Below, piece by piece: positions 1 to 64,000 of a stretch of 64,000 nucleotides of DNA. The first letter of the stretch is position 1. The number at the start of each line of letters is the position of its first letter. A program made the translations under genes and the position numbers. The notes under the pieces are model-generated. The model had not been told where the DNA came from. It saw only the letters and a program-made list of their open reading frames with translations, and searched no databases. This DNA is from Candidatus Omnitrophota bacterium (GTDB lineage: Bacteria > Omnitrophota > Gorgyraeia > Zapsychrales > Fredricksoniimonadaceae). The stretch spans positions 12,196 to 76,195 of the forward strand of contig JABDFL010000003.1 in assembly GCA_013286575.1 (NCBI GenBank), written 5' to 3'.

Positions 1-3000
1 GGACCAGGACAAACCCTGGATATTTTGCAACCAGAAGGCAGCGGCACAAGCGGAGGTGATGAAAGCCAAAAATATAGTGTCATGAATAGAATATATGGAA
101 CAGCGACCCAGTATGCGGGGAATATCTCCAGCATTACCGGCAATATAGGCATCGCGCTAAATGTTGATCCCAGCACAGGCGCGATAACCGGCTTTGACCA
201 AAGCCCCCTGGACATGCCCGGTGCCCATTATGTTGTACCGGACCAATTCTACAATCCTTATTTGACCGCTCAAAATGTCAGTCCCGCGGGAGCTTCGGTG
301 CCGGGACAATTACCAGGCATTTATATTGGAACAAATTCAGATGGTACGGACAAAAGGTTCGCCCAAGGCGAGTTTACAGTGACCAATACAGGTATCGATG
401 CCTCGGAAGGTTCAATATTAGCTAATGTTGTTCAAGATCATTCCATGCTTTCGAATGGGAAAATAGTATCAACTCCTACCGGAGATAAATGGGTTGTTGC
501 CGATAATAAGAACATGGTAATAACTGAACAACTCCAAAATGGGACATGGGTAAAGATGGCAGGCCTTAGTTCGATTAGCGGGGATGTTGATACCTGGGAT
601 TTAAAAAATAATGTTTTAGAAAAATCTGAATCGATGAATAATTTCGAAGATGCATGGCACCATTCTTGGTTTAGTGCTGGGATGGGGGATGCCATTGATG
701 TTGTAGACAAAATCCTTGCCATTCGTTTAGTAGGGGGAACAGGGATGGATTGGATGGCATCTGATAGTACAGGAGCACCGCAAGCAGGAGAGATAAAGCA
801 ATATTTCGAAGTTAAATCCGGAGATGTTAATGTCGACAGCCGAGCTTTGGGCAATGCAGTTTCCTCTAACAATGGTCCAATGCTGTTAAATTTGACGCAG
901 GATAAATCAGGTTATGGCTTTGGCTTTGATCTGATGACAGCCATGAATGCAGAGCAACATGATGTCGGGGGGGAACTTCAAACAACACAAGGCACGACCA
1001 ATTTGGGAACAGCTTATACTGCCAACACTGATGCCAGCCAACTTATTAATATCGGTAATGGCCTGAGGGCAGGAGGCACCATCGTTTTTAATCCATTCCA
1101 AACCTTTGGCATTAATATAGACCCTGACAACACCATTGTAAAACATGAGGACACAATGACCGTGGCCAAGCCGGCTGATCAAGGAGGGGCGGCGGGTTTA
1201 GCTGTTCTCCAAGATGTCAATCTTGTCTATCAGCCAACAGCTAATGCGGAGGGATGGGAGTTGGATTCGAAAGACAGTACTACTAAAGGCTATAGCCTGA
1301 CATGGGCAAAAGCAAATGAAAACGAAGAATCAACTTCAGTAGCTGTGGCAAATATACTTGGTTTTGAAACATATGATATAGCGAGCAGTACAGCAACAGT
1401 CAGTAACGATAATAGCGCTATAGCTCTCGATGGATCATTGCTGTTGCCTACAATAACGGTAACAGCCAAAAAAGAAGATAAGCCGTCTTTACTAGAGCAA
1501 GGCGATGTTATATGGGGATTTGGTACGGATAAGGGACAAGCTCCTCCCGAATGGGAAATCCAATCAGGCAGCGAGCAAATGACCACGACTACTGTAGGAA
1601 AAGATTTGAATTTATCGAGGGGACAATTTCAATCAGAATTGAATTTAGATCCAAGCGGTCTTAACATGCAAAGTTTTGGAACATTGCTTTTAACGGCAAA
1701 GGGAGCTATCCATACAGCTGGTGAGGGAGGCTTTGTTACTCCTGGAGGGGGTTCTATAAGCCAAGGAACAACTATTGAATATGATCCTGATGCAGCTAAT
1801 GGATTTAAGACCATTGAAAAACCTTATACCCTTTCTGAGATCCTGGCAGGTGGAAGAGCAACACAGACATTTTTTCCTGATACTGAAATGCGAGCAGCTC
1901 CATCAACTTGGGATCAAATAACGGATGCAATTCTGCATCCAATTAATTGGATTTCTGGAGAATGGGAGTTGGACACTGTTGAGAATCAAAACAGAGAGAA
2001 ATTTACGGAAGCTACAGGAATATATACAGAGCCAACAAAGCTTGCCATGGCGTATAGGTATATTATGGTAAGTTCCATGTTACTTGGTGGTAACCCATTA
2101 GGAGAGACATCTCTGTTCGGGTCAGGAAGCAGCTTAATGACAAACGGATTTAAAAGCATAGGTGGTCTATATGGTTTAACCGGAGCAAAGGCGATTTGGA
2201 CTGGAGTAGGAACCACAATGGGTGTAGCGGGTGCTTCAACAACAGGGATTAATCTTTATGAAGGAAATTCGTTAGGGAGGTCCCTAGCCTATGGCGCATT
2301 TGCTACCGCTGCTGTGCCGTCACTTTATTTATTAGCCGGAGGGGCAGGGGCTTTAGGTGGTTCTAATTTATCCCTCGCTGAGAGATTTGTTCAGAATGGT
2401 TTGGGAGTAAGCTCAGACACAGCAGGTTATACGTATGCCTTGTTTGGGACGCGTTTGGTAGCTAGTGAAACCCTTACTTTGGGAGTTCCTAACGCGTTTA
2501 GTTTATATAATAATCATGGGCTTCTGCCTTGGCAAACACAGGCAACATTATTAACGGCAGGTTTTTCTTATCCACTTGCTAAGCTTTTCTCTACTTCCCT
2601 CGTCCCTACAGAAAATGAAGTTTTAGGAGCAGGATATAGAGTTCTTCAGAACGCAGTCTCTCAAGGCTTAACATGGGGAGAAATCAACGTAGGTGTCTCT
2701 GCAGCGGAGAAAGCGTATGAAGGGAAAGATGTATCCGCAGCAAATTTGTGGACGGATTATCAGAACGGATTTTGGAATGGTCTTTTATTTGGCTCCGTAG
2801 CCGGTGTTGCAGGTGAAATTGCTGGGAGCAATTTGTCGACGGTATCGAAATATGCTTTGGCTGGCGGAATCGGCAGTCTTGGGAATGTAGCTGCGGGGTA
2901 TTTACACAGCACCCAAGAGCATCCGTATACTTGGAAACAAGCGGAAGAAGATTCGTTGGTCGGTGCTGCAATGGGTGCTTTAGGATTAACTTCTTTAAAA

Positions 3001-6000
3001 AATGTAGAGTTTCTTCAAGGGCTATCATTGGGAAATAAGGCTGCGGTCTATGCTACAAGCGCGATTGTCGGTGCCGGAAGCAGAATATTAGACGAGGATA
3101 TCTTTCATTCCGATGAGAAGAATGCGTATACAATGGACAGAGCTATATCTGATGCTACCGTTGGTGCCGGCATGGGACTTTTAGGAATGAAATTTCTGTC
3201 TGGTTTGAAAGATTCGGGGATAGAGCAGACTGCAGAACAGCGCTTTGCCAGCAAAATGTTAGCGGATAATTTGTTAGACACTTCTGTTAAAGGAGCTTTA
3301 AAATGGATCACTGTTTCACCTGCGTTTACAGTCGGTAATGCTCTTTGGAATGGCCACCTGGGAGATATTAACATAAGCAAAGGCGATGCTTTTGATTTAG
3401 TTGAATCGGCCATCAATGGACCATTATCCGGACGATGGATGAACGTTATTTTTAATGCGTCCCAGGTACAGGGAGTGACACCATCGGAGGGATCTGTACG
3501 GCAAATATTGCAAAATTTGCAAAAGGGGCCCTTGGAAAGTGCTTTAGGACAGCATGCCTGGAGTAATATTATTTATATGCCGGGCTTTATGACACTTACC
3601 AATAAAGCTACAGCCAGCGTAGACGCTGTTTTGCCTGCCCCTGTTATGGGAGAAATGACAAAACAGTTTTTAAGTTTTGGAGCAATGACAGCGTTGCCTG
3701 CTTATGGGACTCGGGGGATAAAAGAGTTAACTACAGGTTATGAGTCTTTGAATGAAGGGAAGATTGAGTCTGCTGAGAAATCTTTTCAAAACGCAGTTGA
3801 TCTTGATCCTAACAATATGCAAGCCCGTGTTGGGTTGGCTAGCGTTCAGGATGCATTAGGAAGAACAACGCCAGATGCAATAGATAATTTTCAGAAGCTC
3901 GGAGCCTACGCTTTGGAAACGGCTAATAGCGGTACGTTAGATTTAGTTGTTAGAGGATTGGCCTCTGCAGGCGAATTGGAAGCTGCCCAAACATTAAATA
4001 GCAAGGCAATAGATTCAGGCAAATTCTCCAATACTGAAGCACTAACTCAAAGGCAAACAGTATTTAATCAAGCTTTGGAATTACCAAGAAATAGCGTAGC
4101 CTCTCCTGAGGACGTAGGGGCGCAAATAGACAATTTGGCTTCCGCAGCACAGGCCCAGAGTAAGGCTCAATATAAATCATTAGTGGGAGATTTGGTGGCA
4201 GTTGCCAGAGGATTGTCAGGGAAAAGCATTGATCAGGGACGTAATTTTTCAACATTGTTTGGGAATGCGGCGCTTACGCATGCAGCAGATTCTTCAAAAA
4301 TCAATGTTGCTTTAAATTTAGCGATATCTTACCAACGCGTTAGAGATTTCAATAAAGGATTGGATATTTTACAAAGATTGCCTAATGGTGCCAGGATCAA
4401 CAGAAGCATTTTAGGGATGGAAGATGAGTTAATGCAAGGACTTCAACGTATAAACACGGCGGCAAGAACCTTAGCTGAAGATGGCGATTTTCAAGAATCA
4501 GTAAATTTATTAACACAGAGGGGAGATAATGAAAGTCTTACGAGGACAATCCCCATTATTTTAAGAGCTATAAATGAGGGGGAAACAATCGATGTTCTTG
4601 GAATGAAAATAAGTAAAATTGAAGATATGCCTGCTTTATTGGAAAGAATCAAGACGCAGGTCAACAGAGAAGAATTCAGCACAGAATTGGATTCACTATG
4701 GAACCAAGTGAGTTCGAGATTGGCAGAAGCACAGAAGGCTACGGCCGGAGACCATGATTTGATAGGTAAAAATCATGCAGCTGTTGATTGGACCCAAGCA
4801 CGTAAAAATGCTGTAGGGCAAGCGGTAGAAGAAATGGTCCAAGGATTAAAGGCCAACAGGACATTTAATCTGCGAAACGGTACCATAGAAATTCATCTGG
4901 TAAAGTCAGGTTCCTTGCCTGAGGGATTTGAAAGCGGCATGGGTGTTATTAAAAGAAATAGTGATGGCACGACTAGAACAATTATTCTGGTGGAAGATGC
5001 CAAAGCTTTAGGCCATGAAGTCAAAGAAGCGGATTTTCGTTATCGTATGGATATGCATAGGATTTGGGTTGAAAGTGGCGGCAAGGAAGGCATGAAGGCT
5101 ACTGACCAACAGCTTGCATTGTGGAGCAAGAATGGATTCAAGGTGGATGATATATCCACGGATAGTAATGCCGCCCATAGATCGGTTGTGGAAGTTGGAT
5201 TTGGTGAAGGCAAAAAAGTGGCTGTGCCGAGGGCACCACCTGCTGTAGGTGAAGCGCAGGGTAATTATGACGTTTTTGGTGAAGGTCACATTTCGCAAAC
5301 TCCCTCCCAATCATTATCTTCCGGCATGGAGGCTTCTGTCATTGATCAATTCTCTACAAGTATCGATAATCTCCTTAGAGATGCAGATAAACAAACTGCC
5401 TTAGAAAATGCAGGAGAAGCTCAAGGTGAAGCTGCATTTTTATCTCTTTATACTCAAATTTTTAGAGAATATAGGGGGCAAAAAGTAGAGGCAAATGATA
5501 GTAGCATCCAAAACCAGGGAACATTGCTGCGTGAATCCAGAAGATTATTAAGAGAACTATTGACACTCAAAAATCAGTATGGGCAGGCGCTTAAAGACAA
5601 AGATGATACTGAAGGTCTAAAAAGATTGGATGCTCTTTTTGCGGGAACGGTTCGCTTTACCCAAGCTATGGATAACTTTGATTTTGGTAGCCGAGCTCAA
5701 GCTGAGGTTAGAGATACATACCAGATTAAAGCCATTGAAGCGTTAGAAAAGTTAGCCCAAGATGATCCTGTAAACGCTGCAAAATATTTATTAAAAGCAA
5801 CAGAATATCAAACGCTCCGTAGTTTGGATCAAGAGGATTTTCAATCCACAGGAGGTCCAAATGGCACAGAGCGTGTTGATACTGCATTTAAACGTGCACA
5901 AGATTTTCTAAAAGCAGCTAGGGAAGCCGACACTAAGAAGGAATACACGGAACAGTTGAATGCCCTAGAACGTAAACTCAATAGTGATGAGCAATTAATT

Positions 6001-9000
6001 AAGACACACCAAGATATTGTCATTGCGTATAATCTTATCCTTAAGGCTGCTGAAATTCAAATGTCTAAAGGGCCAGAAGGACAAATCAAGGCTCAGGCAA
6101 AAGAAGCATTAAATGCCATTCAAAGAGCTACCGATAGATTAGGTATCAACGATGATCTCCAACCGATTTTTAAACACTTAAATGACTTAAGGAGAATGGT
6201 CACTGCCATAGAAGAAACAGGCTATGTTGCAGATGTTTCAGGTTCAGATGTTAAGAAGGCTATAGAATCCAATCGTTCAATAGCACCTTCAGGTGAAACG
6301 GCCCGAGAAAAATCCGTCCGTGAATTTACTGATGGACTTCGCAGATTACAGAACCTCAAGCTTATCCTTAGGCACGATATATTACATCCCCAAAAAGAGT
6401 TGGCCAGTGTCCTTAGAGACGCATATAAGGCTTTTAATGATTGGGAAAAGCCGCGCGTTAAGACCCTTGAAAATGTGGGCAACTCTAAATATGATCCTGA
6501 TGCAATGATTGAGGAATCGCGTAGGACATGGCTTGAACCAATAAAGGGATTGAATGTAGATCTTGCAAGGAGTATCAATGATCTTATAAGAGGGGATAGC
6601 GCAAAGTATCAGTTAGGAAAAGAAGCATTATTTAGAAGTATTCAAGACCAGCTTGAACAACCTGGTTCTAAATGGAGTTTAGAAGAATTTAGCGCTATTG
6701 TGGATATTTTTAAGACGGTCCATCGACTCAACATGGAAAAAGAGAATAAGTCATGGACGGTCAAAAGTGAGGACATTGCCGGGTTAAAGGCGATGATAGA
6801 CTATGTTCAAGGAGATGGGAAAAATCCTTTAGTGTGGGTAAAAATGATGTCCGGCGGTAAAACAATGCTTTATAGGGCTTTAGCTGAACAATTGGCCACG
6901 AAAGGGATTGGCGGTAAAAAATATAGTACCGTTATTTCAACGGCGAATAGAGACCTGGCAAAGGAATTGGAAAACAATATTTTTTACAGACCCAAGGAAG
7001 ATCGTTCAGGAAAAGTGATATTAACTGAGGAGAATCTTAAGCCTATTTCCGGAAGAATTTTAGTTTTAACCCACCAGGAATTAATGGAGATCGCCTTGCA
7101 TGAGGTAAAAACAGGAAAGAATTTATTGAAAGGATATGATGTTAACCTTATTGACGAAATTCATGCGTTGATGAATTCTGCGCCCTTAATTGATGGGACA
7201 GCTTTTGAAAACGGCCGTCGGGTGTATCAATCCTTAGACCAAACTAACCAGACTAAAGTCAAAGATTGGCGAAAGGCCGAAGAATTGTTGGATCAAATTG
7301 CCCGTCAAGTTGATGCCCAAGTCAGAGAATATGAAGGCGGAAGTATTTTTGAATATACTCGTAAAGGAGATGGTGCAGCGATCATTGGATCAAGAGGAAT
7401 TAAGGAGAGCTTTAAAGCGGAGGTTGAGAAGAAATGGCGTGAAGCAGCATTAGCCCAAGGTATCCATGTTGAAAATTTGTACTCCGAAGATCAAATAAAC
7501 AAAGAATTAATGGAGAATGTTGCTTTTGCCATTGAAGGTTATGGTAAAGATTCCTACAAAGTAGATTTTAAGAACGGTGAACTTTTTATAGCTCCGGTAG
7601 AGCATGGAGATAACACAGGACGCATTAATTGGAATCAGATTTTTGGTGATGGTGGCAAAGGTTTTAATGCCCGTTCCCGTATGGTCATCGCACATTTAAA
7701 TAACTTAGCAAAGATAGGAGAATTAAAAAGCGCTTCGGGAAGAAAGTTACAAGGAATAGATGACTTATCGTATTTCATAAAGGTCATGCATGACCAAACT
7801 TCAATGGCTATGCCAGCCAACGCATTGGAACTGGTGGGGAAAAAGATTGGTGCTACAGGAACTCCCGATGAAGCTGCAGGTGCCTTATCTGCCCGTAACA
7901 GCAGCTATGTTCAATTTGAAAAGAACATCACGCTAGATATGTTAAATGTGGATGGCAGGTATTTTAAAAGCAGGCAAGCTAAGTTAGATTATATTGCTGA
8001 TGAGGTTGTGAAATCTTTGATCGCGCAAAGAGATGGGGAATTAGGTAATAAAAATGTCTTTAAACTAATCCACTTAAATGAATTACGTGACCGCCAGGAT
8101 CTCTACAATCTAATTGCAGGAAAGTTAAGAGCTGTAAACATTGAACAGAGCGGCATTTTGCACTTGGCGGACCTCCCGGAAGCCAGGCCAGTGCCCAATG
8201 AACAAAAGAGTGAGTCGGAATTAAATACCATCCAGAAAATTGCTAATAGATTCGACGCAGGTGATTATATAGGAAAGAATTTAATTGTTATTGCATCTGT
8301 CAAAGAAGGCGTCTCTTTCAGCGAAAAGGGAATTATGGATAAAAATGTCCTTTCCCAAGTTGGTATACAAGGGACAAGATTAGATCCTAATTATAGGGGG
8401 GAGGATGGTATTTGGGAAGATGTTTTGGATAAGGATGGTAAGCCCACAGAGAAGGTGCGTTTAAAAGAGAACGTTAATTTGGAAGCTAACGAAACGGAGT
8501 TTAAGAGAATTGCTGGAAAGAATGCAGAAGAAGTTTGGCATATCCTACAAGATGCCAGGGGATACGATGCAGAAGTGATAGTAGCTAGTTTAGGTTCTAA
8601 ATCTGCGGTGTTACAGACCTTGATGAGGCTTAATACAATGGATCCTGAGAAGGCAAAGAATAATCCTGCAGCGGCAGAAATTTATGAGGCCGTGAAAGGA
8701 AACCGTCTTACTGCCAAAGCAACTATCTTAACAGATGCAGAGGATCGCAATTTAACAAATGACAGCAGAGCTAGCTTTGAAAATCCAAAGATAGGCTTCT
8801 TAGATGCCGCACAGGAAGTAATGACCAAAATGGCACTTAACCAAGTAGCACACGGCATACTGAATGTTTCGCGCCAGACAGAAGGTTCAAGTATTGAAAA
8901 AGTCAGCGAAGTCATTCGTCAATTTGACCAGCGTTTGATGGATAATTTTGTCAGACAAGTTGGTACGAGACAGACTTTAGGAGGGCTTCCTTATATGGTT

Positions 9001-12000
9001 GTTCCTCAAAGTGGAGGGTTTGCTTATTATAAGGATAATAGTTTGGGATCAGACTTCGGTAATGCGACAGAGGATCAATACGAAGGAGATTTTAAACACA
9101 TGTTGTCTTTGGCGGGGGCAACAGGTTTACATGTGGATAAAAACGGCGGGGCCATTGTTCCATCAGGACATGTTTACAATATTGAAACAGGTGATGTTTG
9201 GGCATTAAATAATTATAACAGACCGGAAGCTGAAAGAGGGGATGCCTTAGGAACAGTTGTGCGGATGGTAGTTCCTAAAGAATATGTCAGCCCGTATTCT
9301 GATACGCCAGTAACCCATGAAGAACGTTCTGTTTTGGCGAAGATCACTCCTGAGTCCCAAACCAAATCCGAGCGTGTGGCAGTTGTTAACACGCATTGGA
9401 ATTGGATTGTATCCGGCATCATTTCAAAGCGTGTCAATGTTCGCTTGAACTGGATTGCCAACCAAACAATGACTCCGGAATTTAAAGGAGGGTTTTTAGC
9501 TGGAAATAATCCCATTCAAATTGGCGGACAAGAGTGGACGTCAGAAGATCCTATCAAACAGACGGAGACAGATCATTTAGGCACGGTGTATTTGGTTAAA
9601 GAAGGCAAGGGCACAAAGGATATTAAGAAAGGTGACGTGAAGTTTGTTGTGATCAAAGGCCAAATTCATCCTATTGCCAAGGGACAAGATTCTTTAAAGG
9701 CGATCATAGATCATGAGATCACTTTGCCGGATGAGACCCGTCGTGACATCAAAATGGAGGTTGAAGTTGCCATCAAAGATGGCAAGGTCACAGAGAAAAG
9801 GGGTGTGCTTAAACTCGAATCACCTATTCGTACCCAGCGCACAGTGATTAAATCCAATGGAAAGATGGTCGAAGAAACAGTAGAGCTTGAAGATGGGGAC
9901 AAGCTAGAACTTTTAAAGACTAAGAATTTAGGGGTTAAGATCACAGAAATCAGCGGGAAGAATGATGGCAAACCTAAATTTTATATGCAAGAAAACAAAT
10001 TGTACCAAGCTGTTAAGTTTAAAAATGAAGGGTATGGATTTGTCCTTCCTTCGATAGTAAAGATAGCAAAAGTCCAAGGTTCTCCCAGCGGGATGTATGA
10101 AACAGTGATGGATAAAGTTTTTATAAAGAGAGCCAGCGGTGAAATTGAATTGGACCATATTGGTATGCGTACAAAAGGAGAGAATGGTAAACCTGAAATT
10201 TTAGAAAAGACAGGCGAAATTAAACAAGGCAGAAGAACAGTCGGATATTTGCATAATGACCAACGTTTTGATATTGATCGTAACAATCCCCTTGCTCCTG
10301 TTGTTTGGGTTAATGATGACCTTGCCGGCCGTAGATTATTAAAAGTTTTAGGGTACTCTCCAACCGCTCGGCGAAATAATAAAAATCAAATTGCTGTTCC
10401 ACTGTCTAAATTTAGAAAATACGTTTTGAAAATTAAACAACAGGTAGAAATTTTAGGCACAGCTACTGATGAGCTCCGCCAGAAGAATTATGCCAAGGGA
10501 GATGAATCAGCAAAGAAAGCCATTGAAGCAGCTAAGAGTCTTTTGGATTTGTTTGGCATTGGATATACGGAATCAACAGATAAAGGTAAGCCGGTTTTAG
10601 TCATTAACCCATCAGAGTCCACACATCCTTTGGCCGAACTAGTGAACTTTGTGAGCCAATTGAATGGTTTAGGCAAGAAAGTTAAAGATGGGGCAGATAA
10701 GAAGATTCCAGCACGCGTGGTGTTTAACCCTTATTTGGAAGATAAGGGAACAGCAGGTCTGATGGGCAATGAGCAAATGGATATAGGTCCAAGTTCGTTC
10801 ATCGCATATGCTTCGGATTTTGCCCGGCTGGAAGCCGGCGTTCTGGAACACGAAGCTTTCGGACACGGTATGGGAAGAAGCTTACGGATGATGAGGACAT
10901 ATACTTTGGTAGGCCAAGGAACAATTATTGATCTTTCATCCGATCACCAGCGCAGCCAGCAGGGTATTTACGGTGGTTACAAATCAGTCAATGAAGCTTT
11001 GACTAACCCAATTATTGAAGCTGGGCTTAAATTTCTTACCGGCTTGAGACTGTTGTTTATGGGCAATATTAAACAAGCCAGAAGATTTTTTCAAGAAGCA
11101 GCTACCGTTATTGAGCGTGGGCGCAACATAGCTTATTCTATCGCTGACCGTTTTGGAGAAGCTTTAACCGTTGTTAATAAGGCTATGGCTGGTGATAAAG
11201 AAAAGGCCAAGGACATTATTTGGCATAATGATTCGGAAACAGGTATTCCCTTAGCGACAGTTATTTTAAGAGATGATGCCGGCAAGGCCATTGTTGCCGT
11301 TGCCATTCCTATCCCAGAGAAAGAGTTACCCGATGATGTTAAAAATAAAAAAGGCAATGAACTTCTTCAAGTTTTATTGGAAAAATCAAAGAAATTAATT
11401 TTAGAGCATGCTTCGATTATGGCCGTTCGGGAGGCCATTCTTGGCCGTTATGGATATGATAAACCTTTGTGGGATTTTATTAATAATAATCTTACCACTG
11501 ATTCAGAATTATGGGATGACACTGCAGATAAGGATCAAAATAAATATAAAGCGAAGATCCGTCAATTAACGATTGAAAACGCCTTGAAAGACAGTGGTAT
11601 GGTACAGGCGATTGAAGCGATTAAACAAGCAGGAATTCTGTCAGAACAAAATGCCACTCCAGTTAATGTCATGCGTATAATTTCAAGCATTTTATCTTCT
11701 GGCCAGAAGCCACAAGTCAGCAAAGATAAAAAAGTCTATACCTATACCGACCCTAGAAATAACAGATCATTTACGATTAATTTGGAAACCAATAAGATTA
11801 TTTTTTCTAAAGGAAGCGCGTCAATAAACCAATTTAACGATATTCAACAAGATTGGGAAGAAGCAGTGGCCAAAAGAAAAGCAGAACGCAATGCCCGCGC
11901 CAAAGAATTACAGGAACAAATGCAGAAAGCTGAGCGAGACTCAGCCATAGAGGCCAGTGAACGCACTTTAGATGAAGTTATTGCTATGACGCTCAATCCC

Positions 12001-15000
12001 AATGAGCCCATTCGTTTAAGCAGGATCGAAACAGGTGATGCGGCAAGCAATGTTTACCAGGTGGAATTGGCAGACAGGATGCTGCTTAATCATGAAACAG
12101 CTTATTTGCAAGCTGGGATTGAGAATAAGGTATTATCTGCAAAATCCAAAATGTTAAGAAGGACTATTACTGATGCTGAAGCCATGGCTGAAGGTGTTAC
12201 TGCCAAAGGACAGGACTTTTTAGGAAAAGATTTGGTTGATCAAGTCAATCTTTCCAGTGAAAGCTGGTTTGGGAGAAAGAAACTGACAAACATGTCAACA
12301 GCAGTAAGGATTGTATGGAATCAACTGGTGAAGGACCAGAAGGTCGCCTTTGAAAATGGCAAATGGGTCCAGAAACAGAAATTCGCTGTTTTATTTACCG
12401 CCCGTGATGAAGCAGAAGATGCTGAGCATCCCAATGCCCGTCGCGAATTGATCGAACATGAGTCTACCCACGGGAGATTTTTTACGGAAGATGATTTTAG
12501 AGATGCTACCTATGAGATTTGGCGTTCGAAATTATCGAAGAGACAGAAAAAAGAGGTAGAGAAATTCTTGGATAAGATGGGATATGATAAGCATCAACCT
12601 TGGTTAATGGCCACTGAATTTGGCGCATGGTTCAGGGATTTTAAATCAGTAACTGACATAACCGAGAAATCAGATAAATTAGGAGAACTATTCAATAATG
12701 AAACTTTGAGGAAATCTTTTGTTGCTGTCCAGGATGAATTAATAAAAATGGAAAGTGATGCCGGATATAGGGCAAAATTAGCCAGCACGTACAGAGCACA
12801 AAATATACCACCGGCAGTTGAGCCTCAGCCTGAACGACAAACCAATACACGGAGGCCTGCAGTTGAGGCCGCGCCTACATTAGCTAGCAATTCACCGGTG
12901 GTCTCCAGTGGAGAAAAAACGATAGATATGGTCATTCCAGGGGAGTCGGGTTCAAAATTACAACCTATCATTGTTCCAAGCAATATCCTTCCATCAAATA
13001 ATTTTACGTCTTCATCTTATTCTGTGACGTTTATGCCTGATGGATATCCAACTACCGCAAGCGCTCCTCAGGGAGATCAAACTAATGGTAATAGCTTTGA
13101 GCAGATCCAATTAACACCGATTACTCAGTCCATAAGCCTGCAAGATGGAAGGGATAGTTATAGACTGGCTGCAGAAGAAGCTTCTGTAAAGACACAATCT
13201 GCGCCATCAGCTAATCCGTCCGACAGCGCCATGACGGGGATATCCGGAAAAGTCGTATCAGGCGCTGCCTGGAAGCCGGGGTCATCGACGCGGGTCAGCG
13301 CGGAAAGTGTCAACAATGCCAGCATGGTCAATAATTACAGCGACGACGGGGTTGTTCTTCTTACCTTCTGGCTGAAAAAGTACGGGGTTGAAACCACCGT
13401 GACGTTAATGATTGAAAATCTTGCCGGGTTCGCGCGCACCTTTGTCGCTATTGATCCCAATGATTTTGACAAAGACAGCACCCTGGAAAGCTGGAAAGAA
13501 GCGCAGGATTTTATTACAAAGCTGATGCGCGGGCTTACAAAGCAGAAGTTTGAAGTTGATCTGCGCGCGGCGTCTGTGGTGCGGATCAAGCGTGGGCAGA
13601 ACCCTAAATTTGTACGCGGCATGTTGATGGAATTGGCGGAGTTATATGTGGGCAATGTCCCCGGCGGGCAGGTTTTGTATGCGGATGCTATGGGGGTAAA
13701 GAAACCGGTTGTCAGGGTAGTTTTCCACGCAAGTAAAAAGATTGCTTCGTCGCCTGCGGCTTTCCGTAATGAAACAACGCACAGATCTTTATTACAACGC
13801 ATTAATAACGAATTTGCTGCATTAATACATCAATTTAATTCTAAAGAGATTGCCGCGTCGCCGTTGGCTCCTCGCAATGACATGATGGGAACCAGCCCTT
13901 CGCCCAAAGCCCGATCTATTCAATTGCCCGGATTTAAAAATACCGTCATGTCAAATATCGTTGCGCAGAGCAATGCGGTTGTCCGCGAAAATATTCCTTC
14001 ATTCACCAGGGCTCTTCTGCTGCAAGCGGCAGCACACGATCCGGATTTGTTTATGAGCTTCGCTAAAGGGATTCCATTAGCCAGGGGAGAATTACCTGAA
14101 AGTGTACGCTATTATGTTTTAAGCCATTCTTCCGCATTTATTCCTCCTTTAGTCGCTGCTCAAGCCCGTTATAATTCAGAAACTGCCTTACAACAAGCCC
14201 TTGCGTTGACACTGCCTCCGGTGAGCAATGTCGGTTCCTCAGTAGCGACGGAATCGAATGTTGTTTCGCTCATCAATCCGTCGATGGTAGCGACAGACCA
14301 GGCCGATGATATTGCCATGACCACATGGCAGCATGGGAATTTAATTAAATGGCAGAAGAGCGGTGCGAGGTATTCCGATCCCAAAAAAGACGGGGCCATG
14401 ATCTATATTGACTTTGCTTTAAAAGGCCGCCTATTGCCTTTAAGAGGGAACACCGATGCCAGCATGAAAGCAGCCTTGGGTGTTGCTCCTGATGATTTCC
14501 TGAATATCGATGCCGGGGACACTAATGATAGCGGGATGATGGTCATAAAAGATTTGGAAAGCCCAGCGATCCAACAGGCCAGGGAACGTTTACGCTCAAC
14601 AGTTGTTTATATTATTCGCCATATTCAATTCCCCGGTGCTACCAAAAAAGAAGTGCGCCGCCGCATGCAGATTATTTGGACAGAAGTGCTGAGGATGTAT
14701 GGAAAAATAGAAGCAAAGGATGTCTGGCTCGAGGCAAAGAATAGAGCTAAGAGGATGCTCAACGGTGTCTCCAACACACTCAGACTGCTGCCTGGCATGA
14801 TGCCGCCGGTTAATGGGCCTGGCAGGACATGGCCTAAAGCTGATGAACGGGCGGCAGCTATTGTAATGCCATTTACACCAACTGCTCCTAAAGAGCGTCC
14901 AGGCGGACCTCCCGGACCGCCGGCACCAGAAATTGCTCCAGCTCCGCCGACTACGCCAGGAGCATTTCTGCGGGCATCATTTGTTAGAAATGCAGGTATG

Positions 15001-18000
15001 AGGGGGCTAAGATCTGATTTTAACTATGTTAATGAGAGGGAATACCTTAATAGATTCATTGTTAGGGTTGTTGCCCCGGGTATTATTTCATCTGTACTAA
15101 CCTTCCTCAGGTTAGCATACAGAAGATGGTATAAAAGAGGAAAAAGAGCAGAAGTAACTGTGTTACATGAAGTTGTAGGAAATGAAGGTTCGAAAACTGT
15201 AGGTGCGGCAAATAGAAAAAACAGTGGCTTAGCGCAAGCTATGTCCGCTGGAAAAGTAGTAGAAGCAAGATCAAGATATACCCGTTCTCGTCCTGGTAAC
15301 AGGACGTTGAGAAGCACGGATGGAATTATAAGTAGAAGCGAACGTAGCCTAAATGGCAAAGCTGCAAGAGGTGTGGGAACTGTGTCCACCATCAAGGCAG
15401 CCAGAGCCATACAAGGCATAAGCGCCCTAGGTGTGCGAGGTGTAGAAATTGCGCCCAAGGGTGGCGACCTAATCGCAAAATATAAAAATAACAATCAAAA
15501 AAATGGTGGAGTAAAGACACAGAAACTGTTTGTCCGCACAGGGAATGGCCCTAAAGAAATTAGGGCCATTCCCGCTGCCGATGCCTCGCAGAACGGCCAG
15601 CCCCGTGAAGTTATCAATGCAGAAATTGCCAGACTAGGAGGCATTCATAGTAATGGATGGTCCAAATTCAGCTTTTGGCAAAGCGTAAAAACGATCTTCC
15701 GGGCAGCCTGGTATTTACCTGCTATGAGTGTTCGGGGGCAGTTTATGTACGAATGGTGGCAAGGGCGCATTGCATTTACCCGCGCCCCGCCGCAATGGAA
15801 ATTCGGCGATGCCAATACCAAAGACGGTGAAGTTGATTATGTTATTGTTTCCCCGCTAAGCACCAGCCGCAGTAAAGCCCATGAAGTCTGGGCAGTGTTA
15901 TATCCCTACGAACCTCATTCACGAAACCCGATTAACCAGTTTACGATGCAAGAAAAAGCAAAAGCTTATCAAAGTATCCTTGATGAAGCAGTTGCAGAAA
16001 AGGTCAGCGACACTGCCAAATTTCTCGGCCGCACACCGCTTGAATTCAGTTATAGGTTTAACAGAAACAGGAAATGGAGTGATCCTAATGAAGTTGTAGA
16101 GGATGGCGATGATATCTCGCTTGTTATTCCTCTGCATGAAGAAGCTGCTTTGCAGGAATATGTCCAAAAAATACGGGCAATCATCCTGGAGTGTATTGCG
16201 CAGGAGAATGTTTGTTTTTCCCCCACAGATGAGCTGCACACCACTATTGGGTACTATATACGCCAGAATAAGGTCGCTGCGGAGAGCATGCAAATGTTGG
16301 AGCCTCACTTTTTAAAATCTGTGCGCGGCATTGGTCCTTATAGCTATACCATCCACCGGCCGTTTTTGGCGGATTCTTTTAGTATCATCATCTCCTTGCG
16401 CACATCTTCCCCGGCTGTCATGCGCATGCGCGAGCGGATAAAGGACTATGGCAGGGAAAATAACATGACCTTGGGCAAAAATGTTGGCATCGGGGACATC
16501 AACCATGTGACGGTCGCCCATATAATAGAAAATGTCGACGTCGCTAAATTAAGAGAATTATATGAGCGCTTAAATCAAGAAGCAGCAGAAATGGAAAATA
16601 GGGACAGCCCAATTGAAGTCCGTGCCCGGCAGGCGGGGTTGGTCCTTGCGCATAAGTGGGCCAGGATCCAGGGGCGGTTCATCCATCTGGGGGTGTGGAA
16701 GAGATTAAAAATCACCGGTGGACCTGATAAGGCAGTTAATTCTTGGGGGAACGGCCCGGATCCTGCCCGCAGCAGTGTGGATTTAAACGCCAGGCAGCGT
16801 GGCCGTTTTTGGAAGCTCCTCAATGGAAAGACTTCCAAACCGGCCCAGGAACCGGATGGGGATACCCGGGTTGAATTAGAAGTCATCAGGTCCCGGGCAA
16901 GGCGCCTATTTTATCAATATGGATTTGATGATTTAGGGGATTGGGCGGCAACTTTGCGTCTAACATTACCCCATTCCAAAACAGCCAGAAGGGTAAGGAA
17001 GTGGTCTCAAGAAGAGGACATGGTTATTTCAGGGGCACATACGAAATCAGCCCCTGGAGGGCCTGCCGACATTTTATTTTTCCCGCCCGCGTTTAAAAGC
17101 AAAAACGAATTATTAAGGACATTTGTCCATGAAGCAGGGGCTTCTTTCGGGTTTCCGCATCAAGCCGATGTCATTTTAGAAAATATTGTCGACGGCAAGA
17201 TCTCAACCCAAGACATCGAGATGTTAAAAGATTTAATGAGATCAATTAAAAGGATGCCGGGGTACAACTATTACGTTTTGCATAATACAAAGAAGGTGCT
17301 CGGCGTGTTTGGGATGTTGCGTAAATATGCGGTGCCCTATTTAAAATCTAAATTTAAGGGCATGCCCATCAAGGCCCTGGAGTATGGATTGCGTCCCCTG
17401 GAACGCTGGTCCATGGCGCCTGTATGGCGGTTTGCCATTGCCTGCGAAGAAGCCGGCATTAGCAATTATGCCATTGATGTTTATGACGAGGACATGGACC
17501 GCTTGCTGGAAGCGGGGGAAGGGGTTTATTTGCCGCAGCATTTTTATGATTTAGAAACGGGTGAGTGGCATGGAAAGGATGGGAAGCGTCTGGCCCAAAA
17601 ATATTTTGACCGGCTGCCTGACGGAAGGTTCCGGATTAAACAGGATATCCGCCGGCGCATCAATCCGCGGACAGACATCGGCGGTGGGTATCATATTATT
17701 ATGCTTAATTATGTTTTTTTCCTTGAAGAAGAAAAGGAAGACGGCGGGAACACCAGGTTGATCGTAAAAAGGGTTGAAGACGCGGCTGTTGATGAGGGGA
17801 TTGTGCTGACAACCGGACGTAAATGGTTTGACCGTCCGTTAGTAACAAATTTTAAAAAGATTGCAGCCTCGTTGACGCCGTATAGGGAAAGAGGCAAGGA
17901 AACGGTCGAGATCAGTTTATATCAGTGTGAAAAAGTTGACTATCAGGACGATAAAGTTTATGAAGAAATTTGGAATGACATCCTCAAAAAGCTTGCTCCC

Positions 18001-21000
18001 TATCTGGGGGAACTGGAATTGATCCGTAATTTCTGGGTTCTGGCTAAAAGTATTTATTCAAAACCCCGCCGGAACCTTCAGAAATACATTATCCATCCCT
18101 TGCGCATGCTGCGCCTGATACTCCCCATGATCGGGACTGCTTTTATCCAAAGGCTGGGCATACCGTTGCATTTATGGGTCATGGCTATTTTAGGGCACGA
18201 TTTCCTGGAAGAAGACAGGCTCCACCAGGCTGAAAATATCAATGCCATACGGGAAGTGTTCGGACACAAAGGCATCCCGATGAAATTTGACAGTAAGCTA
18301 TTGCGCAGCCTTTTGTTTATGATTCTGGTGATGACTCGGGATGTAAAGAGGGACGAGAAACACGAAGAAGAAGATGACAGGGTTTATATCGCCAGATTAG
18401 GGGATTTCAATAAATCATTACAGTTTGTAAACAGGTACTGGAAAACATTATTCCCGGGGGAGAGCCATCCTAATGCCAAAGATTATTTTACACTATTGAC
18501 ACGACGGGAGAAATATATTCTTTGGAGGGCTTCTTTGAATATAAAGGCGGTGGACAGCACTGATTATATGATTGATCCATTCTGGGACAGGCCCTTGAGT
18601 GCCATTTATGACAAAATTGAGAGGAGATTGGCCTGGGTTGGCGTGCTTTTTTCTTATAAAAGCCGTCATCTTGGTCCCAGGAGTTTTATTTTTCCTGAGG
18701 TTTGGGAGCTGATGCAAGATACTTACTTACAGTTGTATATGCCTGAATTGGTCCAGGAAGGGTTACCAGAAGGGCCTATTTCCTCGGCATCGACCGGTGG
18801 CAAGTTGGCAGGTCTATTATTGGTATTAGGAGGTGGGATGCTTTTGGCCCTTCCTGCCCATGCAGCAGAGATAACGCAAAGCTTGGCAGCTGTGGCCCCG
18901 CATGTTTCCCGCATCCCTCAAATACTTTTATCACCCATGGGCTTTATTTTTTTCAGCATAGCAATGATTAGGGCTGGGGGGACACCTGTCGTAAAGGCAA
19001 AGCTTGTAAAGTCATTGATCTCGATACTGCAGGTGTCAATATCATCGGGCGCGAAGTATTTAAAAACCATTACAATCCGTTTTCCGCAGGATGCCGGTGT
19101 GGATTTATCAGCTTTTGAAGGGCCCGTTGGACTGCAAGTCCCTGGAAATCCATTGATCGCATTTCATTTTATCAATGGAAAGTTCAGGATAATCGACGGA
19201 ATGTCTGCCAATGTGCGTCACGGAACGGTAACGATTATTCTTCCGGCTCAATCTAAGATCAGCGATGTGATCATCAGGCTGGGGGATGGAAAAGAAAATA
19301 AGGTCGGCGAGGCAGTTTTGCAGGATGAATTCATCAGGGTCCTTTATCTGGGCAACGGCCGTTTTCATTGGGAGTGGAAAAATGCAGCGTATTTTCATGA
19401 GCATAAAGACCATAGGACCACAACTGCTGCTAAAGCTGCAGTTAAAGATCCATCCATGTCCGCTTCTCGGTCTCTGATAATTGGTGTTGCCGGTGTATTA
19501 GCATCATTATTTATTCCCGGCTTTGCGCATGCCGGAACATTTGCGTATATTTTTGGAGATATTTTTGTTCTGGATAATCTTTTTCTTCCTTCAAACATCA
19601 AGTTAATAGGGTTGGTGCTATGGATGCTTCTTATGGGGGCAGTCATAGTTTTTTGCGGCATTATGATGTTCCGTGGGGAGAGAGGTAGTCCTATTCGGGC
19701 AAACCCGGCGGCTGGTTCCGCCGGAGGGTTCAAATTTATTGTCAGTCTTTTTGAAAATCCACGATGGCCATTGTACCAAGTCTTTGGCCCAAGCTTTCAG
19801 AGGATCATTAAAAACACCTTCGGTCCCATGGAGGGGCTGGCATTGGCTGATATTGGGACATTTGATCTGTATTTTCCCGCCGAAATATCTCGTCAGGTAA
19901 GCGTGAAAATTTTAAGCGCTATTTGGGGTATCGATAAAGAGCTCCCGGCAGAATACGAAGGTGACGTTGTTAAATTGAGCTCCAGGGCCGTAGCATATGT
20001 TACAAGGGTCATGCAGGAGCGCCAAGCCGATCCTCGCATTAAACATAAAATATTAGACATCACCTCAGATGCCGGCGACTTGTTTTTAATGCAGGGAGAC
20101 ATTCATATCCTGACGTTCAATCACCCGGAACTTGGGAAAGAAGTAATGGACAGGATATTAAGAGCTTTTAGTCTTTCAGAAGGTCCCAAGCTGGTTTTGA
20201 TGAGGCTTCATCCCATGGATGACAGCGACAATACTTATAAGGAATGGATTATTGGCGGGCTCAGGGCATTGGGGTACACGGTTAAAATTTATCCTTCATT
20301 AAAGGGCTATCCCAACAGTTGGAGCACTGCGATCTACACGCCCCATGGGCCGGTTATTGTGGCCAGCCGTCCTGTTGGGGACGGGGAGAAATACGCACAA
20401 GATCCGATTTTTAATATGCAACACCCGGCCCGCACATTTACCGCAGTTGGCATTGCTTTCTTGGCCGTCTTGACCTCACCCGTTGCCCATGCCGCCGAGA
20501 GGAGTACAGGTTTTATGGGGGGGACAGGGACCGGTTTATCATGGTTAATAGGACTGATGTTAGTTTTAGTTGCGTGGCCATTTTTGGTTATTGCATGGGA
20601 TTACTTGAGTGGGATTTTTTGGTTCCGGCAGAAAGATTTATTTTTACAACAGGCATGGTTTATCGAGAAGCAGCTTTCAGACCTGGACAGATCACAGGAA
20701 AATAGAAAGGGCAGTCCCGCGTTTTATCAGGGAGGGCTTAATAGATGGCTTAGAGAATGGGAGAATTTATGTCAAGAAAATAGGAATCTCACAAATGGAA
20801 TTGCGGTATTCTTTGTCCCCTGGCGAGATTTTGATCATAGAATCAGCACTGTTAAAAAAAGGATCCAGGCCAGGATCAATGGGACCGAAGTTCCGTCGCC
20901 AACCGGCCACCCAGCCGCCGAAAGCCGGTTGCAAGGGACCATGTCCCTGTTCAGGAATTTAGCCGACAAAAGTATTTTATTACCGGCCATTTTGCTTATG

Positions 21001-21036
21001 GCAGCTACGACCGGCATAACCGCTGGTTTTATGTAA
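1..21036 (+). CDS. giant multidomain protein, 5' end outside the window (>7,000 aa)
   Basis: The track gives one uninterrupted frame-1 ORF at 25..21036 (7003 aa). Codons 1-24 are also stop-free, so the gene is open to the left edge. The TAA stop is at 21034-21036. A 21-kb stop-free frame cannot arise by chance at this base composition. Recognisable modules are listed as separate features. Confidence 0.9.
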   Translation, partial: GPGQTLDILQPEGSGTSGGDESQKYSVMNRIYGTATQYAGNISSITGNIGIALNVDPSTGAITGFDQSPLDMPGAHYVVPDQFYNPYLTAQNVSPAGASVPGQLPGIYIGTNSDGTDKRFAQGEFTVTNTGIDASEGSILANVVQDHSMLSNGKIVSTPTGDKWVVADNKNMVITEQLQNGTWVKMAGLSSISGDVDTWDLKNNVLEKSESMNNFEDAWHHSWFSAGMGDAIDVVDKILAIRLVGGTGMDWMASDSTGAPQAGEIKQYFEVKSGDVNVDSRALGNAVSSNNGPMLLNLTQDKSGYGFGFDLMTAMNAEQHDVGGELQTTQGTTNLGTAYTANTDASQLINIGNGLRAGGTIVFNPFQTFGINIDPDNTIVKHEDTMTVAKPADQGGAAGLAVLQDVNLVYQPTANAEGWELDSKDSTTKGYSLTWAKANENEESTSVAVANILGFETYDIASSTATVSNDNSAIALDGSLLLPTITVTAKKEDKPSLLEQGDVIWGFGTDKGQAPPEWEIQSGSEQMTTTTVGKDLNLSRGQFQSELNLDPSGLNMQSFGTLLLTAKGAIHTAGEGGFVTPGGGSISQGTTIEYDPDAANGFKTIEKPYTLSEILAGGRATQTFFPDTEMRAAPSTWDQITDAILHPINWISGEWELDTVENQNREKFTEATGIYTEPTKLAMAYRYIMVSSMLLGGNPLGETSLFGSGSSLMTNGFKSIGGLYGLTGAKAIWTGVGTTMGVAGASTTGINLYEGNSLGRSLAYGAFATAAVPSLYLLAGGAGALGGSNLSLAERFVQNGLGVSSDTAGYTYALFGTRLVASETLTLGVPNAFSLYNNHGLLPWQTQATLLTAGFSYPLAKLFSTSLVPTENEVLGAGYRVLQNAVSQGLTWGEINVGVSAAEKAYEGKDVSAANLWTDYQNGFWNGLLFGSVAGVAGEIAGSNLSTVSKYALAGGIGSLGNVAAGYLHSTQEHPYTWKQAEEDSLVGAAMGALGLTSLKNVEFLQGLSLGNKAAVYATSAIVGAGSRILDEDIFHSDEKNAYTMDRAISDATVGAGMGLLGMKFLSGLKDSGIEQTAEQRFASKMLADNLLDTSVKGALKWITVSPAFTVGNALWNGHLGDINISKGDAFDLVESAINGPLSGRWMNVIFNASQVQGVTPSEGSVRQILQNLQKGPLESALGQHAWSNIIYMPGFMTLTNKATASVDAVLPAPVMGEMTKQFLSFGAMTALPAYGTRGIKELTTGYESLNEGKIESAEKSFQNAVDLDPNNMQARVGLASVQDALGRTTPDAIDNFQKLGAYALETANSGTLDLVVRGLASAGELEAAQTLNSKAIDSGKFSNTEALTQRQTVFNQALELPRNSVASPEDVGAQIDNLASAAQAQSKAQYKSLVGDLVAVARGLSGKSIDQGRNFSTLFGNAALTHAADSSKINVALNLAISYQRVRDFNKGLDILQRLPNGARINRSILGMEDELMQGLQRINTAARTLAEDGDFQESVNLLTQRGDNESLTRTIPIILRAINEGETIDVLGMKISKIEDMPALLERIKTQVNREEFSTELDSLWNQVSSRLAEAQKATAGDHDLIGKNHAAVDWTQARKNAVGQAVEEMVQGLKANRTFNLRNGTIEIHLVKSGSLPEGFESGMGVIKRNSDGTTRTIILVEDAKALGHEVKEADFRYRMDMHRIWVESGGKEGMKATDQQLALWSKNGFKVDDISTDSNAAHRSVVEVGFGEGKKVAVPRAPPAVGEAQGNYDVFGEGHISQTPSQSLSSGMEASVIDQFSTSIDNLLRDADKQTALENAGEAQGEAAFLSLYTQIFREYRGQKVEANDSSIQNQGTLLRESRRLLRELLTLKNQYGQALKDKDDTEGLKRLDALFAGTVRFTQAMDNFDFGSRAQAEVRDTYQIKAIEALEKLAQDDPVNAAKYLLKATEYQTLRSLDQEDFQSTGGPNGTERVDTAFKRAQDFLKAAREADTKKEYTEQLNALERKLNSDEQLIKTHQDIVIAYNLILKAAEIQMSKGPEGQIKAQAKEALNAIQRATDRLGINDDLQPIFKHLNDLRRMVTAIEETGYVADVSGSDVKKAIESNRSIAPSGETAREKSVREFTDGLRRLQNLKLILRHDILHPQKELASVLRDAYKAFNDWEKPRVKTLENVGNSKYDPDAMIEESRRTWLEPIKGLNVDLARSINDLIRGDSAKYQLGKEALFRSIQDQLEQPGSKWSLEEFSAIVDIFKTVHRLNMEKENKSWTVKSEDIAGLKAMIDYVQGDGKNPLVWVKMMSGGKTMLYRALAEQLATKGIGGKKYSTVISTANRDLAKELENNIFYRPKEDRSGKVILTEENLKPISGRILVLTHQELMEIALHEVKTGKNLLKGYDVNLIDEIHALMNSAPLIDGTAFENGRRVYQSLDQTNQTKVKDWRKAEELLDQIARQVDAQVREYEGGSIFEYTRKGDGAAIIGSRGIKESFKAEVEKKWREAALAQGIHVENLYSEDQINKELMENVAFAIEGYGKDSYKVDFKNGELFIAPVEHGDNTGRINWNQIFGDGGKGFNARSRMVIAHLNNLAKIGELKSASGRKLQGIDDLSYFIKVMHDQTSMAMPANALELVGKKIGATGTPDEAAGALSARNSSYVQFEKNITLDMLNVDGRYFKSRQAKLDYIADEVVKSLIAQRDGELGNKNVFKLIHLNELRDRQDLYNLIAGKLRAVNIEQSGILHLADLPEARPVPNEQKSESELNTIQKIANRFDAGDYIGKNLIVIASVKEGVSFSEKGIMDKNVLSQVGIQGTRLDPNYRGEDGIWEDVLDKDGKPTEKVRLKENVNLEANETEFKRIAGKNAEEVWHILQDARGYDAEVIVASLGSKSAVLQTLMRLNTMDPEKAKNNPAAAEIYEAVKGNRLTAKATILTDAEDRNLTNDSRASFENPKIGFLDAAQEVMTKMALNQVAHGILNVSRQTEGSSIEKVSEVIRQFDQRLMDNFVRQVGTRQTLGGLPYMVVPQSGGFAYYKDNSLGSDFGNATEDQYEGDFKHMLSLAGATGLHVDKNGGAIVPSGHVYNIETGDVWALNNYNRPEAERGDALGTVVRMVVPKEYVSPYSDTPVTHEERSVLAKITPESQTKSERVAVVNTHWNWIVSGIISKRVNVRLNWIANQTMTPEFKGGFLAGNNPIQIGGQEWTSEDPIKQTETDHLGTVYLVKEGKGTKDIKKGDVKFVVIKGQIHPIAKGQDSLKAIIDHEITLPDETRRDIKMEVEVAIKDGKVTEKRGVLKLESPIRTQRTVIKSNGKMVEETVELEDGDKLELLKTKNLGVKITEISGKNDGKPKFYMQENKLYQAVKFKNEGYGFVLPSIVKIAKVQGSPSGMYETVMDKVFIKRASGEIELDHIGMRTKGENGKPEILEKTGEIKQGRRTVGYLHNDQRFDIDRNNPLAPVVWVNDDLAGRRLLKVLGYSPTARRNNKNQIAVPLSKFRKYVLKIKQQVEILGTATDELRQKNYAKGDESAKKAIEAAKSLLDLFGIGYTESTDKGKPVLVINPSESTHPLAELVNFVSQLNGLGKKVKDGADKKIPARVVFNPYLEDKGTAGLMGNEQMDIGPSSFIAYASDFARLEAGVLEHEAFGHGMGRSLRMMRTYTLVGQGTIIDLSSDHQRSQQGIYGGYKSVNEALTNPIIEAGLKFLTGLRLLFMGNIKQARRFFQEAATVIERGRNIAYSIADRFGEALTVVNKAMAGDKEKAKDIIWHNDSETGIPLATVILRDDAGKAIVAVAIPIPEKELPDDVKNKKGNELLQVLLEKSKKLILEHASIMAVREAILGRYGYDKPLWDFINNNLTTDSELWDDTADKDQNKYKAKIRQLTIENALKDSGMVQAIEAIKQAGILSEQNATPVNVMRIISSILSSGQKPQVSKDKKVYTYTDPRNNRSFTINLETNKIIFSKGSASINQFNDIQQDWEEAVAKRKAERNARAKELQEQMQKAERDSAIEASERTLDEVIAMTLNPNEPIRLSRIETGDAASNVYQVELADRMLLNHETAYLQAGIENKVLSAKSKMLRRTITDAEAMAEGVTAKGQDFLGKDLVDQVNLSSESWFGRKKLTNMSTAVRIVWNQLVKDQKVAFENGKWVQKQKFAVLFTARDEAEDAEHPNARRELIEHESTHGRFFTEDDFRDATYEIWRSKLSKRQKKEVEKFLDKMGYDKHQPWLMATEFGAWFRDFKSVTDITEKSDKLGELFNNETLRKSFVAVQDELIKMESDAGYRAKLASTYRAQNIPPAVEPQPERQTNTRRPAVEAAPTLASNSPVVSSGEKTIDMVIPGESGSKLQPIIVPSNILPSNNFTSSSYSVTFMPDGYPTTASAPQGDQTNGNSFEQIQLTPITQSISLQDGRDSYRLAAEEASVKTQSAPSANPSDSAMTGISGKVVSGAAWKPGSSTRVSAESVNNASMVNNYSDDGVVLLTFWLKKYGVETTVTLMIENLAGFARTFVAIDPNDFDKDSTLESWKEAQDFITKLMRGLTKQKFEVDLRAASVVRIKRGQNPKFVRGMLMELAELYVGNVPGGQVLYADAMGVKKPVVRVVFHASKKIASSPAAFRNETTHRSLLQRINNEFAALIHQFNSKEIAASPLAPRNDMMGTSPSPKARSIQLPGFKNTVMSNIVAQSNAVVRENIPSFTRALLLQAAAHDPDLFMSFAKGIPLARGELPESVRYYVLSHSSAFIPPLVAAQARYNSETALQQALALTLPPVSNVGSSVATESNVVSLINPSMVATDQADDIAMTTWQHGNLIKWQKSGARYSDPKKDGAMIYIDFALKGRLLPLRGNTDASMKAALGVAPDDFLNIDAGDTNDSGMMVIKDLESPAIQQARERLRSTVVYIIRHIQFPGATKKEVRRRMQIIWTEVLRMYGKIEAKDVWLEAKNRAKRMLNGVSNTLRLLPGMMPPVNGPGRTWPKADERAAAIVMPFTPTAPKERPGGPPGPPAPEIAPAPPTTPGAFLRASFVRNAGMRGLRSDFNYVNEREYLNRFIVRVVAPGIISSVLTFLRLAYRRWYKRGKRAEVTVLHEVVGNEGSKTVGAANRKNSGLAQAMSAGKVVEARSRYTRSRPGNRTLRSTDGIISRSERSLNGKAARGVGTVSTIKAARAIQGISALGVRGVEIAPKGGDLIAKYKNNNQKNGGVKTQKLFVRTGNGPKEIRAIPAADASQNGQPREVINAEIARLGGIHSNGWSKFSFWQSVKTIFRAAWYLPAMSVRGQFMYEWWQGRIAFTRAPPQWKFGDANTKDGEVDYVIVSPLSTSRSKAHEVWAVLYPYEPHSRNPINQFTMQEKAKAYQSILDEAVAEKVSDTAKFLGRTPLEFSYRFNRNRKWSDPNEVVEDGDDISLVIPLHEEAALQEYVQKIRAIILECIAQENVCFSPTDELHTTIGYYIRQNKVAAESMQMLEPHFLKSVRGIGPYSYTIHRPFLADSFSIIISLRTSSPAVMRMRERIKDYGRENNMTLGKNVGIGDINHVTVAHIIENVDVAKLRELYERLNQEAAEMENRDSPIEVRARQAGLVLAHKWARIQGRFIHLGVWKRLKITGGPDKAVNSWGNGPDPARSSVDLNARQRGRFWKLLNGKTSKPAQEPDGDTRVELEVIRSRARRLFYQYGFDDLGDWAATLRLTLPHSKTARRVRKWSQEEDMVISGAHTKSAPGGPADILFFPPAFKSKNELLRTFVHEAGASFGFPHQADVILENIVDGKISTQDIEMLKDLMRSIKRMPGYNYYVLHNTKKVLGVFGMLRKYAVPYLKSKFKGMPIKALEYGLRPLERWSMAPVWRFAIACEEAGISNYAIDVYDEDMDRLLEAGEGVYLPQHFYDLETGEWHGKDGKRLAQKYFDRLPDGRFRIKQDIRRRINPRTDIGGGYHIIMLNYVFFLEEEKEDGGNTRLIVKRVEDAAVDEGIVLTTGRKWFDRPLVTNFKKIAASLTPYRERGKETVEISLYQCEKVDYQDDKVYEEIWNDILKKLAPYLGELELIRNFWVLAKSIYSKPRRNLQKYIIHPLRMLRLILPMIGTAFIQRLGIPLHLWVMAILGHDFLEEDRLHQAENINAIREVFGHKGIPMKFDSKLLRSLLFMILVMTRDVKRDEKHEEEDDRVYIARLGDFNKSLQFVNRYWKTLFPGESHPNAKDYFTLLTRREKYILWRASLNIKAVDSTDYMIDPFWDRPLSAIYDKIERRLAWVGVLFSYKSRHLGPRSFIFPEVWELMQDTYLQLYMPELVQEGLPEGPISSASTGGKLAGLLLVLGGGMLLALPAHAAEITQSLAAVAPHVSRIPQILLSPMGFIFFSIAMIRAGGTPVVKAKLVKSLISILQVSISSGAKYLKTITIRFPQDAGVDLSAFEGPVGLQVPGNPLIAFHFINGKFRIIDGMSANVRHGTVTIILPAQSKISDVIIRLGDGKENKVGEAVLQDEFIRVLYLGNGRFHWEWKNAAYFHEHKDHRTTTAAKAAVKDPSMSASRSLIIGVAGVLASLFIPGFAHAGTFAYIFGDIFVLDNLFLPSNIKLIGLVLWMLLMGAVIVFCGIMMFRGERGSPIRANPAAGSAGGFKFIVSLFENPRWPLYQVFGPSFQRIIKNTFGPMEGLALADIGTFDLYFPAEISRQVSVKILSAIWGIDKELPAEYEGDVVKLSSRAVAYVTRVMQERQADPRIKHKILDITSDAGDLFLMQGDIHILTFNHPELGKEVMDRILRAFSLSEGPKLVLMRLHPMDDSDNTYKEWIIGGLRALGYTVKIYPSLKGYPNSWSTAIYTPHGPVIVASRPVGDGEKYAQDPIFNMQHPARTFTAVGIAFLAVLTSPVAHAAERSTGFMGGTGTGLSWLIGLMLVLVAWPFLVIAWDYLSGIFWFRQKDLFLQQAWFIEKQLSDLDRSQENRKGSPAFYQGGLNRWLREWENLCQENRNLTNGIAVFFVPWRDFDHRISTVKKRIQARINGTEVPSPTGHPAAESRLQGTMSLFRNLADKSILLPAILLMAATTGITAGFM
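3750..3880 (+). other. TPR-like repeat inside the giant ORF
   Basis: The translation 'NEGKIESAEKSFQNAVDLDPNNMQARVGLASVQDALGR' has the typical TPR pattern (A..F..A..LDP.N..A...LA). Further helical repeats probably follow. Confidence 0.4.
6750..8400 (+). other. SecA-like DEAD motor / SF2 ATPase module inside the giant ORF
   Basis: A Walker A-like 'KMMSGGKTML' is at nt 6851-6865, and 'NLIDEIHALMNSAPLIDG' (DEIH at nt 7153-7164) resembles SecA 'VDEVDSILIDEARTPLI'. 'KIGATGTPDEAAG' (nt 7849-7866) resembles SecA 'LAGMTGTADTE', and a later 'NLIVIASVKEGVSF' resembles 'VTIATNMAGRGTDI'. The order and spacing of these motifs match the SecA NBD1, insert, NBD2 layout. Confidence 0.5.
13736..13775 (-). repeat. 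type-1 palindromic repeat copy (decayed), in frame inside the giant ORF
   Basis: The reverse complement 'gtttcattacggaaagccgcaggcgacgaagcaatctttt' matches the family consensus GTGTCATTGCGAG..N..CGACGAAGCAATCTTTT. It is translated as 'KKIASSPAAFRNET'. Confidence 0.7.
13843..13883 (-). repeat. type-1 palindromic repeat copy, in frame inside the giant ORF
   Basis: The reverse complement 'atgtcattgcgaggagccaacggcgacgcggcaatctcttt' matches the family consensus. It is translated as 'KEIAASPLAPRNDM' and lies about 105 nt from the previous copy. Confidence 0.75.
16090..16600 (+). other. 2H phosphoesterase (LigT / cyclic phosphodiesterase-like) module inside the giant ORF
   Basis: There are two H-x-T-x motifs about 90 aa apart, 'ELHTTIGYY' (nt 16237-16248) and 'INHVTVAHI' (nt 16504-16515). 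They are preceded by 'ISLVIPL', which is the layout of the 2H superfamily. Confidence 0.55.
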
Positions 21037-21071
21037 AAAAATAATAACCCCCATTAGAAAGGAGAACGGCC

Positions 21072-21428
21072 ATGGATGAACGCAGACAGCTGCCCCGCTG
21101 GCAGGTCAAGAGGGAAGTCAAGGCTTGGCTGCCCCAAATGCAGGAATTCAGGCATTGCATCATTGAGGACATAAACCTCAAAGGGATGTGCGCCTCTTTT
21201 AGTAAACGATTACCCCCAGAACAGCCGGTGAGCATGTCTTTGAGCTTTGAGAATGATTTTAATTTAATGAAGGTCGAGGTCAATCTGCCCTGGGTCAAGG
21301 AAGAGCAGGGGAGGTATGTTTATGGGATGAGTTTCAACAAAATTATGGACGCGGACAAGGACAGGATATACCAATACATCAGCAACTATTGTTCCGAACA
21401 ATTCAGGGAGAAATGGTGGGCGGTATAA
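21072..21428 (+). CDS. PilZ domain protein (c-di-GMP binding)
   Basis: This 118-aa protein has the 'RRQLPR' (RxxxR) and 'DINLKG' (D/NxSxxG-like) motif pair of PilZ. An AAGGAG RBS lies at 21057-21062. Confidence 0.65.
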   Translation: MDERRQLPRWQVKREVKAWLPQMQEFRHCIIEDINLKGMCASFSKRLPPEQPVSMSLSFENDFNLMKVEVNLPWVKEEQGRYVYGMSFNKIMDADKDRIYQYISNYCSEQFREKWWAV

Positions 21429-21433
21429 ATCTT

Positions 21434-23221
21434 TTAGGTGCGCAGGAATTGGCGGTCGAGGAAACTTTGGGTCACTTCAATGAGCGTTGGGCGGCCATGC
21501 GGGCAGGTGAAAGGGTCTTTGCATTCAAGTAATTGTTTGCGCTGGTGATCAGCTTGGGAGACATCAATCTTATCCCCGGCGACGATGGAAGCTTTGCAGG
21601 CGCGGCGGGCCAGGGCCGCAGGGTCCATGCGCGGGGCTTCTTCACCGGACAATAGGGTCCGCACCACATTTTCGATATTTTTAAGCAGTAGCGGTTGGGT
21701 TTGCACGGCAATAGTATCATCATCAAATTGGGTGGTTTCGATGCCCGCAGCAGTCAGTTTTTCTTCCAGTTCTTCCCAAGCGATTTTTTCCTGAGGGGTC
21801 AATTTCAATAACAAAGGTGTGAGCAAAGGCTGGCTTTCAACTTTTGCGCTTTCGATTTGGTCCCTGAACCTTTCATACATGATACGTTCCTGCGCCGCGT
21901 GCTGGTCCACGATCAACAGCGATTCATCAGCTTCAAAAAGTAGGAACTTTTGCAGGAAAGAACCTACATACCTTGCCCGGGTGAATTTGGAGCGCAGGGT
22001 ATTCTCCTCGCCAAAAAGCTGGAAATCCATAGGAAGGCTACTGCTCTCCTGAGTGTCATTGCGAGCGAAGCGAAGCAATCTTTTTTCATTTTCTGTGGGA
22101 ACATAGGTGCCCGGATTAAATTTTGCCTGCAATTGCCCTGGGGCAAAAATTAATTGATCTGCAGGCAGTCCTTGTGTTGTTTCTGGATTCCCGACAGAAG
22201 CATTCGGGAATGACATGTGTTTGGGAGAGCCCTTATGCATCAGCTGGTATTCCGTCATGCGGCGTAATAAACGGATAAGCATGGCTTCGTCCTTGATACG
22301 CACCTCACGCTTGGTGGGATGAATATTGACATCCACATTGGCGGGATCCAGGGCAATATCGACGATGAAAGCCCCATAGACGCCCGGCGGCAGGATGAGC
22401 TTATAAACATCATTGAGATTAAAACTTAAGTTTTTGCTTTCAACCGGACGATGATTGATAAAAATAAATTGTAAATCCCGGCGGGGACGCTGGACATTGA
22501 TATTGCCTAAGATCATCCTCACGCGGATTTTCTCTTCAACATATTCCTGGTCTGTTTCCAGAAAATCTTTCATAGGGACATTTAAAGCGGCAGCGGCACG
22601 GTCTAAGCGTGAAGGGGCAGGCCTTAAATCCAAAAGGCTTCGACCGGCGTGCGTTAGCATGAAACGTATTTGCGGGTAGATCAAGGTATAGGGAAGCACG
22701 ATATTGAGGATTTGATTTAGTTCTGACGTGTTATTTTTAAGGAATTTACGGCGGGCAGGGGTATTAAAGAAAAGTTCAGCGATCTTGATGTCTGTGCCGG
22801 CCTGTGCCAAGGCAGTCGGCTCAAGTTTTTGGCGCACGCCGCCCCTGATATGGATTTGCCAGCCTTCGCCTGTCGGGGTGCGTGAAGATAAGGTCACGTC
22901 ACTGACAGCCGCGATGGAATACAGCGCTTCCCCGCGAAAACCCATGGAATGAAGTTTTTCCAGGTCTTCAATGGCGGAAATCTTGCTGGTGGCATGGCGC
23001 CGGAAGATTTTTTCCAGGTTCTCCCGGGCTATGCCGGAGCCGTTGTCCTTGATATGGATAAATTCTTTACCGGCATCTTTAAGATGTATTTCAATGTGCG
23101 TTGCCCCTGCATCAATGGCGTTTTCCAGGAGTTCTTTAACAACAGAAGCCGGCCGGTCCACTGCTTCTCCGGCGGCGATTTTAGCGATCACATCTGGGGG
23201 GAGAATATTAACTTTAGTCAT
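21434..23221 (-). CDS. mutL: DNA mismatch repair protein MutL
   Basis: This 595-aa protein has GHKL ATPase motifs 'ELLENAIDAGA', 'DNGSGI' and 'GFRGEAL', and C-terminal 'DQHAAQERI' and 'CPHGRP'. Its linker region carries two in-frame repeat insertions. Confidence 0.95.
   Translation of the reverse strand: MTKVNILPPDVIAKIAAGEAVDRPASVVKELLENAIDAGATHIEIHLKDAGKEFIHIKDNGSGIARENLEKIFRRHATSKISAIEDLEKLHSMGFRGEALYSIAAVSDVTLSSRTPTGEGWQIHIRGGVRQKLEPTALAQAGTDIKIAELFFNTPARRKFLKNNTSELNQILNIVLPYTLIYPQIRFMLTHAGRSLLDLRPAPSRLDRAAAALNVPMKDFLETDQEYVEEKIRVRMILGNINVQRPRRDLQFIFINHRPVESKNLSFNLNDVYKLILPPGVYGAFIVDIALDPANVDVNIHPTKREVRIKDEAMLIRLLRRMTEYQLMHKGSPKHMSFPNASVGNPETTQGLPADQLIFAPGQLQAKFNPGTYVPTENEKRLLRFARNDTQESSSLPMDFQLFGEENTLRSKFTRARYVGSFLQKFLLFEADESLLIVDQHAAQERIMYERFRDQIESAKVESQPLLTPLLLKLTPQEKIAWEELEEKLTAAGIETTQFDDDTIAVQTQPLLLKNIENVVRTLLSGEEAPRMDPAALARRACKASIVAGDKIDVSQADHQRKQLLECKDPFTCPHGRPTLIEVTQSFLDRQFLRT
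22053..22084 (+). repeat. type-1 palindromic repeat copy inside the mutL linker
   Basis: The sequence is 'gtgtcattgcgagcgaagcgaagcaatctttt'. On the mutL strand it is translated as 'RLLRFARNDTQE'. Confidence 0.85.
22183..22216 (-). repeat. type-2 hairpin repeat copy inside the mutL linker
   Basis: The sequence 'ctggattcccgacagaagcattcgggaatgacat' has an 8-bp stem (attcccga/tcgggaat). On the mutL strand it is translated as 'MSFPNASVGNPE'. Confidence 0.8.
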
Positions 23222-23222
23222 A

Positions 23223-23262
23223 AAAAGATTGCTTCGTCGCCTTCGGCTTCTCGCAATGACAC
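23223..23262 (-). repeat. type-1 palindromic repeat copy filling the mutS-mutL spacer
   Basis: The sequence 'aaaagattgcttcgtcgccttcggcttctcgcaatgacac' occupies essentially the whole 41-nt gap between the mutS stop (23263-23265) and the mutL start (23219-23221). Confidence 0.9.
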
Positions 23263-25800
23263 CTACCGTAGCTTTCGTTTTAATTCATCCAGTTTTTTTA
23301 ACGCTTCCATGGGTGTCAGGGCGTTGATATCAATTGCTTCCAATGCACAGCGCACTTCGTCCATGGCAGGCCCGGCAGTGGGGACGAACAGATTTAATTG
23401 CTTGTCTTTTTTCGCGTAAGGATTGGGTGTGCCGATCTCAAGCTCTGAGAGGATTTCTTTGGAGCGCTTGATCACAGTTTCCGGAATTCCCGCTAATTTA
23501 GCCACATAGATGCCATAGGAATCATCCGAGCCTCCGGGGACGATCTTGTGCATGAAGATGATCTTGTCCTTCCACTCACGGACAGCCACATTATAATTTT
23601 TAATCCCCTGAAATTGATTGGCCAAAGCTGTTAACTCATGAAAATGCGTGGCGAAAAGGGTGCGTACGCTCACTTCATGCATATGTTCGGCCAGGGCCCA
23701 GGCCAAGCTCAGCCCGTCGGAAGTTGAGGTGCCGCGGCCGATCTCATCTAAAATGACCAGCGAGCGGGGCGTGAGATTATTGAGGATGTCCGCGGCCTCG
23801 GTCATCTCCACCATAAAAGTGCTCTGGCCGCGGGCGATATCATCATGGGCGCCGATGCGGGTAAAGATTTTATCAACGACCCCGATGCTGGCAGAAGACG
23901 CCGGAATAGGGGCCCCCATTTGGGCCAGGATCACTAAAATGGCGCTTTGGCGGATATAGGTGGACTTGCCCGCCATATTGGGGCCTGTCAAAATGATCAG
24001 GTGATTGTCGTTGGTGTCCAAAAGCGTGTCATTGGCAATGAAATTATCAGTGACATTTTTTTCAACGACGGGATGGCGTCCGTCCTTGATGTCCAGGATC
24101 GTTGAGGTATTGACTTCCGGAAACAGGTAGCGGTCCCAGGCGGACAATTTAGCCAGCGCAAACAGGCAATCCACGTTGGCCAATTGATGGAAAACATCAT
24201 GCAAACGGGCCACTTCAGCAAGGACCGCTGTTTCGATTTGGCCTAAAATGCGTTTTTCGATATTTAAGATCTTGTCCTGGGCTGTCAGGAATTTTTCTTC
24301 GTATTCTTTGAGCTCCTGGGTGATGTAACGTTCACCATTGACCAGGGTTTGCTTGCGCACGTAATGGGCCGGCGCGCTGCCCTGGCGGGTCTTGGTGATC
24401 TCAATATAGAAACCAAAAACATTATTGAACCCGACCTTGAGCGACGATATGCCGGTTTTCTTGATCTCCTCGGCCTGGTAGCGGGCCAGCCATTGTTTGC
24501 CGTTTTCTAAAATGTTTTTAAGCTCATCCAGCTCCTGATCAATGCCAGGTTGGACCATCTTGCCTTCGGGTTTGGCCAGAGGCACGTCGGGACTAATGGT
24601 TTTCGTTAACAGCTCGCGCAGGGAAGCCAAATCCTGGATTTTTAAAAGCGGATTGGAACTCTTGGCTAAAGTTTCAGCGATCAAGGGAACGCGCAATAAG
24701 CCCTGGCGTATGTTCAGAATGTCCTTGATGGAGCCGCATCCGCAGGAAAGCCTCGAGAGGGCTTTTTGCAGATCAGGTAAATTTCTTAAACATTCTCCCA
24801 GCCGTACATTGTTTACCAATTCTTTGGCCGCTTCCTGCCGCAATTGGATGGCGGCAATATCTTTGAGCGGATGATACAGCCAGAAACGCAAAGCCCGCCG
24901 GCCTATGGGCGTCAGGGTCAGGTCAATGGTTGAAAGTAAGGATTCCAATTCCAGGCCATAATGCGCGGCAGGGGAAATAAACACATGGTCATCTTGAGTA
25001 TAAAGGGCGATCTTATCGATATGTTTGAGGCTGGTTTTGTTCATGTTTTTTAAATATTCCAGCAAAGCACCGGCAGAAGCGGTGGCCCGCGGCAGATCAT
25101 CAACGCCGAATCCTTTGAGGGACTGGGTGCTCAGATGATCGCAGAGGCTTTTGCGGGCCATGTCGGTATTAAAGGCCCAATCACCCAAAGGGCTCAACGT
25201 GATGGCGCGCATTTTGACTAGGGGATGGGAAAAAAGATTTTTGATGTCGTCTTCCTGGCCTTCAGGGTAGAGGCATTCAAAAATAGGCAGTTTGGCCAAA
25301 AGCTCGACGGTCTGGTGCAGGGAAAGCTCATTGGCAAAAATAGTGCCGCCGGAATTATCAATAAAAGCAACCCCGAAAGTCTTTACGGGCACCTGCGCAT
25401 GTCCGGCACGAGGGCCGGTGTAAATAGCCATCAAATACCTGGAATCCGCGGATTCGTCCAGATAGGTCCCGGCGCTGATGATGCGGATGACATCGCGCTT
25501 GACAATGCCCGTCGCCAAAGCAGGGTCTTCGATCTGTTCGCAGATCGCGACTTTTTTACCTGCCTTGATCAGTTTGGCGATGTAATTATCACTGGAGTGA
25601 TAAGGCACCCCGCACATGGGGATCTTGCCGGAAGCGTCAGACCCCCGGGAAGTCAGGACTAGGTCCAAAATAGAAGACGCCTCGGCAGCATCTTCAAAAA
25701 ACATCTCATAAAAATCGCCCAGGCGGAAAAAAAGGATGGCGTCCTTATGGCGCGCCTTGATGTCGCGGTATTGTTTGATCATGGGGGTAGCGGTTTGCAC
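23263..25800 (-). CDS. mutS: DNA mismatch repair protein MutS
   Basis: This 845-aa protein has N-terminal 'TPMIKQY..K', Walker A 'GPNMAGKST' and 'LVILDEIGRGTST'. Confidence 0.95.
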   Translation of the reverse strand: MQTATPMIKQYRDIKARHKDAILFFRLGDFYEMFFEDAAEASSILDLVLTSRGSDASGKIPMCGVPYHSSDNYIAKLIKAGKKVAICEQIEDPALATGIVKRDVIRIISAGTYLDESADSRYLMAIYTGPRAGHAQVPVKTFGVAFIDNSGGTIFANELSLHQTVELLAKLPIFECLYPEGQEDDIKNLFSHPLVKMRAITLSPLGDWAFNTDMARKSLCDHLSTQSLKGFGVDDLPRATASAGALLEYLKNMNKTSLKHIDKIALYTQDDHVFISPAAHYGLELESLLSTIDLTLTPIGRRALRFWLYHPLKDIAAIQLRQEAAKELVNNVRLGECLRNLPDLQKALSRLSCGCGSIKDILNIRQGLLRVPLIAETLAKSSNPLLKIQDLASLRELLTKTISPDVPLAKPEGKMVQPGIDQELDELKNILENGKQWLARYQAEEIKKTGISSLKVGFNNVFGFYIEITKTRQGSAPAHYVRKQTLVNGERYITQELKEYEEKFLTAQDKILNIEKRILGQIETAVLAEVARLHDVFHQLANVDCLFALAKLSAWDRYLFPEVNTSTILDIKDGRHPVVEKNVTDNFIANDTLLDTNDNHLIILTGPNMAGKSTYIRQSAILVILAQMGAPIPASSASIGVVDKIFTRIGAHDDIARGQSTFMVEMTEAADILNNLTPRSLVILDEIGRGTSTSDGLSLAWALAEHMHEVSVRTLFATHFHELTALANQFQGIKNYNVAVREWKDKIIFMHKIVPGGSDDSYGIYVAKLAGIPETVIKRSKEILSELEIGTPNPYAKKDKQLNLFVPTAGPAMDEVRCALEAIDINALTPMEALKKLDELKRKLR

Positions 25801-25886
25801 AGGGATATAATAGGGGACAGCGCCTTATTTTTCAATTTAAAAAAAAGTAGGGCGTTGTTCCCGTAACTAATCTATAATCAACAATC

Positions 25887-26696
25887 ATGCGATTTTTTAT
25901 TTTAATAGCCCTGCTTGCCATTTTTCCGTGTATTGCTATTTGTGATCCTTTGCCTTCTCCGCCGTATTATGACGCTATCATGAAGATCATGGCCCCGTTG
26001 GAATATTCGGGGGTCCCGGTCATGGTCAAGCCCCAGGTGACGTTAAGCGTTAATTTCAATAATTGGACATGGGTCCTGCATAATATCCATGAATATGACG
26101 CCCAAGGGGGGATCATTTTAGAGCAGGGGCGTTATGGCCTTTGCGCGGAATTGGCCACGTTTTTATTTGAGCAGATCAGGCCTTTGCTGGACGGGCGTTA
26201 TGAGGTCAAATTTGCCAAGGTCACGGAACCCGGTTTTTTCCCGAAGGACGAATCCAACCATATTGCCTTATTACTCGTGGACAAACCCAACAAGCAAATT
26301 TATTTGCTTGACCCTTCCTTCCATAAATATGCCAGCATGAAAGACCTTCCGGAGTACCATATTTTAAGCATCCAGGACACCCTGTCTTTTGTTAAGGACA
26401 AGTCCCATGATGTTTTTTTCGGCGCTAACCAGGCCATACCGCTTTATATCAAGAACGATTTCTTATTGTCTTTTTCAGTGACTTCTGTTGACGGGAAATT
26501 TGATAAGGGCAATTTCGTTTTTGCCATTTCCGCCAACCGCCGCAATGAGGCCACCGGCCACGACATTGTCCTCATCGGCCGGCGTAATAAGGAATTTGTG
26601 GATTTTGAAGACAAAACCTTGCTTAACCAGCTTTTGACTCCGGATGAGATCAGGGTGCTGTTCGACAAATTAAAAAGTTGGATAGAACAATTCTAA
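25887..26696 (+). CDS. exported hypothetical protein with a Cys-His-Asp arrangement resembling NAT / transglutaminase-fold enzymes
   Basis: This 269-aa protein has an N-terminal signal-like 'MRFFILIALLAIFPCIAIC'. 'GRYGLCAELATF' and 'SNHIALLLVD...YLLDPSF' resemble the Cys and His/Asp blocks of arylamine N-acetyltransferase-fold proteins. This is motif-level evidence only. Confidence 0.3.
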   Translation: MRFFILIALLAIFPCIAICDPLPSPPYYDAIMKIMAPLEYSGVPVMVKPQVTLSVNFNNWTWVLHNIHEYDAQGGIILEQGRYGLCAELATFLFEQIRPLLDGRYEVKFAKVTEPGFFPKDESNHIALLLVDKPNKQIYLLDPSFHKYASMKDLPEYHILSIQDTLSFVKDKSHDVFFGANQAIPLYIKNDFLLSFSVTSVDGKFDKGNFVFAISANRRNEATGHDIVLIGRRNKEFVDFEDKTLLNQLLTPDEIRVLFDKLKSWIEQF

Positions 26697-26697
26697 T

Positions 26698-27129
26698 ATG
26701 AAATGGTTCTCCCGTTGGGAATTCTTTGCTTTGGCCTCCGCCTTTTTTGCCGGGCTTACGGCTTTTTTGGGTAAAATGGGCGTGATGAACGTTAATTCCA
26801 ATCTCGCTACCTTTATCCGTACCGTCGTGGTAATGGCCATGACGGCCTGCATTCTTTCATGGCGCCATCAATGGCAATGGCCCCAGGGGGTTGCCGCGAA
26901 AGCCTGGGTGTTCCTCGTCTTATCAGGGATTGCCACCGGACTTTCCTGGATATGCTACTGGCGCGCGATGAGTTTGGGGCCGGTTTCCAAGGTAGCTTCC
27001 ATCGACAAGCTGAGTGTGGCCTTCGCCATTATTTTAGGGGTACTGTTTTTAGGGGAGAATCTCACCTGGCAGGTGGCGTTGGGAGCAGGCCTGATCATTG
27101 CGGGGGCCGTGCTTATCGTTTTTCTTTAA
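26698..27129 (+). CDS. small EamA-domain (DMT superfamily) membrane protein
   Basis: This 143-aa protein has 4-5 hydrophobic helices and a C-terminal 'FLGENLTWQVALGAGLIIAGAVLI' typical of EamA repeats. Confidence 0.6.
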   Translation: MKWFSRWEFFALASAFFAGLTAFLGKMGVMNVNSNLATFIRTVVVMAMTACILSWRHQWQWPQGVAAKAWVFLVLSGIATGLSWICYWRAMSLGPVSKVASIDKLSVAFAIILGVLFLGENLTWQVALGAGLIIAGAVLIVFL

Positions 27130-27613
27130 CCATCAGCCCTAATTGCGCCGGAGTTAACAGCCAATTAAAGACAGCGCCTGAAGGCGTGACAGTCAGGGAA
27201 CAAAGCCCGCCTTTTTTGAAATCGATGGCAAGGGCTTTGCTGCATTTTAAAACAGCGGAGATCATTTCCGTTAAATGCGGCTCATGCCCGACTAATAAAA
27301 TACTTCCGGATTTCGGACAAATGGCATGGGCTTCTTTTAATAATTTTCCGATTGAAGCGGGGGGAAGCAAATTATCCGTCAGATGCAGTTTTTTGATCTT
27401 GTAGGTTTGGGCCACAATTTCTGCAGTTTGCCGGGCCCGCAGGTAGGGGCTGCTAAGAAGAGCATCAAATTTCAGGCCCAACGCCTGCATGCCCCGGGCG
27501 CCGCGACGCATTTTTTCCCGCCCCTGGGCAGTCAAAGGGCGCAGGCTGTCGTCTTTATATTTAGGGTCCCCGTGCCGGCCTGCGAGGCCATGCCGCAGAA
27601 AATAAAGTTCCAT
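27113..27613 (-). CDS. sixA: phosphohistidine phosphatase SixA (histidine phosphatase family)
   Basis: This 166-aa protein starts 'MELYFLRHG' (RHG catalytic motif) and later has 'LLVGHEP'. Its 3' end overlaps the convergent EamA gene by 17 nt. Confidence 0.75.
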   Translation of the reverse strand: MELYFLRHGLAGRHGDPKYKDDSLRPLTAQGREKMRRGARGMQALGLKFDALLSSPYLRARQTAEIVAQTYKIKKLHLTDNLLPPASIGKLLKEAHAICPKSGSILLVGHEPHLTEMISAVLKCSKALAIDFKKGGLCSLTVTPSGAVFNWLLTPAQLGLMVKEKR

Positions 27614-27670
27614 AGCAAAATCCTCCGGAATCTATTATAATGAAAAATCTTGAAACAAAGGAGTTTTTAT

Positions 27671-28084
27671 ATGCGTCATGCAATTATTATTTTTTTGAGT
27701 TTGGCCCTTGCCGGTTGCGCTTCGAGCGTTGTGTACAATCCCATGCAGGACAATACACCACAGGAAATATTATTAAATGAAAGCGGCTTAAAAGCGGTCC
27801 AGGACGGGATGACCAGCGCCCAAGTCCATCAAATCATGGGCCAGGAGCTGATTATCGGTTATGAGTCTCAGTCGCCGGGCTATAAGCCTTTGACCATTCC
27901 TAACCCTTATAAAACCCAGACCGTTAAGGAGTATTTGATCGAATACTATATTGAAGGCATACGCCAGCCGGACGGCGTTGTCAGGGACAATGAATTGATG
28001 CCTTTAATTTTCAAGAATGACAAACTCATCGGCCGCGGCTGGCCGTTAGCTAATTCCCTGCGCCCGGCTGATCCATCCGCATGA
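27671..28084 (+). CDS. lipoprotein (SmpA/OmlA-BamE-like motif)
   Basis: I prefer the ATG at 27671, which has an AAGGAG RBS at 27657-27662, over the track's TTG at 27650. The lipobox is 'LALAGC', and 'GMTSAQVHQIMG' is typical of SmpA/OmlA-type domains. Confidence 0.6.
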   Translation: MRHAIIIFLSLALAGCASSVVYNPMQDNTPQEILLNESGLKAVQDGMTSAQVHQIMGQELIIGYESQSPGYKPLTIPNPYKTQTVKEYLIEYYIEGIRQPDGVVRDNELMPLIFKNDKLIGRGWPLANSLRPADPSA

Positions 28085-29010
28085 AAGCTTTTTATGTTTC
28101 ACTAAAGCCTTTTTTAAACCATGGCGCCCTCAGCCGTCCGACGGACTGGGCAGCGGTTTTCGGCAACGGTCACCCGGTGGAAGTAGAGATCGGTTTTGGC
28201 AATGGCGAATATTTGGAGCGCATCAGCCGTGAGCTCCCCCAAGTTAATTTTGTCGGGTTTGAACAGTATTGTGAACGCATCCAGAGGACCTTGCGGAAAC
28301 TAAGCCGTACGGGCCTTGATAATGTAAGGGTTTTACGGTTGGACGCCAGGGCCGGCCTCGAGCGTTTTTTTCTTCCGAAGACCATTGCCCTGGTGCATTG
28401 CCTTTATCCGCCGCCGTGGCCTAAAAAATCAGATGCCAAGCACCGGCTTTTTACGGGGGATTTTTTAAAACTCGTCAACAGCCGCTTGATTGATGGCGGG
28501 GCCTTAAAAATAGTGACAGACCACCATCCTTATATGGACTGGGTCCGGGACAATATCCGGGACACCGGATTTTCCGTTGAATTTAAGAATATACCCGCGC
28601 ATTACGGCACTAAATTTGAGAAAAAATGGGTCGAGGGCGGCCAAAGTGAATTTTATGAGCTGCTGCTGACCAAGCATCAGCATATTCCCGTGGGTATAAA
28701 GGAGGACAGTGTTTTGCAAAGTTATCTGATCAATGATTTTAATCCCGACAATTTTAGTTTTAATGATTATTCCCACGAAGGGGTGGCGGTATCGTTTAAG
28801 GAAATTTTGTATGATGCCAAAAAGAAGACCGCCCTGGTCCATGTGATCGCCTGCGACGGGCCCCTGGCCCAGAATATACGCATTGTCATTGCCCATTCTC
28901 CCAAAGGCTGGCGCGTCAATTTAGCAGAGGGGACCATGTTGATGCCGACCATGGCCGTGTCCCAGGCCCTGGAGTGCGTTTATCTGGCGGCAAAAAAAAA
29001 TGTTGAATAA
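28081..29010 (+). CDS. trmB: tRNA (guanine-N7)-methyltransferase TrmB with a C-terminal extension
   Basis: The motifs 'VEIGFGNGEYL' and 'CLYPPPWPKK...HRLF' match the TrmB signatures. At 309 aa the protein is about 80-100 aa longer than I expect for TrmB. Confidence 0.75.
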   Translation: MKAFYVSLKPFLNHGALSRPTDWAAVFGNGHPVEVEIGFGNGEYLERISRELPQVNFVGFEQYCERIQRTLRKLSRTGLDNVRVLRLDARAGLERFFLPKTIALVHCLYPPPWPKKSDAKHRLFTGDFLKLVNSRLIDGGALKIVTDHHPYMDWVRDNIRDTGFSVEFKNIPAHYGTKFEKKWVEGGQSEFYELLLTKHQHIPVGIKEDSVLQSYLINDFNPDNFSFNDYSHEGVAVSFKEILYDAKKKTALVHVIACDGPLAQNIRIVIAHSPKGWRVNLAEGTMLMPTMAVSQALECVYLAAKKNVE

Positions 29011-29037
29011 TAGGGCGCTGTCCCCTATTTTTTGATA
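29011..29037 (+). terminator. putative rho-independent terminator after trmB
   Basis: The sequence 'atagggcgctgtcccctatttttt' has a 6-bp stem (ATAGGG/CCCTAT), a 7-nt loop and a T6 run. The stem sequence also recurs at 25811-25862. Confidence 0.45.
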
Positions 29038-29048
29038 TATTGCACGTT

Positions 29049-29882
29049 ATGTTGAAATCCGTCCGTGTAGTACTTATTGCTGTTTTAGCAGCCATGCTGA
29101 TTTTCCCCGATCAGGGGATGGCCTATCGCTTCCTCAGGCACAGGGGGCCATATCATATAACCGCTAATACGGCCCTTCTTTGGGACCCCGTGAGCAATCA
29201 GCGCCTATTTGATCTTGGCGCTGACCGTGAAGTTTTTCCGGCCTCAACGACCAAGGTCCTGACAGCGCTGCTTGTCCTGGAAAATCTTCCTTTGGACAAG
29301 TACGTGACAGTCAGTGCGCACGCGACCCAGGTGCCGCAGACCAAATTGGGGTTAAGGGCCGGTGAAACATACCGCGTGCGGGACCTGCTTTACGGGCTTA
29401 TCCTTAAATCCGCCAATGACGCGGCCGTGGTCCTGGCGGAAGCAGTGGCCGGGTCCGAGGGGAAATTTGTCGACATGATGAATGCCCGTGCCAGGCAGTT
29501 AGGGGCCATGCATACCCATTTTGCCAATCCCCATGGGCTTCCTTCCGCAGGCCCCCAATTTACAACAGCGGCCGACATGGCCATGATCTTTAACCAGGCG
29601 CTCAAGAACCAGTTTTTTCGCGAGGCGATCACTTTCAGGTACCTGGTCATTTGTTCAACAGACGGCCACCGCTGTTTTCTTAAATCCCATAACAAAACTT
29701 TATTTTTGCACTGGAAGCAGCATGTCTTCGGGAAAACCGGCTTTACCTTTGAGGCTCAATCCTGTTTTGTGGGCTATATACCTAAGGAAAATGGTATACT
29801 TATCATAGCCGTTTATGGTTGTCGCAAACGTTGGACAGACATGAAATATATTCTCGAACACTACGGGCATATCCAACTTTAG
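29049..29882 (+). CDS. D-alanyl-D-alanine carboxypeptidase (PBP5/6-like, S11)
   Basis: It has the SxxK motif 'PASTTKVLT', the SxN motif 'KSANDAA' and the KTG motif 'FGKTGFT', plus an N-terminal signal/TM. The start could instead be the TTG at 29040. Confidence 0.85.
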   Translation: MLKSVRVVLIAVLAAMLIFPDQGMAYRFLRHRGPYHITANTALLWDPVSNQRLFDLGADREVFPASTTKVLTALLVLENLPLDKYVTVSAHATQVPQTKLGLRAGETYRVRDLLYGLILKSANDAAVVLAEAVAGSEGKFVDMMNARARQLGAMHTHFANPHGLPSAGPQFTTAADMAMIFNQALKNQFFREAITFRYLVICSTDGHRCFLKSHNKTLFLHWKQHVFGKTGFTFEAQSCFVGYIPKENGILIIAVYGCRKRWTDMKYILEHYGHIQL

Positions 29883-29935
29883 CATTGTTTGATTTTTTGA
29901 TTTGAGGTAGGATAGCGGTATTCATTTTAATCATT

Positions 29936-30787
29936 ATGGAGGGGGTTATGGAAAATAAGAATAATGCCATCATCATTCTTTTGGTTGTTTTAATCAGCGC
30001 TGTTTCAGGCGTAGGCCTTTTGATAGGCATCAATAATGCCGTAAGGGTTGCCATGAGCCCGTTATATGCCAGGCTTGCGGAGATCAATATGACAGAAAAG
30101 AGCATTGAAAGTAAATTAGACGGGGGTGGCAAGGGTACTGCAAACACAAACCCTGCGCTCGACAATATCCAAAATGAATTAGTACAGCTCCAAAACAAGA
30201 TCAACGCCAACGGCGGCAATGCCCAGCAGCCTCAAATGCCGCCTCCCGAAGATATGAATAAAATTTACGCCATTGATCCGGGCGTTTCCCCTATTATCGG
30301 CAATAAAAATGCTCCGGTGACCATTGTGGAATTTTCTGATTTTCAATGCCCGTTTTGCGCCCGTTTTTATTCAGCGGTCAAGGATGTTTTAGCGGCATAC
30401 CCGGCCCAAGTAAGGGTGATCATCAAAAATTTCCCCCTTCCTTTTCACCCTAATGCCCGTCCGGCAGCCAAATTAGCCATGGCTGCCAATGAGCAGGGGA
30501 AATTCCAGGGGATGATGGAAGCCTTGTTGGCAAACGGGGGGGATGTTTCAGACGACAAGATCAAGGAATACGCCAAAAGCTTAGGATTGAATTATAATAA
30601 ACTGATGGATGATTATAAAAATAAAGACGCCCAGTGGGAAAAGCAGATCCAGGAGGATATGCAGTTAGGCTCCAATGTGGACGTGCGCGGCACACCGACA
30701 TTTTTTCTTAACGGCCGCAAAACCAATGCCCGGGACCTGGGCGCTTTCAAAGTCCAAATTGACGCTATTTTAGCAGGGAATAAATAA
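29936..30787 (+). CDS. DsbA-family thiol:disulfide oxidoreductase, membrane anchored
   Basis: This 283-aa protein has an N-terminal TM helix and a thioredoxin-fold active site 'FSDFQCPFCARF', followed by 'GTPTFFLNG'. Confidence 0.8.
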   Translation: MEGVMENKNNAIIILLVVLISAVSGVGLLIGINNAVRVAMSPLYARLAEINMTEKSIESKLDGGGKGTANTNPALDNIQNELVQLQNKINANGGNAQQPQMPPPEDMNKIYAIDPGVSPIIGNKNAPVTIVEFSDFQCPFCARFYSAVKDVLAAYPAQVRVIIKNFPLPFHPNARPAAKLAMAANEQGKFQGMMEALLANGGDVSDDKIKEYAKSLGLNYNKLMDDYKNKDAQWEKQIQEDMQLGSNVDVRGTPTFFLNGRKTNARDLGAFKVQIDAILAGNK

Positions 30788-30876
30788 GGTTGACCTTATA
30801 ATTTTTCTTTGCAAAAAAAGGGTTTTAGTGTATATTACACCCTTCGCACAAGGCATTTTTAACGGAGGTTTTAGTT

Positions 30877-31125
30877 ATGGGTGGTCGTGTAGGAGGAATT
30901 TCAAGTAAATATTATTGCGAAACCGCAGGCATCAAGGTTTCCGGTGGCCAAAAAGTCAAATCAGGCACTGTTTTGACCCGTCAAGGCAATCAATGGAAAT
31001 GCGGCCTCAATGTGATCGGCCGCAGCTCTTTGACGGCTGCCTGCGATGGCGAAGTTTATTTTACCCGCCGTAAGAACGGTTCCAACAAAGTCATCACGCT
31101 CATTAATATTAAACCTTCAAATTAG
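30877..31125 (+). CDS. ribosomal protein bL27-like protein with a divergent N-terminus
   Basis: This 82-aa protein has a GGAGG RBS at 30864-30868. 'AGIKVSGGQKVKSGTVLTRQGNQWKCGLNVIGRSSLTAACDGEVYF' aligns with the L27 core 'LGVK.FGG..V.AG.IIVRQRGT...PG.NVG.G.D.TLFA...G.V.F'. The conserved N-terminal 'HKK.GGS..NGRDS' is not recognisable. Confidence 0.5.
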   Translation: MGGRVGGISSKYYCETAGIKVSGGQKVKSGTVLTRQGNQWKCGLNVIGRSSLTAACDGEVYFTRRKNGSNKVITLINIKPSN

Positions 31126-31158
31126 TGGCGTGTCCCCCAAGCCACTCAGGTATTAAAT

Positions 31159-32988
31159 ATGTGTGGTATTGTCGGCTATGTTGGCAACAAAGACGCCCTT
31201 CCTATTTTGCTCGAGAGCTTAAAAAAGCTTGAGTATCGCGGGTATGATTCCAGCGGGGTGGGTTTTTTAGACCATGACTCGCATCTGATTGTCCGTAAAT
31301 CCAAAGGTAAAATACGTAATTTAGAAGAAATGATCCAGGGCGAGCATCTGCCCTTTGCCCACGCAGGGATTTCCCACACGCGTTGGGCCACCCACGGGTT
31401 TCCTTCTGACTGCAATGCCCATCCTCATACAGACAGCAAGCACCATATCGCCATCGTCCATAATGGCATCATCGAGAATTATCAGGAACTAAAAAACGCT
31501 TTAAAGAAAAAAGGATGCAAATTTATCTCGGAGACAGATTCGGAAGTCATCCCGAACCTGATCGCTTCTTTTTATAAGGGGGACCTGCTTTTGGCCGTGC
31601 GCCAGACGATCGCCAAGTTAAAAGGGACCTTTGCCCTGGGCATCATCAGCCGCGAGCATCCGGACATGCTGATCGCCGCGCGCGTGGGCTCCCCTTTGGT
31701 GGTGGGTATCGGTGAGGCGGAAAATTTTATCGCCTCGGACGTGCCGGCCATTTTAGACCGCACCCGCCGGGTCATTTATTTGAAAGACGGGCAAATAGCT
31801 GTTTTGACCAAGACACAGGTTGAGCTTTTTACTTTTGGCGGCAAAAAAGTCACGCCCAAAATAGATACGGTATCTTTTAATGTGGTCGCCGCCCGCAAGG
31901 AGGGATATCCGTATTTTATGCTCAAGGAAATCCACGAGCAGCCTGATGTCCTTGCCCAGATGCTGAGTTTGCGTTTAAAAAATAAACGATTGGCCCTGGA
32001 AGGCCTTGGTTTACCTGACAAGGTGTTAAAACAAGTGCGCAAGGTGATGGTGGTGGCCTGCGGTACCGCGTATCACGCGGGTTTGGTGGGAAAATACGCC
32101 ATTGAAAATTTAAGTCGCCTTCCCGTCGAGGTCACGACATCCAGCGAATTCCGTTATTGCAATCCCATTGTAGATAAACATACCCTGGTTTTGGCGGTCA
32201 GCCAGTCCGGAGAAACAGCGGATACTTTGGCCGCGGCGCGTGAGGCCCGCGCCAAGGGCTCCCGTGTGATTGCCATTTGTAACGTGGTGGGCTCCTCATT
32301 GGCCCGTGAGGCCGATGGTATTTTGTACACCTATGCCGGCCAGGAGATCGGGGTCGCTTCCACCAAGGCGTATACTGCCCAGTTAATGATGTTCTATTTG
32401 GTCGCTTTAAAATTGGCCCAGGTCCGCCGCAGCCTGGCGCCCCGGGAATCAAAAGACTTGATCAGCCAACTCCTCCGCATACCGTCTTTGTGCAGGGAAA
32501 TTTTAAAAAATATGCACCATATCCAAAAAATAGCGGATGCCAATTCGCATTTCGGCTGTTTTCTTTTTCTGGGCAGGCATGTCAATTTCCCTTCGGCCAT
32601 GGAAGGAGCGCTCAAGCTCAAGGAAATTTCCTATATTCCCGCGGAAGGCTATGCTGCCGGGGAGATGAAACACGGGCCCATCGCCCTGATCGACGAGTAC
32701 CGGGCGGTGGTGTGCATTAATCCCCAGTCCCATGTCTATGAAAAAATGTCTTCTAATATGCAGGAAATACGGGCCCGTCGGGGCAATGTCATTGCCATCG
32801 CCACCCGCGGGGACCGTAAGATCGGGCCCAATGCCGATTTTTTGATTGAAGTGCCCCGTACGCATGAGCTTTTAAGCCCGCTGCTGGTGGCCCTGCCTTT
32901 GCAGATGCTGGCCTATTTTATCGCCGTCAAACGCGGCTGCGACGTGGACCAGCCGCGCAACCTGGCTAAATCCGTGACAGTGGAATAG
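31159..32988 (+). CDS. glmS: glutamine--fructose-6-phosphate aminotransferase GlmS
   Basis: This 609-aa protein has N-terminal 'MCGIVGY', two SIS domains ('SQSGETADT') and C-terminal '...AKSVTVE'. Confidence 0.95.
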   Translation: MCGIVGYVGNKDALPILLESLKKLEYRGYDSSGVGFLDHDSHLIVRKSKGKIRNLEEMIQGEHLPFAHAGISHTRWATHGFPSDCNAHPHTDSKHHIAIVHNGIIENYQELKNALKKKGCKFISETDSEVIPNLIASFYKGDLLLAVRQTIAKLKGTFALGIISREHPDMLIAARVGSPLVVGIGEAENFIASDVPAILDRTRRVIYLKDGQIAVLTKTQVELFTFGGKKVTPKIDTVSFNVVAARKEGYPYFMLKEIHEQPDVLAQMLSLRLKNKRLALEGLGLPDKVLKQVRKVMVVACGTAYHAGLVGKYAIENLSRLPVEVTTSSEFRYCNPIVDKHTLVLAVSQSGETADTLAAAREARAKGSRVIAICNVVGSSLAREADGILYTYAGQEIGVASTKAYTAQLMMFYLVALKLAQVRRSLAPRESKDLISQLLRIPSLCREILKNMHHIQKIADANSHFGCFLFLGRHVNFPSAMEGALKLKEISYIPAEGYAAGEMKHGPIALIDEYRAVVCINPQSHVYEKMSSNMQEIRARRGNVIAIATRGDRKIGPNADFLIEVPRTHELLSPLLVALPLQMLAYFIAVKRGCDVDQPRNLAKSVTVE

Positions 32989-32989
32989 G

Positions 32990-33658
32990 ATGTTATACAT
33001 CGTTTCTACGCCTATAGGAAATCTCAAAGACATTACCTTGCGCGCCATTGAAACACTCAAGTCCGTTGATTTGATCGCCGCGGAAGACACCCGCCACACC
33101 AGGATATTGCTCGACGCTTACCAGATCCAAAAACCGCTGACCTCTTTTTTCGAGCATAATCAGATCAAAAAAGCAGACCATCTTTTAGGCCTTTTAAAGA
33201 TGGGTAAGAGCATTGCCTTAGTCACGGATGCCGGTACCCCGGGCATCAGTGATCCGGGCTTTCTGATGGTTCGATTAGCGCAGGAGAATAATGTCCCTAT
33301 CACCGTTATCCCGGGTGTCTGCGCCTGTATCAGTGCTTTGACAGCATCGGGCCTGCCTGCGCACCGTTTTGTGTTTGAAGGGTTTTTGCCCCCTAAAAGC
33401 GGGGCGAGGCGCAATAAATTAATTTCTTTAAAAGGGCAGGAGGCCACTATCATTTTTTATGAATCGCCCCATCGCCTGTTGAAGACCTTAAAAGACATGC
33501 AAGAGCTTTGGGATGATCCCGCGATGGTGGTGGCCCGTGAACTGACTAAAAAGTTTGAAGAGATACGTCGCGGCAAGGCAAGCCTTCTTATCGAACATTT
33601 CACCTTGCATCCGCCTAAGGGAGAATTTGTTTTATTGTGCCATCTTTGTCACGGCTAA
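32990..33658 (+). CDS. rsmI: 16S rRNA (cytidine1402-2'-O)-methyltransferase RsmI
   Basis: This 222-aa protein has 'LYIVSTPIGNLKDITLRAIETLKSVDLIAAEDTRHT', typical of RsmI and the tetrapyrrole-methylase fold. Confidence 0.85.
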   Translation: MLYIVSTPIGNLKDITLRAIETLKSVDLIAAEDTRHTRILLDAYQIQKPLTSFFEHNQIKKADHLLGLLKMGKSIALVTDAGTPGISDPGFLMVRLAQENNVPITVIPGVCACISALTASGLPAHRFVFEGFLPPKSGARRNKLISLKGQEATIIFYESPHRLLKTLKDMQELWDDPAMVVARELTKKFEEIRRGKASLLIEHFTLHPPKGEFVLLCHLCHG

Positions 33659-33722
33659 ATTAAAGATTTAGTTACAATCGATTTTCTGCATCTATAGTAT
33701 TATATGTTGGATGAGGTGTGAT

Positions 33723-34165
33723 ATGGCGGGTAAGAAAAGTTTTACCTTGATGGAAATAATAGTGACGCTGATGGTGATCGGTGTCTTGGCCGCCATTTCC
33801 ATTCCTGCCTATAATACTTTCGTACAAAATGGGGCTTCCCAGGCTGCTGCCAATAATTTGTCTGCCATTTATGGGGCGGAACAGAATTATTATTTCAAAA
33901 AGGGAACGTATTGTGTCAATACAGGTTCCAATCCCACGTGCGCAGATACCCTGCCGGACATCAACGCCAATTTGTCGTTAAACGTTACTGACAATTATTA
34001 CTCCTATTCGTGCGCAATGCAGGTATCTAGTACGAATGCAATTTGCTGTTCGGCAACTGCGAATAATTCGAATTTTCCGGCTGTAGCTTCCAAATGTGGA
34101 GGAACGTGTACTCCCAACTGTGTCGGGGCTGTTTGCGGGGCATCTGACGGATGCGGCGGCACATG
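33723..34165 (+). repeat. duplicated pilin 5' segment (copy 1 of 2)
   Basis: This 443 nt is colinear without indels with 35164-35606, at a constant offset of 1441 nt. I counted 18 amino-acid differences in the first ~148 codons by hand. Confidence 0.85.
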
Positions 34166-35054
34166 TTTAAGCGGCTCATGTACTGGAACTAATACGTGCG
34201 GCGGCGGTGGAACGTCAGGCGTGTGCGGGTGTACGCCATCGAATAATTGCTCGATTTCCACCTGTTCCAATACTACTTGTAATAATGGTTGCGTACAAGT
34301 CCCGGGAACCCTTCCGCCAGTTAACGGCGCCTGTACTGCCTGGGGGCCTTGCAGTTCAACGTGCGCAAACACAGCAGGGATACAAACATGTACAGCTTCA
34401 AATCCGCAATGCGGAGGATCTTCGGCAGTAGGAACAACGCAGACCTGTACCGGCGGCGGTGCCACTGTTAACGGTGCCTGTACCGCCTGGGGGCCTTGCA
34501 GTTCAACGTGTAACAACGTAGCAGGGACACAATCATGCACGTCTTCAACATCCCCGCAATGCGGAGGATCTTCGGCAGTAGGAACAACGCAGTCCTGTAC
34601 CGGCGGCGGTGCCACTGTTAACGGCGTCTGTACTGCCTGGGGGCCTTGCAGTTCAACGTGTAACAACGTAGCAGGGACACAATCATGCACGTCTTCAACA
34701 TCCCCGCAATGCGGAGGGTCTCCGGCACCGGCATCGCAGGCATGTTATGGTAGCGGTGTACCGGGTTGTGATGGCACTTGCGACGGGTCAGTGAATGATG
34801 CCTGCGGTAAATGTGGAGGGAGTGGTGCTGAGTGTTGCTCAAATTCATGCGGCGGCAATACACCAAATTGTAATGGAGCCGGCGGATGCTATTGTGCTGC
34901 AGGGTATGACTGTGTCGGAACTTGCGGCGGTAGTAATGTATGGGTTGACTGCTTTGGCATACGTTGCGGAACATCCGTCCTGGATAGCTGCGGCGTGTGT
35001 AACGGGAATGGGACGACGTGTGGTGGAGACCAAGGCGGTGGACCAAATTCCTAA
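33723..35054 (+). CDS. large type IV pilin-like protein with TSP1-like and CGxCGG cysteine-rich repeats
   Basis: I prefer the ATG at 33723 (GAGGTG RBS at 33712-33717). The N-terminus 'MAGKKSFTLMEIIVTLMVIGVLAAISIPAY' is a prepilin-type methylation/cleavage motif with Glu at +5 but Ser rather than Gly at -1. The C-terminal 300 aa hold 3 units of 'VNGACTAWGPCSSTC...' plus 'DACGKCGGSG' and 'DSCGVCNGNGTTC' motifs. Confidence 0.8.
   Translation: MAGKKSFTLMEIIVTLMVIGVLAAISIPAYNTFVQNGASQAAANNLSAIYGAEQNYYFKKGTYCVNTGSNPTCADTLPDINANLSLNVTDNYYSYSCAMQVSSTNAICCSATANNSNFPAVASKCGGTCTPNCVGAVCGASDGCGGTCLSGSCTGTNTCGGGGTSGVCGCTPSNNCSISTCSNTTCNNGCVQVPGTLPPVNGACTAWGPCSSTCANTAGIQTCTASNPQCGGSSAVGTTQTCTGGGATVNGACTAWGPCSSTCNNVAGTQSCTSSTSPQCGGSSAVGTTQSCTGGGATVNGVCTAWGPCSSTCNNVAGTQSCTSSTSPQCGGSPAPASQACYGSGVPGCDGTCDGSVNDACGKCGGSGAECCSNSCGGNTPNCNGAGGCYCAAGYDCVGTCGGSNVWVDCFGIRCGTSVLDSCGVCNGNGTTCGGDQGGGPNS
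34320..34745 (+). repeat. in-frame tandem repeat, about 3 units of 147-150 nt
   Basis: Units start at 34320, 34467 and 34617 ('gttaacgg.gcctgtac.gcctgggggccttgcagttcaacgtg...'). Each encodes about 49-50 aa with a W..CS.TC motif. Confidence 0.85.
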
Positions 35055-35163
35055 GCCTTAAAGACCTGCATGATGTCGATGGATCTTGAAAAATCAATGT
35101 TAAAGAATTTCTAATGTTTGATTTCTCCCGTTTTTGGTGTTATATATTTATAAGAGGTATAAT

Positions 35164-35606
35164 ATGACGGGTAAGAAAAGTTTTACCTTGATGGAAATAA
35201 TAGTGACGCTGATGGTGATCGGTGTCTTGGCCGCCATTTCCATCCCTGCCTATAATACTTTCGTACAAAATGGGGCCTCCCAATCTGCTGCCAATAATTT
35301 GTCTGCCATTTATGCGGCTCAACAGAATTATTACTTCAATAAGGGAACGTATTGTGTCAATACAGGCTCCAATCCCACGTGCGCAGATAACCTGTCGGAC
35401 ATCAACACCAATTTGTCGTTAAACGTTACTGACAGCTATTACTCCTATTCGTGCGCAGTGCCGGGATCTGGTACGAATGCAATTTGCTGTTCGGCAACTG
35501 CGAATAATTCGAATTTTCCGGCTGTAGCTTCCAAATGCGGGGGAACGTGTACTCCCAACTGTGTCGGAGTTGCTTGCGGAGGATCTAACGGATGCGGCAG
35601 TACATG
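35164..35606 (+). repeat. duplicated pilin 5' segment (copy 2 of 2)
   Basis: See 33723-34165. The alignment has a constant 1441-nt offset and no indels. Confidence 0.85.
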
Positions 35607-37794
35607 CCAAGGGAGCCAAGGGACTTGTGCCAGTGGTTTCAGCTGTGTCGGCAACTCGTGTGTGGCTAACTGTACGGGACCAACTCCTTGTGGCCCTCCG
35701 GGTGGGCCTTGTTATGCGGCTGATGCCTGCGGCGTGTGCGGCGGTGGGGTAGGCAGCTGCAGCGGATCCTGCACGAATGGTAGCGGCTGTTCTGGCGGGA
35801 CCCTTACCTGTTCCGGCGACAGCTGCATTTGTTCCGGCGGTCCAAGCAAGGATATCTGCGGCTATTGCGGCGGTGGGGTGGCCAGTTGCAGCGGATCCTG
35901 CACGGATTCCAGCGGTTGTCCTAACGGGGCCTATGCCTGTTCCGGTTCCAGCGACAGCTGCATTTGTTCCGGCGGTTCCAGCAAAGATGCCTGCGGCTAT
36001 TGCGGCGGTAGCGTGGTGGGCAGCTGCAGCGGATCCTGCACGAATTCCAGCGGTTGTTCTGATGGGACCAGCACCTGTTTCGGTGACAGCTGCGAGTGTT
36101 CCGGTGGTTCCAGCAAGGATGTATGCGGCTATTGCGGCGGTGTGGTAGGCAGCTGCAGCGGATCTTGCACGAATAGTAGTGGCTGTCCTGGCGGAACCAG
36201 TGCCTGTTCCGGTTCCAGCGACACCTGCAATTGTTCCGGTGGTCCAAGCAAGGATGTATGCAACTATTGCGGCGGTGGGGTGGCGAGCTGCAGCGGATCT
36301 TGCATGAATAGTAGTGGCTGTTCTAACGGGTCCCTTGGCTGTTCCGGTACCAGTGACACCTGCATTTGTACCGGCGGTTCCAGCAAGGATGCCTGTGGCG
36401 TGTGCGGCGGTTCAGGCAAGGATGTATGCAACTATTGCGAGGGTGTGGTAAACAGCTGCAGCGGATCTTGCACGAATAGTAGTGGCTGTTCTAACGGGTC
36501 CCTTGGCTGTTCCGGTACCAGTGACACCTGCATTTGTACCGGCGGTTCAAGCAAGGACGCCTGCGGCTTTTGCGGGGGTGGGGTGGCCAGCTGCAGCGGA
36601 TCCTGCACGAACTCCAACGGTTGTACTAACGGGACCTATACCTGTTCCGGTGACAGCTGTGCTTGTACCGGCGGTTCAGATAACTGTGGCGGCGGCCCCT
36701 CGTCAGGGGGAACAAATTCTACACCATTTTTGTTTACTTTCAAGAACGGGAAATACTACGTTGAAAACGATGTCCTGGTGACCTATAAGAACCAATATTA
36801 TGAATTAGCCAAACAAGGCTATGAACAGAATTCCGGAGATCCTCGTCAGTTTAAACAAACAGATTATTATAAAATCCGTCTCAACCCTGATGTAACTGCA
36901 GACGGGGTTAAATTGCTCTTAAAGGAAATCGAGCCGGAAGAAGATAATATAGACGAGGTCCGTTTGATCCGCGTCATCCACCCTCAAGGCAGCAGCGCTT
37001 TTGTGGATGAACAAAGCCAAAGCATCCAAACAACGGCATCCATGAAATCCATGGCCTTAAAGACCTGCACGACAAATGACGGCAAAGACTGCTCCAGGGA
37101 GTTATCAGCCATCGATGATCAATGGATTGAAGGCAATAAGGGTGAGTCCTTTACGGTGACCTTTGATCTCAGCAATGTTGATAAAAATAATTTATACCTG
37201 AAAATGCATTCCTGGGAAAATGACCCGCCACCGTTACAGCCCTTACCGTTTAATGCCAGGGCTAACGAGTCCTTAAAGATTGATATTGTGGACAATACTC
37301 ATCCTGAAAAAGTGCTTCTGTCTTTAAAAGACGTGCATCCCAGGGACATTGCTTTATCGGATGATATGGTTGATTTAAAAGAAGCTGTTAAAGCAGTGAC
37401 CGGAAACACCTTAACGATAAGAATTACATGGACCGCGCATCACGTGGTGGATTACATAGGGCTTATTGAAGCACGTCCGACGGCGATGACTGTAGAAGAA
37501 TTGCCGCTTATCAAAGCTGTAAAAACCGGCGGCGTTGATGTGCTCAAAGAATTGGTGGCCAAGGACAAGGTGTACGTGCATTTGGTCAGGGGTGAAGAGA
37601 TAGCGTTGACATTTGCGCGTCCGCAGAAAACCCTGACAGCGGATGATCAGGACAGCTATTTCTTTGTCTCGTCAGGTTTTTATTCAGGGCTAAGGACGTA
37701 TCTATACCCCAAGGTTGACCCTTCGATGGACACGTTTAAAAAGAAACTTAAAGAGTACCTGCACGATCTCGACGGGATATTGAAAAATCAATAA
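35164..37794 (+). CDS. very large type IV pilin-like protein with an 8-Cys tandem repeat array and a C-terminal globular domain
   Basis: I prefer the ATG at 35164. The N-terminus 'MTGKKSFTLMEIIVTLMVIGVLAAISIPAY' is nearly identical to the upstream paralog. It is followed by 7 full and 1 truncated units of 'CGYCGGGVASCSGSCTNSSGC..G...CSG.SD.C.C.GG.SKD.', then about 330 aa of non-repetitive sequence. Confidence 0.8.
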   Translation: MTGKKSFTLMEIIVTLMVIGVLAAISIPAYNTFVQNGASQSAANNLSAIYAAQQNYYFNKGTYCVNTGSNPTCADNLSDINTNLSLNVTDSYYSYSCAVPGSGTNAICCSATANNSNFPAVASKCGGTCTPNCVGVACGGSNGCGSTCQGSQGTCASGFSCVGNSCVANCTGPTPCGPPGGPCYAADACGVCGGGVGSCSGSCTNGSGCSGGTLTCSGDSCICSGGPSKDICGYCGGGVASCSGSCTDSSGCPNGAYACSGSSDSCICSGGSSKDACGYCGGSVVGSCSGSCTNSSGCSDGTSTCFGDSCECSGGSSKDVCGYCGGVVGSCSGSCTNSSGCPGGTSACSGSSDTCNCSGGPSKDVCNYCGGGVASCSGSCMNSSGCSNGSLGCSGTSDTCICTGGSSKDACGVCGGSGKDVCNYCEGVVNSCSGSCTNSSGCSNGSLGCSGTSDTCICTGGSSKDACGFCGGGVASCSGSCTNSNGCTNGTYTCSGDSCACTGGSDNCGGGPSSGGTNSTPFLFTFKNGKYYVENDVLVTYKNQYYELAKQGYEQNSGDPRQFKQTDYYKIRLNPDVTADGVKLLLKEIEPEEDNIDEVRLIRVIHPQGSSAFVDEQSQSIQTTASMKSMALKTCTTNDGKDCSRELSAIDDQWIEGNKGESFTVTFDLSNVDKNNLYLKMHSWENDPPPLQPLPFNARANESLKIDIVDNTHPEKVLLSLKDVHPRDIALSDDMVDLKEAVKAVTGNTLTIRITWTAHHVVDYIGLIEARPTAMTVEELPLIKAVKTGGVDVLKELVAKDKVYVHLVRGEEIALTFARPQKTLTADDQDSYFFVSSGFYSGLRTYLYPKVDPSMDTFKKKLKEYLHDLDGILKNQ
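35728..36690 (+). repeat. in-frame tandem repeat array, units of about 126-135 nt (42-45 aa, 8 Cys each)
   Basis: Unit boundaries were read from the translation (C[GN][VYF]C[GE]G...). Units 5 and 7 share a stretch of more than 30 aa, 'SCSGSC.NSSGCSNGSLGCSGTSDTCICTGGSSKDACG', which is identical apart from one residue (M vs T). Confidence 0.85.
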
Positions 37795-37819
37795 CCCTGC
37801 CGCGCGGAGATGGTTGGTG

Positions 37820-38950
37820 ATGTTTCCAAACTCCATTCTAAAAAGCCTTATTGCCTTACCGTTGGCCCTGCTTCTTATATCTGCTTTAGAGGCTGATTTT
37901 TCCTTTGCATATTGGGGGGATACTGATAAACCTGACCAGGCGGTCCCTTTTTCAAAGGTACTTGTCCAACGGCAGAAAGAGCGATTTGAAGCGTACCCGA
38001 TGAATAAGATATGCCGCGCTTTAAAGGTCAGGAAAAATATGGTTATTTTAGATATCGGGACAGGGTCGGGCCAGTACGCTTATGGATTTGCGAAAGCATT
38101 GCAGGGTACGGGAGAGGTCTTTGCAACTGACATAAACCCGGACATGGTCAATTATGTAAGAAGCGAAGCTAAAAGAAAACATTTAAAGAACCTGATACCT
38201 GTTTTAGTTAAAGCAGGCGGTGCTGATGATTTTTACAGCTCGCACAAGTATGATCTAATATTCTTATCGCATGTCCTGGAATATATTCCGGACTCCGGCA
38301 ATTATTTAAGGAAAATGAAAAAGTATCTGAGCCCCGAAGGGCATCTTATTCTTTTGACAACAAAATCCTCAGATAATTTTGACCCCAAAGATTTTACTGA
38401 TGTTAATGGACTGCTGAGAAAGATATTAAGTGTACATCAGGACAGCCCTTTTTATAAATACGTAAGGCCATTGCAGCCGGAAGCAGGGGCAATGCTGGCA
38501 GCAGGCCGCTTAAACCGGGATTTCCTTATCCAGCTCGCCCGGCGTTTCAATGCCATGGCCCACGACGGCCATTTCTTTGTCCCTTTTCTCGATAAAAAGA
38601 AAATGGCATTAAGAAATGATTTGAAAATACCGCCTCAGGAAAGGGTCTTTATTAATTTTAACCTTTCATTTTTTAAAGAATTCAACGTACAGGATGAGCA
38701 ACGAGGGGTTGATCTTAAAAGTCCTCATTTAAACCTGACGAGTTATGACATTATGGTAAGGATAAACCACATCCTTATTATTTCTGAATTTCAAGGTTTT
38801 ATGTATGGAGGCAAATCGCCGTATCTTCCGGGAGGGAAGGTCAACCGGGAAATCAGAAGCATTAAAAATAAGTTTGAAGCCGCCGGTTATAGGTTTGTGC
38901 AAGCATATGATTTTATCCCTAATGAGCTTTTAATGGAATTTTCAGGATAA
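37820..38950 (+). CDS. class I SAM-dependent methyltransferase with an N-terminal hydrophobic anchor
   Basis: Motif I is 'VILDIGTGSGQYAYGFA', followed by 'FATDINPDM' and 'YDLIFLSHVLEYI'. The N-terminus 'ILKSLIALPLALLLISALEA' is signal/TM-like. TTG, GTG and ATG starts are stacked at 37814-37822, and I chose the ATG at 37820. Confidence 0.7.
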   Translation: MFPNSILKSLIALPLALLLISALEADFSFAYWGDTDKPDQAVPFSKVLVQRQKERFEAYPMNKICRALKVRKNMVILDIGTGSGQYAYGFAKALQGTGEVFATDINPDMVNYVRSEAKRKHLKNLIPVLVKAGGADDFYSSHKYDLIFLSHVLEYIPDSGNYLRKMKKYLSPEGHLILLTTKSSDNFDPKDFTDVNGLLRKILSVHQDSPFYKYVRPLQPEAGAMLAAGRLNRDFLIQLARRFNAMAHDGHFFVPFLDKKKMALRNDLKIPPQERVFINFNLSFFKEFNVQDEQRGVDLKSPHLNLTSYDIMVRINHILIISEFQGFMYGGKSPYLPGGKVNREIRSIKNKFEAAGYRFVQAYDFIPNELLMEFSG

Positions 38951-38967
38951 AATCGGGGCTGACGCCG

Positions 38968-40509
38968 TTGCAGGGAAAGATTAAACGAGGGTCATTTCAC
39001 AATAGCATGAACAAACTTATCGAAAAACTTGAAGAGCTTTTCGGGATAGACATCCGCGCATTGGCGCTGATGCGCATGGCCTTCAGCGTATGCATTCTCA
39101 TCCATCTCTCGGACCTCCTGCCTTATGTAAGAGAATTATACAGCGATCAGGGGATATTGCCCCGGGCTTACGTCCTTCATTTTCTCGGTCCGGATCCTAT
39201 TTCTCTTAATTTGATGAGCGGAAACTGGGTGTTCCAGGCGCTGTTGTTTTTATTGACGGCGTTTTTTACAGTAGGGCTCTTATTAGGCTGGCGGACACGT
39301 CTATGCACCTTTATGGTGTGGATTTTGTTGTCTTCTATCCATAACCGCAACCCTTTCCTTCTTGATGGAGGCGATAAACTGCTGGATATCCTGTTTTTTT
39401 GGTTTTTATTCCTTCCCTGGGGGGCATGTTATTCCATGGACAGCCGGCGTAAAACATACAACCCGCCGCCGCTGCGCGTGTCTTCCATGGGCAGCGTCGC
39501 GTATCTTTTACAAATCAGTTTTTTTTATACTTTCGCCAGCCTTCTCAAAACAGGCCCCGAATGGACAACTCAAGGGACTGCCATCTATTATGCCCTGAAT
39601 GTCGACGAACTCTGCAAACCATTTGGCCATGTCCTGCTGCAACACCCTTTATTATTACATTATACGACTTTTGCTGTTATGTGCCTTGAGCGTTACGGGC
39701 CTTTGTTCTTTTTTATTCCATTCAAGAACATTTATTTCCGGCTTACGGCTATTTTGGCTTTTGTGTTTTTTCATACCGGCATACTGTTGAGCATGGAACT
39801 CAGGTTATTCCAATGGATTTGCCTTATTGCCCTTATAGGATTTCTGCCGACACCTTTCCTAAATAGAGTTTTGGGAAACTTTGATCCAAAATCCGGTACT
39901 CCGCTGGAAAATCAATTTTCCATATGGAAACCCAATTTATTTTATATGCCGTTTTATCTCAGCTTCATCGTTGCATTTTTTGTTGTCTATGTCTTTTTTT
40001 GGAATATGGGAGGCTTAGAAAATGCTCAATTCAGGATTCCGCCCCCAATGAAATGGGTCGGGTATGCTTTCGATATCCGTCAAACTTGGGGAATGTTCGC
40101 CCCCAAGCCCATGGACGTCGGCTGGTGCGTCATGCCCGGAAAACTGCGTAACGGAAAGACCGTGGATATTTTTAATTCGGGAGCGCCTGTGACCTGGAAA
40201 GAACCCGGTTCAATCCTGAAGCTTGATAGGATGTATAATTTTAACTTGTATTATAGTAATATGCGCCATGAAACAGCTTTTTATTATCGTGAGCCCTGGG
40301 CGCGGTATATGTGCAGTGAATGGAACAGCACGCATCCTTCAGACCAACAACTTTTTGCGCTTGATATCGATTATATTGAAAAACATACCCTACCTGATTA
40401 TCAAAAACCTGCTTTTCACCGTCTTTTTCTGATATCTTATTACTGTTTCGGTACTGATCAGCACCCTACTGTTTCTGTTTTTAAAGAAGGGGAACTCCCT
40501 AAGTCATAA
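38968..40509 (+). CDS. HTTM domain (vitamin K-dependent gamma-carboxylase-like) polytopic membrane protein
   Basis: 'DIRALALMRMAFSVCILIHL', 'LLLGWRTRLCTFMVWILLSSIHNRNPFLLDGGDKLLDILFFWFLFLPWGACYSMD' matches the HTTM signature as I remember it (..G.RTR......S.HNRNP....GGD.LL..L.FW..FLP). The start is uncertain, with an alternative ATG at 39007. Confidence 0.7.
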   Translation: MQGKIKRGSFHNSMNKLIEKLEELFGIDIRALALMRMAFSVCILIHLSDLLPYVRELYSDQGILPRAYVLHFLGPDPISLNLMSGNWVFQALLFLLTAFFTVGLLLGWRTRLCTFMVWILLSSIHNRNPFLLDGGDKLLDILFFWFLFLPWGACYSMDSRRKTYNPPPLRVSSMGSVAYLLQISFFYTFASLLKTGPEWTTQGTAIYYALNVDELCKPFGHVLLQHPLLLHYTTFAVMCLERYGPLFFFIPFKNIYFRLTAILAFVFFHTGILLSMELRLFQWICLIALIGFLPTPFLNRVLGNFDPKSGTPLENQFSIWKPNLFYMPFYLSFIVAFFVVYVFFWNMGGLENAQFRIPPPMKWVGYAFDIRQTWGMFAPKPMDVGWCVMPGKLRNGKTVDIFNSGAPVTWKEPGSILKLDRMYNFNLYYSNMRHETAFYYREPWARYMCSEWNSTHPSDQQLFALDIDYIEKHTLPDYQKPAFHRLFLISYYCFGTDQHPTVSVFKEGELPKS

Positions 40510-41108
40510 TGACGCGCACCCGGGTTTTAGACATCCTTTTTTGTGCATGCCTTCTGGCCCTCGGCCTGAGGCTATACGCGCTTAAAAATATTTATGCACG
40601 CATCCTTACCAGGGCCAATTTTACAACCCAGGAAGCCGGCATCAGGTATACGGTATGGAACAATGCCCATGGTCCGGGAACAATATATATAGGTGATTTG
40701 CTGGGCACTAATCTGCGTTCTGCCAAACAGTTGGAGCATTTCATACCGCCTGCAGGCCTTGAAGCAATCGTCATTGCGACTATCCACCCGGTTGCGGGCA
40801 AGATTACCGCTGAAAATTTTCTTAATGCCATTGCTGACCAGAACAGGGTTGTTTTGGTTGATAATTTCTGTTTCCCCGGCTGGGAAAGTGTCAAATCCCA
40901 TGCATGGTTCCAGGGAAGCATGGTATCGCCGGGGCCATTTTGTTTCAGTGAGCCACAGACACTTTTAGTCGACCGTTTGATCAAACAATATCATGTGCGC
41001 CAAGCCCGGATTTACGCGGACAATAAAAACTATGTACATTTAATAGGAACGTTCCTTAAATACCTTGACTATATCAAAATCAAATACGGGATCGTATACA
41101 CCTCGTGA
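40509..41108 (+). CDS. hypothetical membrane-anchored protein
   Basis: This 199-aa protein has an N-terminal TM 'VLDILFCACLLALGLRLYAL'. Its ATG overlaps the HTTM stop (TAATG) and its stop overlaps the next start (GTGA), which implies translational coupling. I recognise no family. Confidence 0.5.
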   Translation: MTRTRVLDILFCACLLALGLRLYALKNIYARILTRANFTTQEAGIRYTVWNNAHGPGTIYIGDLLGTNLRSAKQLEHFIPPAGLEAIVIATIHPVAGKITAENFLNAIADQNRVVLVDNFCFPGWESVKSHAWFQGSMVSPGPFCFSEPQTLLVDRLIKQYHVRQARIYADNKNYVHLIGTFLKYLDYIKIKYGIVYTS

Positions 41109-41461
41109 TTAATAAATTCTTGCGGCAGGCTATTTTGGTCTTGGTTGTGGTCCTGGCAGTGCCGGTGGGATCGAATACCTACGCCCCATTTTACATCATT
41201 GACGGTAACTCCATGCTTCCGGCTTTTCATCCGGGAGATATGGTTTTAGTCCACCATTATCCTCTCCCCAAGATCGATGATTGGGCCGGGAAGGTGATTG
41301 TTTTCTTCGACCAGGCTTCAGGAAGGATCATTATCCACCGCGTCGTTGCCATTGACGGACAATACCTGAAAACAAAGGGAGACAACAATGGGGCCGTGGA
41401 TGCATTTGAACCTCTGGGGCAGGACATCCTTGGCATCGTCTATGCCAAGATACGCTTGTGA
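41105..41461 (+). CDS. SipW/ER-type signal peptidase I (S26B-like)
   Basis: This 118-aa protein has an N-terminal TM, then 'IIDGNSMLPAFHPGDMVLV' (catalytic Ser), 'IIIHRVV' (His) and 'LKTKGDNNGAVD'. Compare B. subtilis SipW 'SGSMEP...GS', 'THRIV' and 'KTKGDNN'. Confidence 0.7.
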   Translation: MINKFLRQAILVLVVVLAVPVGSNTYAPFYIIDGNSMLPAFHPGDMVLVHHYPLPKIDDWAGKVIVFFDQASGRIIIHRVVAIDGQYLKTKGDNNGAVDAFEPLGQDILGIVYAKIRL

Positions 41462-41490
41462 CCAGCTAATTAAAGCAATGACGCCATAAT

Positions 41491-42393
41491 GTGAAACTTT
41501 TATTTATTATTGGAGCAGGTGCTTCTTTATTTTCCGCAGCCTCGTGGGCATTGGGCACTGTTTTATTTTTTAAATTCAGCAATCGTGTCACCCCGTTTGG
41601 CCTAAATCTCTGCCGCGGGATGGTGGGGCTTTTTTTCCTGGGCCTTCCGATGTGCTTTGCAGGCCGTCCTTCGTGTGATTTACATTCATTCTTCATTCTT
41701 GGACTTAGCGGCTTGTTGGGAATAGCCATCGGGGACACTTTTTATTTTAAAACATTATTGAATTTGGGCCCGCGCCTGACATCATTGATCGGCATTATAG
41801 TCCCTGTTATAGCGGCGTTGTGCGCCATGCTGGTGCTTAAAGAATGCCCTAATGGCTTAGTGTGGACAGGCATCATACTTACGGCGGCCGGTACCGGCTG
41901 GGTATTATGGGAAAAAAGCCCTTCGCAGGGGACTGTCATCATCAATAAGGCCGCCGGGATCATCTATGGGCTTTTGTGCGTGGCTGCATCAACCGCAGCT
42001 GCAGTTCTTTCCAAAATCGGCATTCAAACAGTTTCCCCTTTGACAGCCACCTTTATCCGGATTTTTTGGGGGGTGATGGGATTGTTGGTGTGGGGAGCGT
42101 TGAACAGGCAGATCAAGAAAGATTTGCTGCCGTTTAAAGATTTTGTTTTGTTTAAAAATTTCGTTTTTATCGTGATGATCGGCGTGTACGGCGGATTTTG
42201 GCTTTTTTTGGTGTCCATTAAATATATTGATCTTGCCACCGCCATTTCGCTCAACTCAACTTCGGCGTTGTTTGTCCTGCCGATGGCTGTTATTATAACA
42301 AAAGAGGCTGTTTCCTGGCGGGCGGTTGCCGGTGCCACAGCCGCTGTCCTTGGGATCATGCTGGTCATGTCCCAGGCTTTTTTAATTAAATAA
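41491..42393 (+). CDS. EamA/DMT-family transporter (10 TMS type)
   Basis: This 300-aa protein has two EamA-like halves and is hydrophobic throughout. Confidence 0.7.
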   Translation: MKLLFIIGAGASLFSAASWALGTVLFFKFSNRVTPFGLNLCRGMVGLFFLGLPMCFAGRPSCDLHSFFILGLSGLLGIAIGDTFYFKTLLNLGPRLTSLIGIIVPVIAALCAMLVLKECPNGLVWTGIILTAAGTGWVLWEKSPSQGTVIINKAAGIIYGLLCVAASTAAAVLSKIGIQTVSPLTATFIRIFWGVMGLLVWGALNRQIKKDLLPFKDFVLFKNFVFIVMIGVYGGFWLFLVSIKYIDLATAISLNSTSALFVLPMAVIITKEAVSWRAVAGATAAVLGIMLVMSQAFLIK

Positions 42394-42414
42394 AACCTGC
42401 GATGGGGGTCACAG

Positions 42415-43125
42415 ATGGACATGGGCGATGATATCAAAAAAAACAGGGCTGATTGGAATTTTAGCGGGGAGGTGGCGGAGCATTTTGTCCCGCATATCAA
42501 ACGGTCTGTTCCTTATTATGAAGACGGGCATGATTTGATATGTTATTTGAGCGATTTTTTCTGCCTGAAAAACAGCACCTGCTACGAACTTGGTTCTTCA
42601 ACGGGTGAATTGATCAGGAAACTGGCTGTTTATAATGCCCATAAGCCCCAGATCCGCTGGATAGGGATTGATGTGGAAGAAAAAATGGCCCAAAAAGCAA
42701 AAGAGCATTGTAAAGATATCGCCAATATTGAGATCATCCGGGACAATATCGTTAATTTTAATTTTGAAGCGACAGACATGATTGTTTCATATTATTGCAT
42801 CCAATTTGTCCCCGAATGTTTTCGCCAGGCATTGTTCAATAAGATTTATCAAAGCCTGAATTGGGGGGGATGTTTCATTTTTTTTGAAAAAGTGCGTGCC
42901 CCTGACGCAAGGTTTCAGGACATGATGACGATGATTTACAGGGACTATAAGCTCCGCAAGGGGTTTACATCAGAGGAGATCTTCAACAAAGACCAGAGCC
43001 TTAAGAGCATCCTGAAGCCGTTTTCAACCGACGGTAATTTGGGGCTGCTAAAACGCGCGGGATTCGTTGACATTATGACCGTCATGAAATATGTGAGCTT
43101 TGAAGGGTTTATTGCTGTTAAATAA
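42415..43125 (+). CDS. CmoA-like class I SAM-dependent methyltransferase
   Basis: 'FSGEVAEHFVPHIKRSVPYYEDGHDLI' resembles CmoA '[20 protein letters not shown]', followed by 'CYELGSSTGEL' (motif I). The assignment to cmoA itself is tentative. Confidence 0.55.
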   Translation: MDMGDDIKKNRADWNFSGEVAEHFVPHIKRSVPYYEDGHDLICYLSDFFCLKNSTCYELGSSTGELIRKLAVYNAHKPQIRWIGIDVEEKMAQKAKEHCKDIANIEIIRDNIVNFNFEATDMIVSYYCIQFVPECFRQALFNKIYQSLNWGGCFIFFEKVRAPDARFQDMMTMIYRDYKLRKGFTSEEIFNKDQSLKSILKPFSTDGNLGLLKRAGFVDIMTVMKYVSFEGFIAVK

Positions 43126-43132
43126 GCCGGCA

Positions 43133-43161
43133 TTGACAGCCCCTTTAAAGAGTGGTATAGT
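43133..43161 (+). promoter_or_regulatory. sigma70-type promoter of the pyr operon
   Basis: TTGACA lies at 43133-43138, a 17-nt spacer follows, and TATAGT lies at 43156-43161 with an upstream TG (tggTATAGT). Confidence 0.6.
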
Positions 43162-43179
43162 TGAACAACTTTGGAAGCA

Positions 43180-43292
43180 CCTTTAATCCGGTTCTGTGAG
43201 GCTGGAAAGGGATTATATGAATACCTTGACGTCAAAATTGATTTTGCAACCCGTCTGTCCCGCGTATCGCGGGGCCGGCGGGTTTTCTTTTT
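43180..43292 (+). promoter_or_regulatory. pyr leader: putative PyrR-binding stem-loop plus attenuator terminator
   Basis: The stem-loop at 43180-43210, 'cctttaatccggttctgtgaggctggaaagg', has a GUGAGGCUGGA element resembling the PyrR binding loop (..UCCAGAGAGGCU..). A two-tier hairpin at 43248-43284 (aacccg/cgggtt and tcccgcg/cgcgggg) is followed by 'ttttcttttt', ending 16 nt before the pyrR ATG. Confidence 0.55.
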
Positions 43293-43307
43293 GTCCGGGA
43301 GGGGAAA

Positions 43308-43841
43308 ATGGCGGCTGTTAAAATCATGGACCAGGAGGCCATTCGCCGGGCGGTTTTGCGCATGGCGCATGAGATCCTTGAAAAAAATAAAGGGGTCGAG
43401 CATTTGGCCTTGGTAGGCATCCGCACCCGCGGGGTGATTTTGGCCCAGAGGTTAAAGCAGGCGATCAAAGACATAGAAGCCGTGGAAGTCCCAACAGGGA
43501 TTTTGGACATCACTCTTTACCGTGATGATTTGACCATGGTCGGGGCCAAGCCCCAGGTCCGCGAGACACTGATTGATTTTGACATCACTGATTTAAAAAT
43601 TGTTTTGGTGGATGATGTGTTTTTTACCGGGCGCACCATACGCGCGGGGTTGGATGCGCTGGTTGATTTCGGCCGTCCTGCGATCATCCAGCTGGCTGTA
43701 CTGATTGACCGCGGGCACCGCGAGCTGCCCATCCGCGCGGATTTCGTGGGCAAAAATATCCCCACCACGAAGACGCAAGACGTGAAGGTGATCCTGGGAG
43801 AGTCCGACGGAAAGACTGATGAAGTGATTGTGGAGGATTAA
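43308..43841 (+). CDS. pyrR: bifunctional pyr operon regulator / uracil phosphoribosyltransferase PyrR
   Basis: This 177-aa protein has the PRPP motif '[15 protein letters not shown]' and '[20 protein letters not shown]'. Confidence 0.9.
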
Positions 43842-43843
43842 AT

Positions 43844-44770
43844 ATGTCTTGGAAGCACAAACATCTTTTGGGCCTGGAGAATCTGAGCCGTCAGGACATA
43901 GAGCTGATCCTGGAAACGGCCAAATCGTTTAAGGAAGTCTCCAGCCGCGACATCAAAAAAGTCCCGGCCCTGCGCGGCAAGACCGTGGTCACCTTATTTT
44001 TTGAGCCTTCCACCCGCACGCGCATTTCCTTTGAACTGGCAGCCAAACGGCTTTCCGCGGACACGCTTAATATCGCCGCCAATGTTTCGTCGACGAGCAA
44101 AGGAGAGACCCTGCTTGATACCGCGCGCAATATCGAAGCCATGAGCGTGGACGCCATGGTGGTGCGCCATTCTTCGTCGGGGTCAGTGCTCCTGCTGGCC
44201 GAAGGGCTTAAATGCTCAGTGGTCAATGCCGGGGACGGCTGCCGGGAGCATCCGACACAGGCACTTTTGGACATCTTTACCCTGCAGGAAAAATTCGGCC
44301 GCATTGAAGGCCTGAAGGTCGGCATCATCGGGGACATTTTACATTCAAGGGTGGCGCGTTCCAATATCTGGGGGCTGACCAAGCTCGGCGCCAGGGTGAC
44401 GGTTTGCGGCCCCGCGACCTTAATGCCGCGCGGCATTGAAGCCCTGGGTGTTGATGTTTGTTACGATTTGAAGAAAGTTTTAAAGCGGTCAGATGCCGTG
44501 ATCGCCCTTCGCCTGCAAAAGGAGCGCCAGCAGGATAAATTCCTGCCTTCCATGCGCGAGTACTCGAGGCTTTTTGGCATCAATCAGGCCAAATTAAATG
44601 AGGGCAGCGACCACTTGATCGTCATGCATCCGGGGCCGACCAACCGCGGGGTGGAATTGTCCGCTGATGTTGCCGACGGCAAGCAATCGGTGATCCTGGA
44701 CCAGGTGACCAACGGGGTCGCCGTGCGCATGGCGGTATTATATTTAGTATTAGGGACAAAAACGGAGTAA
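43844..44770 (+). CDS. pyrB: aspartate carbamoyltransferase catalytic subunit
   Basis: This 308-aa protein has 'FFEPSTRTRISFE', 'REHPTQALLD' and 'MHPGP'. Confidence 0.95.
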   Translation: MSWKHKHLLGLENLSRQDIELILETAKSFKEVSSRDIKKVPALRGKTVVTLFFEPSTRTRISFELAAKRLSADTLNIAANVSSTSKGETLLDTARNIEAMSVDAMVVRHSSSGSVLLLAEGLKCSVVNAGDGCREHPTQALLDIFTLQEKFGRIEGLKVGIIGDILHSRVARSNIWGLTKLGARVTVCGPATLMPRGIEALGVDVCYDLKKVLKRSDAVIALRLQKERQQDKFLPSMREYSRLFGINQAKLNEGSDHLIVMHPGPTNRGVELSADVADGKQSVILDQVTNGVAVRMAVLYLVLGTKTE

Positions 44771-44772
44771 AT

Positions 44773-46062
44773 ATGGGACTACTGATAAAAAACGCCGTCA
44801 TCGTTAACGCTGACAAAATCTGGGACAAAGCTCAGGACATACTTTGCGAAGACGGGAAAATTACCCAAATTCGACCAGAGATAACCGTTGCCGATCGACA
44901 TTTGCATGAGATCATTGATGCCGCGGGCAAGAAAGTTTTGCCGGGCCTGATCGATATCCATACCCATCTTCGCCAGCCGGGCCGTGAGGACAAGGAAACC
45001 ATTGAGACAGGTTCGCGCGCGGCGGTCAAGGGCGGGTTTACTTCCATCATGTGCATGCCCAACACCAATCCTGTCATTGATAATGCCATGGTCGTGGAAT
45101 TCATTATCCGTGAAGCCAATCGCGTGGGGCTGTGCAATGTTTATCCCATCGGTGCGATCACCAAGGGCCAGCAGGACGGTGAATTAACAGATATGGCGGA
45201 ACTCAAGGCTTCGGGATGCCTGGCCTTTTCCGACGACGGCAAGTCTGTGCTTAACAGCCGCCTATTCCGGTTGGCCATGGAATATGCCAAGATGCTGGAT
45301 GTTTTGATCATTGAGCACTGCCAGGACCCTTTGTTGAGCGCGGGCGGTGTGATGAATGAAGGGGTTGTGTCGACGCGGTTAGGCTTAAAAGGCGATCCGG
45401 GCATTGCCGAGACAGTGACGGTGGCGCGCGATATTGAAATAGCCCTTTATCTGAATGCCCGGGTGCACCTGGCGCACATGTCACTCAAACGTTCCTGCGA
45501 ACTCATACGCTTTGCCAAATCCCAAGGCATTAAAGTAACGGCTGAGGCTTGCCCGCACCACTTTGTCCTGACAGATGAGGCCTGCAGCAGTTTCGATACA
45601 TCGACCAAGGTCAATCCGCCGCTGCGTTCCCAAGAAGACGTGGAAGCGGTCAAAGAAGCCATTGCCGACGGGACCATTGACTGCATTGTTACAGACCACG
45701 CGCCGCATACCAAGGAAGACAAGGAAGTGGGATTTGACGGGGCACCCTTTGGATTGATCGGCCTGGAAACGTCCTTAGGCTTGACGATGACGGAATTGGT
45801 AAAACCGGGAATTATTGACTTACCCAAAATGGTTGATAGAATGTCTAGCGCACCAGCGCGCCTTGTGGGGCTGGTGAATAAAGGGATGATTAAACCGGGT
45901 TTTGATGCGGACATTACGATCATTGATCCGGATCGTGAATGGACAGTGACCCAGGAAGGTTTTGTGTCTAAAAGCAAGAATTCACCTTTCATCGGACGTA
46001 AACTTAAAGGCCAGGTAGAATACACTGTTTGCGGCGGAAAAACAGTGTACCGGCGGGCTTAA
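44773..46062 (+). CDS. pyrC: dihydroorotase
   Basis: This 429-aa protein has 'LIDIHTHLRQPG' (HxH) and 'VTDHAPH'. Confidence 0.9.
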   Translation: MGLLIKNAVIVNADKIWDKAQDILCEDGKITQIRPEITVADRHLHEIIDAAGKKVLPGLIDIHTHLRQPGREDKETIETGSRAAVKGGFTSIMCMPNTNPVIDNAMVVEFIIREANRVGLCNVYPIGAITKGQQDGELTDMAELKASGCLAFSDDGKSVLNSRLFRLAMEYAKMLDVLIIEHCQDPLLSAGGVMNEGVVSTRLGLKGDPGIAETVTVARDIEIALYLNARVHLAHMSLKRSCELIRFAKSQGIKVTAEACPHHFVLTDEACSSFDTSTKVNPPLRSQEDVEAVKEAIADGTIDCIVTDHAPHTKEDKEVGFDGAPFGLIGLETSLGLTMTELVKPGIIDLPKMVDRMSSAPARLVGLVNKGMIKPGFDADITIIDPDREWTVTQEGFVSKSKNSPFIGRKLKGQVEYTVCGGKTVYRRA

Positions 46063-46068
46063 ACATTT

Positions 46069-46140
46069 GCGCCCGTAGCCTAATGGATAGGGCAGCAGCC
46101 TCCGGAGCTGCTGGTGCAGGTTCGAATCCCGCCGGGCGCG
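46069..46140 (+). tRNA. tRNA-Arg (anticodon CCG)
   Basis: I folded the cloverleaf by hand. The acceptor is GCGCCCG/CGGGCGC, the anticodon stem is GCAGC/GCTGC, the loop is CTCCGGA and the T-loop is TTCGAAT. It is 72 nt and no CCA is encoded. Confidence 0.85.
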
Positions 46141-46164
46141 TTAATGATTTAAGGAAGGAATTAC

Positions 46165-46641
46165 ATGCGGAAACAAATGATCACTATTTCAGTCATCGGG
46201 GGAAGCAGCATCAGTGCCAAGGTCGAGGATTTGGCAGAATCCGTCGGGCGGATGATCGCGGAATTGGGTTGTGTTTTGGTCTGCGGCGGTTTGGGCGGGG
46301 CCATGGAAGCGGCTGCCATGGGGGCTAAAAAAGCCGGAGGCATGACCATCGGTATTTTGCCCGGTAAAGATAAAAGGGATGCTAATTCCTATATTGATAT
46401 TTCTTTGCCTACCTCGATCGGTTATGCGCGTAACACGATTGTGGCCTGCTCAGCAGACATTATCGTTGCCTTACCCGGAAGCTTCGGCACCAATTCGGAA
46501 ATTTGTTATGGGTTAGTTTACGGCCGGCCTGTCGTTGATTTGGGTAACTGGGACATTGAAGGGATGATCGATGTCAAGAATGTTGCTGAGGCTGAGGAGA
46601 AAATCAAGAAATTGATCAAGAAACTGCAGCAATCAAGTTAA
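46165..46641 (+). CDS. TIGR00725/LOG-like Rossmann-fold protein
   Basis: This 158-aa protein has 'ISVIGGS', 'LVCGGLGGAMEAAAMGAKKAGGMTIGILPG' and 'IVALPGSFGTNSEI'. Confidence 0.7.
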   Translation: MRKQMITISVIGGSSISAKVEDLAESVGRMIAELGCVLVCGGLGGAMEAAAMGAKKAGGMTIGILPGKDKRDANSYIDISLPTSIGYARNTIVACSADIIVALPGSFGTNSEICYGLVYGRPVVDLGNWDIEGMIDVKNVAEAEEKIKKLIKKLQQSS

Positions 46642-46669
46642 GCATACGGCGAGCAAGAAAGAGGGGATC

Positions 46670-47476
46670 TTGCCTGAACTTCCTGAAGTTGAAACCATTG
46701 TCCGCGATCTGAGCAAATCTCTCCGCAGTAAAATTTTTTCCGATGTGATCGTCCATGATACGTTTCTTCTGCGCCAGAAAGCAGATGATTTTATCCGGCG
46801 GACCAGGGGCCGCGCCGTTGACAAGGTCACCCGCCGCGGCAAGGCCATCATCATCCATTTGGCCTCAAGTGAATTTCTAGTCATTCAGCTGATCATGACC
46901 GGACAGCTGATCGCCGGCGGCCAAAAGGATAAACATACACGGCTCACCTTTGTTTTTTCTGACGGCAGCAGGCTTTTATACAATGATCAGCGGCGTTTTG
47001 GCCAACTGCGCGTGGTCGGAAAATTAGATGAGGTCAAACACTTTAACATTTTGGGCCCTGAGCCTTTTTCAAAAGAATTTACTCCCGCTTTGATGCAAGA
47101 AGCTTTCCGAAAAACCATTCGTCCCATCAAAAATGTTCTCTTGGACCATACCTTTGTGGCAGGTATCGGCAATATTTATGCGTGTGAGATCCTTTTCCGC
47201 AGTCGCTTAAGCCCTAAACGGCAGGCCCGGCGGCTCAGCCGGACAGAAATTAAAACCCTGCATCAGCATATTATTGCAGTTCTTAAGGAAGCAATTGCCC
47301 ATCGCGGCTCTTCCATGCGTAATTACCGTGACGGCTCCGGCCAAAAAGGCCGGTTTAATGAACGGCTTTCAGTTTACGCCCGTGAAGGTTTGCCTTGCCC
47401 TCGCTGCGGGAAGTTGATACAGCGTATAACCCAGGCCGGCCGCAGCACATTTTATTGTGGGCATTGCCAAAAATAA
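46670..47476 (+). CDS. mutM: formamidopyrimidine-DNA glycosylase
   Basis: It uses a TTG start. It has N-terminal 'PELPEVET' and a C-terminal zinc finger 'CPRCGKLIQRITQAGRSTFYCGHCQ'. Confidence 0.9.
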   Translation: MPELPEVETIVRDLSKSLRSKIFSDVIVHDTFLLRQKADDFIRRTRGRAVDKVTRRGKAIIIHLASSEFLVIQLIMTGQLIAGGQKDKHTRLTFVFSDGSRLLYNDQRRFGQLRVVGKLDEVKHFNILGPEPFSKEFTPALMQEAFRKTIRPIKNVLLDHTFVAGIGNIYACEILFRSRLSPKRQARRLSRTEIKTLHQHIIAVLKEAIAHRGSSMRNYRDGSGQKGRFNERLSVYAREGLPCPRCGKLIQRITQAGRSTFYCGHCQK

Positions 47477-47488
47477 TGGTATACTCGT

Positions 47489-47526
47489 GTGTCATTGCGG
47501 GGAACGCAGCGACGAAGCAATCTTTT
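47489..47526 (+). repeat. type-1 palindromic repeat copy (mutM-pyrK spacer)
   Basis: The sequence is 'gtgtcattgcggggaacgcagcgacgaagcaatctttt'. It keeps an upstream frame open and so artificially extends the pyrK ORF in the track to 47395. Confidence 0.9.
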
Positions 47527-47529
47527 AAT

Positions 47530-48306
47530 ATGGAAAAAATACAAAATAAATATAAAGTCCTCGTCAACGAAAAACTCTGCCCGAAGTATTGGCGCATGGT
47601 TTTTGATGCCCCTGACCTGGCTGCTGAGGTCAAGCCCGGCCAATTTATCCATATCCGAACTGACGAAGAAGGCCTGCAGCCCTTTTTCCGGCGTCCTTTT
47701 AGCGTTTATCGCACCAGGAAATATGTCGAGATTTTTTATGATGCGGTCGGCCCGGGCACCAAATTGCTTTCCTTAAAGAAGAAGGGCGATGCTATCGATG
47801 TATTAGGACCTTTGGGTACGCCATTCAAAATGCCTCCGCCGAGCACGAAACAGGTAATATTGATTGCCGGAGGCATCGGCATTGCCCCCATGCTTATTCT
47901 TTCCGATGTTTTAAAAAATAAAAAATACAATCTTGTCCTGCTCTTTGGCGGCCGCGACCGCGGGCATGTGTATCCGATGCAGGAGTTTAAGGACAATGGC
48001 GTCAAGGTGCATATTGCCACAGATGACGGTTCTGTCGGTGCCAAAGGGCGCATCAGCGTTTTGTTTGATAAGATTGAAAAGAAACCCGGACAGACATTTA
48101 TTTATACCTGCGGCCCCAATCCCATGATGAAAGCGGTACAGGATTTTGCCGGCCAGCATGGCATTGCAGGCCAGGCCGCTTGCGAGGAGATCATGGCCTG
48201 CGCCTTGGGTGCTTGTTTAGGCTGTTCCATTGAGACTAAAAATGGTTTTAAAACAGTGTGTTATGACGGCCCGGCGTTTGATCTGGACGAAGTGAAGTTT
48301 CATTAA
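47530..48306 (+). CDS. pyrK: dihydroorotate dehydrogenase electron transfer subunit
   Basis: I prefer the ATG at 47530 ('MEKIQNKYKVL...'). It has FAD/NAD-binding 'RRPFSV' and a C-terminal 2Fe-2S Cys cluster 'CALGACLGCS....CYDGP'. Confidence 0.85.
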   Translation: MEKIQNKYKVLVNEKLCPKYWRMVFDAPDLAAEVKPGQFIHIRTDEEGLQPFFRRPFSVYRTRKYVEIFYDAVGPGTKLLSLKKKGDAIDVLGPLGTPFKMPPPSTKQVILIAGGIGIAPMLILSDVLKNKKYNLVLLFGGRDRGHVYPMQEFKDNGVKVHIATDDGSVGAKGRISVLFDKIEKKPGQTFIYTCGPNPMMKAVQDFAGQHGIAGQAACEEIMACALGACLGCSIETKNGFKTVCYDGPAFDLDEVKFH

Positions 48307-48307
48307 T

Positions 48308-49213
48308 ATGAACATATCCGTTAAAATTGCTAATATCACTTTCCCAAACCCTGTGACGGTCGCTTCCGGCACCTTCGGCCATGCGGAGCGCTATTACAAT
48401 CTTGAGGAAGTCAAAAGGCTCGGGGCCATTGTGCCAAAGACGGTGACCTTTCATGCGCAGGCGGGCAATCCGCCGGTGCGTATTTTTGAAACACCGTCGG
48501 GCATGATCAATGCCATCGGCATTGAAAATCCCGGCATTGACGGCTTTATCGCCCGGAAACTGCCGGCCTTAAAGAAAATCGGCGTGCCTTTGATCATCAG
48601 CATTTTGGGGCATAATGAAGAACAGTTTACCGGTATCATTGAAAAATTGAATGCAGAAAGCGGCATCGCGGCGGTCGAATTAAATTTATCATGCCCTAAC
48701 CTTAAACATAAAGTTTTAGTGGCACAGGACCCCGAGGCGACGCTGCAGTTAGTCAGGAAAATCAAGGCGCTGTCTAAATTTCCCATCGTTGCCAAATTGT
48801 CGCCTAATGTGACGGACATCGCGGAAATCGCCCAGGCAGCTGAGGCGGGCGGTGCTGACGCGGTGAGTCTGGTCAATACGTTTACAGCCATGGCCATTGA
48901 CATCAAGAAACGTCAAAGCCGCATCGGGAATTTTACCGGCGGATTATCCGGCCCCGCCATCCGGCCCATCGCGGTTTATATGGTGCAGAAGGTGGCGTCC
49001 CAGGTTAAAATCCCTGTCATCGGCATGGGAGGCATCATGACAGCCGCAGATGCTTTGGAATTCTTGATCGCGGGAGCAACGATGATTGCCGTGGGCACGG
49101 GAAATTTTATCAATCCCCGCGCACCTGTTGATGTCCTGGAAGGGATTGAATCTTTTATGAAAGAAAATAAAATTGATGATATCCGTGAAATCATCGGAAG
49201 CTTAAAAATTTAG
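48308..49213 (+). CDS. pyrD: dihydroorotate dehydrogenase (class 1B) catalytic subunit
   Basis: This 301-aa protein has 'ELNLSCPN', 'VAKLSPNV' and 'IGMGGI'. Confidence 0.9.
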   Translation: MNISVKIANITFPNPVTVASGTFGHAERYYNLEEVKRLGAIVPKTVTFHAQAGNPPVRIFETPSGMINAIGIENPGIDGFIARKLPALKKIGVPLIISILGHNEEQFTGIIEKLNAESGIAAVELNLSCPNLKHKVLVAQDPEATLQLVRKIKALSKFPIVAKLSPNVTDIAEIAQAAEAGGADAVSLVNTFTAMAIDIKKRQSRIGNFTGGLSGPAIRPIAVYMVQKVASQVKIPVIGMGGIMTAADALEFLIAGATMIAVGTGNFINPRAPVDVLEGIESFMKENKIDDIREIIGSLKI

Positions 49214-49217
49214 TTTA

Positions 49218-49246
49218 CTGTCATTCCCGCGAAAGCGGGAATCCAG
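49218..49246 (+). repeat. type-2 hairpin repeat copy (pyrD-pyrF spacer)
   Basis: The sequence 'ctgtcattcccgcgaaagcgggaatccag' has a perfect 7-bp stem (ttcccgc/gcgggaa) with a GAAA loop. Confidence 0.85.
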
Positions 49247-49255
49247 TACAAGAAT

Positions 49256-49972
49256 ATGAAAAATTCAGCACAATTAATTCTTGCCTTAGACCTGGAAACT
49301 TTAGAAGAAGCCCGCAAGCTCATCGATGAGCTGGGGGATTCCGTTGAGATATTTAAAGTCGGCAGCCAGATGTTTACATCCCACGGCCCTTTTATCACCC
49401 GTTATTTGCAGGCCAAGGGGAAAAAAGTTTTCTTGGATTTGAAATTTCACGATATACCAAATACCGTGGCCTCAGCGGTCAAAAGTGCGGTGGGATTGAG
49501 CGTCAGCCCAAGCAGTGCTCCTGGGTTTGCCCCGCTTTTTATGCTGACAGTGCATACTGCCGGCGGCAAAGAAATGCTTGAAGCGGCAGTACAGGCAGGG
49601 CAGGCCCAAGCCAAGGCTTTGGGTGTAGAACGGCCTTTGATCGTCGGTGTTACTGTACTGACCAGCACAGCCAGAGATGCCAGTTTAGAAAGTTTGGTAC
49701 TGGAGCGCGCCCGCCTGGCCCGTCAGGCAGGCTTGGACGGGGTCGTGGCTTCTGTTGAAGAAGCAGCGAGTATCCGCCGGGAATTGGGCCCTGATTTTTT
49801 GATCGTGACGCCAGGCATCCGTCCTGCGGATGCATCTTTAAATGACCAGAAAAGGGTGGCGACACCTCAAGCAGCCATTAAACAGGGGAGTAATTTTTTA
49901 GTGGTAGGCCGTCCCATCATCCAAGCCGCTTCTCCACGCGAAGCTGCGTTAAAGATTTTGAAAGAGTTCTGA
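49256..49972 (+). CDS. pyrF: orotidine 5'-phosphate decarboxylase
   Basis: This 238-aa protein has 'LILALD', 'FLDLKFHDIPNTV' and 'LVVGRPI'. Confidence 0.9.
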   Translation: MKNSAQLILALDLETLEEARKLIDELGDSVEIFKVGSQMFTSHGPFITRYLQAKGKKVFLDLKFHDIPNTVASAVKSAVGLSVSPSSAPGFAPLFMLTVHTAGGKEMLEAAVQAGQAQAKALGVERPLIVGVTVLTSTARDASLESLVLERARLARQAGLDGVVASVEEAASIRRELGPDFLIVTPGIRPADASLNDQKRVATPQAAIKQGSNFLVVGRPIIQAASPREAALKILKEF

Positions 49973-49973
49973 T

Positions 49974-50011
49974 AGTGTCATTGTGAGGAACGAAGTGACG
50001 AAGCAATCTTT
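49974..50011 (+). repeat. type-1 palindromic repeat copy (pyrF-permease spacer)
   Basis: The sequence is 'gtgtcattgtgaggaacgaagtgacgaagcaatctttt'. Confidence 0.9.
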
Positions 50012-50023
50012 TAAGTTAAGCCA

Positions 50024-51478
50024 ATGAATCTCTTTATCAAGAAACCCATCAGTCAACTAGTCGAGTCCGCCGAAAGCGGGGAACACAAGTTGAAGCGTTC
50101 CCTGGGAGCGCTTAATTTAGTGTCCTTAGGCATCGGGGCCATTATCGGGGCCGGTCTTTTCACATTGACAGGTATCGCCGCGGCCCACAATGCCGGCCCT
50201 GCGGTAGTGCTTTCTTTTGTCGTGGCTGCCATCGGCTGTACCTTTGCCGGCATGTGTTACAGTGAACTTGCTTCCATGATCCCGGTGGCCGGCAGCGCGT
50301 ATACGTATGCCTATGCCACCATGGGCGAATTTATTGCCTGGATCATCGGCTGGGATTTGGTTTTAGAGTATGCTGTTGCATCGGCTGTCGTGGCCCAAGG
50401 CTGGTCCGGCTATGCTGTCTCTTTTTTAAGGGACGTAGGCCTCACCCTGCCGGCGCCATTGACGGCATGCCCCTTTGACATGGTGACATTGGCGGACGGC
50501 AGCCAGGTCCACGGCATTGTTAATATTCCGGCTGTCGGCATTATTGTGATCATTTCCCTATTACTGATGTTGGGTATCAAGGAATCTGCGGTGGTCAATG
50601 ATGTGATCGTGGTCATCAAACTGATCGTCGTCTTTACATTTATTGCCGTGGGGGTGCATTATATTAAGCCTGCCAATTATGTGCCTTTTATACCGCCTAA
50701 TACCGGGCATTTTGGGGAATTCGGCTTAAGCGGCGTCATGCGCGCGGCAGGGATCATCTTTTTTGCCTATATCGGTTTCGATACGGTATCAACGGCAGCG
50801 CAGGAAGCCCATCATCCCCAGAGGGACATTCCGCGGGGGATCATAGGGTCATTGTTTATCTGCACCATTATTTTTATTTTATTTTCCGCTGTTTTAACAG
50901 GCATGCTCAATTATAAAGCCATGAACGGGGACCCCGCACCGGTGGCCACGGCCATTAATATGACACCCTATCCGTGGCTTAAGGTGATGGTCAAATTGGG
51001 GATCATCGCGGGTTTGACTTCAGTGATCCTTGTCATGCTGCTCGGCCAGTCGCGCATCTTTTATGCGATGTCGCGCGACGGGCTTTTGCCCAAACTTTTT
51101 TCAGACATTCATCCTAAATGGCGCACCCCGTGGCTGTCAAACCTGCTGTTCATGGTTTTTACAGGTTTTTTTGCCGGGCTTTTCCCGATCTCCAAATTAG
51201 GGAACATGACATCCATCGGCACCTTATTGGCCTTTATCATCGTCTGCGCCGGGGTCATGATTTTGCGCTACAGCCGGCCTGAAATACCAAGGAGTTTTAA
51301 GTGCCCGTGTTTTCCCATGTTCCCGATGCTGGGCATTTTTGTATGCCTGGCGATGATGACCTCGCTGGATTCAGAGACCTGGTGGCGCCTGGTCATCTGG
51401 CTTGCCATTGGTTTGATTATTTATTTTACTTATAGCCGTTTTAATAGTAGGCTTAGTGTCATTGCGAGGAGCCCGTAG
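50024..51478 (+). CDS. APC-family amino acid permease
   Basis: This 484-aa protein has about 12 TM helices and N-terminal 'LKRSLGALNLVSLGIGAIIGAGLF', typical of cationic amino-acid/APC transporters. Its last 7 codons and stop lie inside a type-1 repeat. Confidence 0.85.
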   Translation: MNLFIKKPISQLVESAESGEHKLKRSLGALNLVSLGIGAIIGAGLFTLTGIAAAHNAGPAVVLSFVVAAIGCTFAGMCYSELASMIPVAGSAYTYAYATMGEFIAWIIGWDLVLEYAVASAVVAQGWSGYAVSFLRDVGLTLPAPLTACPFDMVTLADGSQVHGIVNIPAVGIIVIISLLLMLGIKESAVVNDVIVVIKLIVVFTFIAVGVHYIKPANYVPFIPPNTGHFGEFGLSGVMRAAGIIFFAYIGFDTVSTAAQEAHHPQRDIPRGIIGSLFICTIIFILFSAVLTGMLNYKAMNGDPAPVATAINMTPYPWLKVMVKLGIIAGLTSVILVMLLGQSRIFYAMSRDGLLPKLFSDIHPKWRTPWLSNLLFMVFTGFFAGLFPISKLGNMTSIGTLLAFIIVCAGVMILRYSRPEIPRSFKCPCFPMFPMLGIFVCLAMMTSLDSETWWRLVIWLAIGLIIYFTYSRFNSRLSVIARSP

Positions 51479-51497
51479 GGCGACGAAGCAATCTTTT
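51456..51497 (+). repeat. type-1 palindromic repeat copy overlapping the permease 3' end
   Basis: The sequence is 'gtgtcattgcgaggagcccgtagggcgacgaagcaatctttt'. It encodes '...SVIARSP*' and contains an inner GCCC-gta-GGGC hairpin. Confidence 0.9.
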
Positions 51498-51506
51498 TAA
51501 AATTAC

Positions 51507-51583
51507 GGGCAAGTAGCTCAACTGGTTAGAGCAATTGACTTACATTCAATAGGCTGAGGGTTCAAGTCCTTCCTTGCCCACCA
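51507..51583 (+). tRNA. tRNA-Val (anticodon TAC)
   Basis: I folded it by hand. The acceptor is GGGCAAG/CTTGCCC, the D stem is GCTC/GAGC, the anticodon stem is ATTGA/TCAAT and the loop is CTTACAT. It is 77 nt including an encoded CCA. Confidence 0.9.
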
Positions 51584-51635
51584 GTTTTTTGCTTTACAAA
51601 ATACCGAACACCGATTAAGATATCCCTTCATCTAC

Positions 51636-51712
51636 GGGGTCGTGGTGTAGCTGGTTAACACATCAGCTTGTCACGCTGAAGACCGCGAGTTCAAATCTCG
51701 TCGACCCCGCCA
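51636..51712 (+). tRNA. tRNA-Asp (anticodon GTC)
   Basis: I folded it by hand. The acceptor is GGGGTCG/CGACCCC, the D stem is GTGT/ACAC, the anticodon stem is TCAGC/GCTGA and the loop is TTGTCAC. It is 77 nt including an encoded CCA. Confidence 0.9.
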
Positions 51713-51722
51713 TTCATTTAAG

Positions 51723-51753
51723 CCTTCTCGTCACTGAGAAGGTTTTTTGTTTT
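51723..51753 (+). terminator. rho-independent terminator after tRNA-Asp
   Basis: It has a 7-bp stem (ccttctc/gagaagg), a 6-nt loop and then 'ttttttgtttt'. Confidence 0.75.
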
Positions 51754-52032
51754 TATACGATCTGTTATTGATTGCTATCTTTTTATATGTGATTTGACAT
51801 CAGATTGACACCATGGGAGGGGGATCAAATTGCCGAGTTTTTTATAGGATTTTGTGTGGTAGCCCTACTGTTGGTTTCTCGGAGTTTGTCTCAAAATGTT
51901 AGGTTATGGTCACATAGGGTACTGGACATGAGTTCGCAACATAGCTACTTTATGAAGGCCTTGGAAAAACATTTGGCGTCTTATGAGTGAAGGTGTAGAC
52001 TAATACATCAAGACTAAAAGGTTGGGAATTCG

Positions 52033-52476
52033 GTGAATAGAGAAATTTACATACGGGATGGTCGGGCCCCTATTCCCCAAAAAGCAATAACATCACGAAT
52101 AATGAGCGCTATTAAAGGAAAGAATACAAAACCTGAATTAGCGTTAAGAAAAGAACTGTGGCATTTAGGTATAAAGGGGTATAGGTTACATTGGAAAAAA
52201 GCCCCTGGCAGACCCGACATTTCTTTTCCTGGGAAAAAATTAGCTATTTTTGTCAACGGGTGCTTTTGGCATAGGTGTCCTAATTGTCAACCTCCACTAC
52301 CCAAAAATCATTCAAGATTCTGGAAAGAGAAATTCAAAAAGAATACTGTAAGAGATCAACAGAAGATAAAGCTTTTGATGGAACAAGATTGGGCAACATT
52401 AGAAATTTGGGAATGCCAAATTAAGAAAAAATTAAAAGCATGTGTCCATAAAGTGAAGAGGTTAATTGAAAAATGA
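52033..52476 (+). CDS. vsr: very short patch repair endonuclease Vsr
   Basis: This 147-aa protein uses a GTG start. 'TSRIMSAIKGKNTKPEL', 'PGRPDISFPGKKLAIFVNGCFWHRCPNC' is the Vsr signature. Confidence 0.9.
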   Translation: MNREIYIRDGRAPIPQKAITSRIMSAIKGKNTKPELALRKELWHLGIKGYRLHWKKAPGRPDISFPGKKLAIFVNGCFWHRCPNCQPPLPKNHSRFWKEKFKKNTVRDQQKIKLLMEQDWATLEIWECQIKKKLKACVHKVKRLIEK

Positions 52477-52507
52477 ATAAACTTGGAAGTACATGTAATT
52501 TAGCAAA

Positions 52508-54217
52508 ATGAAGAACCCTACTGTTATAGATATATTCTGCGGGGCAGGAGGATTTTCAGAAGGTTTTCGACAACAAGGGTTTGAAATTTTGTCGGGGATA
52601 GACCGTTGGGAACCAGCAATCAAAACGTTTAACCACAATTTTGGGCTTAATTGTTCAGTCAAGAATGTGCTCGATTTTGAGGATTCTATTGAAGAGATTG
52701 AAGCCCTGCCAGACACTGACATAATTATTGGAAGTCCTCCTTGTGTAACGTTCTCATCATCTAATATTTCGGGAAAAGCAGATAAGACAGCAGGCGTTAG
52801 GCTAACCAAGATTTTTTTAAGGATTGTAGCTGTAAAGAAATATAAGCCTAATACAAAACTTAAAGCTTGGTTTATGGAAAATGTAGCCAATTCTAGAAAT
52901 TATCTGAGTGCGTACTACACCTTTAAAGACCTTAATCTAACACAATGGGCTAAGGAACACCGATTGAGTCCAGACAAGAAGGCTATCATACTTCAAGATA
53001 ATCAACCTATTATAAATTCAGCGGATTATGGATCACCTCAAATTAGAAAAAGGGCAATATCAGGTGAGTTTATTAAGCAAGGTAAATTAATAATCCCCGC
53101 ACGTACACACAAAGCGCCTGATGAAGAAGTAAATTTGCCAGTGTATATCACTTTAGGAAAAGTTAAACAAAGTCTACCTAAACCGAACTCAACTAAAATC
53201 AGCGCATTGGTTATAGATCCATTATATCCAAGAATAAAAATAAAGGCATCTGAGCTCACAGATCATTTTTATGACACTGGTCTATTTAAATGTGAGTGGA
53301 GACAATCGCGTTATTTGAAAATTAACCACCCCTACATGGGGAAAATGTCATTCCCAGAGAATGAAGATAAACCAAGTAGAACAATAACAGCTACTAAAAT
53401 AGGTGCCTCGAGAGAGGGTATTATTTATCGATCAGAATTTGGTCGTAGAGGGCATGGTGAATATCGGACCCCAACAGTCCGTGAGTCTGCTTGCTTGATG
53501 GGGTTTCCTATTACGTATCAGTTTATAGGTAGTGAAGGAATAAAATGCAAACTAGTGGGCAATGCGGTTTGTCCCTCTGTGAGTCGAGCTTTTGCAAAAT
53601 TAAGTCGAGAAGAATTTAGATTAGCTGAAATAAAAGAATCTGTAATAAAAATTGAGCCAAATTTAAAAAATGTAAACAGCTTGAACAATCATTCCCCAAA
53701 GAGTTTCAATAACCAACCAAGCAGAAGTAAAGGCTCACGTTTTAGAAGGCACCCCTTCAAAGATGGAAATATAACAGTCACCCTTTCTAATTATGACATT
53801 GATAAAAATGAAAAAGAAGGAAGTCGATGGATAGCCTCTGTTCAGTATGGAACCGGTGAAGGTTTTCCAAGTTTTAATTATGTTGATGGATTTTATAAAG
53901 AAATCGAACCATTAATTAGAAGCGCCAAGAATGGTCAGAAATTTTTAAATATAATAAATAATGGGTATACCGATAAAATCGGAACTGCCAATGAACTTCA
54001 AGAAATGTATGAGATGCAACGATCAAAGAATGGATTATTAGAACCAATTGAACTAGTCGAGCAATTAGCAAGATTTATTCAAAATCTCGATGTCATGGAT
54101 GAAGTATTTGAACAGAACGGGCATGTCATTTTTAGGAATAAGCAAAAAATACCCGTAAAGCAGCTTTTTGCTCTTTACGCTATTAATAAAATTACCACAA
54201 CCGCAAACCAGGAATAA
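52508..54217 (+). CDS. DNA (cytosine-5)-methyltransferase with a ~190-aa C-terminal extension
   Basis: Motif I is 'DIFCGAGGFSEGF', IV is 'GSPPCVTFS', VI is 'MENVAN', VIII is 'PQIRKRA', followed by 'TVRESACLMGFP', and X is 'GNAVCPSVS' at about aa 350. The remaining ~190 aa are unassigned. Confidence 0.9.
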   Translation: MKNPTVIDIFCGAGGFSEGFRQQGFEILSGIDRWEPAIKTFNHNFGLNCSVKNVLDFEDSIEEIEALPDTDIIIGSPPCVTFSSSNISGKADKTAGVRLTKIFLRIVAVKKYKPNTKLKAWFMENVANSRNYLSAYYTFKDLNLTQWAKEHRLSPDKKAIILQDNQPIINSADYGSPQIRKRAISGEFIKQGKLIIPARTHKAPDEEVNLPVYITLGKVKQSLPKPNSTKISALVIDPLYPRIKIKASELTDHFYDTGLFKCEWRQSRYLKINHPYMGKMSFPENEDKPSRTITATKIGASREGIIYRSEFGRRGHGEYRTPTVRESACLMGFPITYQFIGSEGIKCKLVGNAVCPSVSRAFAKLSREEFRLAEIKESVIKIEPNLKNVNSLNNHSPKSFNNQPSRSKGSRFRRHPFKDGNITVTLSNYDIDKNEKEGSRWIASVQYGTGEGFPSFNYVDGFYKEIEPLIRSAKNGQKFLNIINNGYTDKIGTANELQEMYEMQRSKNGLLEPIELVEQLARFIQNLDVMDEVFEQNGHVIFRNKQKIPVKQLFALYAINKITTTANQE

Positions 54218-54222
54218 AAATT

Positions 54223-55536
54223 ATGGAAAAAGAAAAACGCATTGAATATTTTTCGAAGATTTTGAAAGAAAAAACAGCGTATGGTTCTATGGAGGTATGG
54301 TATAAAAATGACCGACGTAAAATGTCAGTTTACGAGATAGATTTGGAGTATTTGGTGTATAACCGGTTTAATGGAAGGATAGCGAGTTTTGTTAAATCAT
54401 ACGAAAAGCAGACTGGTAATGAGCTTGATCCTACTGATCCAAAGGATATAAAAACAATAGAGACATTTCTTTGGAATTCGAATGAACCTAGTAATAAAGG
54501 TACAAAGAAAAGTATTAAAGAACAAGGTCAGCTTAAATACGGCATTGTAACCAAGGATGGCGTTATTATTGATGGTAATAGGCGAGCTATGATTTTGAAG
54601 CAAGCCTATGAAGAATCTAAAGAAAGTCCAAGATATTTTAGAGCCGTTGTTTTAGAAGAAACTTTGGATGAAAATCCAAAGGAAATAATGCGTCTTGAGA
54701 CAACCTATCAAATGGGAGAAGATGCTAAAGTTGATTACAATGCAATTGAAAAATATTTGAAATGTGCGGATTTGGAAAGCTATAAATTTACTATTGAAGA
54801 AATTGCTAAAATGATGGGGGAAACGACATCCAAAATTAAAGAATATATATCAATAATGAAGTTAATGAATGAATATTTGAAAAAATTAAATTACACAGGT
54901 ATTTACACTCGACTAGATAAAACTGAAGGGGCTTTTGTTGATCTTAATAGTTATTTGGATCGCTATGGTGGTTACAAATCCACAATGATTTTGTGGAACT
55001 ACAAAGATAGCGATTTAAATGATCTTAAACTTATTTATTTTGATTACATTAGGGGAATTTACAATAGAACAAAAGCAGCCGCAAGCGATAGCGGAGACTC
55101 CAAAGATTATAGGTTTATTGGGCAAACTAGTAAGAAAGGCAGTTTTTTTAGCAATAAAGAAGTATGGGATGGCTTCAGAGACAAACACTTTGAGCAGATC
55201 GATTCCATTGAAGAGCCTACGATTGAGAAGTTAAGAGAACAGAATCCAACTCAAAATTTGGATACACTTCTTAAAGGCAGAGATGAACTTTGGGCTAAAC
55301 ACGCAGATTCACATTTAAAAAAGAATATGGGGTTATCCCGGGAAGCCCTTGATAATTTGAATAAGAAAAATGAACCGCTTGAATTGTTACAGAGTGCCAT
55401 GAGTAAGTTAGAATCTATAAATACCAAATCAAAAGCATTCTTTGAAGATCCAGACGTTCTGAAGTGGGTTAAAGCAATAAATAGTATTACTTATGACTTT
55501 AAAAAGACCCTAGAAAAACATGGTAAGTCTAAATGA
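54223..55536 (+). CDS. ParB/Srx-fold N-terminal domain + HTH protein
   Basis: This 437-aa protein has 'LEYLVYNRFNGRI' and 'IKEQGQLKYGIVTKDGVIIDGNRRAMILKQA', which follow the ParB N-domain pattern (SI...G...P..V.....iidG.RR..A). An HTH-like 'FTIEEIAKMMGETTSKIKEYISIMKL' follows. Confidence 0.65.
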   Translation: MEKEKRIEYFSKILKEKTAYGSMEVWYKNDRRKMSVYEIDLEYLVYNRFNGRIASFVKSYEKQTGNELDPTDPKDIKTIETFLWNSNEPSNKGTKKSIKEQGQLKYGIVTKDGVIIDGNRRAMILKQAYEESKESPRYFRAVVLEETLDENPKEIMRLETTYQMGEDAKVDYNAIEKYLKCADLESYKFTIEEIAKMMGETTSKIKEYISIMKLMNEYLKKLNYTGIYTRLDKTEGAFVDLNSYLDRYGGYKSTMILWNYKDSDLNDLKLIYFDYIRGIYNRTKAAASDSGDSKDYRFIGQTSKKGSFFSNKEVWDGFRDKHFEQIDSIEEPTIEKLREQNPTQNLDTLLKGRDELWAKHADSHLKKNMGLSREALDNLNKKNEPLELLQSAMSKLESINTKSKAFFEDPDVLKWVKAINSITYDFKKTLEKHGKSK

Positions 55537-57524
55537 CAAGCGTTGAATTAAATGTTGATGAAAGTAAGGAACAATTTGTTATAACTGGTGATGTTCAGCA
55601 GATAATAAAGAATCGTCGGGCTAAGTATTATTTTGTAGATTTTCTTAATGCGCAGTTTCAGGAAAATGGTCAAATTAGGATCCCGTACAATCAGGAAGAG
55701 CGAGAACAAATATTAAATAAAATCCAAGATTCTTTAGAGAAATATGGAATTAATCAAACGGATTCTTCTGAAATAAAGCAAATATTTAATGTTTTTTATA
55801 AAGAGAAAGAGAATTTTAAGCTCTTCAGTGAGAAGGCTAGAAAGATATGGTTAAATGAAGTAGATGTGGAAGAGTTTAAGTCTTTTAAGGAATCTCTTGA
55901 GATATATCTGCCCCATAGACGTTTGTATGATAAACAATTACTATCAGCTTTCCATTTAGCTTTCTCTCAGAATGCTTGTAATTTTTCTGTGCCCGGCGCA
56001 GGTAAGACTTCGGTCGTGTATGCTGCCTATGCTTATCTAAAGAATTTGCCTGTAGATCATCCCAAACATGTGAACAAATTATTAGTTATAGGCCCTTTGA
56101 GTTCTTTTGGCCCGTGGGAAGATGAATATCAAGAATGTTTTGGGAATTCTGTAAAATCAAAACGTCTTTCAGGTGGAGTTTCTCCTGAGGAACGGGCTCG
56201 ATACTTACTTTCCGTTAGCCCTATAGAGGAAGTGCCAGAACTTACTTTAATGTCTTATCAAAGTGTTTCTTACAATCTTGATAATCTAATACATTTTCTT
56301 CAACGTAAAGATATGAGAGCAATGGTTGTTCTAGATGAGGCGCATAGGATCAAGAATGTTGAGGGAGGTGTTTGGGCTTCATCAGTATTAAGTATAACTA
56401 AATACTGTAAGGCTAGGGTAGTTTTAACAGGAACCCCTGTCCCGAATGGGTATGAAGATATTTATAATTTATATGAATTTATATGGCCGAATAAAGAAAT
56501 AATAGATTTTAATATATACCAACTGAAAGATATGTCTGAAAAACGTTTTGATCACAGGGTAGAGAAATTGATAAATAATATTTCTCCTTTTTTTATTAGA
56601 ATTAAGAAAGGTGACTTAGGATTGCCTCCTATTAACGAGCATGAGCCCACATATGTGAAAATGGGTCAAGTGCAGCGAGATATTTATGATTTTATAGAGA
56701 ATCGTTATATCGGGTATTTTGAAGAAAATGAGAACGTAAACTACGTTGCTTCTGAATTAGTAAAGGCAAGATTCATTCGTTTAATGCAAGCGGCTACTAA
56801 TCCGGGTCTTTTAAAACAACCTTTAGAAACCTATTTTCGTAATCAAGGCTTAGACAACGAACTTTACATTGACGATAGTCAAATTATAGACAAAGTATTT
56901 CGTTATAAAGAACTCGAAAGAATTCCTAAGAAATTCGAGATCGTAAAAGATTTAGTGACAAAAATTTTAGGTCAGAATGAAAAAGTGATTATTTGGGGGA
57001 TTTTTATTCAGAACATTAAAGAATTACAGGTGTATTTGAAAGCACATAACATTGATTCCGAAATGTTGATTGGAGAGGTTCCCATTGAGACAGATGAAAT
57101 CGCCGAGAATATAACGACAAGAGAGAAAATCATTAGAGAGTTCCACTCTCCGAATTCGAGTTTCAAAGTGATAATAGCTAATCCGTTTGCAGTTGCAGAA
57201 TCTATTTCACTACATAAGGCTTGTCATCATGCTATATATTTGGAAAGGACTTTCAACGCCGCTAATTTTATTCAATCAAAAGATCGTATCCATCGTGTCG
57301 GTCTTCCTAAAGATGTAATCACACACTATCATTATGTTCTTTCAGAGAATTCTATTGATGATACCATTCATCAAAGTTTGATAGAGAAGGAAAGAAGGAT
57401 GGTGGAGTTAATTGAAAGTCAGGAAATACCATTGATAAGCCAGAATTTGAATTATGACATTGACCTAAAAGATGATTTGAAAGCTATAATCCGAGACTAT
57501 GTTAGAAGAACTGCTAAAGCATGA
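55533..57524 (+). CDS. SNF2-family ATPase/helicase
   Basis: This 663-aa protein has motif I 'VPGAGKTSV', II 'VVLDEAHRIKN', III 'VLTGTPVPNGYEDIYNLYEFIWP' and VI 'QSKDRIHRVGL'. Its start overlaps the upstream stop by 4 nt (ATGA). Confidence 0.9.
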   Translation: MTSVELNVDESKEQFVITGDVQQIIKNRRAKYYFVDFLNAQFQENGQIRIPYNQEEREQILNKIQDSLEKYGINQTDSSEIKQIFNVFYKEKENFKLFSEKARKIWLNEVDVEEFKSFKESLEIYLPHRRLYDKQLLSAFHLAFSQNACNFSVPGAGKTSVVYAAYAYLKNLPVDHPKHVNKLLVIGPLSSFGPWEDEYQECFGNSVKSKRLSGGVSPEERARYLLSVSPIEEVPELTLMSYQSVSYNLDNLIHFLQRKDMRAMVVLDEAHRIKNVEGGVWASSVLSITKYCKARVVLTGTPVPNGYEDIYNLYEFIWPNKEIIDFNIYQLKDMSEKRFDHRVEKLINNISPFFIRIKKGDLGLPPINEHEPTYVKMGQVQRDIYDFIENRYIGYFEENENVNYVASELVKARFIRLMQAATNPGLLKQPLETYFRNQGLDNELYIDDSQIIDKVFRYKELERIPKKFEIVKDLVTKILGQNEKVIIWGIFIQNIKELQVYLKAHNIDSEMLIGEVPIETDEIAENITTREKIIREFHSPNSSFKVIIANPFAVAESISLHKACHHAIYLERTFNAANFIQSKDRIHRVGLPKDVITHYHYVLSENSIDDTIHQSLIEKERRMVELIESQEIPLISQNLNYDIDLKDDLKAIIRDYVRRTAKA

Positions 57525-58506
57525 TAGGCTCGGAAATAAAGAAGAGTTAATTTTTTTTCTTTTCGATGGCCTCCCTTCCTTAAAACAACAATCGATCTCG
57601 GATCTCCACAAATACTGTATCTCTCACATTTTTTCGATGGCACATTCTTTCCCTGGGATCGTTAAGCTTTGTGAGTTTATTTCATTTGCTGAGGTTACTG
57701 GTGAAAAGATTAGATGTAATAAGAATTGTTTTGATGTGCAGACTTTCCAAAAACATTCTTATTTTGATCAATTTCATATGTTTGGTCATCTGGTGCTTTC
57801 TCTAGAGAAATATGGGATAATCGAAGAGATTTTTAATAAAGATAATTTAAAATTTAACACACAATCAAATAGATATTATGTATTGGATAGTAAATTTCCG
57901 TATAAGTTCTTTCCAATCAGGAATTTCTTGCTAGCAACTGGTTTTTTTGAGAGAGAAGCTGACCTAGAGAATCATCTACTTATTAGGAGAGAGTTTACAG
58001 AGCACTTCAAAACAAGCATCGTTGACAAGATTTCAAATAGAAAAAATAAGATTAAAAAAATTAGCCTTGAGCAATTGAAAAAGAGTTTGGCAAATAAAGA
58101 AAAAGCAGGTAAAGAAGCTGAACTATGGGTCTTAGAGTACGAAGGTGAGAGATTAAACGGCCATCCTGACGTAGATAAAATTTGTCTGATTCCGGATGAA
58201 TTTGTTAATGCGGGTTATGATATAGAGTCTTTTGATGATAATGATTCAATTTTTTTGGATCGTTTTATAGAAGTAAAATCATATGAAGGTGAAATGTCAT
58301 TTTATTGGTCAAAGAATGAAGTGCAGAAAGCTAAAGAGCTTGGGGAAAAATATTTTGTTTATTTAATCGATAGATCAATGATGAAGAAGGGGAGTTGTCA
58401 GCCAAAGAAATTTCAGAACCCTTACAAAAAGATATTTGAAAATGAGCTATGGATGAAGGAAACAGAAACTTGGAGGATGACGTTTATAGATAGTCCTGAC
58501 CATTAA
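57499..58506 (+). CDS. protein with a C-terminal DUF3883-like (PD-(D/E)xK-type) nuclease domain
   Basis: This 335-aa protein has a C-terminal 'GKEAELWVLEYEGERL...GYDIESFDDN....FIEVKS......YWSKNEVQKAKELGEKYFVYLI', matching the DUF3883 pattern I remember (GE..V...E......GYDI.S.....IEVK.....F.LS.NE...A....Y.LY.V). The N-terminal ~200 aa are unassigned. It overlaps the SNF2 gene by 26 nt. Confidence 0.6.
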   Translation: MLEELLKHDRLGNKEELIFFLFDGLPSLKQQSISDLHKYCISHIFSMAHSFPGIVKLCEFISFAEVTGEKIRCNKNCFDVQTFQKHSYFDQFHMFGHLVLSLEKYGIIEEIFNKDNLKFNTQSNRYYVLDSKFPYKFFPIRNFLLATGFFEREADLENHLLIRREFTEHFKTSIVDKISNRKNKIKKISLEQLKKSLANKEKAGKEAELWVLEYEGERLNGHPDVDKICLIPDEFVNAGYDIESFDDNDSIFLDRFIEVKSYEGEMSFYWSKNEVQKAKELGEKYFVYLIDRSMMKKGSCQPKKFQNPYKKIFENELWMKETETWRMTFIDSPDH

Positions 58507-58513
58507 TGAATCT

Positions 58514-58729
58514 TTAGAAGTCCAATAATTTAGCAGGGCTGATTTTTAGTGCTTTTGCAATCTTTTCGAGAGAACTAAGACGTAGGTCTGGTGGGGTTTT
58601 GCCTTCAATGCGTTGGATGTATTTATAGCTGGTCTTAGCTAATTCCGCTAGTTTTTCTTGAGTAATTCCTTCCTGTTGGCGAGCTTTCTTAATAATTCTT
58701 CCCACTTTGATGTTTATTAGGTTGTTCAT
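58514..58729 (-). CDS. XRE-family HTH transcriptional regulator
   Basis: This 71-aa protein has 'ITQEKLAELAKTSYKYIQRIEGK', the classic HTH_3 pattern. It is convergent with the defence operon, 7 nt beyond that operon's stop. Confidence 0.8.
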   Translation of the reverse strand: MNNLINIKVGRIIKKARQQEGITQEKLAELAKTSYKYIQRIEGKTPPDLRLSSLEKIAKALKISPAKLLDF

Positions 58730-58813
58730 TTACCAAATTATCACACAGCATTTTATCCTTTGACACCCCCATAATTGATGGTGTATTATTCCAACATTGA
58801 ATCGGGAGATAAT

Positions 58814-59419
58814 ATGAGAACATGCTTATTAATTATTCTTTCTGTGTGCTTGTGTGGCTGTGCAACGTCCATTGACACGTATCTTAAATCACACCCAGAG
58901 ACATCTTCAAATAGCAGAGACTGTATGGTGCAACAGAAATTATGTTTAGGGATGACAACGGAGGAGGTCGAGGCTACCTTTGGTCAACCAACAGACAATC
59001 ATTTTGACAGTATCGAAGGAGACAATCTATTTGCATACATTCTATCAACTCCTGATTCTGTGACTGGCATGTCATTCCCTGAGAGGTATTATCTTCGCTT
59101 TGTTGATAACGCATTAACTCGTATTGAAACCCAAGAGGAAGAAATAGAAAGAGATCGTCAAGAACGGGTAGGACAGTATATTCAAGAACACTCAGACCGA
59201 GTAGATGTTAAACAGTTGATGTTGGATAAAAAGATTAAAATTGGTATGACCAAAGAAGAAGTTAAATTGTCTTGGGGAGAGCCTAATAATGTAAACAGAA
59301 CGATTGCCACTAATGAAAATTCAGAACAATGGGTTTATGGTTCATTAGGGGAGTCATCTAAAATGAATTATCTTTATTTTGAGGATGCAGTGCTCGCTAG
59401 CTGGCAAGATTCACAGTAG
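58814..59419 (+). CDS. lipoprotein with two SmpA/OmlA-like motifs
   Basis: I prefer the ATG at 58814 (GGGAGA RBS). The lipobox is 'SVCLCGC'. 'LGMTTEEVEATFGQP' and 'IGMTKEEVKLSWGEP....EQWVY' are repeated motifs. Confidence 0.6.
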   Translation: MRTCLLIILSVCLCGCATSIDTYLKSHPETSSNSRDCMVQQKLCLGMTTEEVEATFGQPTDNHFDSIEGDNLFAYILSTPDSVTGMSFPERYYLRFVDNALTRIETQEEEIERDRQERVGQYIQEHSDRVDVKQLMLDKKIKIGMTKEEVKLSWGEPNNVNRTIATNENSEQWVYGSLGESSKMNYLYFEDAVLASWQDSQ

Positions 59420-59570
59420 TTTTTCAAAAAGTCCTTCCTAAACTATTTGAAATCCACACGTGCACTTTTTCTAAACCGCATTACAAAAGGCCAAATCTAA
59501 AAATATATATATCGTTCATATTTTCTGTTGTAACCAACATACTCTTTAATAAGTTAAGTGATCCAGCATT

Positions 59571-60578
59571 TTATGTGCAAAAATAGGGTAAGTCAGTTAA
59601 TTGATCTAATAATATATTAAAAATGATTCCATCATCTTTATGATCCTTATAACGGTATCTTAACTCTAATTCTTTCATGTAAAGAGGAAAAGTTAGAGGA
59701 CTAAGTCCATGAAATTTTTTTAATCGTTCCTTAGCATAGGACCAAAAGCCATTTACTTTATCTATGTGTACTTTCCCTCTGGATATTCTCTTTTTAACGG
59801 TGAGTTTATCCCATTTACTTCGGGATAAATTTTTAAATAATTGGCTATACCCATAAAACATGTATGTATCCTCGGATCGGCTTATTAGATCGGTATAGAC
59901 CAACTCACCCCGCCTAACAATTTTTGTTTCTTTGAAAGATAAGACATTATAAGGACTAAAATTATGCTTTATTTCCACATAACCGGCATCATCATCGATT
60001 GCTATTAGTGGAATAAAGGGTTTATTCTTGGGATCCCAACTAATTTTTTCTTTAGATTTAGCAAAGACATACCTTTTGTAAATACTCAACAAGTCAAAAC
60101 TCCATAGAAACTTGGGGTATTTATTAGCTCGCCAAAGATGTTTAGGGGGAAGATTGTTAAGTAGAATTAAATATCTTATGAAATTAAATGCTTTAAGTAT
60201 CGTTTTATAAGATAGAGGTATCTTTTTTGATGTGTCTAATACAGTGCTTCCTTTGGAAAATTCTTCGATAATAACCAGCCATACCTGTGCTTTTATTTTA
60301 AATCTCGATAAATTTAAATCTTTTGACCAATTAAATGTATAGGTGCATTTTTTGCAACGGAATCGACCGTCCTTTAATTGCCAAAGGGATGAACTTTTGC
60401 ATTTATCACATGTAAAGGCTGCGGGTATAAAAATATCTTTACAATCTTTACAGCGATATTGATTATTAGGTAGTTGTGTTAACCGGGGACTCTTGCATGA
60501 TCTACAAAGAATATTCTTTGATCGTTTATTTTTTAAGTATTCTGTAAAAATCCGGATTGCGTAGTTTTCGGGATACAT
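59571..60578 (-). CDS. IS1595-family (ISXO2-like) transposase-like protein
   Basis: This 335-aa protein has two N-terminal CxxC...CxxC zinc ribbons. Its C-terminal 'VHIDKVNGFWSYAKERLKKFHGLSPLTFPLYMKELELRYRYK' matches the conserved IS1595 transposase tail (..N.IEGFWSY.KRRL.KFHG......LYLKE.EFR.N.R). Candidate acidic residues are 'IAIDDD' and 'VYTD'. I found no terminal inverted repeats. Confidence 0.55.
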   Translation of the reverse strand: MYPENYAIRIFTEYLKNKRSKNILCRSCKSPRLTQLPNNQYRCKDCKDIFIPAAFTCDKCKSSSLWQLKDGRFRCKKCTYTFNWSKDLNLSRFKIKAQVWLVIIEEFSKGSTVLDTSKKIPLSYKTILKAFNFIRYLILLNNLPPKHLWRANKYPKFLWSFDLLSIYKRYVFAKSKEKISWDPKNKPFIPLIAIDDDAGYVEIKHNFSPYNVLSFKETKIVRRGELVYTDLISRSEDTYMFYGYSQLFKNLSRSKWDKLTVKKRISRGKVHIDKVNGFWSYAKERLKKFHGLSPLTFPLYMKELELRYRYKDHKDDGIIFNILLDQLTDLPYFCT

Positions 60579-60919
60579 TAATTTAATGAGCTATTGCAAT
60601 ATTTTACATAAGAAGCCAGTTGTTAGACAATAATGGTACGAATATGGCACACATTATGAAAAATGAATACTATAAATAACTGATAATAAATGACTTAAAA
60701 TATTTTAAAATCTCTTGTCGTACGAATCAATGAAATTCTCACTTATGTTAATTTGAAAGCACAAAACGACGAATTAATTTATTTTTTGCCCTTCTTGTTT
60801 CATTCCTGAGTGAAACTCCAATATAGCGGGCTAAAATTTTAATTGAAGGTGAAAATCTGAACAGATTTTTACTTGGGACTCTTTTTGTCTTTTGCAACCA
60901 TTAATAAATAGGAGTTAAT

Positions 60920-61687
60920 ATGTCTCAATTCAGTGTTGATACAAGAAAATTAGGTGAATTTTTCAAGATATGTGAATTATTCAGTACAGATCGGGATATA
61001 AAATTAGCACTGACAGTTAATCCAACAGCGATGTCTGTTTTGGTTGGATTACCTAGTGCGATCAATCCCAGCGTATTAATGAGAAGTTCTTTTGGTGGTA
61101 AATTTGAAGATTGGGGGGAGATAGGCATAGCTACATTGCTACCATTAAAGAAATTCTTATTATCTAAATCCACGCCCGAGGCAGTGTTTTTTAAAAAGGA
61201 TGAAAATAAATTGTATTGTGCATTTGATAGATCAAGGTTTTCGGTCCAATTATGTGATCCTAAGCAAATAAAAAATAAGATAGATGACCAATCGATGTTT
61301 CAAAAAGCAGTTGATGAAGCCCACAAGGGGGCGAGTTTTGTAATCAAACCTGAGTGTTTAAGAGATATTAAGAGATTTAGCGGAAGCATGGGGGCGAAGT
61401 CTTTGCTGTTATTCGGGAAAGATGGAAGTGTCTCTATAAAAATTAGCGGGTATCAACAAGAAGCCGAAATAAACGTTGATCCTACTGCTAAAATCGAAAC
61501 ACCATTTGAGATTGAACTCGGTTCAGAATTTATAACCATACTAGATAAACTAAAGAAATTTGAGATTTTAGCGAATGTTGATGTGGCTGCCCAAATCTTA
61601 TACCTAAAGCTAAATTCGAAAGAAATGAGCCTTGAATTTATTTTTAGGGCAGCTTCCAAATCTGGCAATAAATTAAGAGGGAGATAA
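60920..61687 (+). CDS. hypothetical protein (possibly sliding-clamp-like)
   Basis: This 255-aa protein has a good RBS ('aggag' at 60910-60914). The clamp idea rests only on its PCNA-like size and a 'FEIELGSEFITILDKL' segment resembling the clamp 'I.FN..YL.D.L'. This is weak evidence. Confidence 0.4.
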   Translation: MSQFSVDTRKLGEFFKICELFSTDRDIKLALTVNPTAMSVLVGLPSAINPSVLMRSSFGGKFEDWGEIGIATLLPLKKFLLSKSTPEAVFFKKDENKLYCAFDRSRFSVQLCDPKQIKNKIDDQSMFQKAVDEAHKGASFVIKPECLRDIKRFSGSMGAKSLLLFGKDGSVSIKISGYQQEAEINVDPTAKIETPFEIELGSEFITILDKLKKFEILANVDVAAQILYLKLNSKEMSLEFIFRAASKSGNKLRGR

Positions 61688-61691
61688 TAGC

Positions 61692-62063
61692 ATGAGCGAT
61701 GACAGCGTAAAACAAATGACCAGCAACTATTTTGATGCAAATCGAGGCTATTACAACAAACCACATGCCTTAATATCAATGCTTCAAGAGCGGTATTTAA
61801 CAAAATCGGAGTACTTTTTAATGGATTTCTTGTTGGCTTTTGAGAATCGTCATGTGAAAGACCCAAAAGCATCATGGTTTTGGGTTGGAGATGAATTTAT
61901 AGCCTCAACAAGAGTGCTTTCTTCAAAGACCATTGTAAAGGCAAGAATGGGACTAATAAAAAAAGGACTGATCGAGGTTAAAATGGGCTACATAGGCCAC
62001 AGAACTGAATATAAGATTCTAATTGATAAGAGCATTTATTTTAGAGGTGGTGACCCTATGTAA
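61692..62063 (+). CDS. winged-helix DNA-binding protein (replication/initiator-like)
   Basis: This 123-aa protein has 'LSSKTIVKARMGLIKKGLIEV', a wHTH recognition pattern. It sits directly upstream of a set of palindromic sites. Confidence 0.45.
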   Translation: MSDDSVKQMTSNYFDANRGYYNKPHALISMLQERYLTKSEYFLMDFLLAFENRHVKDPKASWFWVGDEFIASTRVLSSKTIVKARMGLIKKGLIEVKMGYIGHRTEYKILIDKSIYFRGGDPM

Positions 62064-62277
62064 AATTACACAGAGTTGGAGTAAAACTACACTCCTATTA
62101 ATAAGGATGGTAATAAGGAAGGACTTCCAAGTACTTCTCCATACCTTATTGGTAATGTAATTTTACATCCTTTACCTGCTCGCTCTAACCTCGCATGACC
62201 GGTATTAGTTAATTCTACTAAGAAGCAAATTATTAATAATAAGAGTGCCATCATTGTAAATTTACAGTGAACACTTT
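62059..62277. promoter_or_regulatory. four copies of a 12-bp palindromic site TGTAA-N2-TTACA
   Basis: The copies are 'tgtaaaattaca' at 62059-62070, the degenerate 'agtaaaactaca' at 62080-62091, 'tgtaattttaca' at 62156-62167 and 'tgtaaatttaca' at 62265-62276. Confidence 0.55.
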
Positions 62278-62400
62278 AAAAATTTATGGGAGGTAGGTAT
62301 GACATAACCGTTTCAGAAGGTTTGAAAAATTATAAATAATAGCACTGTGTTATATTCCCGTTCCAGTTCTTGTTGAGTGCTTCAAACAAGGAGCAATAAC

Positions 62401-62751
62401 ATGAAACAAGAAATCTGGTGGTTTCAAACAGGAGAGTACAAGGCATGTATTACGGACAGTAAGTTAAAAAGAAGGTTAGATTTTCTAAAGGATGTAGTAC
62501 TCAGGGATCATTACTTATATCAAGGTAGAAAAGCTTGGGGATATACCTTTCCAGCTAAGCTATATAACAAAATAGCCAACTTGCTTAAATTACCTCTAAA
62601 AACAAAGAATCTTAATAGAGTCCAAGCTGGTAAGCAATCTAAAGTGGCGGATGGTGTGGAGAGGTACGATCTGGCGAAGGTTGTTTCCACGGAAACGCCC
62701 CTGGACGCATCGAAAATAGCGGTAGCAAGTAAAGATACTTCCAGCATGTAA
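62401..62751 (+). CDS. hypothetical protein
   Basis: I prefer the ATG at 62401, which has an AAGGAG RBS at 62388-62393, giving 116 aa. I recognise no family. Confidence 0.5.
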   Translation: MKQEIWWFQTGEYKACITDSKLKRRLDFLKDVVLRDHYLYQGRKAWGYTFPAKLYNKIANLLKLPLKTKNLNRVQAGKQSKVADGVERYDLAKVVSTETPLDASKIAVASKDTSSM

Positions 62752-62867
62752 AATACGCTTAAATCGCTTTATATAGTAATTAACCTTCATTTTTTAATAA
62801 CAAAATAGCACCAGTTTGAGATCAAGCTCTAGTTCCAGTTGTGGTGCTCCAATTTAAGGAGCCTCAC

Positions 62868-63137
62868 ATGGAACAAAAACGATTTTTAAATGTTAAAGAA
62901 GTAGCCTTGTATCTTGGTGTCAGTCAGCACACCATAAGAGCATGGGTAAGACAATTAAATGGCATTCCTTTTTCCAGGTTCGGTAGGGCAATACGATTTG
63001 ATTTGAAGAAGATTGATCTTTGGGTGAAGACCCGAGAAGTCAATTTATCGCCGGAGAAACTGGGATTTCCATTGAAAAAGACTGGTATTTATGTACCATC
63101 CGATCCAAGACTAAGCAATTTGTCGAGGGGGGAATAA
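62868..63137 (+). CDS. excisionase / MerR-type HTH_17 DNA-binding protein
   Basis: I prefer the ATG at 62868, which has an AAGGAG RBS at 62856-62861. 'LNVKEVALYLGVSQHTIRAWVRQLNGIPFSRFGRAIRFDLKKIDLWV' is the typical Xis/AlpA-type pattern. Its stop lies 3 nt before the integrase ATG. Confidence 0.75.
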   Translation: MEQKRFLNVKEVALYLGVSQHTIRAWVRQLNGIPFSRFGRAIRFDLKKIDLWVKTREVNLSPEKLGFPLKKTGIYVPSDPRLSNLSRGE

Positions 63138-63140
63138 CAT

Positions 63141-64000
63141 ATGCCAGTTTTCAAGAGAGTATCATGCACGCACTGTTCAAGACATAAAGATTTAAGAAAT
63201 GAAGAAGACCGCCTCAAGAAGGATGTTTGCATTTCGTGTGGAAATCCGTACAACATAACTGATCGTAATTCGAGCTACTACGTTGATTACAGTTATGGTG
63301 GTCGTCGCTTTCGTGAGAAGATAGGCCCAAGTAAAGCCCTTGCAGAAACGGTACTGTCAAAAATTCAGGTTGAAATTGCTGAAGGCAAATTTCTAGATGT
63401 TAAGAAACAACAGAAAATTAGTTTTAGTGCTTTTGCTGATGAGTATATCGAATTATACGCAAAGACAAATAACATTCGCTGGAAAGTAAGCATTGTGCCA
63501 AACATGAACGCCCTTAAACGGTTCTTTGGTGACAAGAATCTATCTGAAATCACACCTCACTTAATAGAAAAATTCAAAGTCGAACGTTTAAAAGAAGTCA
63601 GCCCCGCCGCAACTAACAGAGCATTAACGTTATTAAAATCTATGTTCAACCGTGCAATCGAGTGGGAGAAGTTTGACGGGCAAAACCCCGTTACAAAAAT
63701 AAAGTTTTTTAGAGAGGATAACCATAAGCTCCGCTACCTTCAAAAAGGAGAAATAAGGAGACTTATTGATAATTGTGAAGAAATTATACGCCCACTAGTC
63801 ATTGTTGCCGTTAATACTGGTATGCGAAGGGGAGAGCTATTCAATTTAAGGTGGAACGATATTGATTTCAATAAAGGGATCATTCACTTGCTAAGAACTA
63901 AGAACGGGGAAAGACGTGAATTGCCTATGAATGAAGCAGTTAAAAGAGCAATACTTGGATCTAAGGCGTATTCCACGAGTGAGTATGTGTTTTCTACTCT
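63141..64000 (+). CDS. tyrosine recombinase / phage-type integrase, 3' end outside the window
   Basis: This ORF is absent from the supplied track because it has no stop in the window. I translated it by hand from the ATG at 63141 and found no stop through 64000. It has a core-binding-type segment 'ITPHLIEKFKVERLKEVSPAATNRALTLLKSMFNRAIEW' and the start of the catalytic domain 'AVNTGMRRGELFNLRWNDIDF' (first catalytic Arg). There is an N-terminal CxxC...CxxC. Confidence 0.85.
   Translation, partial: MPVFKRVSCTHCSRHKDLRNEEDRLKKDVCISCGNPYNITDRNSSYYVDYSYGGRRFREKIGPSKALAETVLSKIQVEIAEGKFLDVKKQQKISFSAFADEYIELYAKTNNIRWKVSIVPNMNALKRFFGDKNLSEITPHLIEKFKVERLKEVSPAATNRALTLLKSMFNRAIEWEKFDGQNPVTKIKFFREDNHKLRYLQKGEIRRLIDNCEEIIRPLVIVAVNTGMRRGELFNLRWNDIDFNKGIIHLLRTKNGERRELPMNEAVKRAILGSKAYSTSEYVFST

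Follow-up and report, generated by a model that had tools for sequence, protein, structure and literature searches.

A 5′-truncated giant gene of Candidatus Omnitrophota encodes a largely orphan protein with a predicted, very divergent SecA-type module

A giant reading frame of at least 27 kb

The stretch of DNA analysed here (64 000 nucleotides, hereafter the window) begins inside a giant gene. We put at about 0.6 the probability that this is one real Omnitrophota gene, that its product is a membrane-anchored, multi-module protein of at least 9,049 residues, and that this protein is a member of a giant-protein class already described in the phylum. In these ultra-small bacteria, giant genes are believed to be the basis of attachment and of predation or an episymbiotic lifestyle. 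The present example adds little to the claim that such genes exist, and illustrates the extent of divergence possible within the class: the protein appears unusual mainly in having almost no resemblance to known sequence. The first-pass annotation, which called proteins of this kind rare and the function unknown, overstated the novelty, as the class has already been described in Omnitrophota.

Positions 1..21036 of the window form a single stop-free frame on the plus strand (frame 1), consisting of 7,011 codons and a stop codon at nt 21034–21036. All features described below lie on this strand, and residues are numbered by the codons in the window. The frame runs past the 5′ edge, so that the window contains the 3′ 21 kb of the gene. 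From base composition, a stop-free run of 7,011 codons has a chance probability of approximately 1e-198; the second-longest open frame in the window reaches only 2.7 kb. When housekeeping genes of the window served to train a codon model, frame 1 scored best in 14 out of 14 blocks of 1.5 kb. A contig of 28,194 nt from a second assembly (Logan SRR8422330_126), reached through the PilZ protein, matches window positions 11072–22079 (the 3′ 11 kb) with 100% identity and takes the gene product to at least 9,049 residues before the end of the contig cuts it at the 5′ side. The gene is thus at least 27.1 kb long, and the window holds the 3′ three-quarters of it, or less. A look-up through mutL for more 5′ sequence gave no match, and the bound stays at 9,049 residues or more. 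The annotation of a single giant ORF from nt 1 to 21036 therefore stands, the frame being stop-free, coding throughout and partly matched in a second assembly, and the landmarks listed along it were found where they had been placed. Recovery of the missing 5′ end, proposed as a check, succeeded in part: the known product has been lengthened and is still cut at its 5′ end. A recoded stop codon behind the long frame was ruled out, since all three stop codons are absent.

The sequence is metagenome-derived, its first 11 kb have no close relative to confirm collinearity, and GC3 steps from approximately 0.35 to approximately 0.46 near nt 12–13 kb. These features would be compatible with an assembly artefact, in which a chimeric join or a collapsed repeat made a spurious long frame. 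We nevertheless consider this very improbable. A 21-kb frame would hardly be open by chance, every block keeps its coding signal in the same frame, a search of the ORF found no internal repeats of the kind able to misassemble, and a second assembler gave an identical 3′ 11 kb and carried the frame on to 27 kb. In addition, two blocks of a distant relative, L017, are collinear with residues 1602–2680 of the giant protein, and the GC3 step coincides with a low-complexity, Ser/Thr/Pro-rich linker (residues 4250–4460; 12748..13380), as expected for a domain-fusion boundary. This linker is probably disordered.

Sequence landmarks in an orphan protein

Searched exhaustively, a set of 1.84 billion proteins gave four matches to the giant protein, all of them on the SecA-like module described below. 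Protein searches for homologues of residues 2201–3100 and 5011–7011 gave no match, and profile A2 returned only P0003 itself, a stand-alone 330-residue protein from an unrelated neighbourhood. Neither the genome contigs, scanned with the ATPase piece, nor the metagenome contigs, scanned with residues 1–600 and 1590–2700, yielded a match. Pfam and NCBIfam gave only near-threshold TPR and ResIII matches, and PDB sequence searches, run with profile A1 and with the protein in four parts, found only weak matches to designed TPR proteins. Judged by sequence, the body of the protein is almost entirely orphan. An RTX protein, autotransporter or repeat adhesin was ruled out, the ORF having neither repeats nor such domains.

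The body could nonetheless be divided into regions by composition. Residues 1–650 (1..1950) are acidic, rich in Ser, Thr, Gly and Asn, and without a recognisable domain; they are possibly an exposed part of the giant protein. A Gly/Ala-rich landmark follows (residues 650–1130), within which weakly hydrophobic, uncharged segments (residues approx. 690–1130; 2068..3390; 14–15% Gly, 11–14% Ala) confirm by composition and hydropathy the glycine-rich hydrophobic segments of the first-pass annotation, and are possibly membrane segments of the glycine-zipper type. TPR-like units at residues 1249–1354 (3745..4062), which had been placed at approximately nt 3750, fall near the threshold: Pfam TPR_19 matched with an E-value of 1.3e-4 and 22.6 bits, below the cut-off of 25, and designed TPR proteins in the PDB matched the stretch with an E-value of 0.003. 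Residues 1602–1736 (4804..5208) form an orphan block shared with L017 (tblastn E-value 4e-12, 32% identity), in which both proteins have the conserved pattern HE[VI]xE...H..W. Further along, residues 3190–3440 (9568..10320) are Lys-rich (19% K+R), with charged and hydrophobic residues alternating. The region had been read as lysine-rich, beta-like repeats (approx. nt 9600–10200), and it is not repetitive, giving no repeat signal. Finally, a Pro-rich linker containing PGGPPGPPAPEIAPAPPTTPG lies at residues approximately 4940–4990 (14818..14970), in agreement with the proline-rich linker annotated at approximately nt 14880–14960 (residues approx. 4960–4987). It is the second of two low-complexity linkers in a chain that also has long charged stretches.

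A predicted, very divergent SecA-type module

Residues 2257–2680 (6769..8040) are the part of the protein for which relatives can be detected, and resemble a very divergent SecA-type motor comprising NBD1 and a PPXD-like insert. The Walker A motif, MMSGGKT (nt 6844–6864), conforms to the SecA-type P-loop M-x-[ST]-G-x-GKT, and a motif Ia-like TANRDLA corresponds to TVNDYLA in SecA. A DEIH/SAPLIDG box begins at nt 7153, its counterpart in SecA being DEVDSILIDEARTPLIISG, and GATGT (nt 7849–7863) takes the place of the GMTGT of SecA. These motifs are collinear with SecA residues 80–450. Pfam ResIII matched the module near threshold (E-value 2.7e-4), as it did the relative P0002. The insert yielded a BLAST HSP with the PPXD of E. 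coli SecA (E-value 0.012), and BLAST and the HH comparison each place it on this domain. In a global, collinear HH comparison with the SecA profile the module scored 30.2, compared with 6.2 ± 4.1 for block-shuffled controls (0 of 60 reached the score) and 6.8 for the reversed profile. The local HH comparison was not significant (E-value 0.088), its score being reached by 4 of 60 shuffles.

Pfam SecA_DEAD (PF07517) did not match the giant ORF even at E ≤ 10, nor was there a Pfam match in the ORF for SecA_PP_bind or SecA_SW; BLAST found no similarity to E. coli SecA beyond the PPXD, and identity outside the motifs is at noise level. The helical scaffold, wing and C-terminal linker domains of SecA were not detected in the giant ORF, and for NBD2 we infer by-eye remnants only. 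An AlphaFold2 model of the ATPase region from a five-sequence alignment had a pLDDT of 40 and was unusable, with Foldseek hits against the PDB amounting to noise. Both this model and that of the 2H-like region (see below) being unusable, and the fold searches noise, the SecA assignment is based on motifs and collinearity only. We make it with moderate confidence, and regard the module as a predicted ATPase. The SecA-like ATPase annotated at approximately nt 6750–8400 is in this way borne out as a remote similarity, through its motifs, the PPXD HSP and the global HH score that none of the 60 shuffles reached.

Compared with canonical SecA, the module shares the SecA-type P-loop, a DE-box followed by the ...PLI.G stem, and a PPXD-aligning domain inserted between Walker B and GxTGT. 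It differs in being embedded at residues approximately 2257–2680 of a protein of at least 9,049 residues, in the lack of a detected scaffold, wing or C-terminal linker and of a significant profile match to SecA families, and in that neither NBD2 nor the arginine fingers are demonstrable in the giant ORF. That approximately 420 of the 7,011 residues in the window have a detectable relative, and that these form the SecA-like motor, argues that the motor would be the constrained, mechanistically essential core of the protein.

Candidate enzymatic motifs

Three further enzymatic modules had been suggested for the giant ORF: a 2H phosphoesterase (approx. nt 16090–16600), a metalloprotease-like HExxH and an HD motif. 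If real, they would make the protein a cytoplasmic, membrane-tethered multi-enzyme scaffold acting on nucleotides or RNA. Such a scaffold would not be out of place, as ‘multi-enzyme’ giants are a described architectural class and VTC, adenylate kinase and GNAT domains occur in the giant ORFs that relatives have at this locus. The 2H-like region (residues 5365–5565; 16093..16695) is an unconfirmed candidate. It contains HTTI (residue 5413) and HVTV (residue 5502), 89 residues apart and each in a predicted β-strand of a β-α-β unit; two H-x-T/S-x motifs approximately 80–90 residues apart are the hallmark of the 2H superfamily, and the chance probability of the pair is approximately 0.035. Against this, no Pfam or NCBIfam 2H phosphoesterase model matched the giant ORF, and an HH comparison with the ThpR profile did no better than shuffled sequence, 17 of 60 shuffles reaching the score. 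A single-sequence AlphaFold2 model of the region was unusable (pLDDT 42), and the Foldseek check proposed for the candidate domains returned noise against the PDB here as it had for the ATPase.

The other two motifs occur at the frequencies expected by chance. HESTH (nt 12457–12471) is the sole HExxH of the giant ORF, has a chance probability of approximately 0.10, and is not surrounded by anything matching a zincin metalloprotease profile. The ‘HD’ dipeptide is observed six times against 6.1 expected, and one of these lies in the GHDF at residues 6065–6068, within the annotated ‘AILGHDFLEE’. No profile of the HD-domain phosphohydrolases, whose metal-binding signature is H...HD...D, matched the giant ORF. 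Searching with domain-sized fragments at E ≤ 10 brought no Pfam or NCBIfam match for any of the 2H, HExxH or HD candidates. With the structure models unusable, we consider a multi-enzyme scaffold unlikely.

C-terminal membrane segments and AHA elements

The annotation of several C-terminal TM segments held up well: the C-terminus of the giant ORF has seven strong TM segments, arranged as three hairpins and a terminal TM, in a topology read from simple hydropathy and the positive-inside rule, not from a trained predictor. In hairpin 1 (residues 6269–6289 and 6305–6323; 18805..18969) the first helix is signal-peptide-like and ends in LALP-AHA|AE, with AHA at residues 6286–6288. The first helix of hairpin 2 (residues 6491–6510 and 6535–6557; 19453..19671) ends in FIPGF-AHA|GT (AHA at 6509–6511) and is preceded by M6485-SASR, while that of hairpin 3 (residues 6812–6832 and 6843–6866; 20416..20598), preceded by M6806-QHPAR, ends in LTSPV-AHA|AE (AHA at 6829–6831). 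The final TM, predicted by hydropathy, occupies residues 6991–7011 (20971..21033). A further hydrophobic segment is present at residues 5020–5038, and the topology changes if this is a real TM.

The three P..AHA elements are candidate signal-peptidase sites. Within the 7,011 residues AHA is found at exactly three places, in each case at the end of an uncharged h-region of 17–20 residues, with a helix-breaking Pro at −5/−6 and a basic n-region, and two of the three elements start with Met (M6485 and M6806). A second TM and then basic residues follow each element, an arrangement that would turn the AxA site towards the periplasm. These observations fit a polyprotein, in which one chain is cut by type I signal peptidase at three internal AHA|A/G elements to give several membrane-anchored products; in a variant of this scheme, the C-terminal modules were once separate genes for secreted or membrane proteins that became fused in frame. 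West-Roberts et al. (bioRxiv 10.1101/2023.11.21.568195) call the cleavage of giant proteins an open question, with cleavage points unknown. If the scheme is true, cleavage at AHA would split off three smaller membrane proteins and leave the giant N-terminal part as a tail-anchored fragment, the cleavage points would be the first to be predicted in any giant protein of Omnitrophota, and the giant gene would illustrate growth by in-frame capture of neighbouring secreted-protein genes. Cleavage at AHA is hypothetical, however, and three sites make a small sample. The giant ORFs of relatives often have TM hairpins that lack AxA, so that the AHA of the present protein could be incidental. The three C-terminal modules are not paralogous, and genuine signal peptides in the window lack AHA. 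We therefore regard a polyprotein as a minority possibility. Irrespective of this, the AHA elements provide concrete, testable candidate processing sites, which bear on whether a giant protein works as one undivided chain.

Flavivirus polyproteins, which are cut at internal signal sequences, offer an analogy that is mechanistic only. The likeness lies in a long multi-pass chain with internal signal-peptide-like segments, whose AxA sites would face the non-cytoplasmic side as potential signal-peptidase points. There is no homology; the context here is bacterial and cleavage purely hypothetical.

The same Met residues, situated exactly at the start of signal-peptide-like elements, could instead be taken as internal translation starts, in which case several independent proteins would be made from nested genes and the giant protein would not be the functional unit. 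The frame contains 169 in-frame ATG codons, 19 of them with an SD-like core upstream, and L017 has been annotated as a series of individual ORFs. Neither M6485 nor M6806 has an SD, however, and such cores are rare in this genome (4 of 18 genes in the window), which makes the SD count uninformative. As the modules have no stop codon between them, ribosomes coming from upstream would read on in any case, and the fragmentation of L017 resembles frameshift or stop errors inside homologous blocks. Discrete products from internal starts thus seem highly unlikely, and a single membrane-anchored chain is the reading that we carry forward.

Relation to the giant proteins of Omnitrophota

Omnitrophota have been described as possessing giant genes that are rich in TM segments, encode divergent SecA domains and are followed by a pilZ (bioRxiv 10.1101/2023.11.21.568195; 10.64898/2026.06.07.730766), the type example being the giant protein of Velamenicoccus archaeovorus. 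Most giant genes have pilZ directly downstream, and class III signal peptide genes are found near them (West-Roberts et al., bioRxiv 10.1101/2023.11.21.568195). The gene studied here comes from the same phylum and is likewise a single ORF of great length; where members of the class have numerous TM segments or a signal peptide, its product has several TM segments, some of them paired as hairpins. A pilZ lies immediately downstream, prepilin-type (class III signal peptide) genes are found in the vicinity, and the divergence is so extreme that most of the sequence is unannotatable. A divergent SecA DEAD and preprotein-binding module without scaffold or wing is a probable further point in common, predicted here from motifs and collinearity. 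A T2SS/T4P-like secretion locus would be expected upstream of the gene, in a region beyond the 5′ edge of the window. Its orphan status matches the catalogue of Omnitrophota proteins of at least 10 kAA, in which singletons make up 80% of the sequence clusters and 15% of proteins are Pfam-dark (bioRxiv 10.64898/2026.06.07.730766).

There are also differences. The demonstrated length, at least 9,049 residues in a 5′-truncated gene, lies below the 2023 definition of ‘giant’ (>30,000 residues; West-Roberts) and just below the cut-off of the 2026 catalogue (at least 10,000 residues; Nielsen & Lui). The ORF lacks internal repeats, in contrast to the repeated domains seen in 65% of Pfam-positive long proteins, its SecA-like module is too divergent for PF07517, and its three internal AHA sites are undescribed in both papers. 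With regard to the named subtypes, the giant ORF has the defining domain set of neither the Archaeovorins nor the Dockerin-type giants: in the 7,011 residues available there was no Pfam or NCBIfam match to the Archaeovorin domains (GT, GH, methyltransferase, peptidase, NUDIX), and the dockerin/TSP3 repeats of the latter gave no match in an ORF without internal repeats.

How such a protein might operate can be sketched from these features. Judging from the positive-inside residues that flank the hairpins, the large soluble stretches, predicted ATPase included, would be cytoplasmic and attached to the inner membrane, and the acidic N-proximal region and the Gly-rich segments may be exposed or inserted into the membrane. 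The SecA-like motor, built into the protein, may help to thread or insert segments of this long chain, or else a partner, by way of the Sec channel; a role of this kind has been proposed for the class. PilZ, a c-di-GMP receptor, could couple the activity or deployment of the giant protein to c-di-GMP, and the fast-evolving body may act in contact with host or prey.

A conserved locus with a changing giant gene

The mutL, mutS and glmS genes and their neighbours are 73–89% identical to, and syntenic with, 13 MAG loci, eight of them from Candidatus Omnitrophota and five labelled ‘uncultured Planctomycetales’ with the same synteny. By this relationship the host of the giant gene is a Candidatus Omnitrophota bacterium, and the uncultivated, small-celled source supposed by the first-pass annotation is supported by the mutL-anchored synteny to Candidatus Omnitrophota MAGs.

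The adjacent PilZ gene noted there is real. It encodes a 118-residue PilZ-domain protein (21072..21428), starts 35 nt downstream of the giant ORF and matches PF07238 with an E-value of 5.9e-9 (36.6 bits, cut-off 22.5). An alignment with syntenic relatives shows RxxxR to be invariant, with the second c-di-GMP-binding motif (D/NxSxxG) present as DxxxxG, Ser being replaced by N or H. In eight syntenic relatives the pilZ–mutL–mutS arrangement is retained and PilZ is 44–75% identical, beside giant ORFs at this position that are unrelated to ours. This points to rapid turnover or replacement at the locus. The giant gene, pilZ, mutL and mutS thus occupy a fixed chromosomal slot in which pilZ is conserved and the giant gene is replaced among relatives, a pattern typical of loci under diversifying selection; turnover at a fixed slot is what would be expected of an interaction or arms-race locus. 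That the site upstream of pilZ–mutL is a replacement hotspot at which close relatives exchange unrelated giant genes and, in addition, that the giant protein is a polyprotein cut at AHA, is doubtful as a combined proposition.

Prepilin-type genes are situated 12.7 kb downstream of the giant ORF (33711..37794). They encode two unusually large pilin-like proteins of 447 and 886 residues, both of which match TIGR02532 (prepilin-type N-terminal cleavage/methylation domain; 19.1 and 18.9 bits, cut-off 16.3) and have GspG/PilA-like matches with E-values of 1e-9 to 2e-11.

A giant orphan gene of a known class

The giant gene at the start of the window is exactly the kind covered by two preprints (West-Roberts et al. 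2023, 10.1101/2023.11.21.568195; Nielsen & Lui 2026, 10.64898/2026.06.07.730766), and its product is a new, unusually orphan member of the known Omnitrophota giant membrane protein class; its SecA-like core is constrained and its PilZ partner conserved. Frame 1 runs from position 1 to 21036 (+) for 7,011 codons with zero stops, the second-longest open frame in the window being 2.7 kb. Base composition predicts a stop once per 16 codons, which puts the probability of a frame this long at approximately 1e-198. A codon model built from ten of the window's housekeeping genes gave frame 1 the top score in all fourteen 1.5-kb blocks, so the whole stretch is coding in one frame, confirming the single stop-free frame described in the first-pass annotation. 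The 5' window edge cuts the frame. Looking up the small gene downstream by identity led to Logan contig SRR8422330_126 (28,194 nt), which is 100% identical to window 11072-22079; its gene product is listed at 9,049 residues and is itself cut by the contig end, giving a gene of at least 27.1 kb. The window's protein has just 6 Cys in 7,011 residues (numbered here from window nt 1), and no tandem or dispersed repeats were found anywhere in it.

According to West-Roberts et al. (2023), Omnitrophota giant genes code for many transmembrane (TM) regions and mostly have divergent SecA DEAD and preprotein-binding domains but no scaffold or wing; a pilZ homologue directly follows most of them, and T2SS/T4P-like loci that include class III signal peptide genes lie upstream. 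The catalogue of Nielsen & Lui (2026) holds 916 proteins of at least 10 kAA, 94% with a TM segment or signal peptide and 15% without a match in any member database; in a broader clustering at 30% identity, which took in 5,761 such proteins, singletons account for 80% of clusters. By analogy with this class, the giant protein may assist its own insertion or export, could be under c-di-GMP control and might act in host or prey interaction. The first-pass interpretation is, overall, partly supported.

The SecA-like module and its relatives

By eye, the P-loop (MMSGGKT; MRTGEGKT in SecA) is of the SecA type, SAPLIDG follows the DE-box where SecA has DEVDSILIDEARTPLIISG, and GATGT, against GMTGT in SecA, lies about 230 residues further on. 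BLASTP against E. coli SecA aligned the insert between these last two motifs to the preprotein-binding domain, PPXD (SecA 296-352; E 0.012 for a single comparison), and a local HH alignment to a profile built from seven diverse SecA/SecA2 sequences gave the same correspondence without significance (E 0.088). In a global HH alignment over SecA 80-450, Walker A, motif Ia (TANRDLA versus TVNDYLA in SecA), the DE/PLI box, PPXD and GxTGT were all collinear, with a score of 30.2 against 6.2 ± 4.1 (maximum 24.2) for sixty block-shuffled controls and 6.8 for the reversed profile. An AlphaFold2 (AF2) model from a 5-sequence MSA reached a pLDDT of only 40, and Foldseek searches with it returned noise alone. 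The SecA-like ATPase proposed from the sequence is thus moderately supported as a SecA-type nucleotide-binding domain 1 plus PPXD, while nucleotide-binding domain 2, scaffold and wing were not demonstrated.

Pfam and NCBIfam searches with long pieces of the protein gave nothing but sub-threshold TPR. Domain-sized fragments yielded only two near-threshold matches, TPR_19 at aa 1252-1289 (E 1.3e-4, 22.6 bits versus a cut-off of 25) and ResIII, SF2 helicase domain 1, at aa 2274-2393 (E 2.7e-4, 21.3 versus 22.5). The sole matches in PDB sequence searches were designed TPR proteins (E 0.003, aa 1250-1354); the suggested TPR-like repeats are weakly supported. Word-indexed searches of 5.8 billion clusters found no match to aa 2201-3100 or aa 5011-7011. 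An exhaustive phmmer search of 1.84 billion representatives with aa 2200-3399 gave four matches (E 5e-14 to 1e-6), all confined to aa ~2256-2657. One of these (P0002) shares the P-loop, DE-box and subsequent segments, and is encoded on an 8.7-kb ENA contig (L017) with a second collinear block against aa 1602-1736 (E 4e-12). Frame-hopping ORFs and in-frame stops suggest that L017 carries a related long gene fragmented by errors. The block at aa 1602-1736, an orphan (window 4804-5208, L017 435-860, 32% identity), has a conserved HE[VI]xE followed, after about 10 residues, by H..W. The PPXD-like sub-domain also occurs in stand-alone proteins of ~330-510 aa (P0001, P0003 and P0004; also locus L018, 10001-10993), fused to Cys-rich (CxxC...WRCxxC) zinc-ribbon-like N-termini and in genomic contexts unrelated to giant genes.

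The Gly/Ala-rich segments and the Pro-rich linker (aa ~4940-4990) are borne out by composition, which also revealed a Ser/Thr/Pro-rich linker at aa 4250-4460. The HExxH occurs once (P ~0.10 by chance), HD occurs 6 times against 6.1 expected, and the supposed Lys-rich repeats gave a best off-diagonal score of 30 versus 31.7 ± 3.9, which is no repeat signal. A 2H phosphoesterase is unconfirmed: two H-h-T-h motifs are present (aa 5413 and 5502; P ~0.035 for a pair at such spacing in shuffles), but the region matched no profile, scored no better than shuffles against a ThpR profile by HH (4.7 versus 3.6 ± 2.6) and gave an AF2 model (pLDDT 42) whose fold matches were all noise.

Membrane segments and locus evolution

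The predicted C-terminal TM segments are present, seven strong ones within the last 750 aa forming three hairpins and a terminal TM. The first helix of all three hairpins resembles a Sec signal peptide, with a basic n-region, an uncharged h-region, Pro at -5/-6 and A-H-A at -3 to -1 (LALP-AHA|AE, FIPGF-AHA|GT and LTSPV-AHA|AE). Met opens two of the three elements, and AHA is found nowhere else in the protein. Basic residues follow the second helix of each hairpin, which would put the hairpin loops, together with the AxA sites, on the outer side and the long soluble stretches on the inner side. Such a topology is compatible with a body that carries the ATPase and is anchored at the cytoplasmic face, and it raises the possibility of signal-peptidase processing at the AxA sites. 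Neither preprint considers such processing, and West-Roberts et al. (2023) state that the cleavage points of giant proteins are unknown.

A MutL probe identified 13 syntenic loci, 8 titled Candidatus Omnitrophota MAGs and 5 'uncultured Planctomycetales' with the same synteny; neighbouring proteins are 73-89% identical in most. In eight of the syntenic relatives, pilZ is closely preceded by the 3' end of a long ORF that continues past the boundary of the fetched locus and is oriented as in the window. These ORFs have no detectable similarity to the window's giant protein, carry other Pfam domains (VTC, adenylate kinase, GNAT, GT1 and fn3/Ig) and lack the AxA signature in their TM hairpins. They have in common a C-terminal module of ~60-100 aa that the window's protein is without. 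Across these eight loci PilZ shares 44-75% identity, and its RxxxR is invariant. In the giant ORF, GC3 stays at 0.32-0.38 as far as approximately nt 12 kb and is 0.41-0.50 thereafter, below the 0.52-0.69 of housekeeping genes; the internal step (~nt 12-13 kb) falls on the Ser/Thr/Pro-rich linker, a coincidence suggestive of mosaic origin. Signal-peptidase-mediated polyprotein processing, combined with a hotspot upstream of pilZ-mutL at which giant genes are replaced, is an unlikely reading, with perhaps a little under one chance in five.

The relatives' shared module (L001, L002, L003, L004, L006, L008, L009 and L013) is hydrophobic and beta-like and ends ...TTYxYT(I/L)(I/V)V; in the window's protein a TM helix forms the C-terminus instead. 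Most relatives (L002, L003, L006, L008, L009 and L013) carry, between mutL and pilZ, an extra ORF of 880-1,716 aa whose first ~350 aa are about 45-53% conserved among carriers; it is absent in the window, L004 and L001. The GC3 of the giant ORF lies well below that of the housekeeping genes flanking it in window 21434-51478.

Genomic neighbourhood

The adjacent PilZ gene noted at first pass is present downstream of the giant ORF (21072-21428, +). Beyond it lie mutL and mutS on the opposite strand, then trmB, a DD-carboxypeptidase gene, a dsbA-like gene, glmS and a pyr operon. Two adjacent genes encode unusually large pilin-like proteins of 447 and 886 aa (33711-35054 and 35134-37794, both +) with near-identical prepilin-type N-termini (GKKSFTLMEIIVTLMVIGVLAAISIPAY); TIGR02532 exceeds its cut-off, GspG/PilA-like matches have E 1e-9 to 2e-11, and no family matched outside the prepilin N-terminus. 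Directly after these and a methyltransferase gene, a 513-aa ORF (38968-40509, +) matches TIGR04033, an SdpB-family export protein model, below threshold (E 3e-9, 36.8 bits versus a cut-off of 178).

After an amino-acid permease gene, GC content falls to 33-37% in window 52000-64000, compared with 47-53% elsewhere. The region is likely to be a mobile island for defence or restriction-modification, encoding a C5 DNA methylase (52508-54217), a weak ParB/ddrB-like ORF (54223-55536), an SNF2 helicase (55533-57524), a NOV_C-domain protein (57499-58506) and an IS1595-type transposase (59571-60578, -).

Follow-up and report, generated by a model that had tools for sequence, protein, structure and literature searches.

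A sharp composition seam and translated short repeats in a giant modular gene of an Omnitrophota bacterium

The DNA analysed here is a window of 64,000 nucleotides (nt) that begins inside a giant gene of an uncultured Omnitrophota bacterium, modular and poor in cysteine, and covers its final 21 kb. Within this gene, base composition changes abruptly, and two short repeats are read through in frame about 0.5 kb further on. The explanation that we favour, at a probability of roughly 0.6, is that the gene is a mosaic assembled from modules, with a recombination breakpoint at the seam, and that the repeats are independent copies of a short element in a flexible linker. Two blocks of different evolutionary history would then meet near nt 13216, at a conserved junction between modules. 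The downstream block, made up of modules A and B, a segment that a relative's syntenic giant gene also contains, and a transmembrane tail, would be the resident part. For the upstream block, which spans at least 13 kb, the likeliest origin would be recombination with a diverged and more AT-rich form of the gene, whether a segment was replaced or grafted on, with the breakpoint inside the junction.

The 3′ part of the giant gene occupies positions 1–21036 of the plus strand, open at the 5′ end of the window and closed by a stop codon at 21034–21036. At least 7,011 codons are visible in these 21,036 nt, and because the frame is open from window base 1, the product is longer than the listed 7,003 amino acids (aa). 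The neighbouring MutL has homologues of 73–84% identity, several of which are labelled ‘Candidatus Omnitrophica bacterium’ at NCBI. In relatives, giant genes of 8,808–29,339 aa adjoin mutS–mutL, and synteny with those contigs is kept. An Omnitrophota genome, as indicated by MutL homologues and synteny, and a single open reading frame (ORF) of tens of kilobases mark this as an Omnitrophota giant gene, a group that has been described recently (bioRxiv 10.1101/2023.11.21.568195; bioRxiv 10.64898/2026.06.07.730766). The dockerin-type proteins reported in the 2023 preprint have an N-terminal bulk without transmembrane segments and C-terminal transmembrane helices (10.1101/2023.11.21.568195), and our protein shares this arrangement, in addition to the phylum, the very long ORF and the giant genes in synteny. 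Its C-terminal region (18805–21033, plus strand) contains about eight hydrophobic helices in a Kyte–Doolittle scan and, judged by these, is likely to be a membrane anchor. In GCA_041643075.1, the syntenic giant protein has 29,339 aa, and its C terminus is homologous to our segment at aa 5577–6205 (16753–18639, plus strand), with 36% identity over 661 aa and E = 2e-96 in tblastn.

Unlike the described Omnitrophota giant genes, the visible 7,011 aa contain no Pfam or NCBIfam domain above threshold. The sole Pfam match is a sub-threshold TPR_16 (17.6 bits; cut-off 32.7), and HEAT, SecA, dockerin and TSP3 domains are absent from this part by Pfam; it has the hallmarks of neither the archaeovorin nor the dockerin-type class (10.1101/2023.11.21.568195), and the 5′ part outside the window could differ in this respect. 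The main texts of the two preprints make no mention of palindromes or mosaicism. Recombination and GC content are likewise not mentioned in the main text of 10.64898/2026.06.07.730766, nor is fusion in that of 10.1101/2023.11.21.568195, where ‘GC content’ occurs three times.

The initial annotation of the window had placed a composition break at about 13141–13201, and our maximum-likelihood change point confirms it, with a best position of nt 13216 and a 2-lnL support interval of 13174–13261 (plus strand). GC3 in the giant ORF is 0.352 upstream of this position and 0.477 downstream, with a log-likelihood ratio for the change point of 53.7, where 200 permutations never exceeded 7.1. The profile is far from uniform: 4-fold-site GC steps from 0.367 to 0.533 between homogeneous sides, being flat within the upstream (halves 0.351 and 0.384) and downstream (0.534 and 0.531) blocks. 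The step is clearer at these synonymous sites than in total GC, which has means of 0.421 (1–13215) and 0.471 (13216–21036) and a 60-mer standard deviation of 0.06–0.08. The contrast first described, 35–42% versus 52–60% GC, came from four 60-mers that had been counted correctly (0.40, 0.35, 0.517 and 0.60) but are unrepresentative of the two means, 42.1% and 47.1%.

Relative to the genes around it, the AT-rich upstream block (1–13215, plus strand; GC 0.421, GC3 0.35, 4-fold GC 0.37) is the more deviant, with 4-fold GC of 0.367 compared with 0.679 in local housekeeping genes. As in a laterally acquired or mosaic segment, its synonymous composition is unlike that of host genes and its boundary is sharp. 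The downstream block is also well under the housekeeping value at 4-fold sites (0.53 versus 0.68), with a moderate shortfall in GC3 (0.48 versus 0.52–0.61 in neighbours). The codon usage of the upstream block is closest to that of an AT-rich island at 52.5–61.7 kb. This island, on the same contig, has ordinary island features, namely flanking by tRNA and an IS1595 element.

Such a step might also arise with no difference in origin, through local forces such as GC-biased gene conversion downstream, or constraints of mRNA structure or translation that differ between an extracellular and a membrane-proximal part. Giant genes are indeed somewhat AT-shifted in three relatives, and amino-acid usage also differs between the blocks, with R, P and F richer downstream and N, Q, T and E richer upstream. 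However, the shift in those relatives amounts to a GC3 about 0.05–0.08 below that of neighbouring genes, compared with 0.20 for the upstream block here. The step falls within about 90 nt, with flat sides and no gradient, the difference is strongest at 4-fold sites, and L128, a distant relative, has no GC step at the equivalent junction. We regard local forces as an unlikely cause.

Homology changes at the same place as composition. A junction motif, DSAM-x14-PGSS (aa 4400–4421; 13222–13287, plus strand), lies where homology starts and recurs in relatives, where D-x-A-M...[P/V]GSS opens modules in five other proteins (P0121, P0122, P0123, P0131 and L128). Homology with P0121 (L005) begins at aa 4400 and there is nothing upstream; homology with P0131 (L007) stops at aa 4347, about 50 aa ahead of the junction; and homology with L128 begins at aa 4415. 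A low-complexity linker leads into the seam (12787–13275, plus strand; 40–65% S/T/P/G/N/Q in 40-aa windows), and its modelled part, from nt 13207 on, has low pLDDT. The first downstream module, module A (core 13276–13704, plus strand), aligns with P0121, P0123 and L128. It is the best-modelled part (pLDDT 59–76) of an AlphaFold2 model of aa 4395–4945 that was built from a five-sequence alignment, is poor overall (mean pLDDT 45) and was used for its low-confidence stretches alone. Module B (14230–14859, plus strand) opens with NVGSSVATES and is 39–49% identical to P0121 and P0122 and 48% identical to L128; the module scan used a three-sequence alignment of module B, an alignment of five module sequences being too divergent.

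The relatives themselves are built in blocks. L128 and L005 are colinear throughout, with block identities of 31, 57, 61, 87 and 30%, and these jumps indicate that block mosaicism is a property of the giant-gene family. The gene calls of L005 are split by frame changes alone, in an error-prone assembly. The expectation that the two halves would occur as separate genes finds no counterpart in L128, a single uninterrupted ORF whose matches to the giant gene are weakly colinear across the seam, the upstream side consisting of two weak matches of 38.9 and 37.7 bits (at most 28.9 in 30 shuffles). Nor does the region of 13.2–13.9 kb, where a search for an internal promoter had been proposed, give any promoter signal above chance: it has one 9/12 match and fewer promoter-like sites than shuffled sequence.

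In polymorphic toxins (Rhs and CdiA, for example), cassettes delimited by a motif are swapped, and the variable part is a small C-terminal tip accompanied by an immunity gene. The giant gene resembles these toxins in its abrupt composition step at a short conserved peptide motif within one long ORF, and in the different sequences that different relatives carry on one side of the motif. It differs in that both sides extend for many kilobases, the motif is another one, and no toxin or immunity domains were found.

The upstream block lacks hydrophobic segments and, across 4,397 aa, is free of cysteine. All of its homologues are distant, with 22–23% identity for P0131 and 22–24% for L128. Word-based protein searches with a 1,200-aa seam-spanning query and a 1,500-aa upstream query gave no matches, and no relative emerged when single proteins spanning the seam were scanned against GTDB genomes and JGI metagenomes. 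As no collection searched holds a donor or close homologue, it is composition alone that suggests a lateral origin. The original proposal of an AT-rich, possibly foreign 5′ part joined to a host-like 3′ part is in this sense upheld for the difference in synonymous composition, the distance of the 5′ part from housekeeping genes and the break in homology at the same point, but not for the fusion of separate genes. The last folded domain of the block (12322–12654, plus strand) has an invariant HExxHG...W...YD...NE..A signature in an alignment (A2) of 12 small homologous proteins and, by this signature, looks like a zincin metallopeptidase; it has no Pfam or PDB sequence match. A link between this HExxH domain and the junction through self-processing was weighed and set aside, L128 having no equivalent domain at that position.

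We assign a low probability to an assembly chimera, in which the assembler would have spliced, in frame and at a common stretch, giant genes of two populations that are related but differ in GC. In its favour are the source, a metagenomic contig of 83,858 nt, the abruptness of the step, an AT-rich block that reaches as far as the window edge, and database searches that gave nothing to confirm the join. Against this, L128 and L005, which come from independent assemblies, differ from each other by natural block mosaicism, and the same contig contains another AT-rich block, the island with its flanking tRNA and IS1595 element. Moreover, DNA-level conservation of the junction is weak in the relatives compared, and one would not expect a long exact overlap there.

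The two repeats in the giant ORF belong to a family of REP-like elements of about 33–40 nt that is present in many bacterial phyla, with at least 120 exact-pattern stretches and near-identity from Bradyrhizobium to Patescibacteria and Omnitrophota. Seven copies lie in the 64-kb window, where zero chance matches to the pattern are expected. Both copies in the giant ORF are translated in frame, as originally described: copy 1 (13736–13775, core 13741–13773, plus strand), a diverged copy, as KKIASSPAAFRNET / KKIASSPAAFRNE, and copy 2 (13843–13883, core 13849–13881, plus strand) as KEIAASPLAPRNDM. Most others were said to lie within spacers or at their margins, and this holds for four of five. One fills the 41-nt mutS–mutL spacer, antisense to both genes (23228–23260, plus strand); two are intergenic, between fpg and pyrK (47491–47521, minus strand) and between pyrF and an amino-acid permease gene (49977–50007, minus strand); and one overlaps the 3′-terminal 21 nt of the permease gene, immediately ahead of tRNA-Val (51458–51492, minus strand). 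The fifth lies in frame in the linker of mutL (22055–22079, minus strand), where it is translated as KRLLRFARNDT; it is missing from 18 MutL homologues.

Orientation is biased relative to transcription, in that 7/7 coding copies are sense and 4/4 spacer copies antisense. The description of the repeats as palindromic is apt in part: the outer stem has 5 bp (ATTGC/GCAAT), and the inner stem is short and variable, covarying across genomes, but folding energies are no better than those of shuffled sequence. There are no target-site duplications, and the flanks carry a conserved A-rich leader. The scanned ORFs of the window include no RAYT, TnpA or Y1 transposase, and the sole transposase-like ORF is of the IS1595 type. 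Rfam holds no family for the element, and searches of the available literature by sequence string and peptide string found no description of it. We also considered whether the spacer copies are intrinsic terminators (hairpin and U-run) and found no confirmation: a consensus scan made no call and folding energies are ordinary; the orientation bias alone remains. Similarly, ‘DSAMTG’ at the seam is not a relic of the right arm of the element: the 12/15-nt match is within chance, and the D-x-A-M codons of homologues are unlike the arm.

In the giant gene, the repeats follow a complete module A, in a linker that is variable among homologues and of low pLDDT in a weak model. Element copies occupy the same linker in P0123 (L006) and L128, and P0121 has a P/A-rich linker instead. 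At the first L128 site, L005 carries a degenerate sequence that resembles the element, and this weakens a clean presence/absence contrast between L128 and L005 and blurs gain versus decay. With 0.5 kb and a complete module between seam and repeats, and the element also translated in MutL, the step and the repeats have separate causes, and the idea that the repeats are absorbed intergenic or linker DNA fails on the same grounds. We suggest that the copies sit in a probably disordered linker, independently of the seam, where they would be tolerated because the sense reading has no stops (IAS...RND); they may derive from a single insertion that was then kept near the family consensus, or from repeated hits on the linker. 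A fusion of two once-separate genes, AT-rich foreign and host-like, whose spacer was absorbed with its repeats into the frame would fit the coincidence of composition step and homology break and the spacer location of most other copies, but is very improbable, given the 520 nt and conserved module between step and repeats, homologues that run on through the repeat site, the colinear single ORF of L128, a seam motif typical of internal module starts, and a translated copy in MutL that owes nothing to fusion.

The closest analogue of the in-frame element is the Rickettsia palindromic elements (RPEs), which are reported as about 150 bp long, confined to one genus, and found in frame in unrelated protein-coding genes and in intergenic copies (PMC10969869). 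As in RPEs, a short repeat lies in frame in unrelated genes, which stay intact and gain a conserved peptide, with other copies intergenic; unlike RPEs, the element is about 33–40 nt long and occurs in many phyla. It is also a weak hairpin, without recognizable terminal inverted repeats or target-site duplications. The in-frame read-through occurs, as for RPEs, in otherwise conserved proteins and is absent from homologues (MutL and the P0121 linker). REP elements and BIMEs are mobilized by RAYT transposases, have a GTAG-type head and are usually lineage-specific. The present element resembles them as a short, high-copy repeat that forms an imperfect palindrome, lies mostly outside genes and fills operon spacers (mutS–mutL and the pyr genes) with biased orientation relative to transcription; it differs in having no GTAG-type head, no Y1/RAYT among the window ORFs and near-identity across phyla. 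More speculatively, and to our minds improbably, the element could be more than a passive passenger: it has a broad host range and recurs in inter-module linkers of giant genes, always sense and in the same left-arm frame, and it could provide in-frame microhomology for module shuffling or an RNA- or DNA-level signal inside 20–90-kb transcripts.

The locus gives a concrete picture of how giant genes of Omnitrophota are built and evolve. Here they are chains of modules with low-complexity linkers between them and a recognizable junction motif; blocks that flank a junction can differ in history, and linkers take up short repeats, which become part of the translated sequence. Should read data bear out the seam, it would be direct evidence for block exchange, rather than internal duplication alone. 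The element of about 33 nt, kept almost base for base across many phyla, merits separate study.

The giant ORF is open from base 1 of the window to its stop codon at 21034–21036, a frame of at least 7,011 codons, and the gene therefore extends past the 5′ end of the window. On its 3′ side lie mutL, mutS, a trmB-like gene, genes for a D-Ala-D-Ala carboxypeptidase and a dsbA-like protein, glmS, the pyr operon, tRNA-Arg, tRNA-Val and tRNA-Asp. The window MutL has many homologues at 73–84% identity, several labelled 'Candidatus Omnitrophica bacterium', and the gene order glmS ... mutS–mutL is kept in three related contigs, each with a giant gene beyond mutL (29,339 aa in GCA_041643075.1, 8,808 aa and 16,729 aa). 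This synteny places the ORF among the giant genes reported for Omnitrophota in two preprints (bioRxiv 10.1101/2023.11.21.568195 and 10.64898/2026.06.07.730766). Pfam and NCBIfam gave no domain above threshold in the visible part of the protein. Hydrophobic segments are absent from the first 4,397 residues, and about eight hydrophobic helices lie within the last 750. Cysteines number 0 in the 4,397 residues encoded by 1–13215 (+ strand; hereafter, the upstream block) versus 6 in the 2,606 encoded by 13216–21036 (the downstream block); homologues are likewise cysteine-poor (2 in 6,852 residues at the metagenomic locus L128, and 2 in 2,371 in the protein P0131).

The initial annotation placed a composition break at about 13.2 kb, and our maximum-likelihood change point in GC3 falls at nt 13216 (2-lnL support 13174–13261), with a log-likelihood ratio of 53.7 versus at most 7.1 in 200 permutations. 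The hand-counted 60-mers behind that proposal were correct but overstated the GC contrast, as the block means are 0.421 (1–13215) and 0.471 (13216–21036). As GC3 (0.352 upstream, 0.477 downstream), fourfold-degenerate-site GC and RSCU distances show, the profile is not uniform, and the signal lies mostly at synonymous sites. Fourfold GC is 0.367 in the upstream block and 0.533 in the downstream block, and because the halves of each block agree (0.351/0.384 and 0.534/0.531), the change is a step and not a gradient. For comparison, fourfold GC is 0.679 in the housekeeping genes of the window and 0.294 in an AT-rich island (52.5–61.7 kb). The upstream block most resembles the island in codon usage (RSCU distance 2.0, versus 5.2 to the housekeeping genes), and the downstream block is intermediate (3.4). 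In three relatives, giant-gene GC3 is merely 0.05–0.08 below that of neighbouring genes; the deficit of the downstream block is moderate and about this size, and that of the upstream block (approximately 0.20) exceeds it.

The AT-rich island itself (51507–61700; GC 0.34, GC3 approximately 0.29) begins just past tRNA-Val and tRNA-Asp, encodes a C5 DNA methylase, a ddrB-ParB-like protein, an SNF2 helicase, a NOV_C-domain protein and an IS1595-type transposase, and is probably a mobile defence island. Elsewhere, at 33711–37794 (+ strand), two adjoining ORFs of 447 and 886 aa consist of tandem repeats of 135–267 nt whose translated units are rich in cysteine (D-A-C-G-V-C-G-G); over the first 300 nt the two ORFs share 94% identity, and neither has a Pfam match.

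The composition step coincides with a boundary in the protein. At the end of the upstream block come, in order, a domain carrying the invariant residues HExxHG...W...YD...NE..A (12322–12654, + strand, aa ~4100–4210, about 190 aa before the seam), approximately 160 residues of S/T/P-rich low complexity, and DSAM-x14-PGSS (aa 4400–4421); the next module is opened by a second 'NVGSS' at aa 4736. The HExxHG domain is common to P0131 and at least 12 small stand-alone proteins, has no Pfam or PDB sequence match, and from its motif looks like a zincin metallopeptidase. A junction motif, D-x-A-M followed 8–14 residues on by [P/V]GSS[V], recurs at module starts in these giant proteins (window 13222–13287 and 14230–14250, and contigs L005, L006, L007 and L128), where it could act as a connector or processing site. 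A HMMER search with aa 3793–4992 against 1.84 billion representative proteins gave only 20 matches. The alignment of P0121, a piece of a frameshift-broken giant gene on L005, covers aa 4400–4939, its homology beginning exactly at DSAM, and the 10 kb upstream of it have no similarity to the upstream block. P0131 (2,371 aa, L007) aligns to aa 2841–4347 and continues with its own low-complexity linker, 'DNAM...PVGSS' and an unrelated module; modules in P0122 and P0123 likewise begin with [P/V]GSS. Homology to different relatives thus begins or ends at the DSAM...PGSS junction and, as the module-start motif recurs in relatives, the composition step lies within about 15 residues of a recurring junction type.

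A fusion of two once-separate genes had been proposed, and the comparisons did not show the halves to be separate genes. A JGI metagenome scan with the module B alignment (14230–14859) identified a single locus, L128, which lies on a contig of 91.8 kb, and all 20.5 kb fetched form one open frame that is colinear with the window gene across the junction. Four segments match: aa 2343–2640 with L128 aa 1117–1446 (22% identity), aa 3552–3824 with aa 2293–2608 (24%), aa 4415–4996 with aa 2999–3577 (30%) and aa 5014–5194 with aa 5176–5359 (30%). The two upstream matches are weak (38.9 and 37.7 bits) but in the same order and above all 30 shuffles (maximum 28.9 bits). The GC3 step is absent at the equivalent L128 junction (log-likelihood ratio approximately 5, best elsewhere 10.5). 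The giant genes of L128 and L005 come from different metagenomes and keep the same order over 20 kb, with protein identity that varies by block (31%, 38–57%, 61%, 87%, then about 30%), so block-wise differing histories are normal for these genes. L005 has nine gene calls split by frame changes, which are probably long-read assembly errors.

Two blocks of differing composition and history therefore do meet near nt 13216, and the most plausible reading of the seam is a recombination breakpoint within a modular gene, at which a diverged, AT-richer upstream part would have been grafted or exchanged, rather than the join of two formerly separate genes. Because aa 5577–6205 match the C terminus of the syntenic 29,339-aa protein (36% identity, E = 2e-96), the downstream block would fit the resident part of the locus. 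We infer a lateral origin of the upstream block from composition only; protein searches and scans of GTDB genomes and JGI metagenomes found no donor or close relative. The contig (83,858 nt) is metagenomic, which leaves some room for an assembly chimera at the seam, an explanation that we consider improbable.

Seven copies of a REP-like element, with the consensus tAAAAAG-ATTGCTTCGTCGC-(loop)-CTCGCAATGAC-Ac in this genome, occur in the window. Two in the giant gene (13736–13775 and 13843–13883, starting at 13741 and 13849 in their cores) are indeed read in frame, and four of the remaining five lie within spacers or at a spacer edge: one fills the 41-nt mutS–mutL spacer (23228) and three surround the pyr operon and a permease gene (47491, 49977 and 51458). 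The fifth is inside the mutL linker (22055). Coding copies are sense to the gene in 7/7 cases (three in the window, two in L006 at 935 and 1912, two in L128 at 9491 and 9908) and window spacer copies are antisense in 4/4, so that their transcripts have the purine-rich strand and then a U-run. A simple terminator scan made no call at the spacer-copy sites; one possible cause of the bias is selection against terminator-like forms within genes. The AT-rich upstream block and the AT-rich island both lack copies (chance approximately 0.04), which hints that they are younger regions.

The two giant-gene copies were thought to be absorbed spacer DNA; they sit instead after the module A core (13276–13704), in an inter-module linker that is variable in the alignment. 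The corresponding linker is P/A-rich in P0121, holds one copy (KEIASSQAPRNDE) in P0123 of L006, whose next module has a second, identical copy, and in L128 holds two (NEIASPEKRLAMT and KIASSPSGFLAMT) with partial duplications. Flanking DNA of L005 is 89–93% identical to that of L128, with only a degenerate look-alike at the first L128 element site and no recognisable copy at the second. Given this variation, the linker was either hit repeatedly or carries an old copy refreshed in some lineages. An AlphaFold2 model of aa 4395–4945 is poor overall (mean pLDDT 45), weakest at the seam (model residues 1–60) and the repeat region (166–264). The mutL copy, read as KRLLRFARNDT in a hypervariable linker, is absent from 18 MutL homologues. 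The mutL linker also contains a hairpin repeat of a second type (TCATTCCC-loop-GGGAAT), translated there as MSFPNASVGNPE (22187–22213, − strand), and this type recurs between pyrD and pyrF (49221–49242, + strand); MutL linkers of related Omnitrophota have similar repeat-like peptides, for example SFPNA..GNP, HSRESGNP and VILSEAKNL. Repeats and seam are unrelated, except that both lie in inter-module linkers.

The element 'palindrome' comprises two stems, an outer one of 5 bp and a short inner one; its predicted folding energies do not improve on those of shuffled sequence, and nothing in Rfam matches it. Scanning one genome per species for the exact pattern found at least 120 stretches. Hosts among the matches listed include Bradyrhizobium and other Alphaproteobacteria, Chloroflexota, Patescibacteria, Armatimonadota, Bacteroidota, Desulfobacterota, Verrucomicrobiota and Omnitrophica; among these matches the arms are almost invariant, the inner stem covaries (GCCC/GGGC, GACC/GGTC, GCGC/GCGC), and 31% fall in frames of at least 300 codons versus 63% of random positions, a depletion indicating that the element is mainly extragenic. 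Copies are dispersed outside two loci (L064, Chloroflexus sp. JANWYE010000048.1, and L089), which have arrays of five to seven copies with repeated flanks, spaced about 70–160 nt.

Literature searches by sequence and peptide strings returned no description of the element. Its closest described parallel is the family of Rickettsia palindromic elements, whose in-frame insertions occur in unrelated genes (summarised in PMC10969869); the window element is likewise read in frame inside unrelated genes, but is much shorter and has a far wider distribution. Both phenomena described here, the mosaic build of a modular gene and the in-frame insertion of REP-like elements, belong to known types. Their setting, the giant genes of Omnitrophota, has been described only recently, and the pan-bacterial 33-nt element may deserve separate study.
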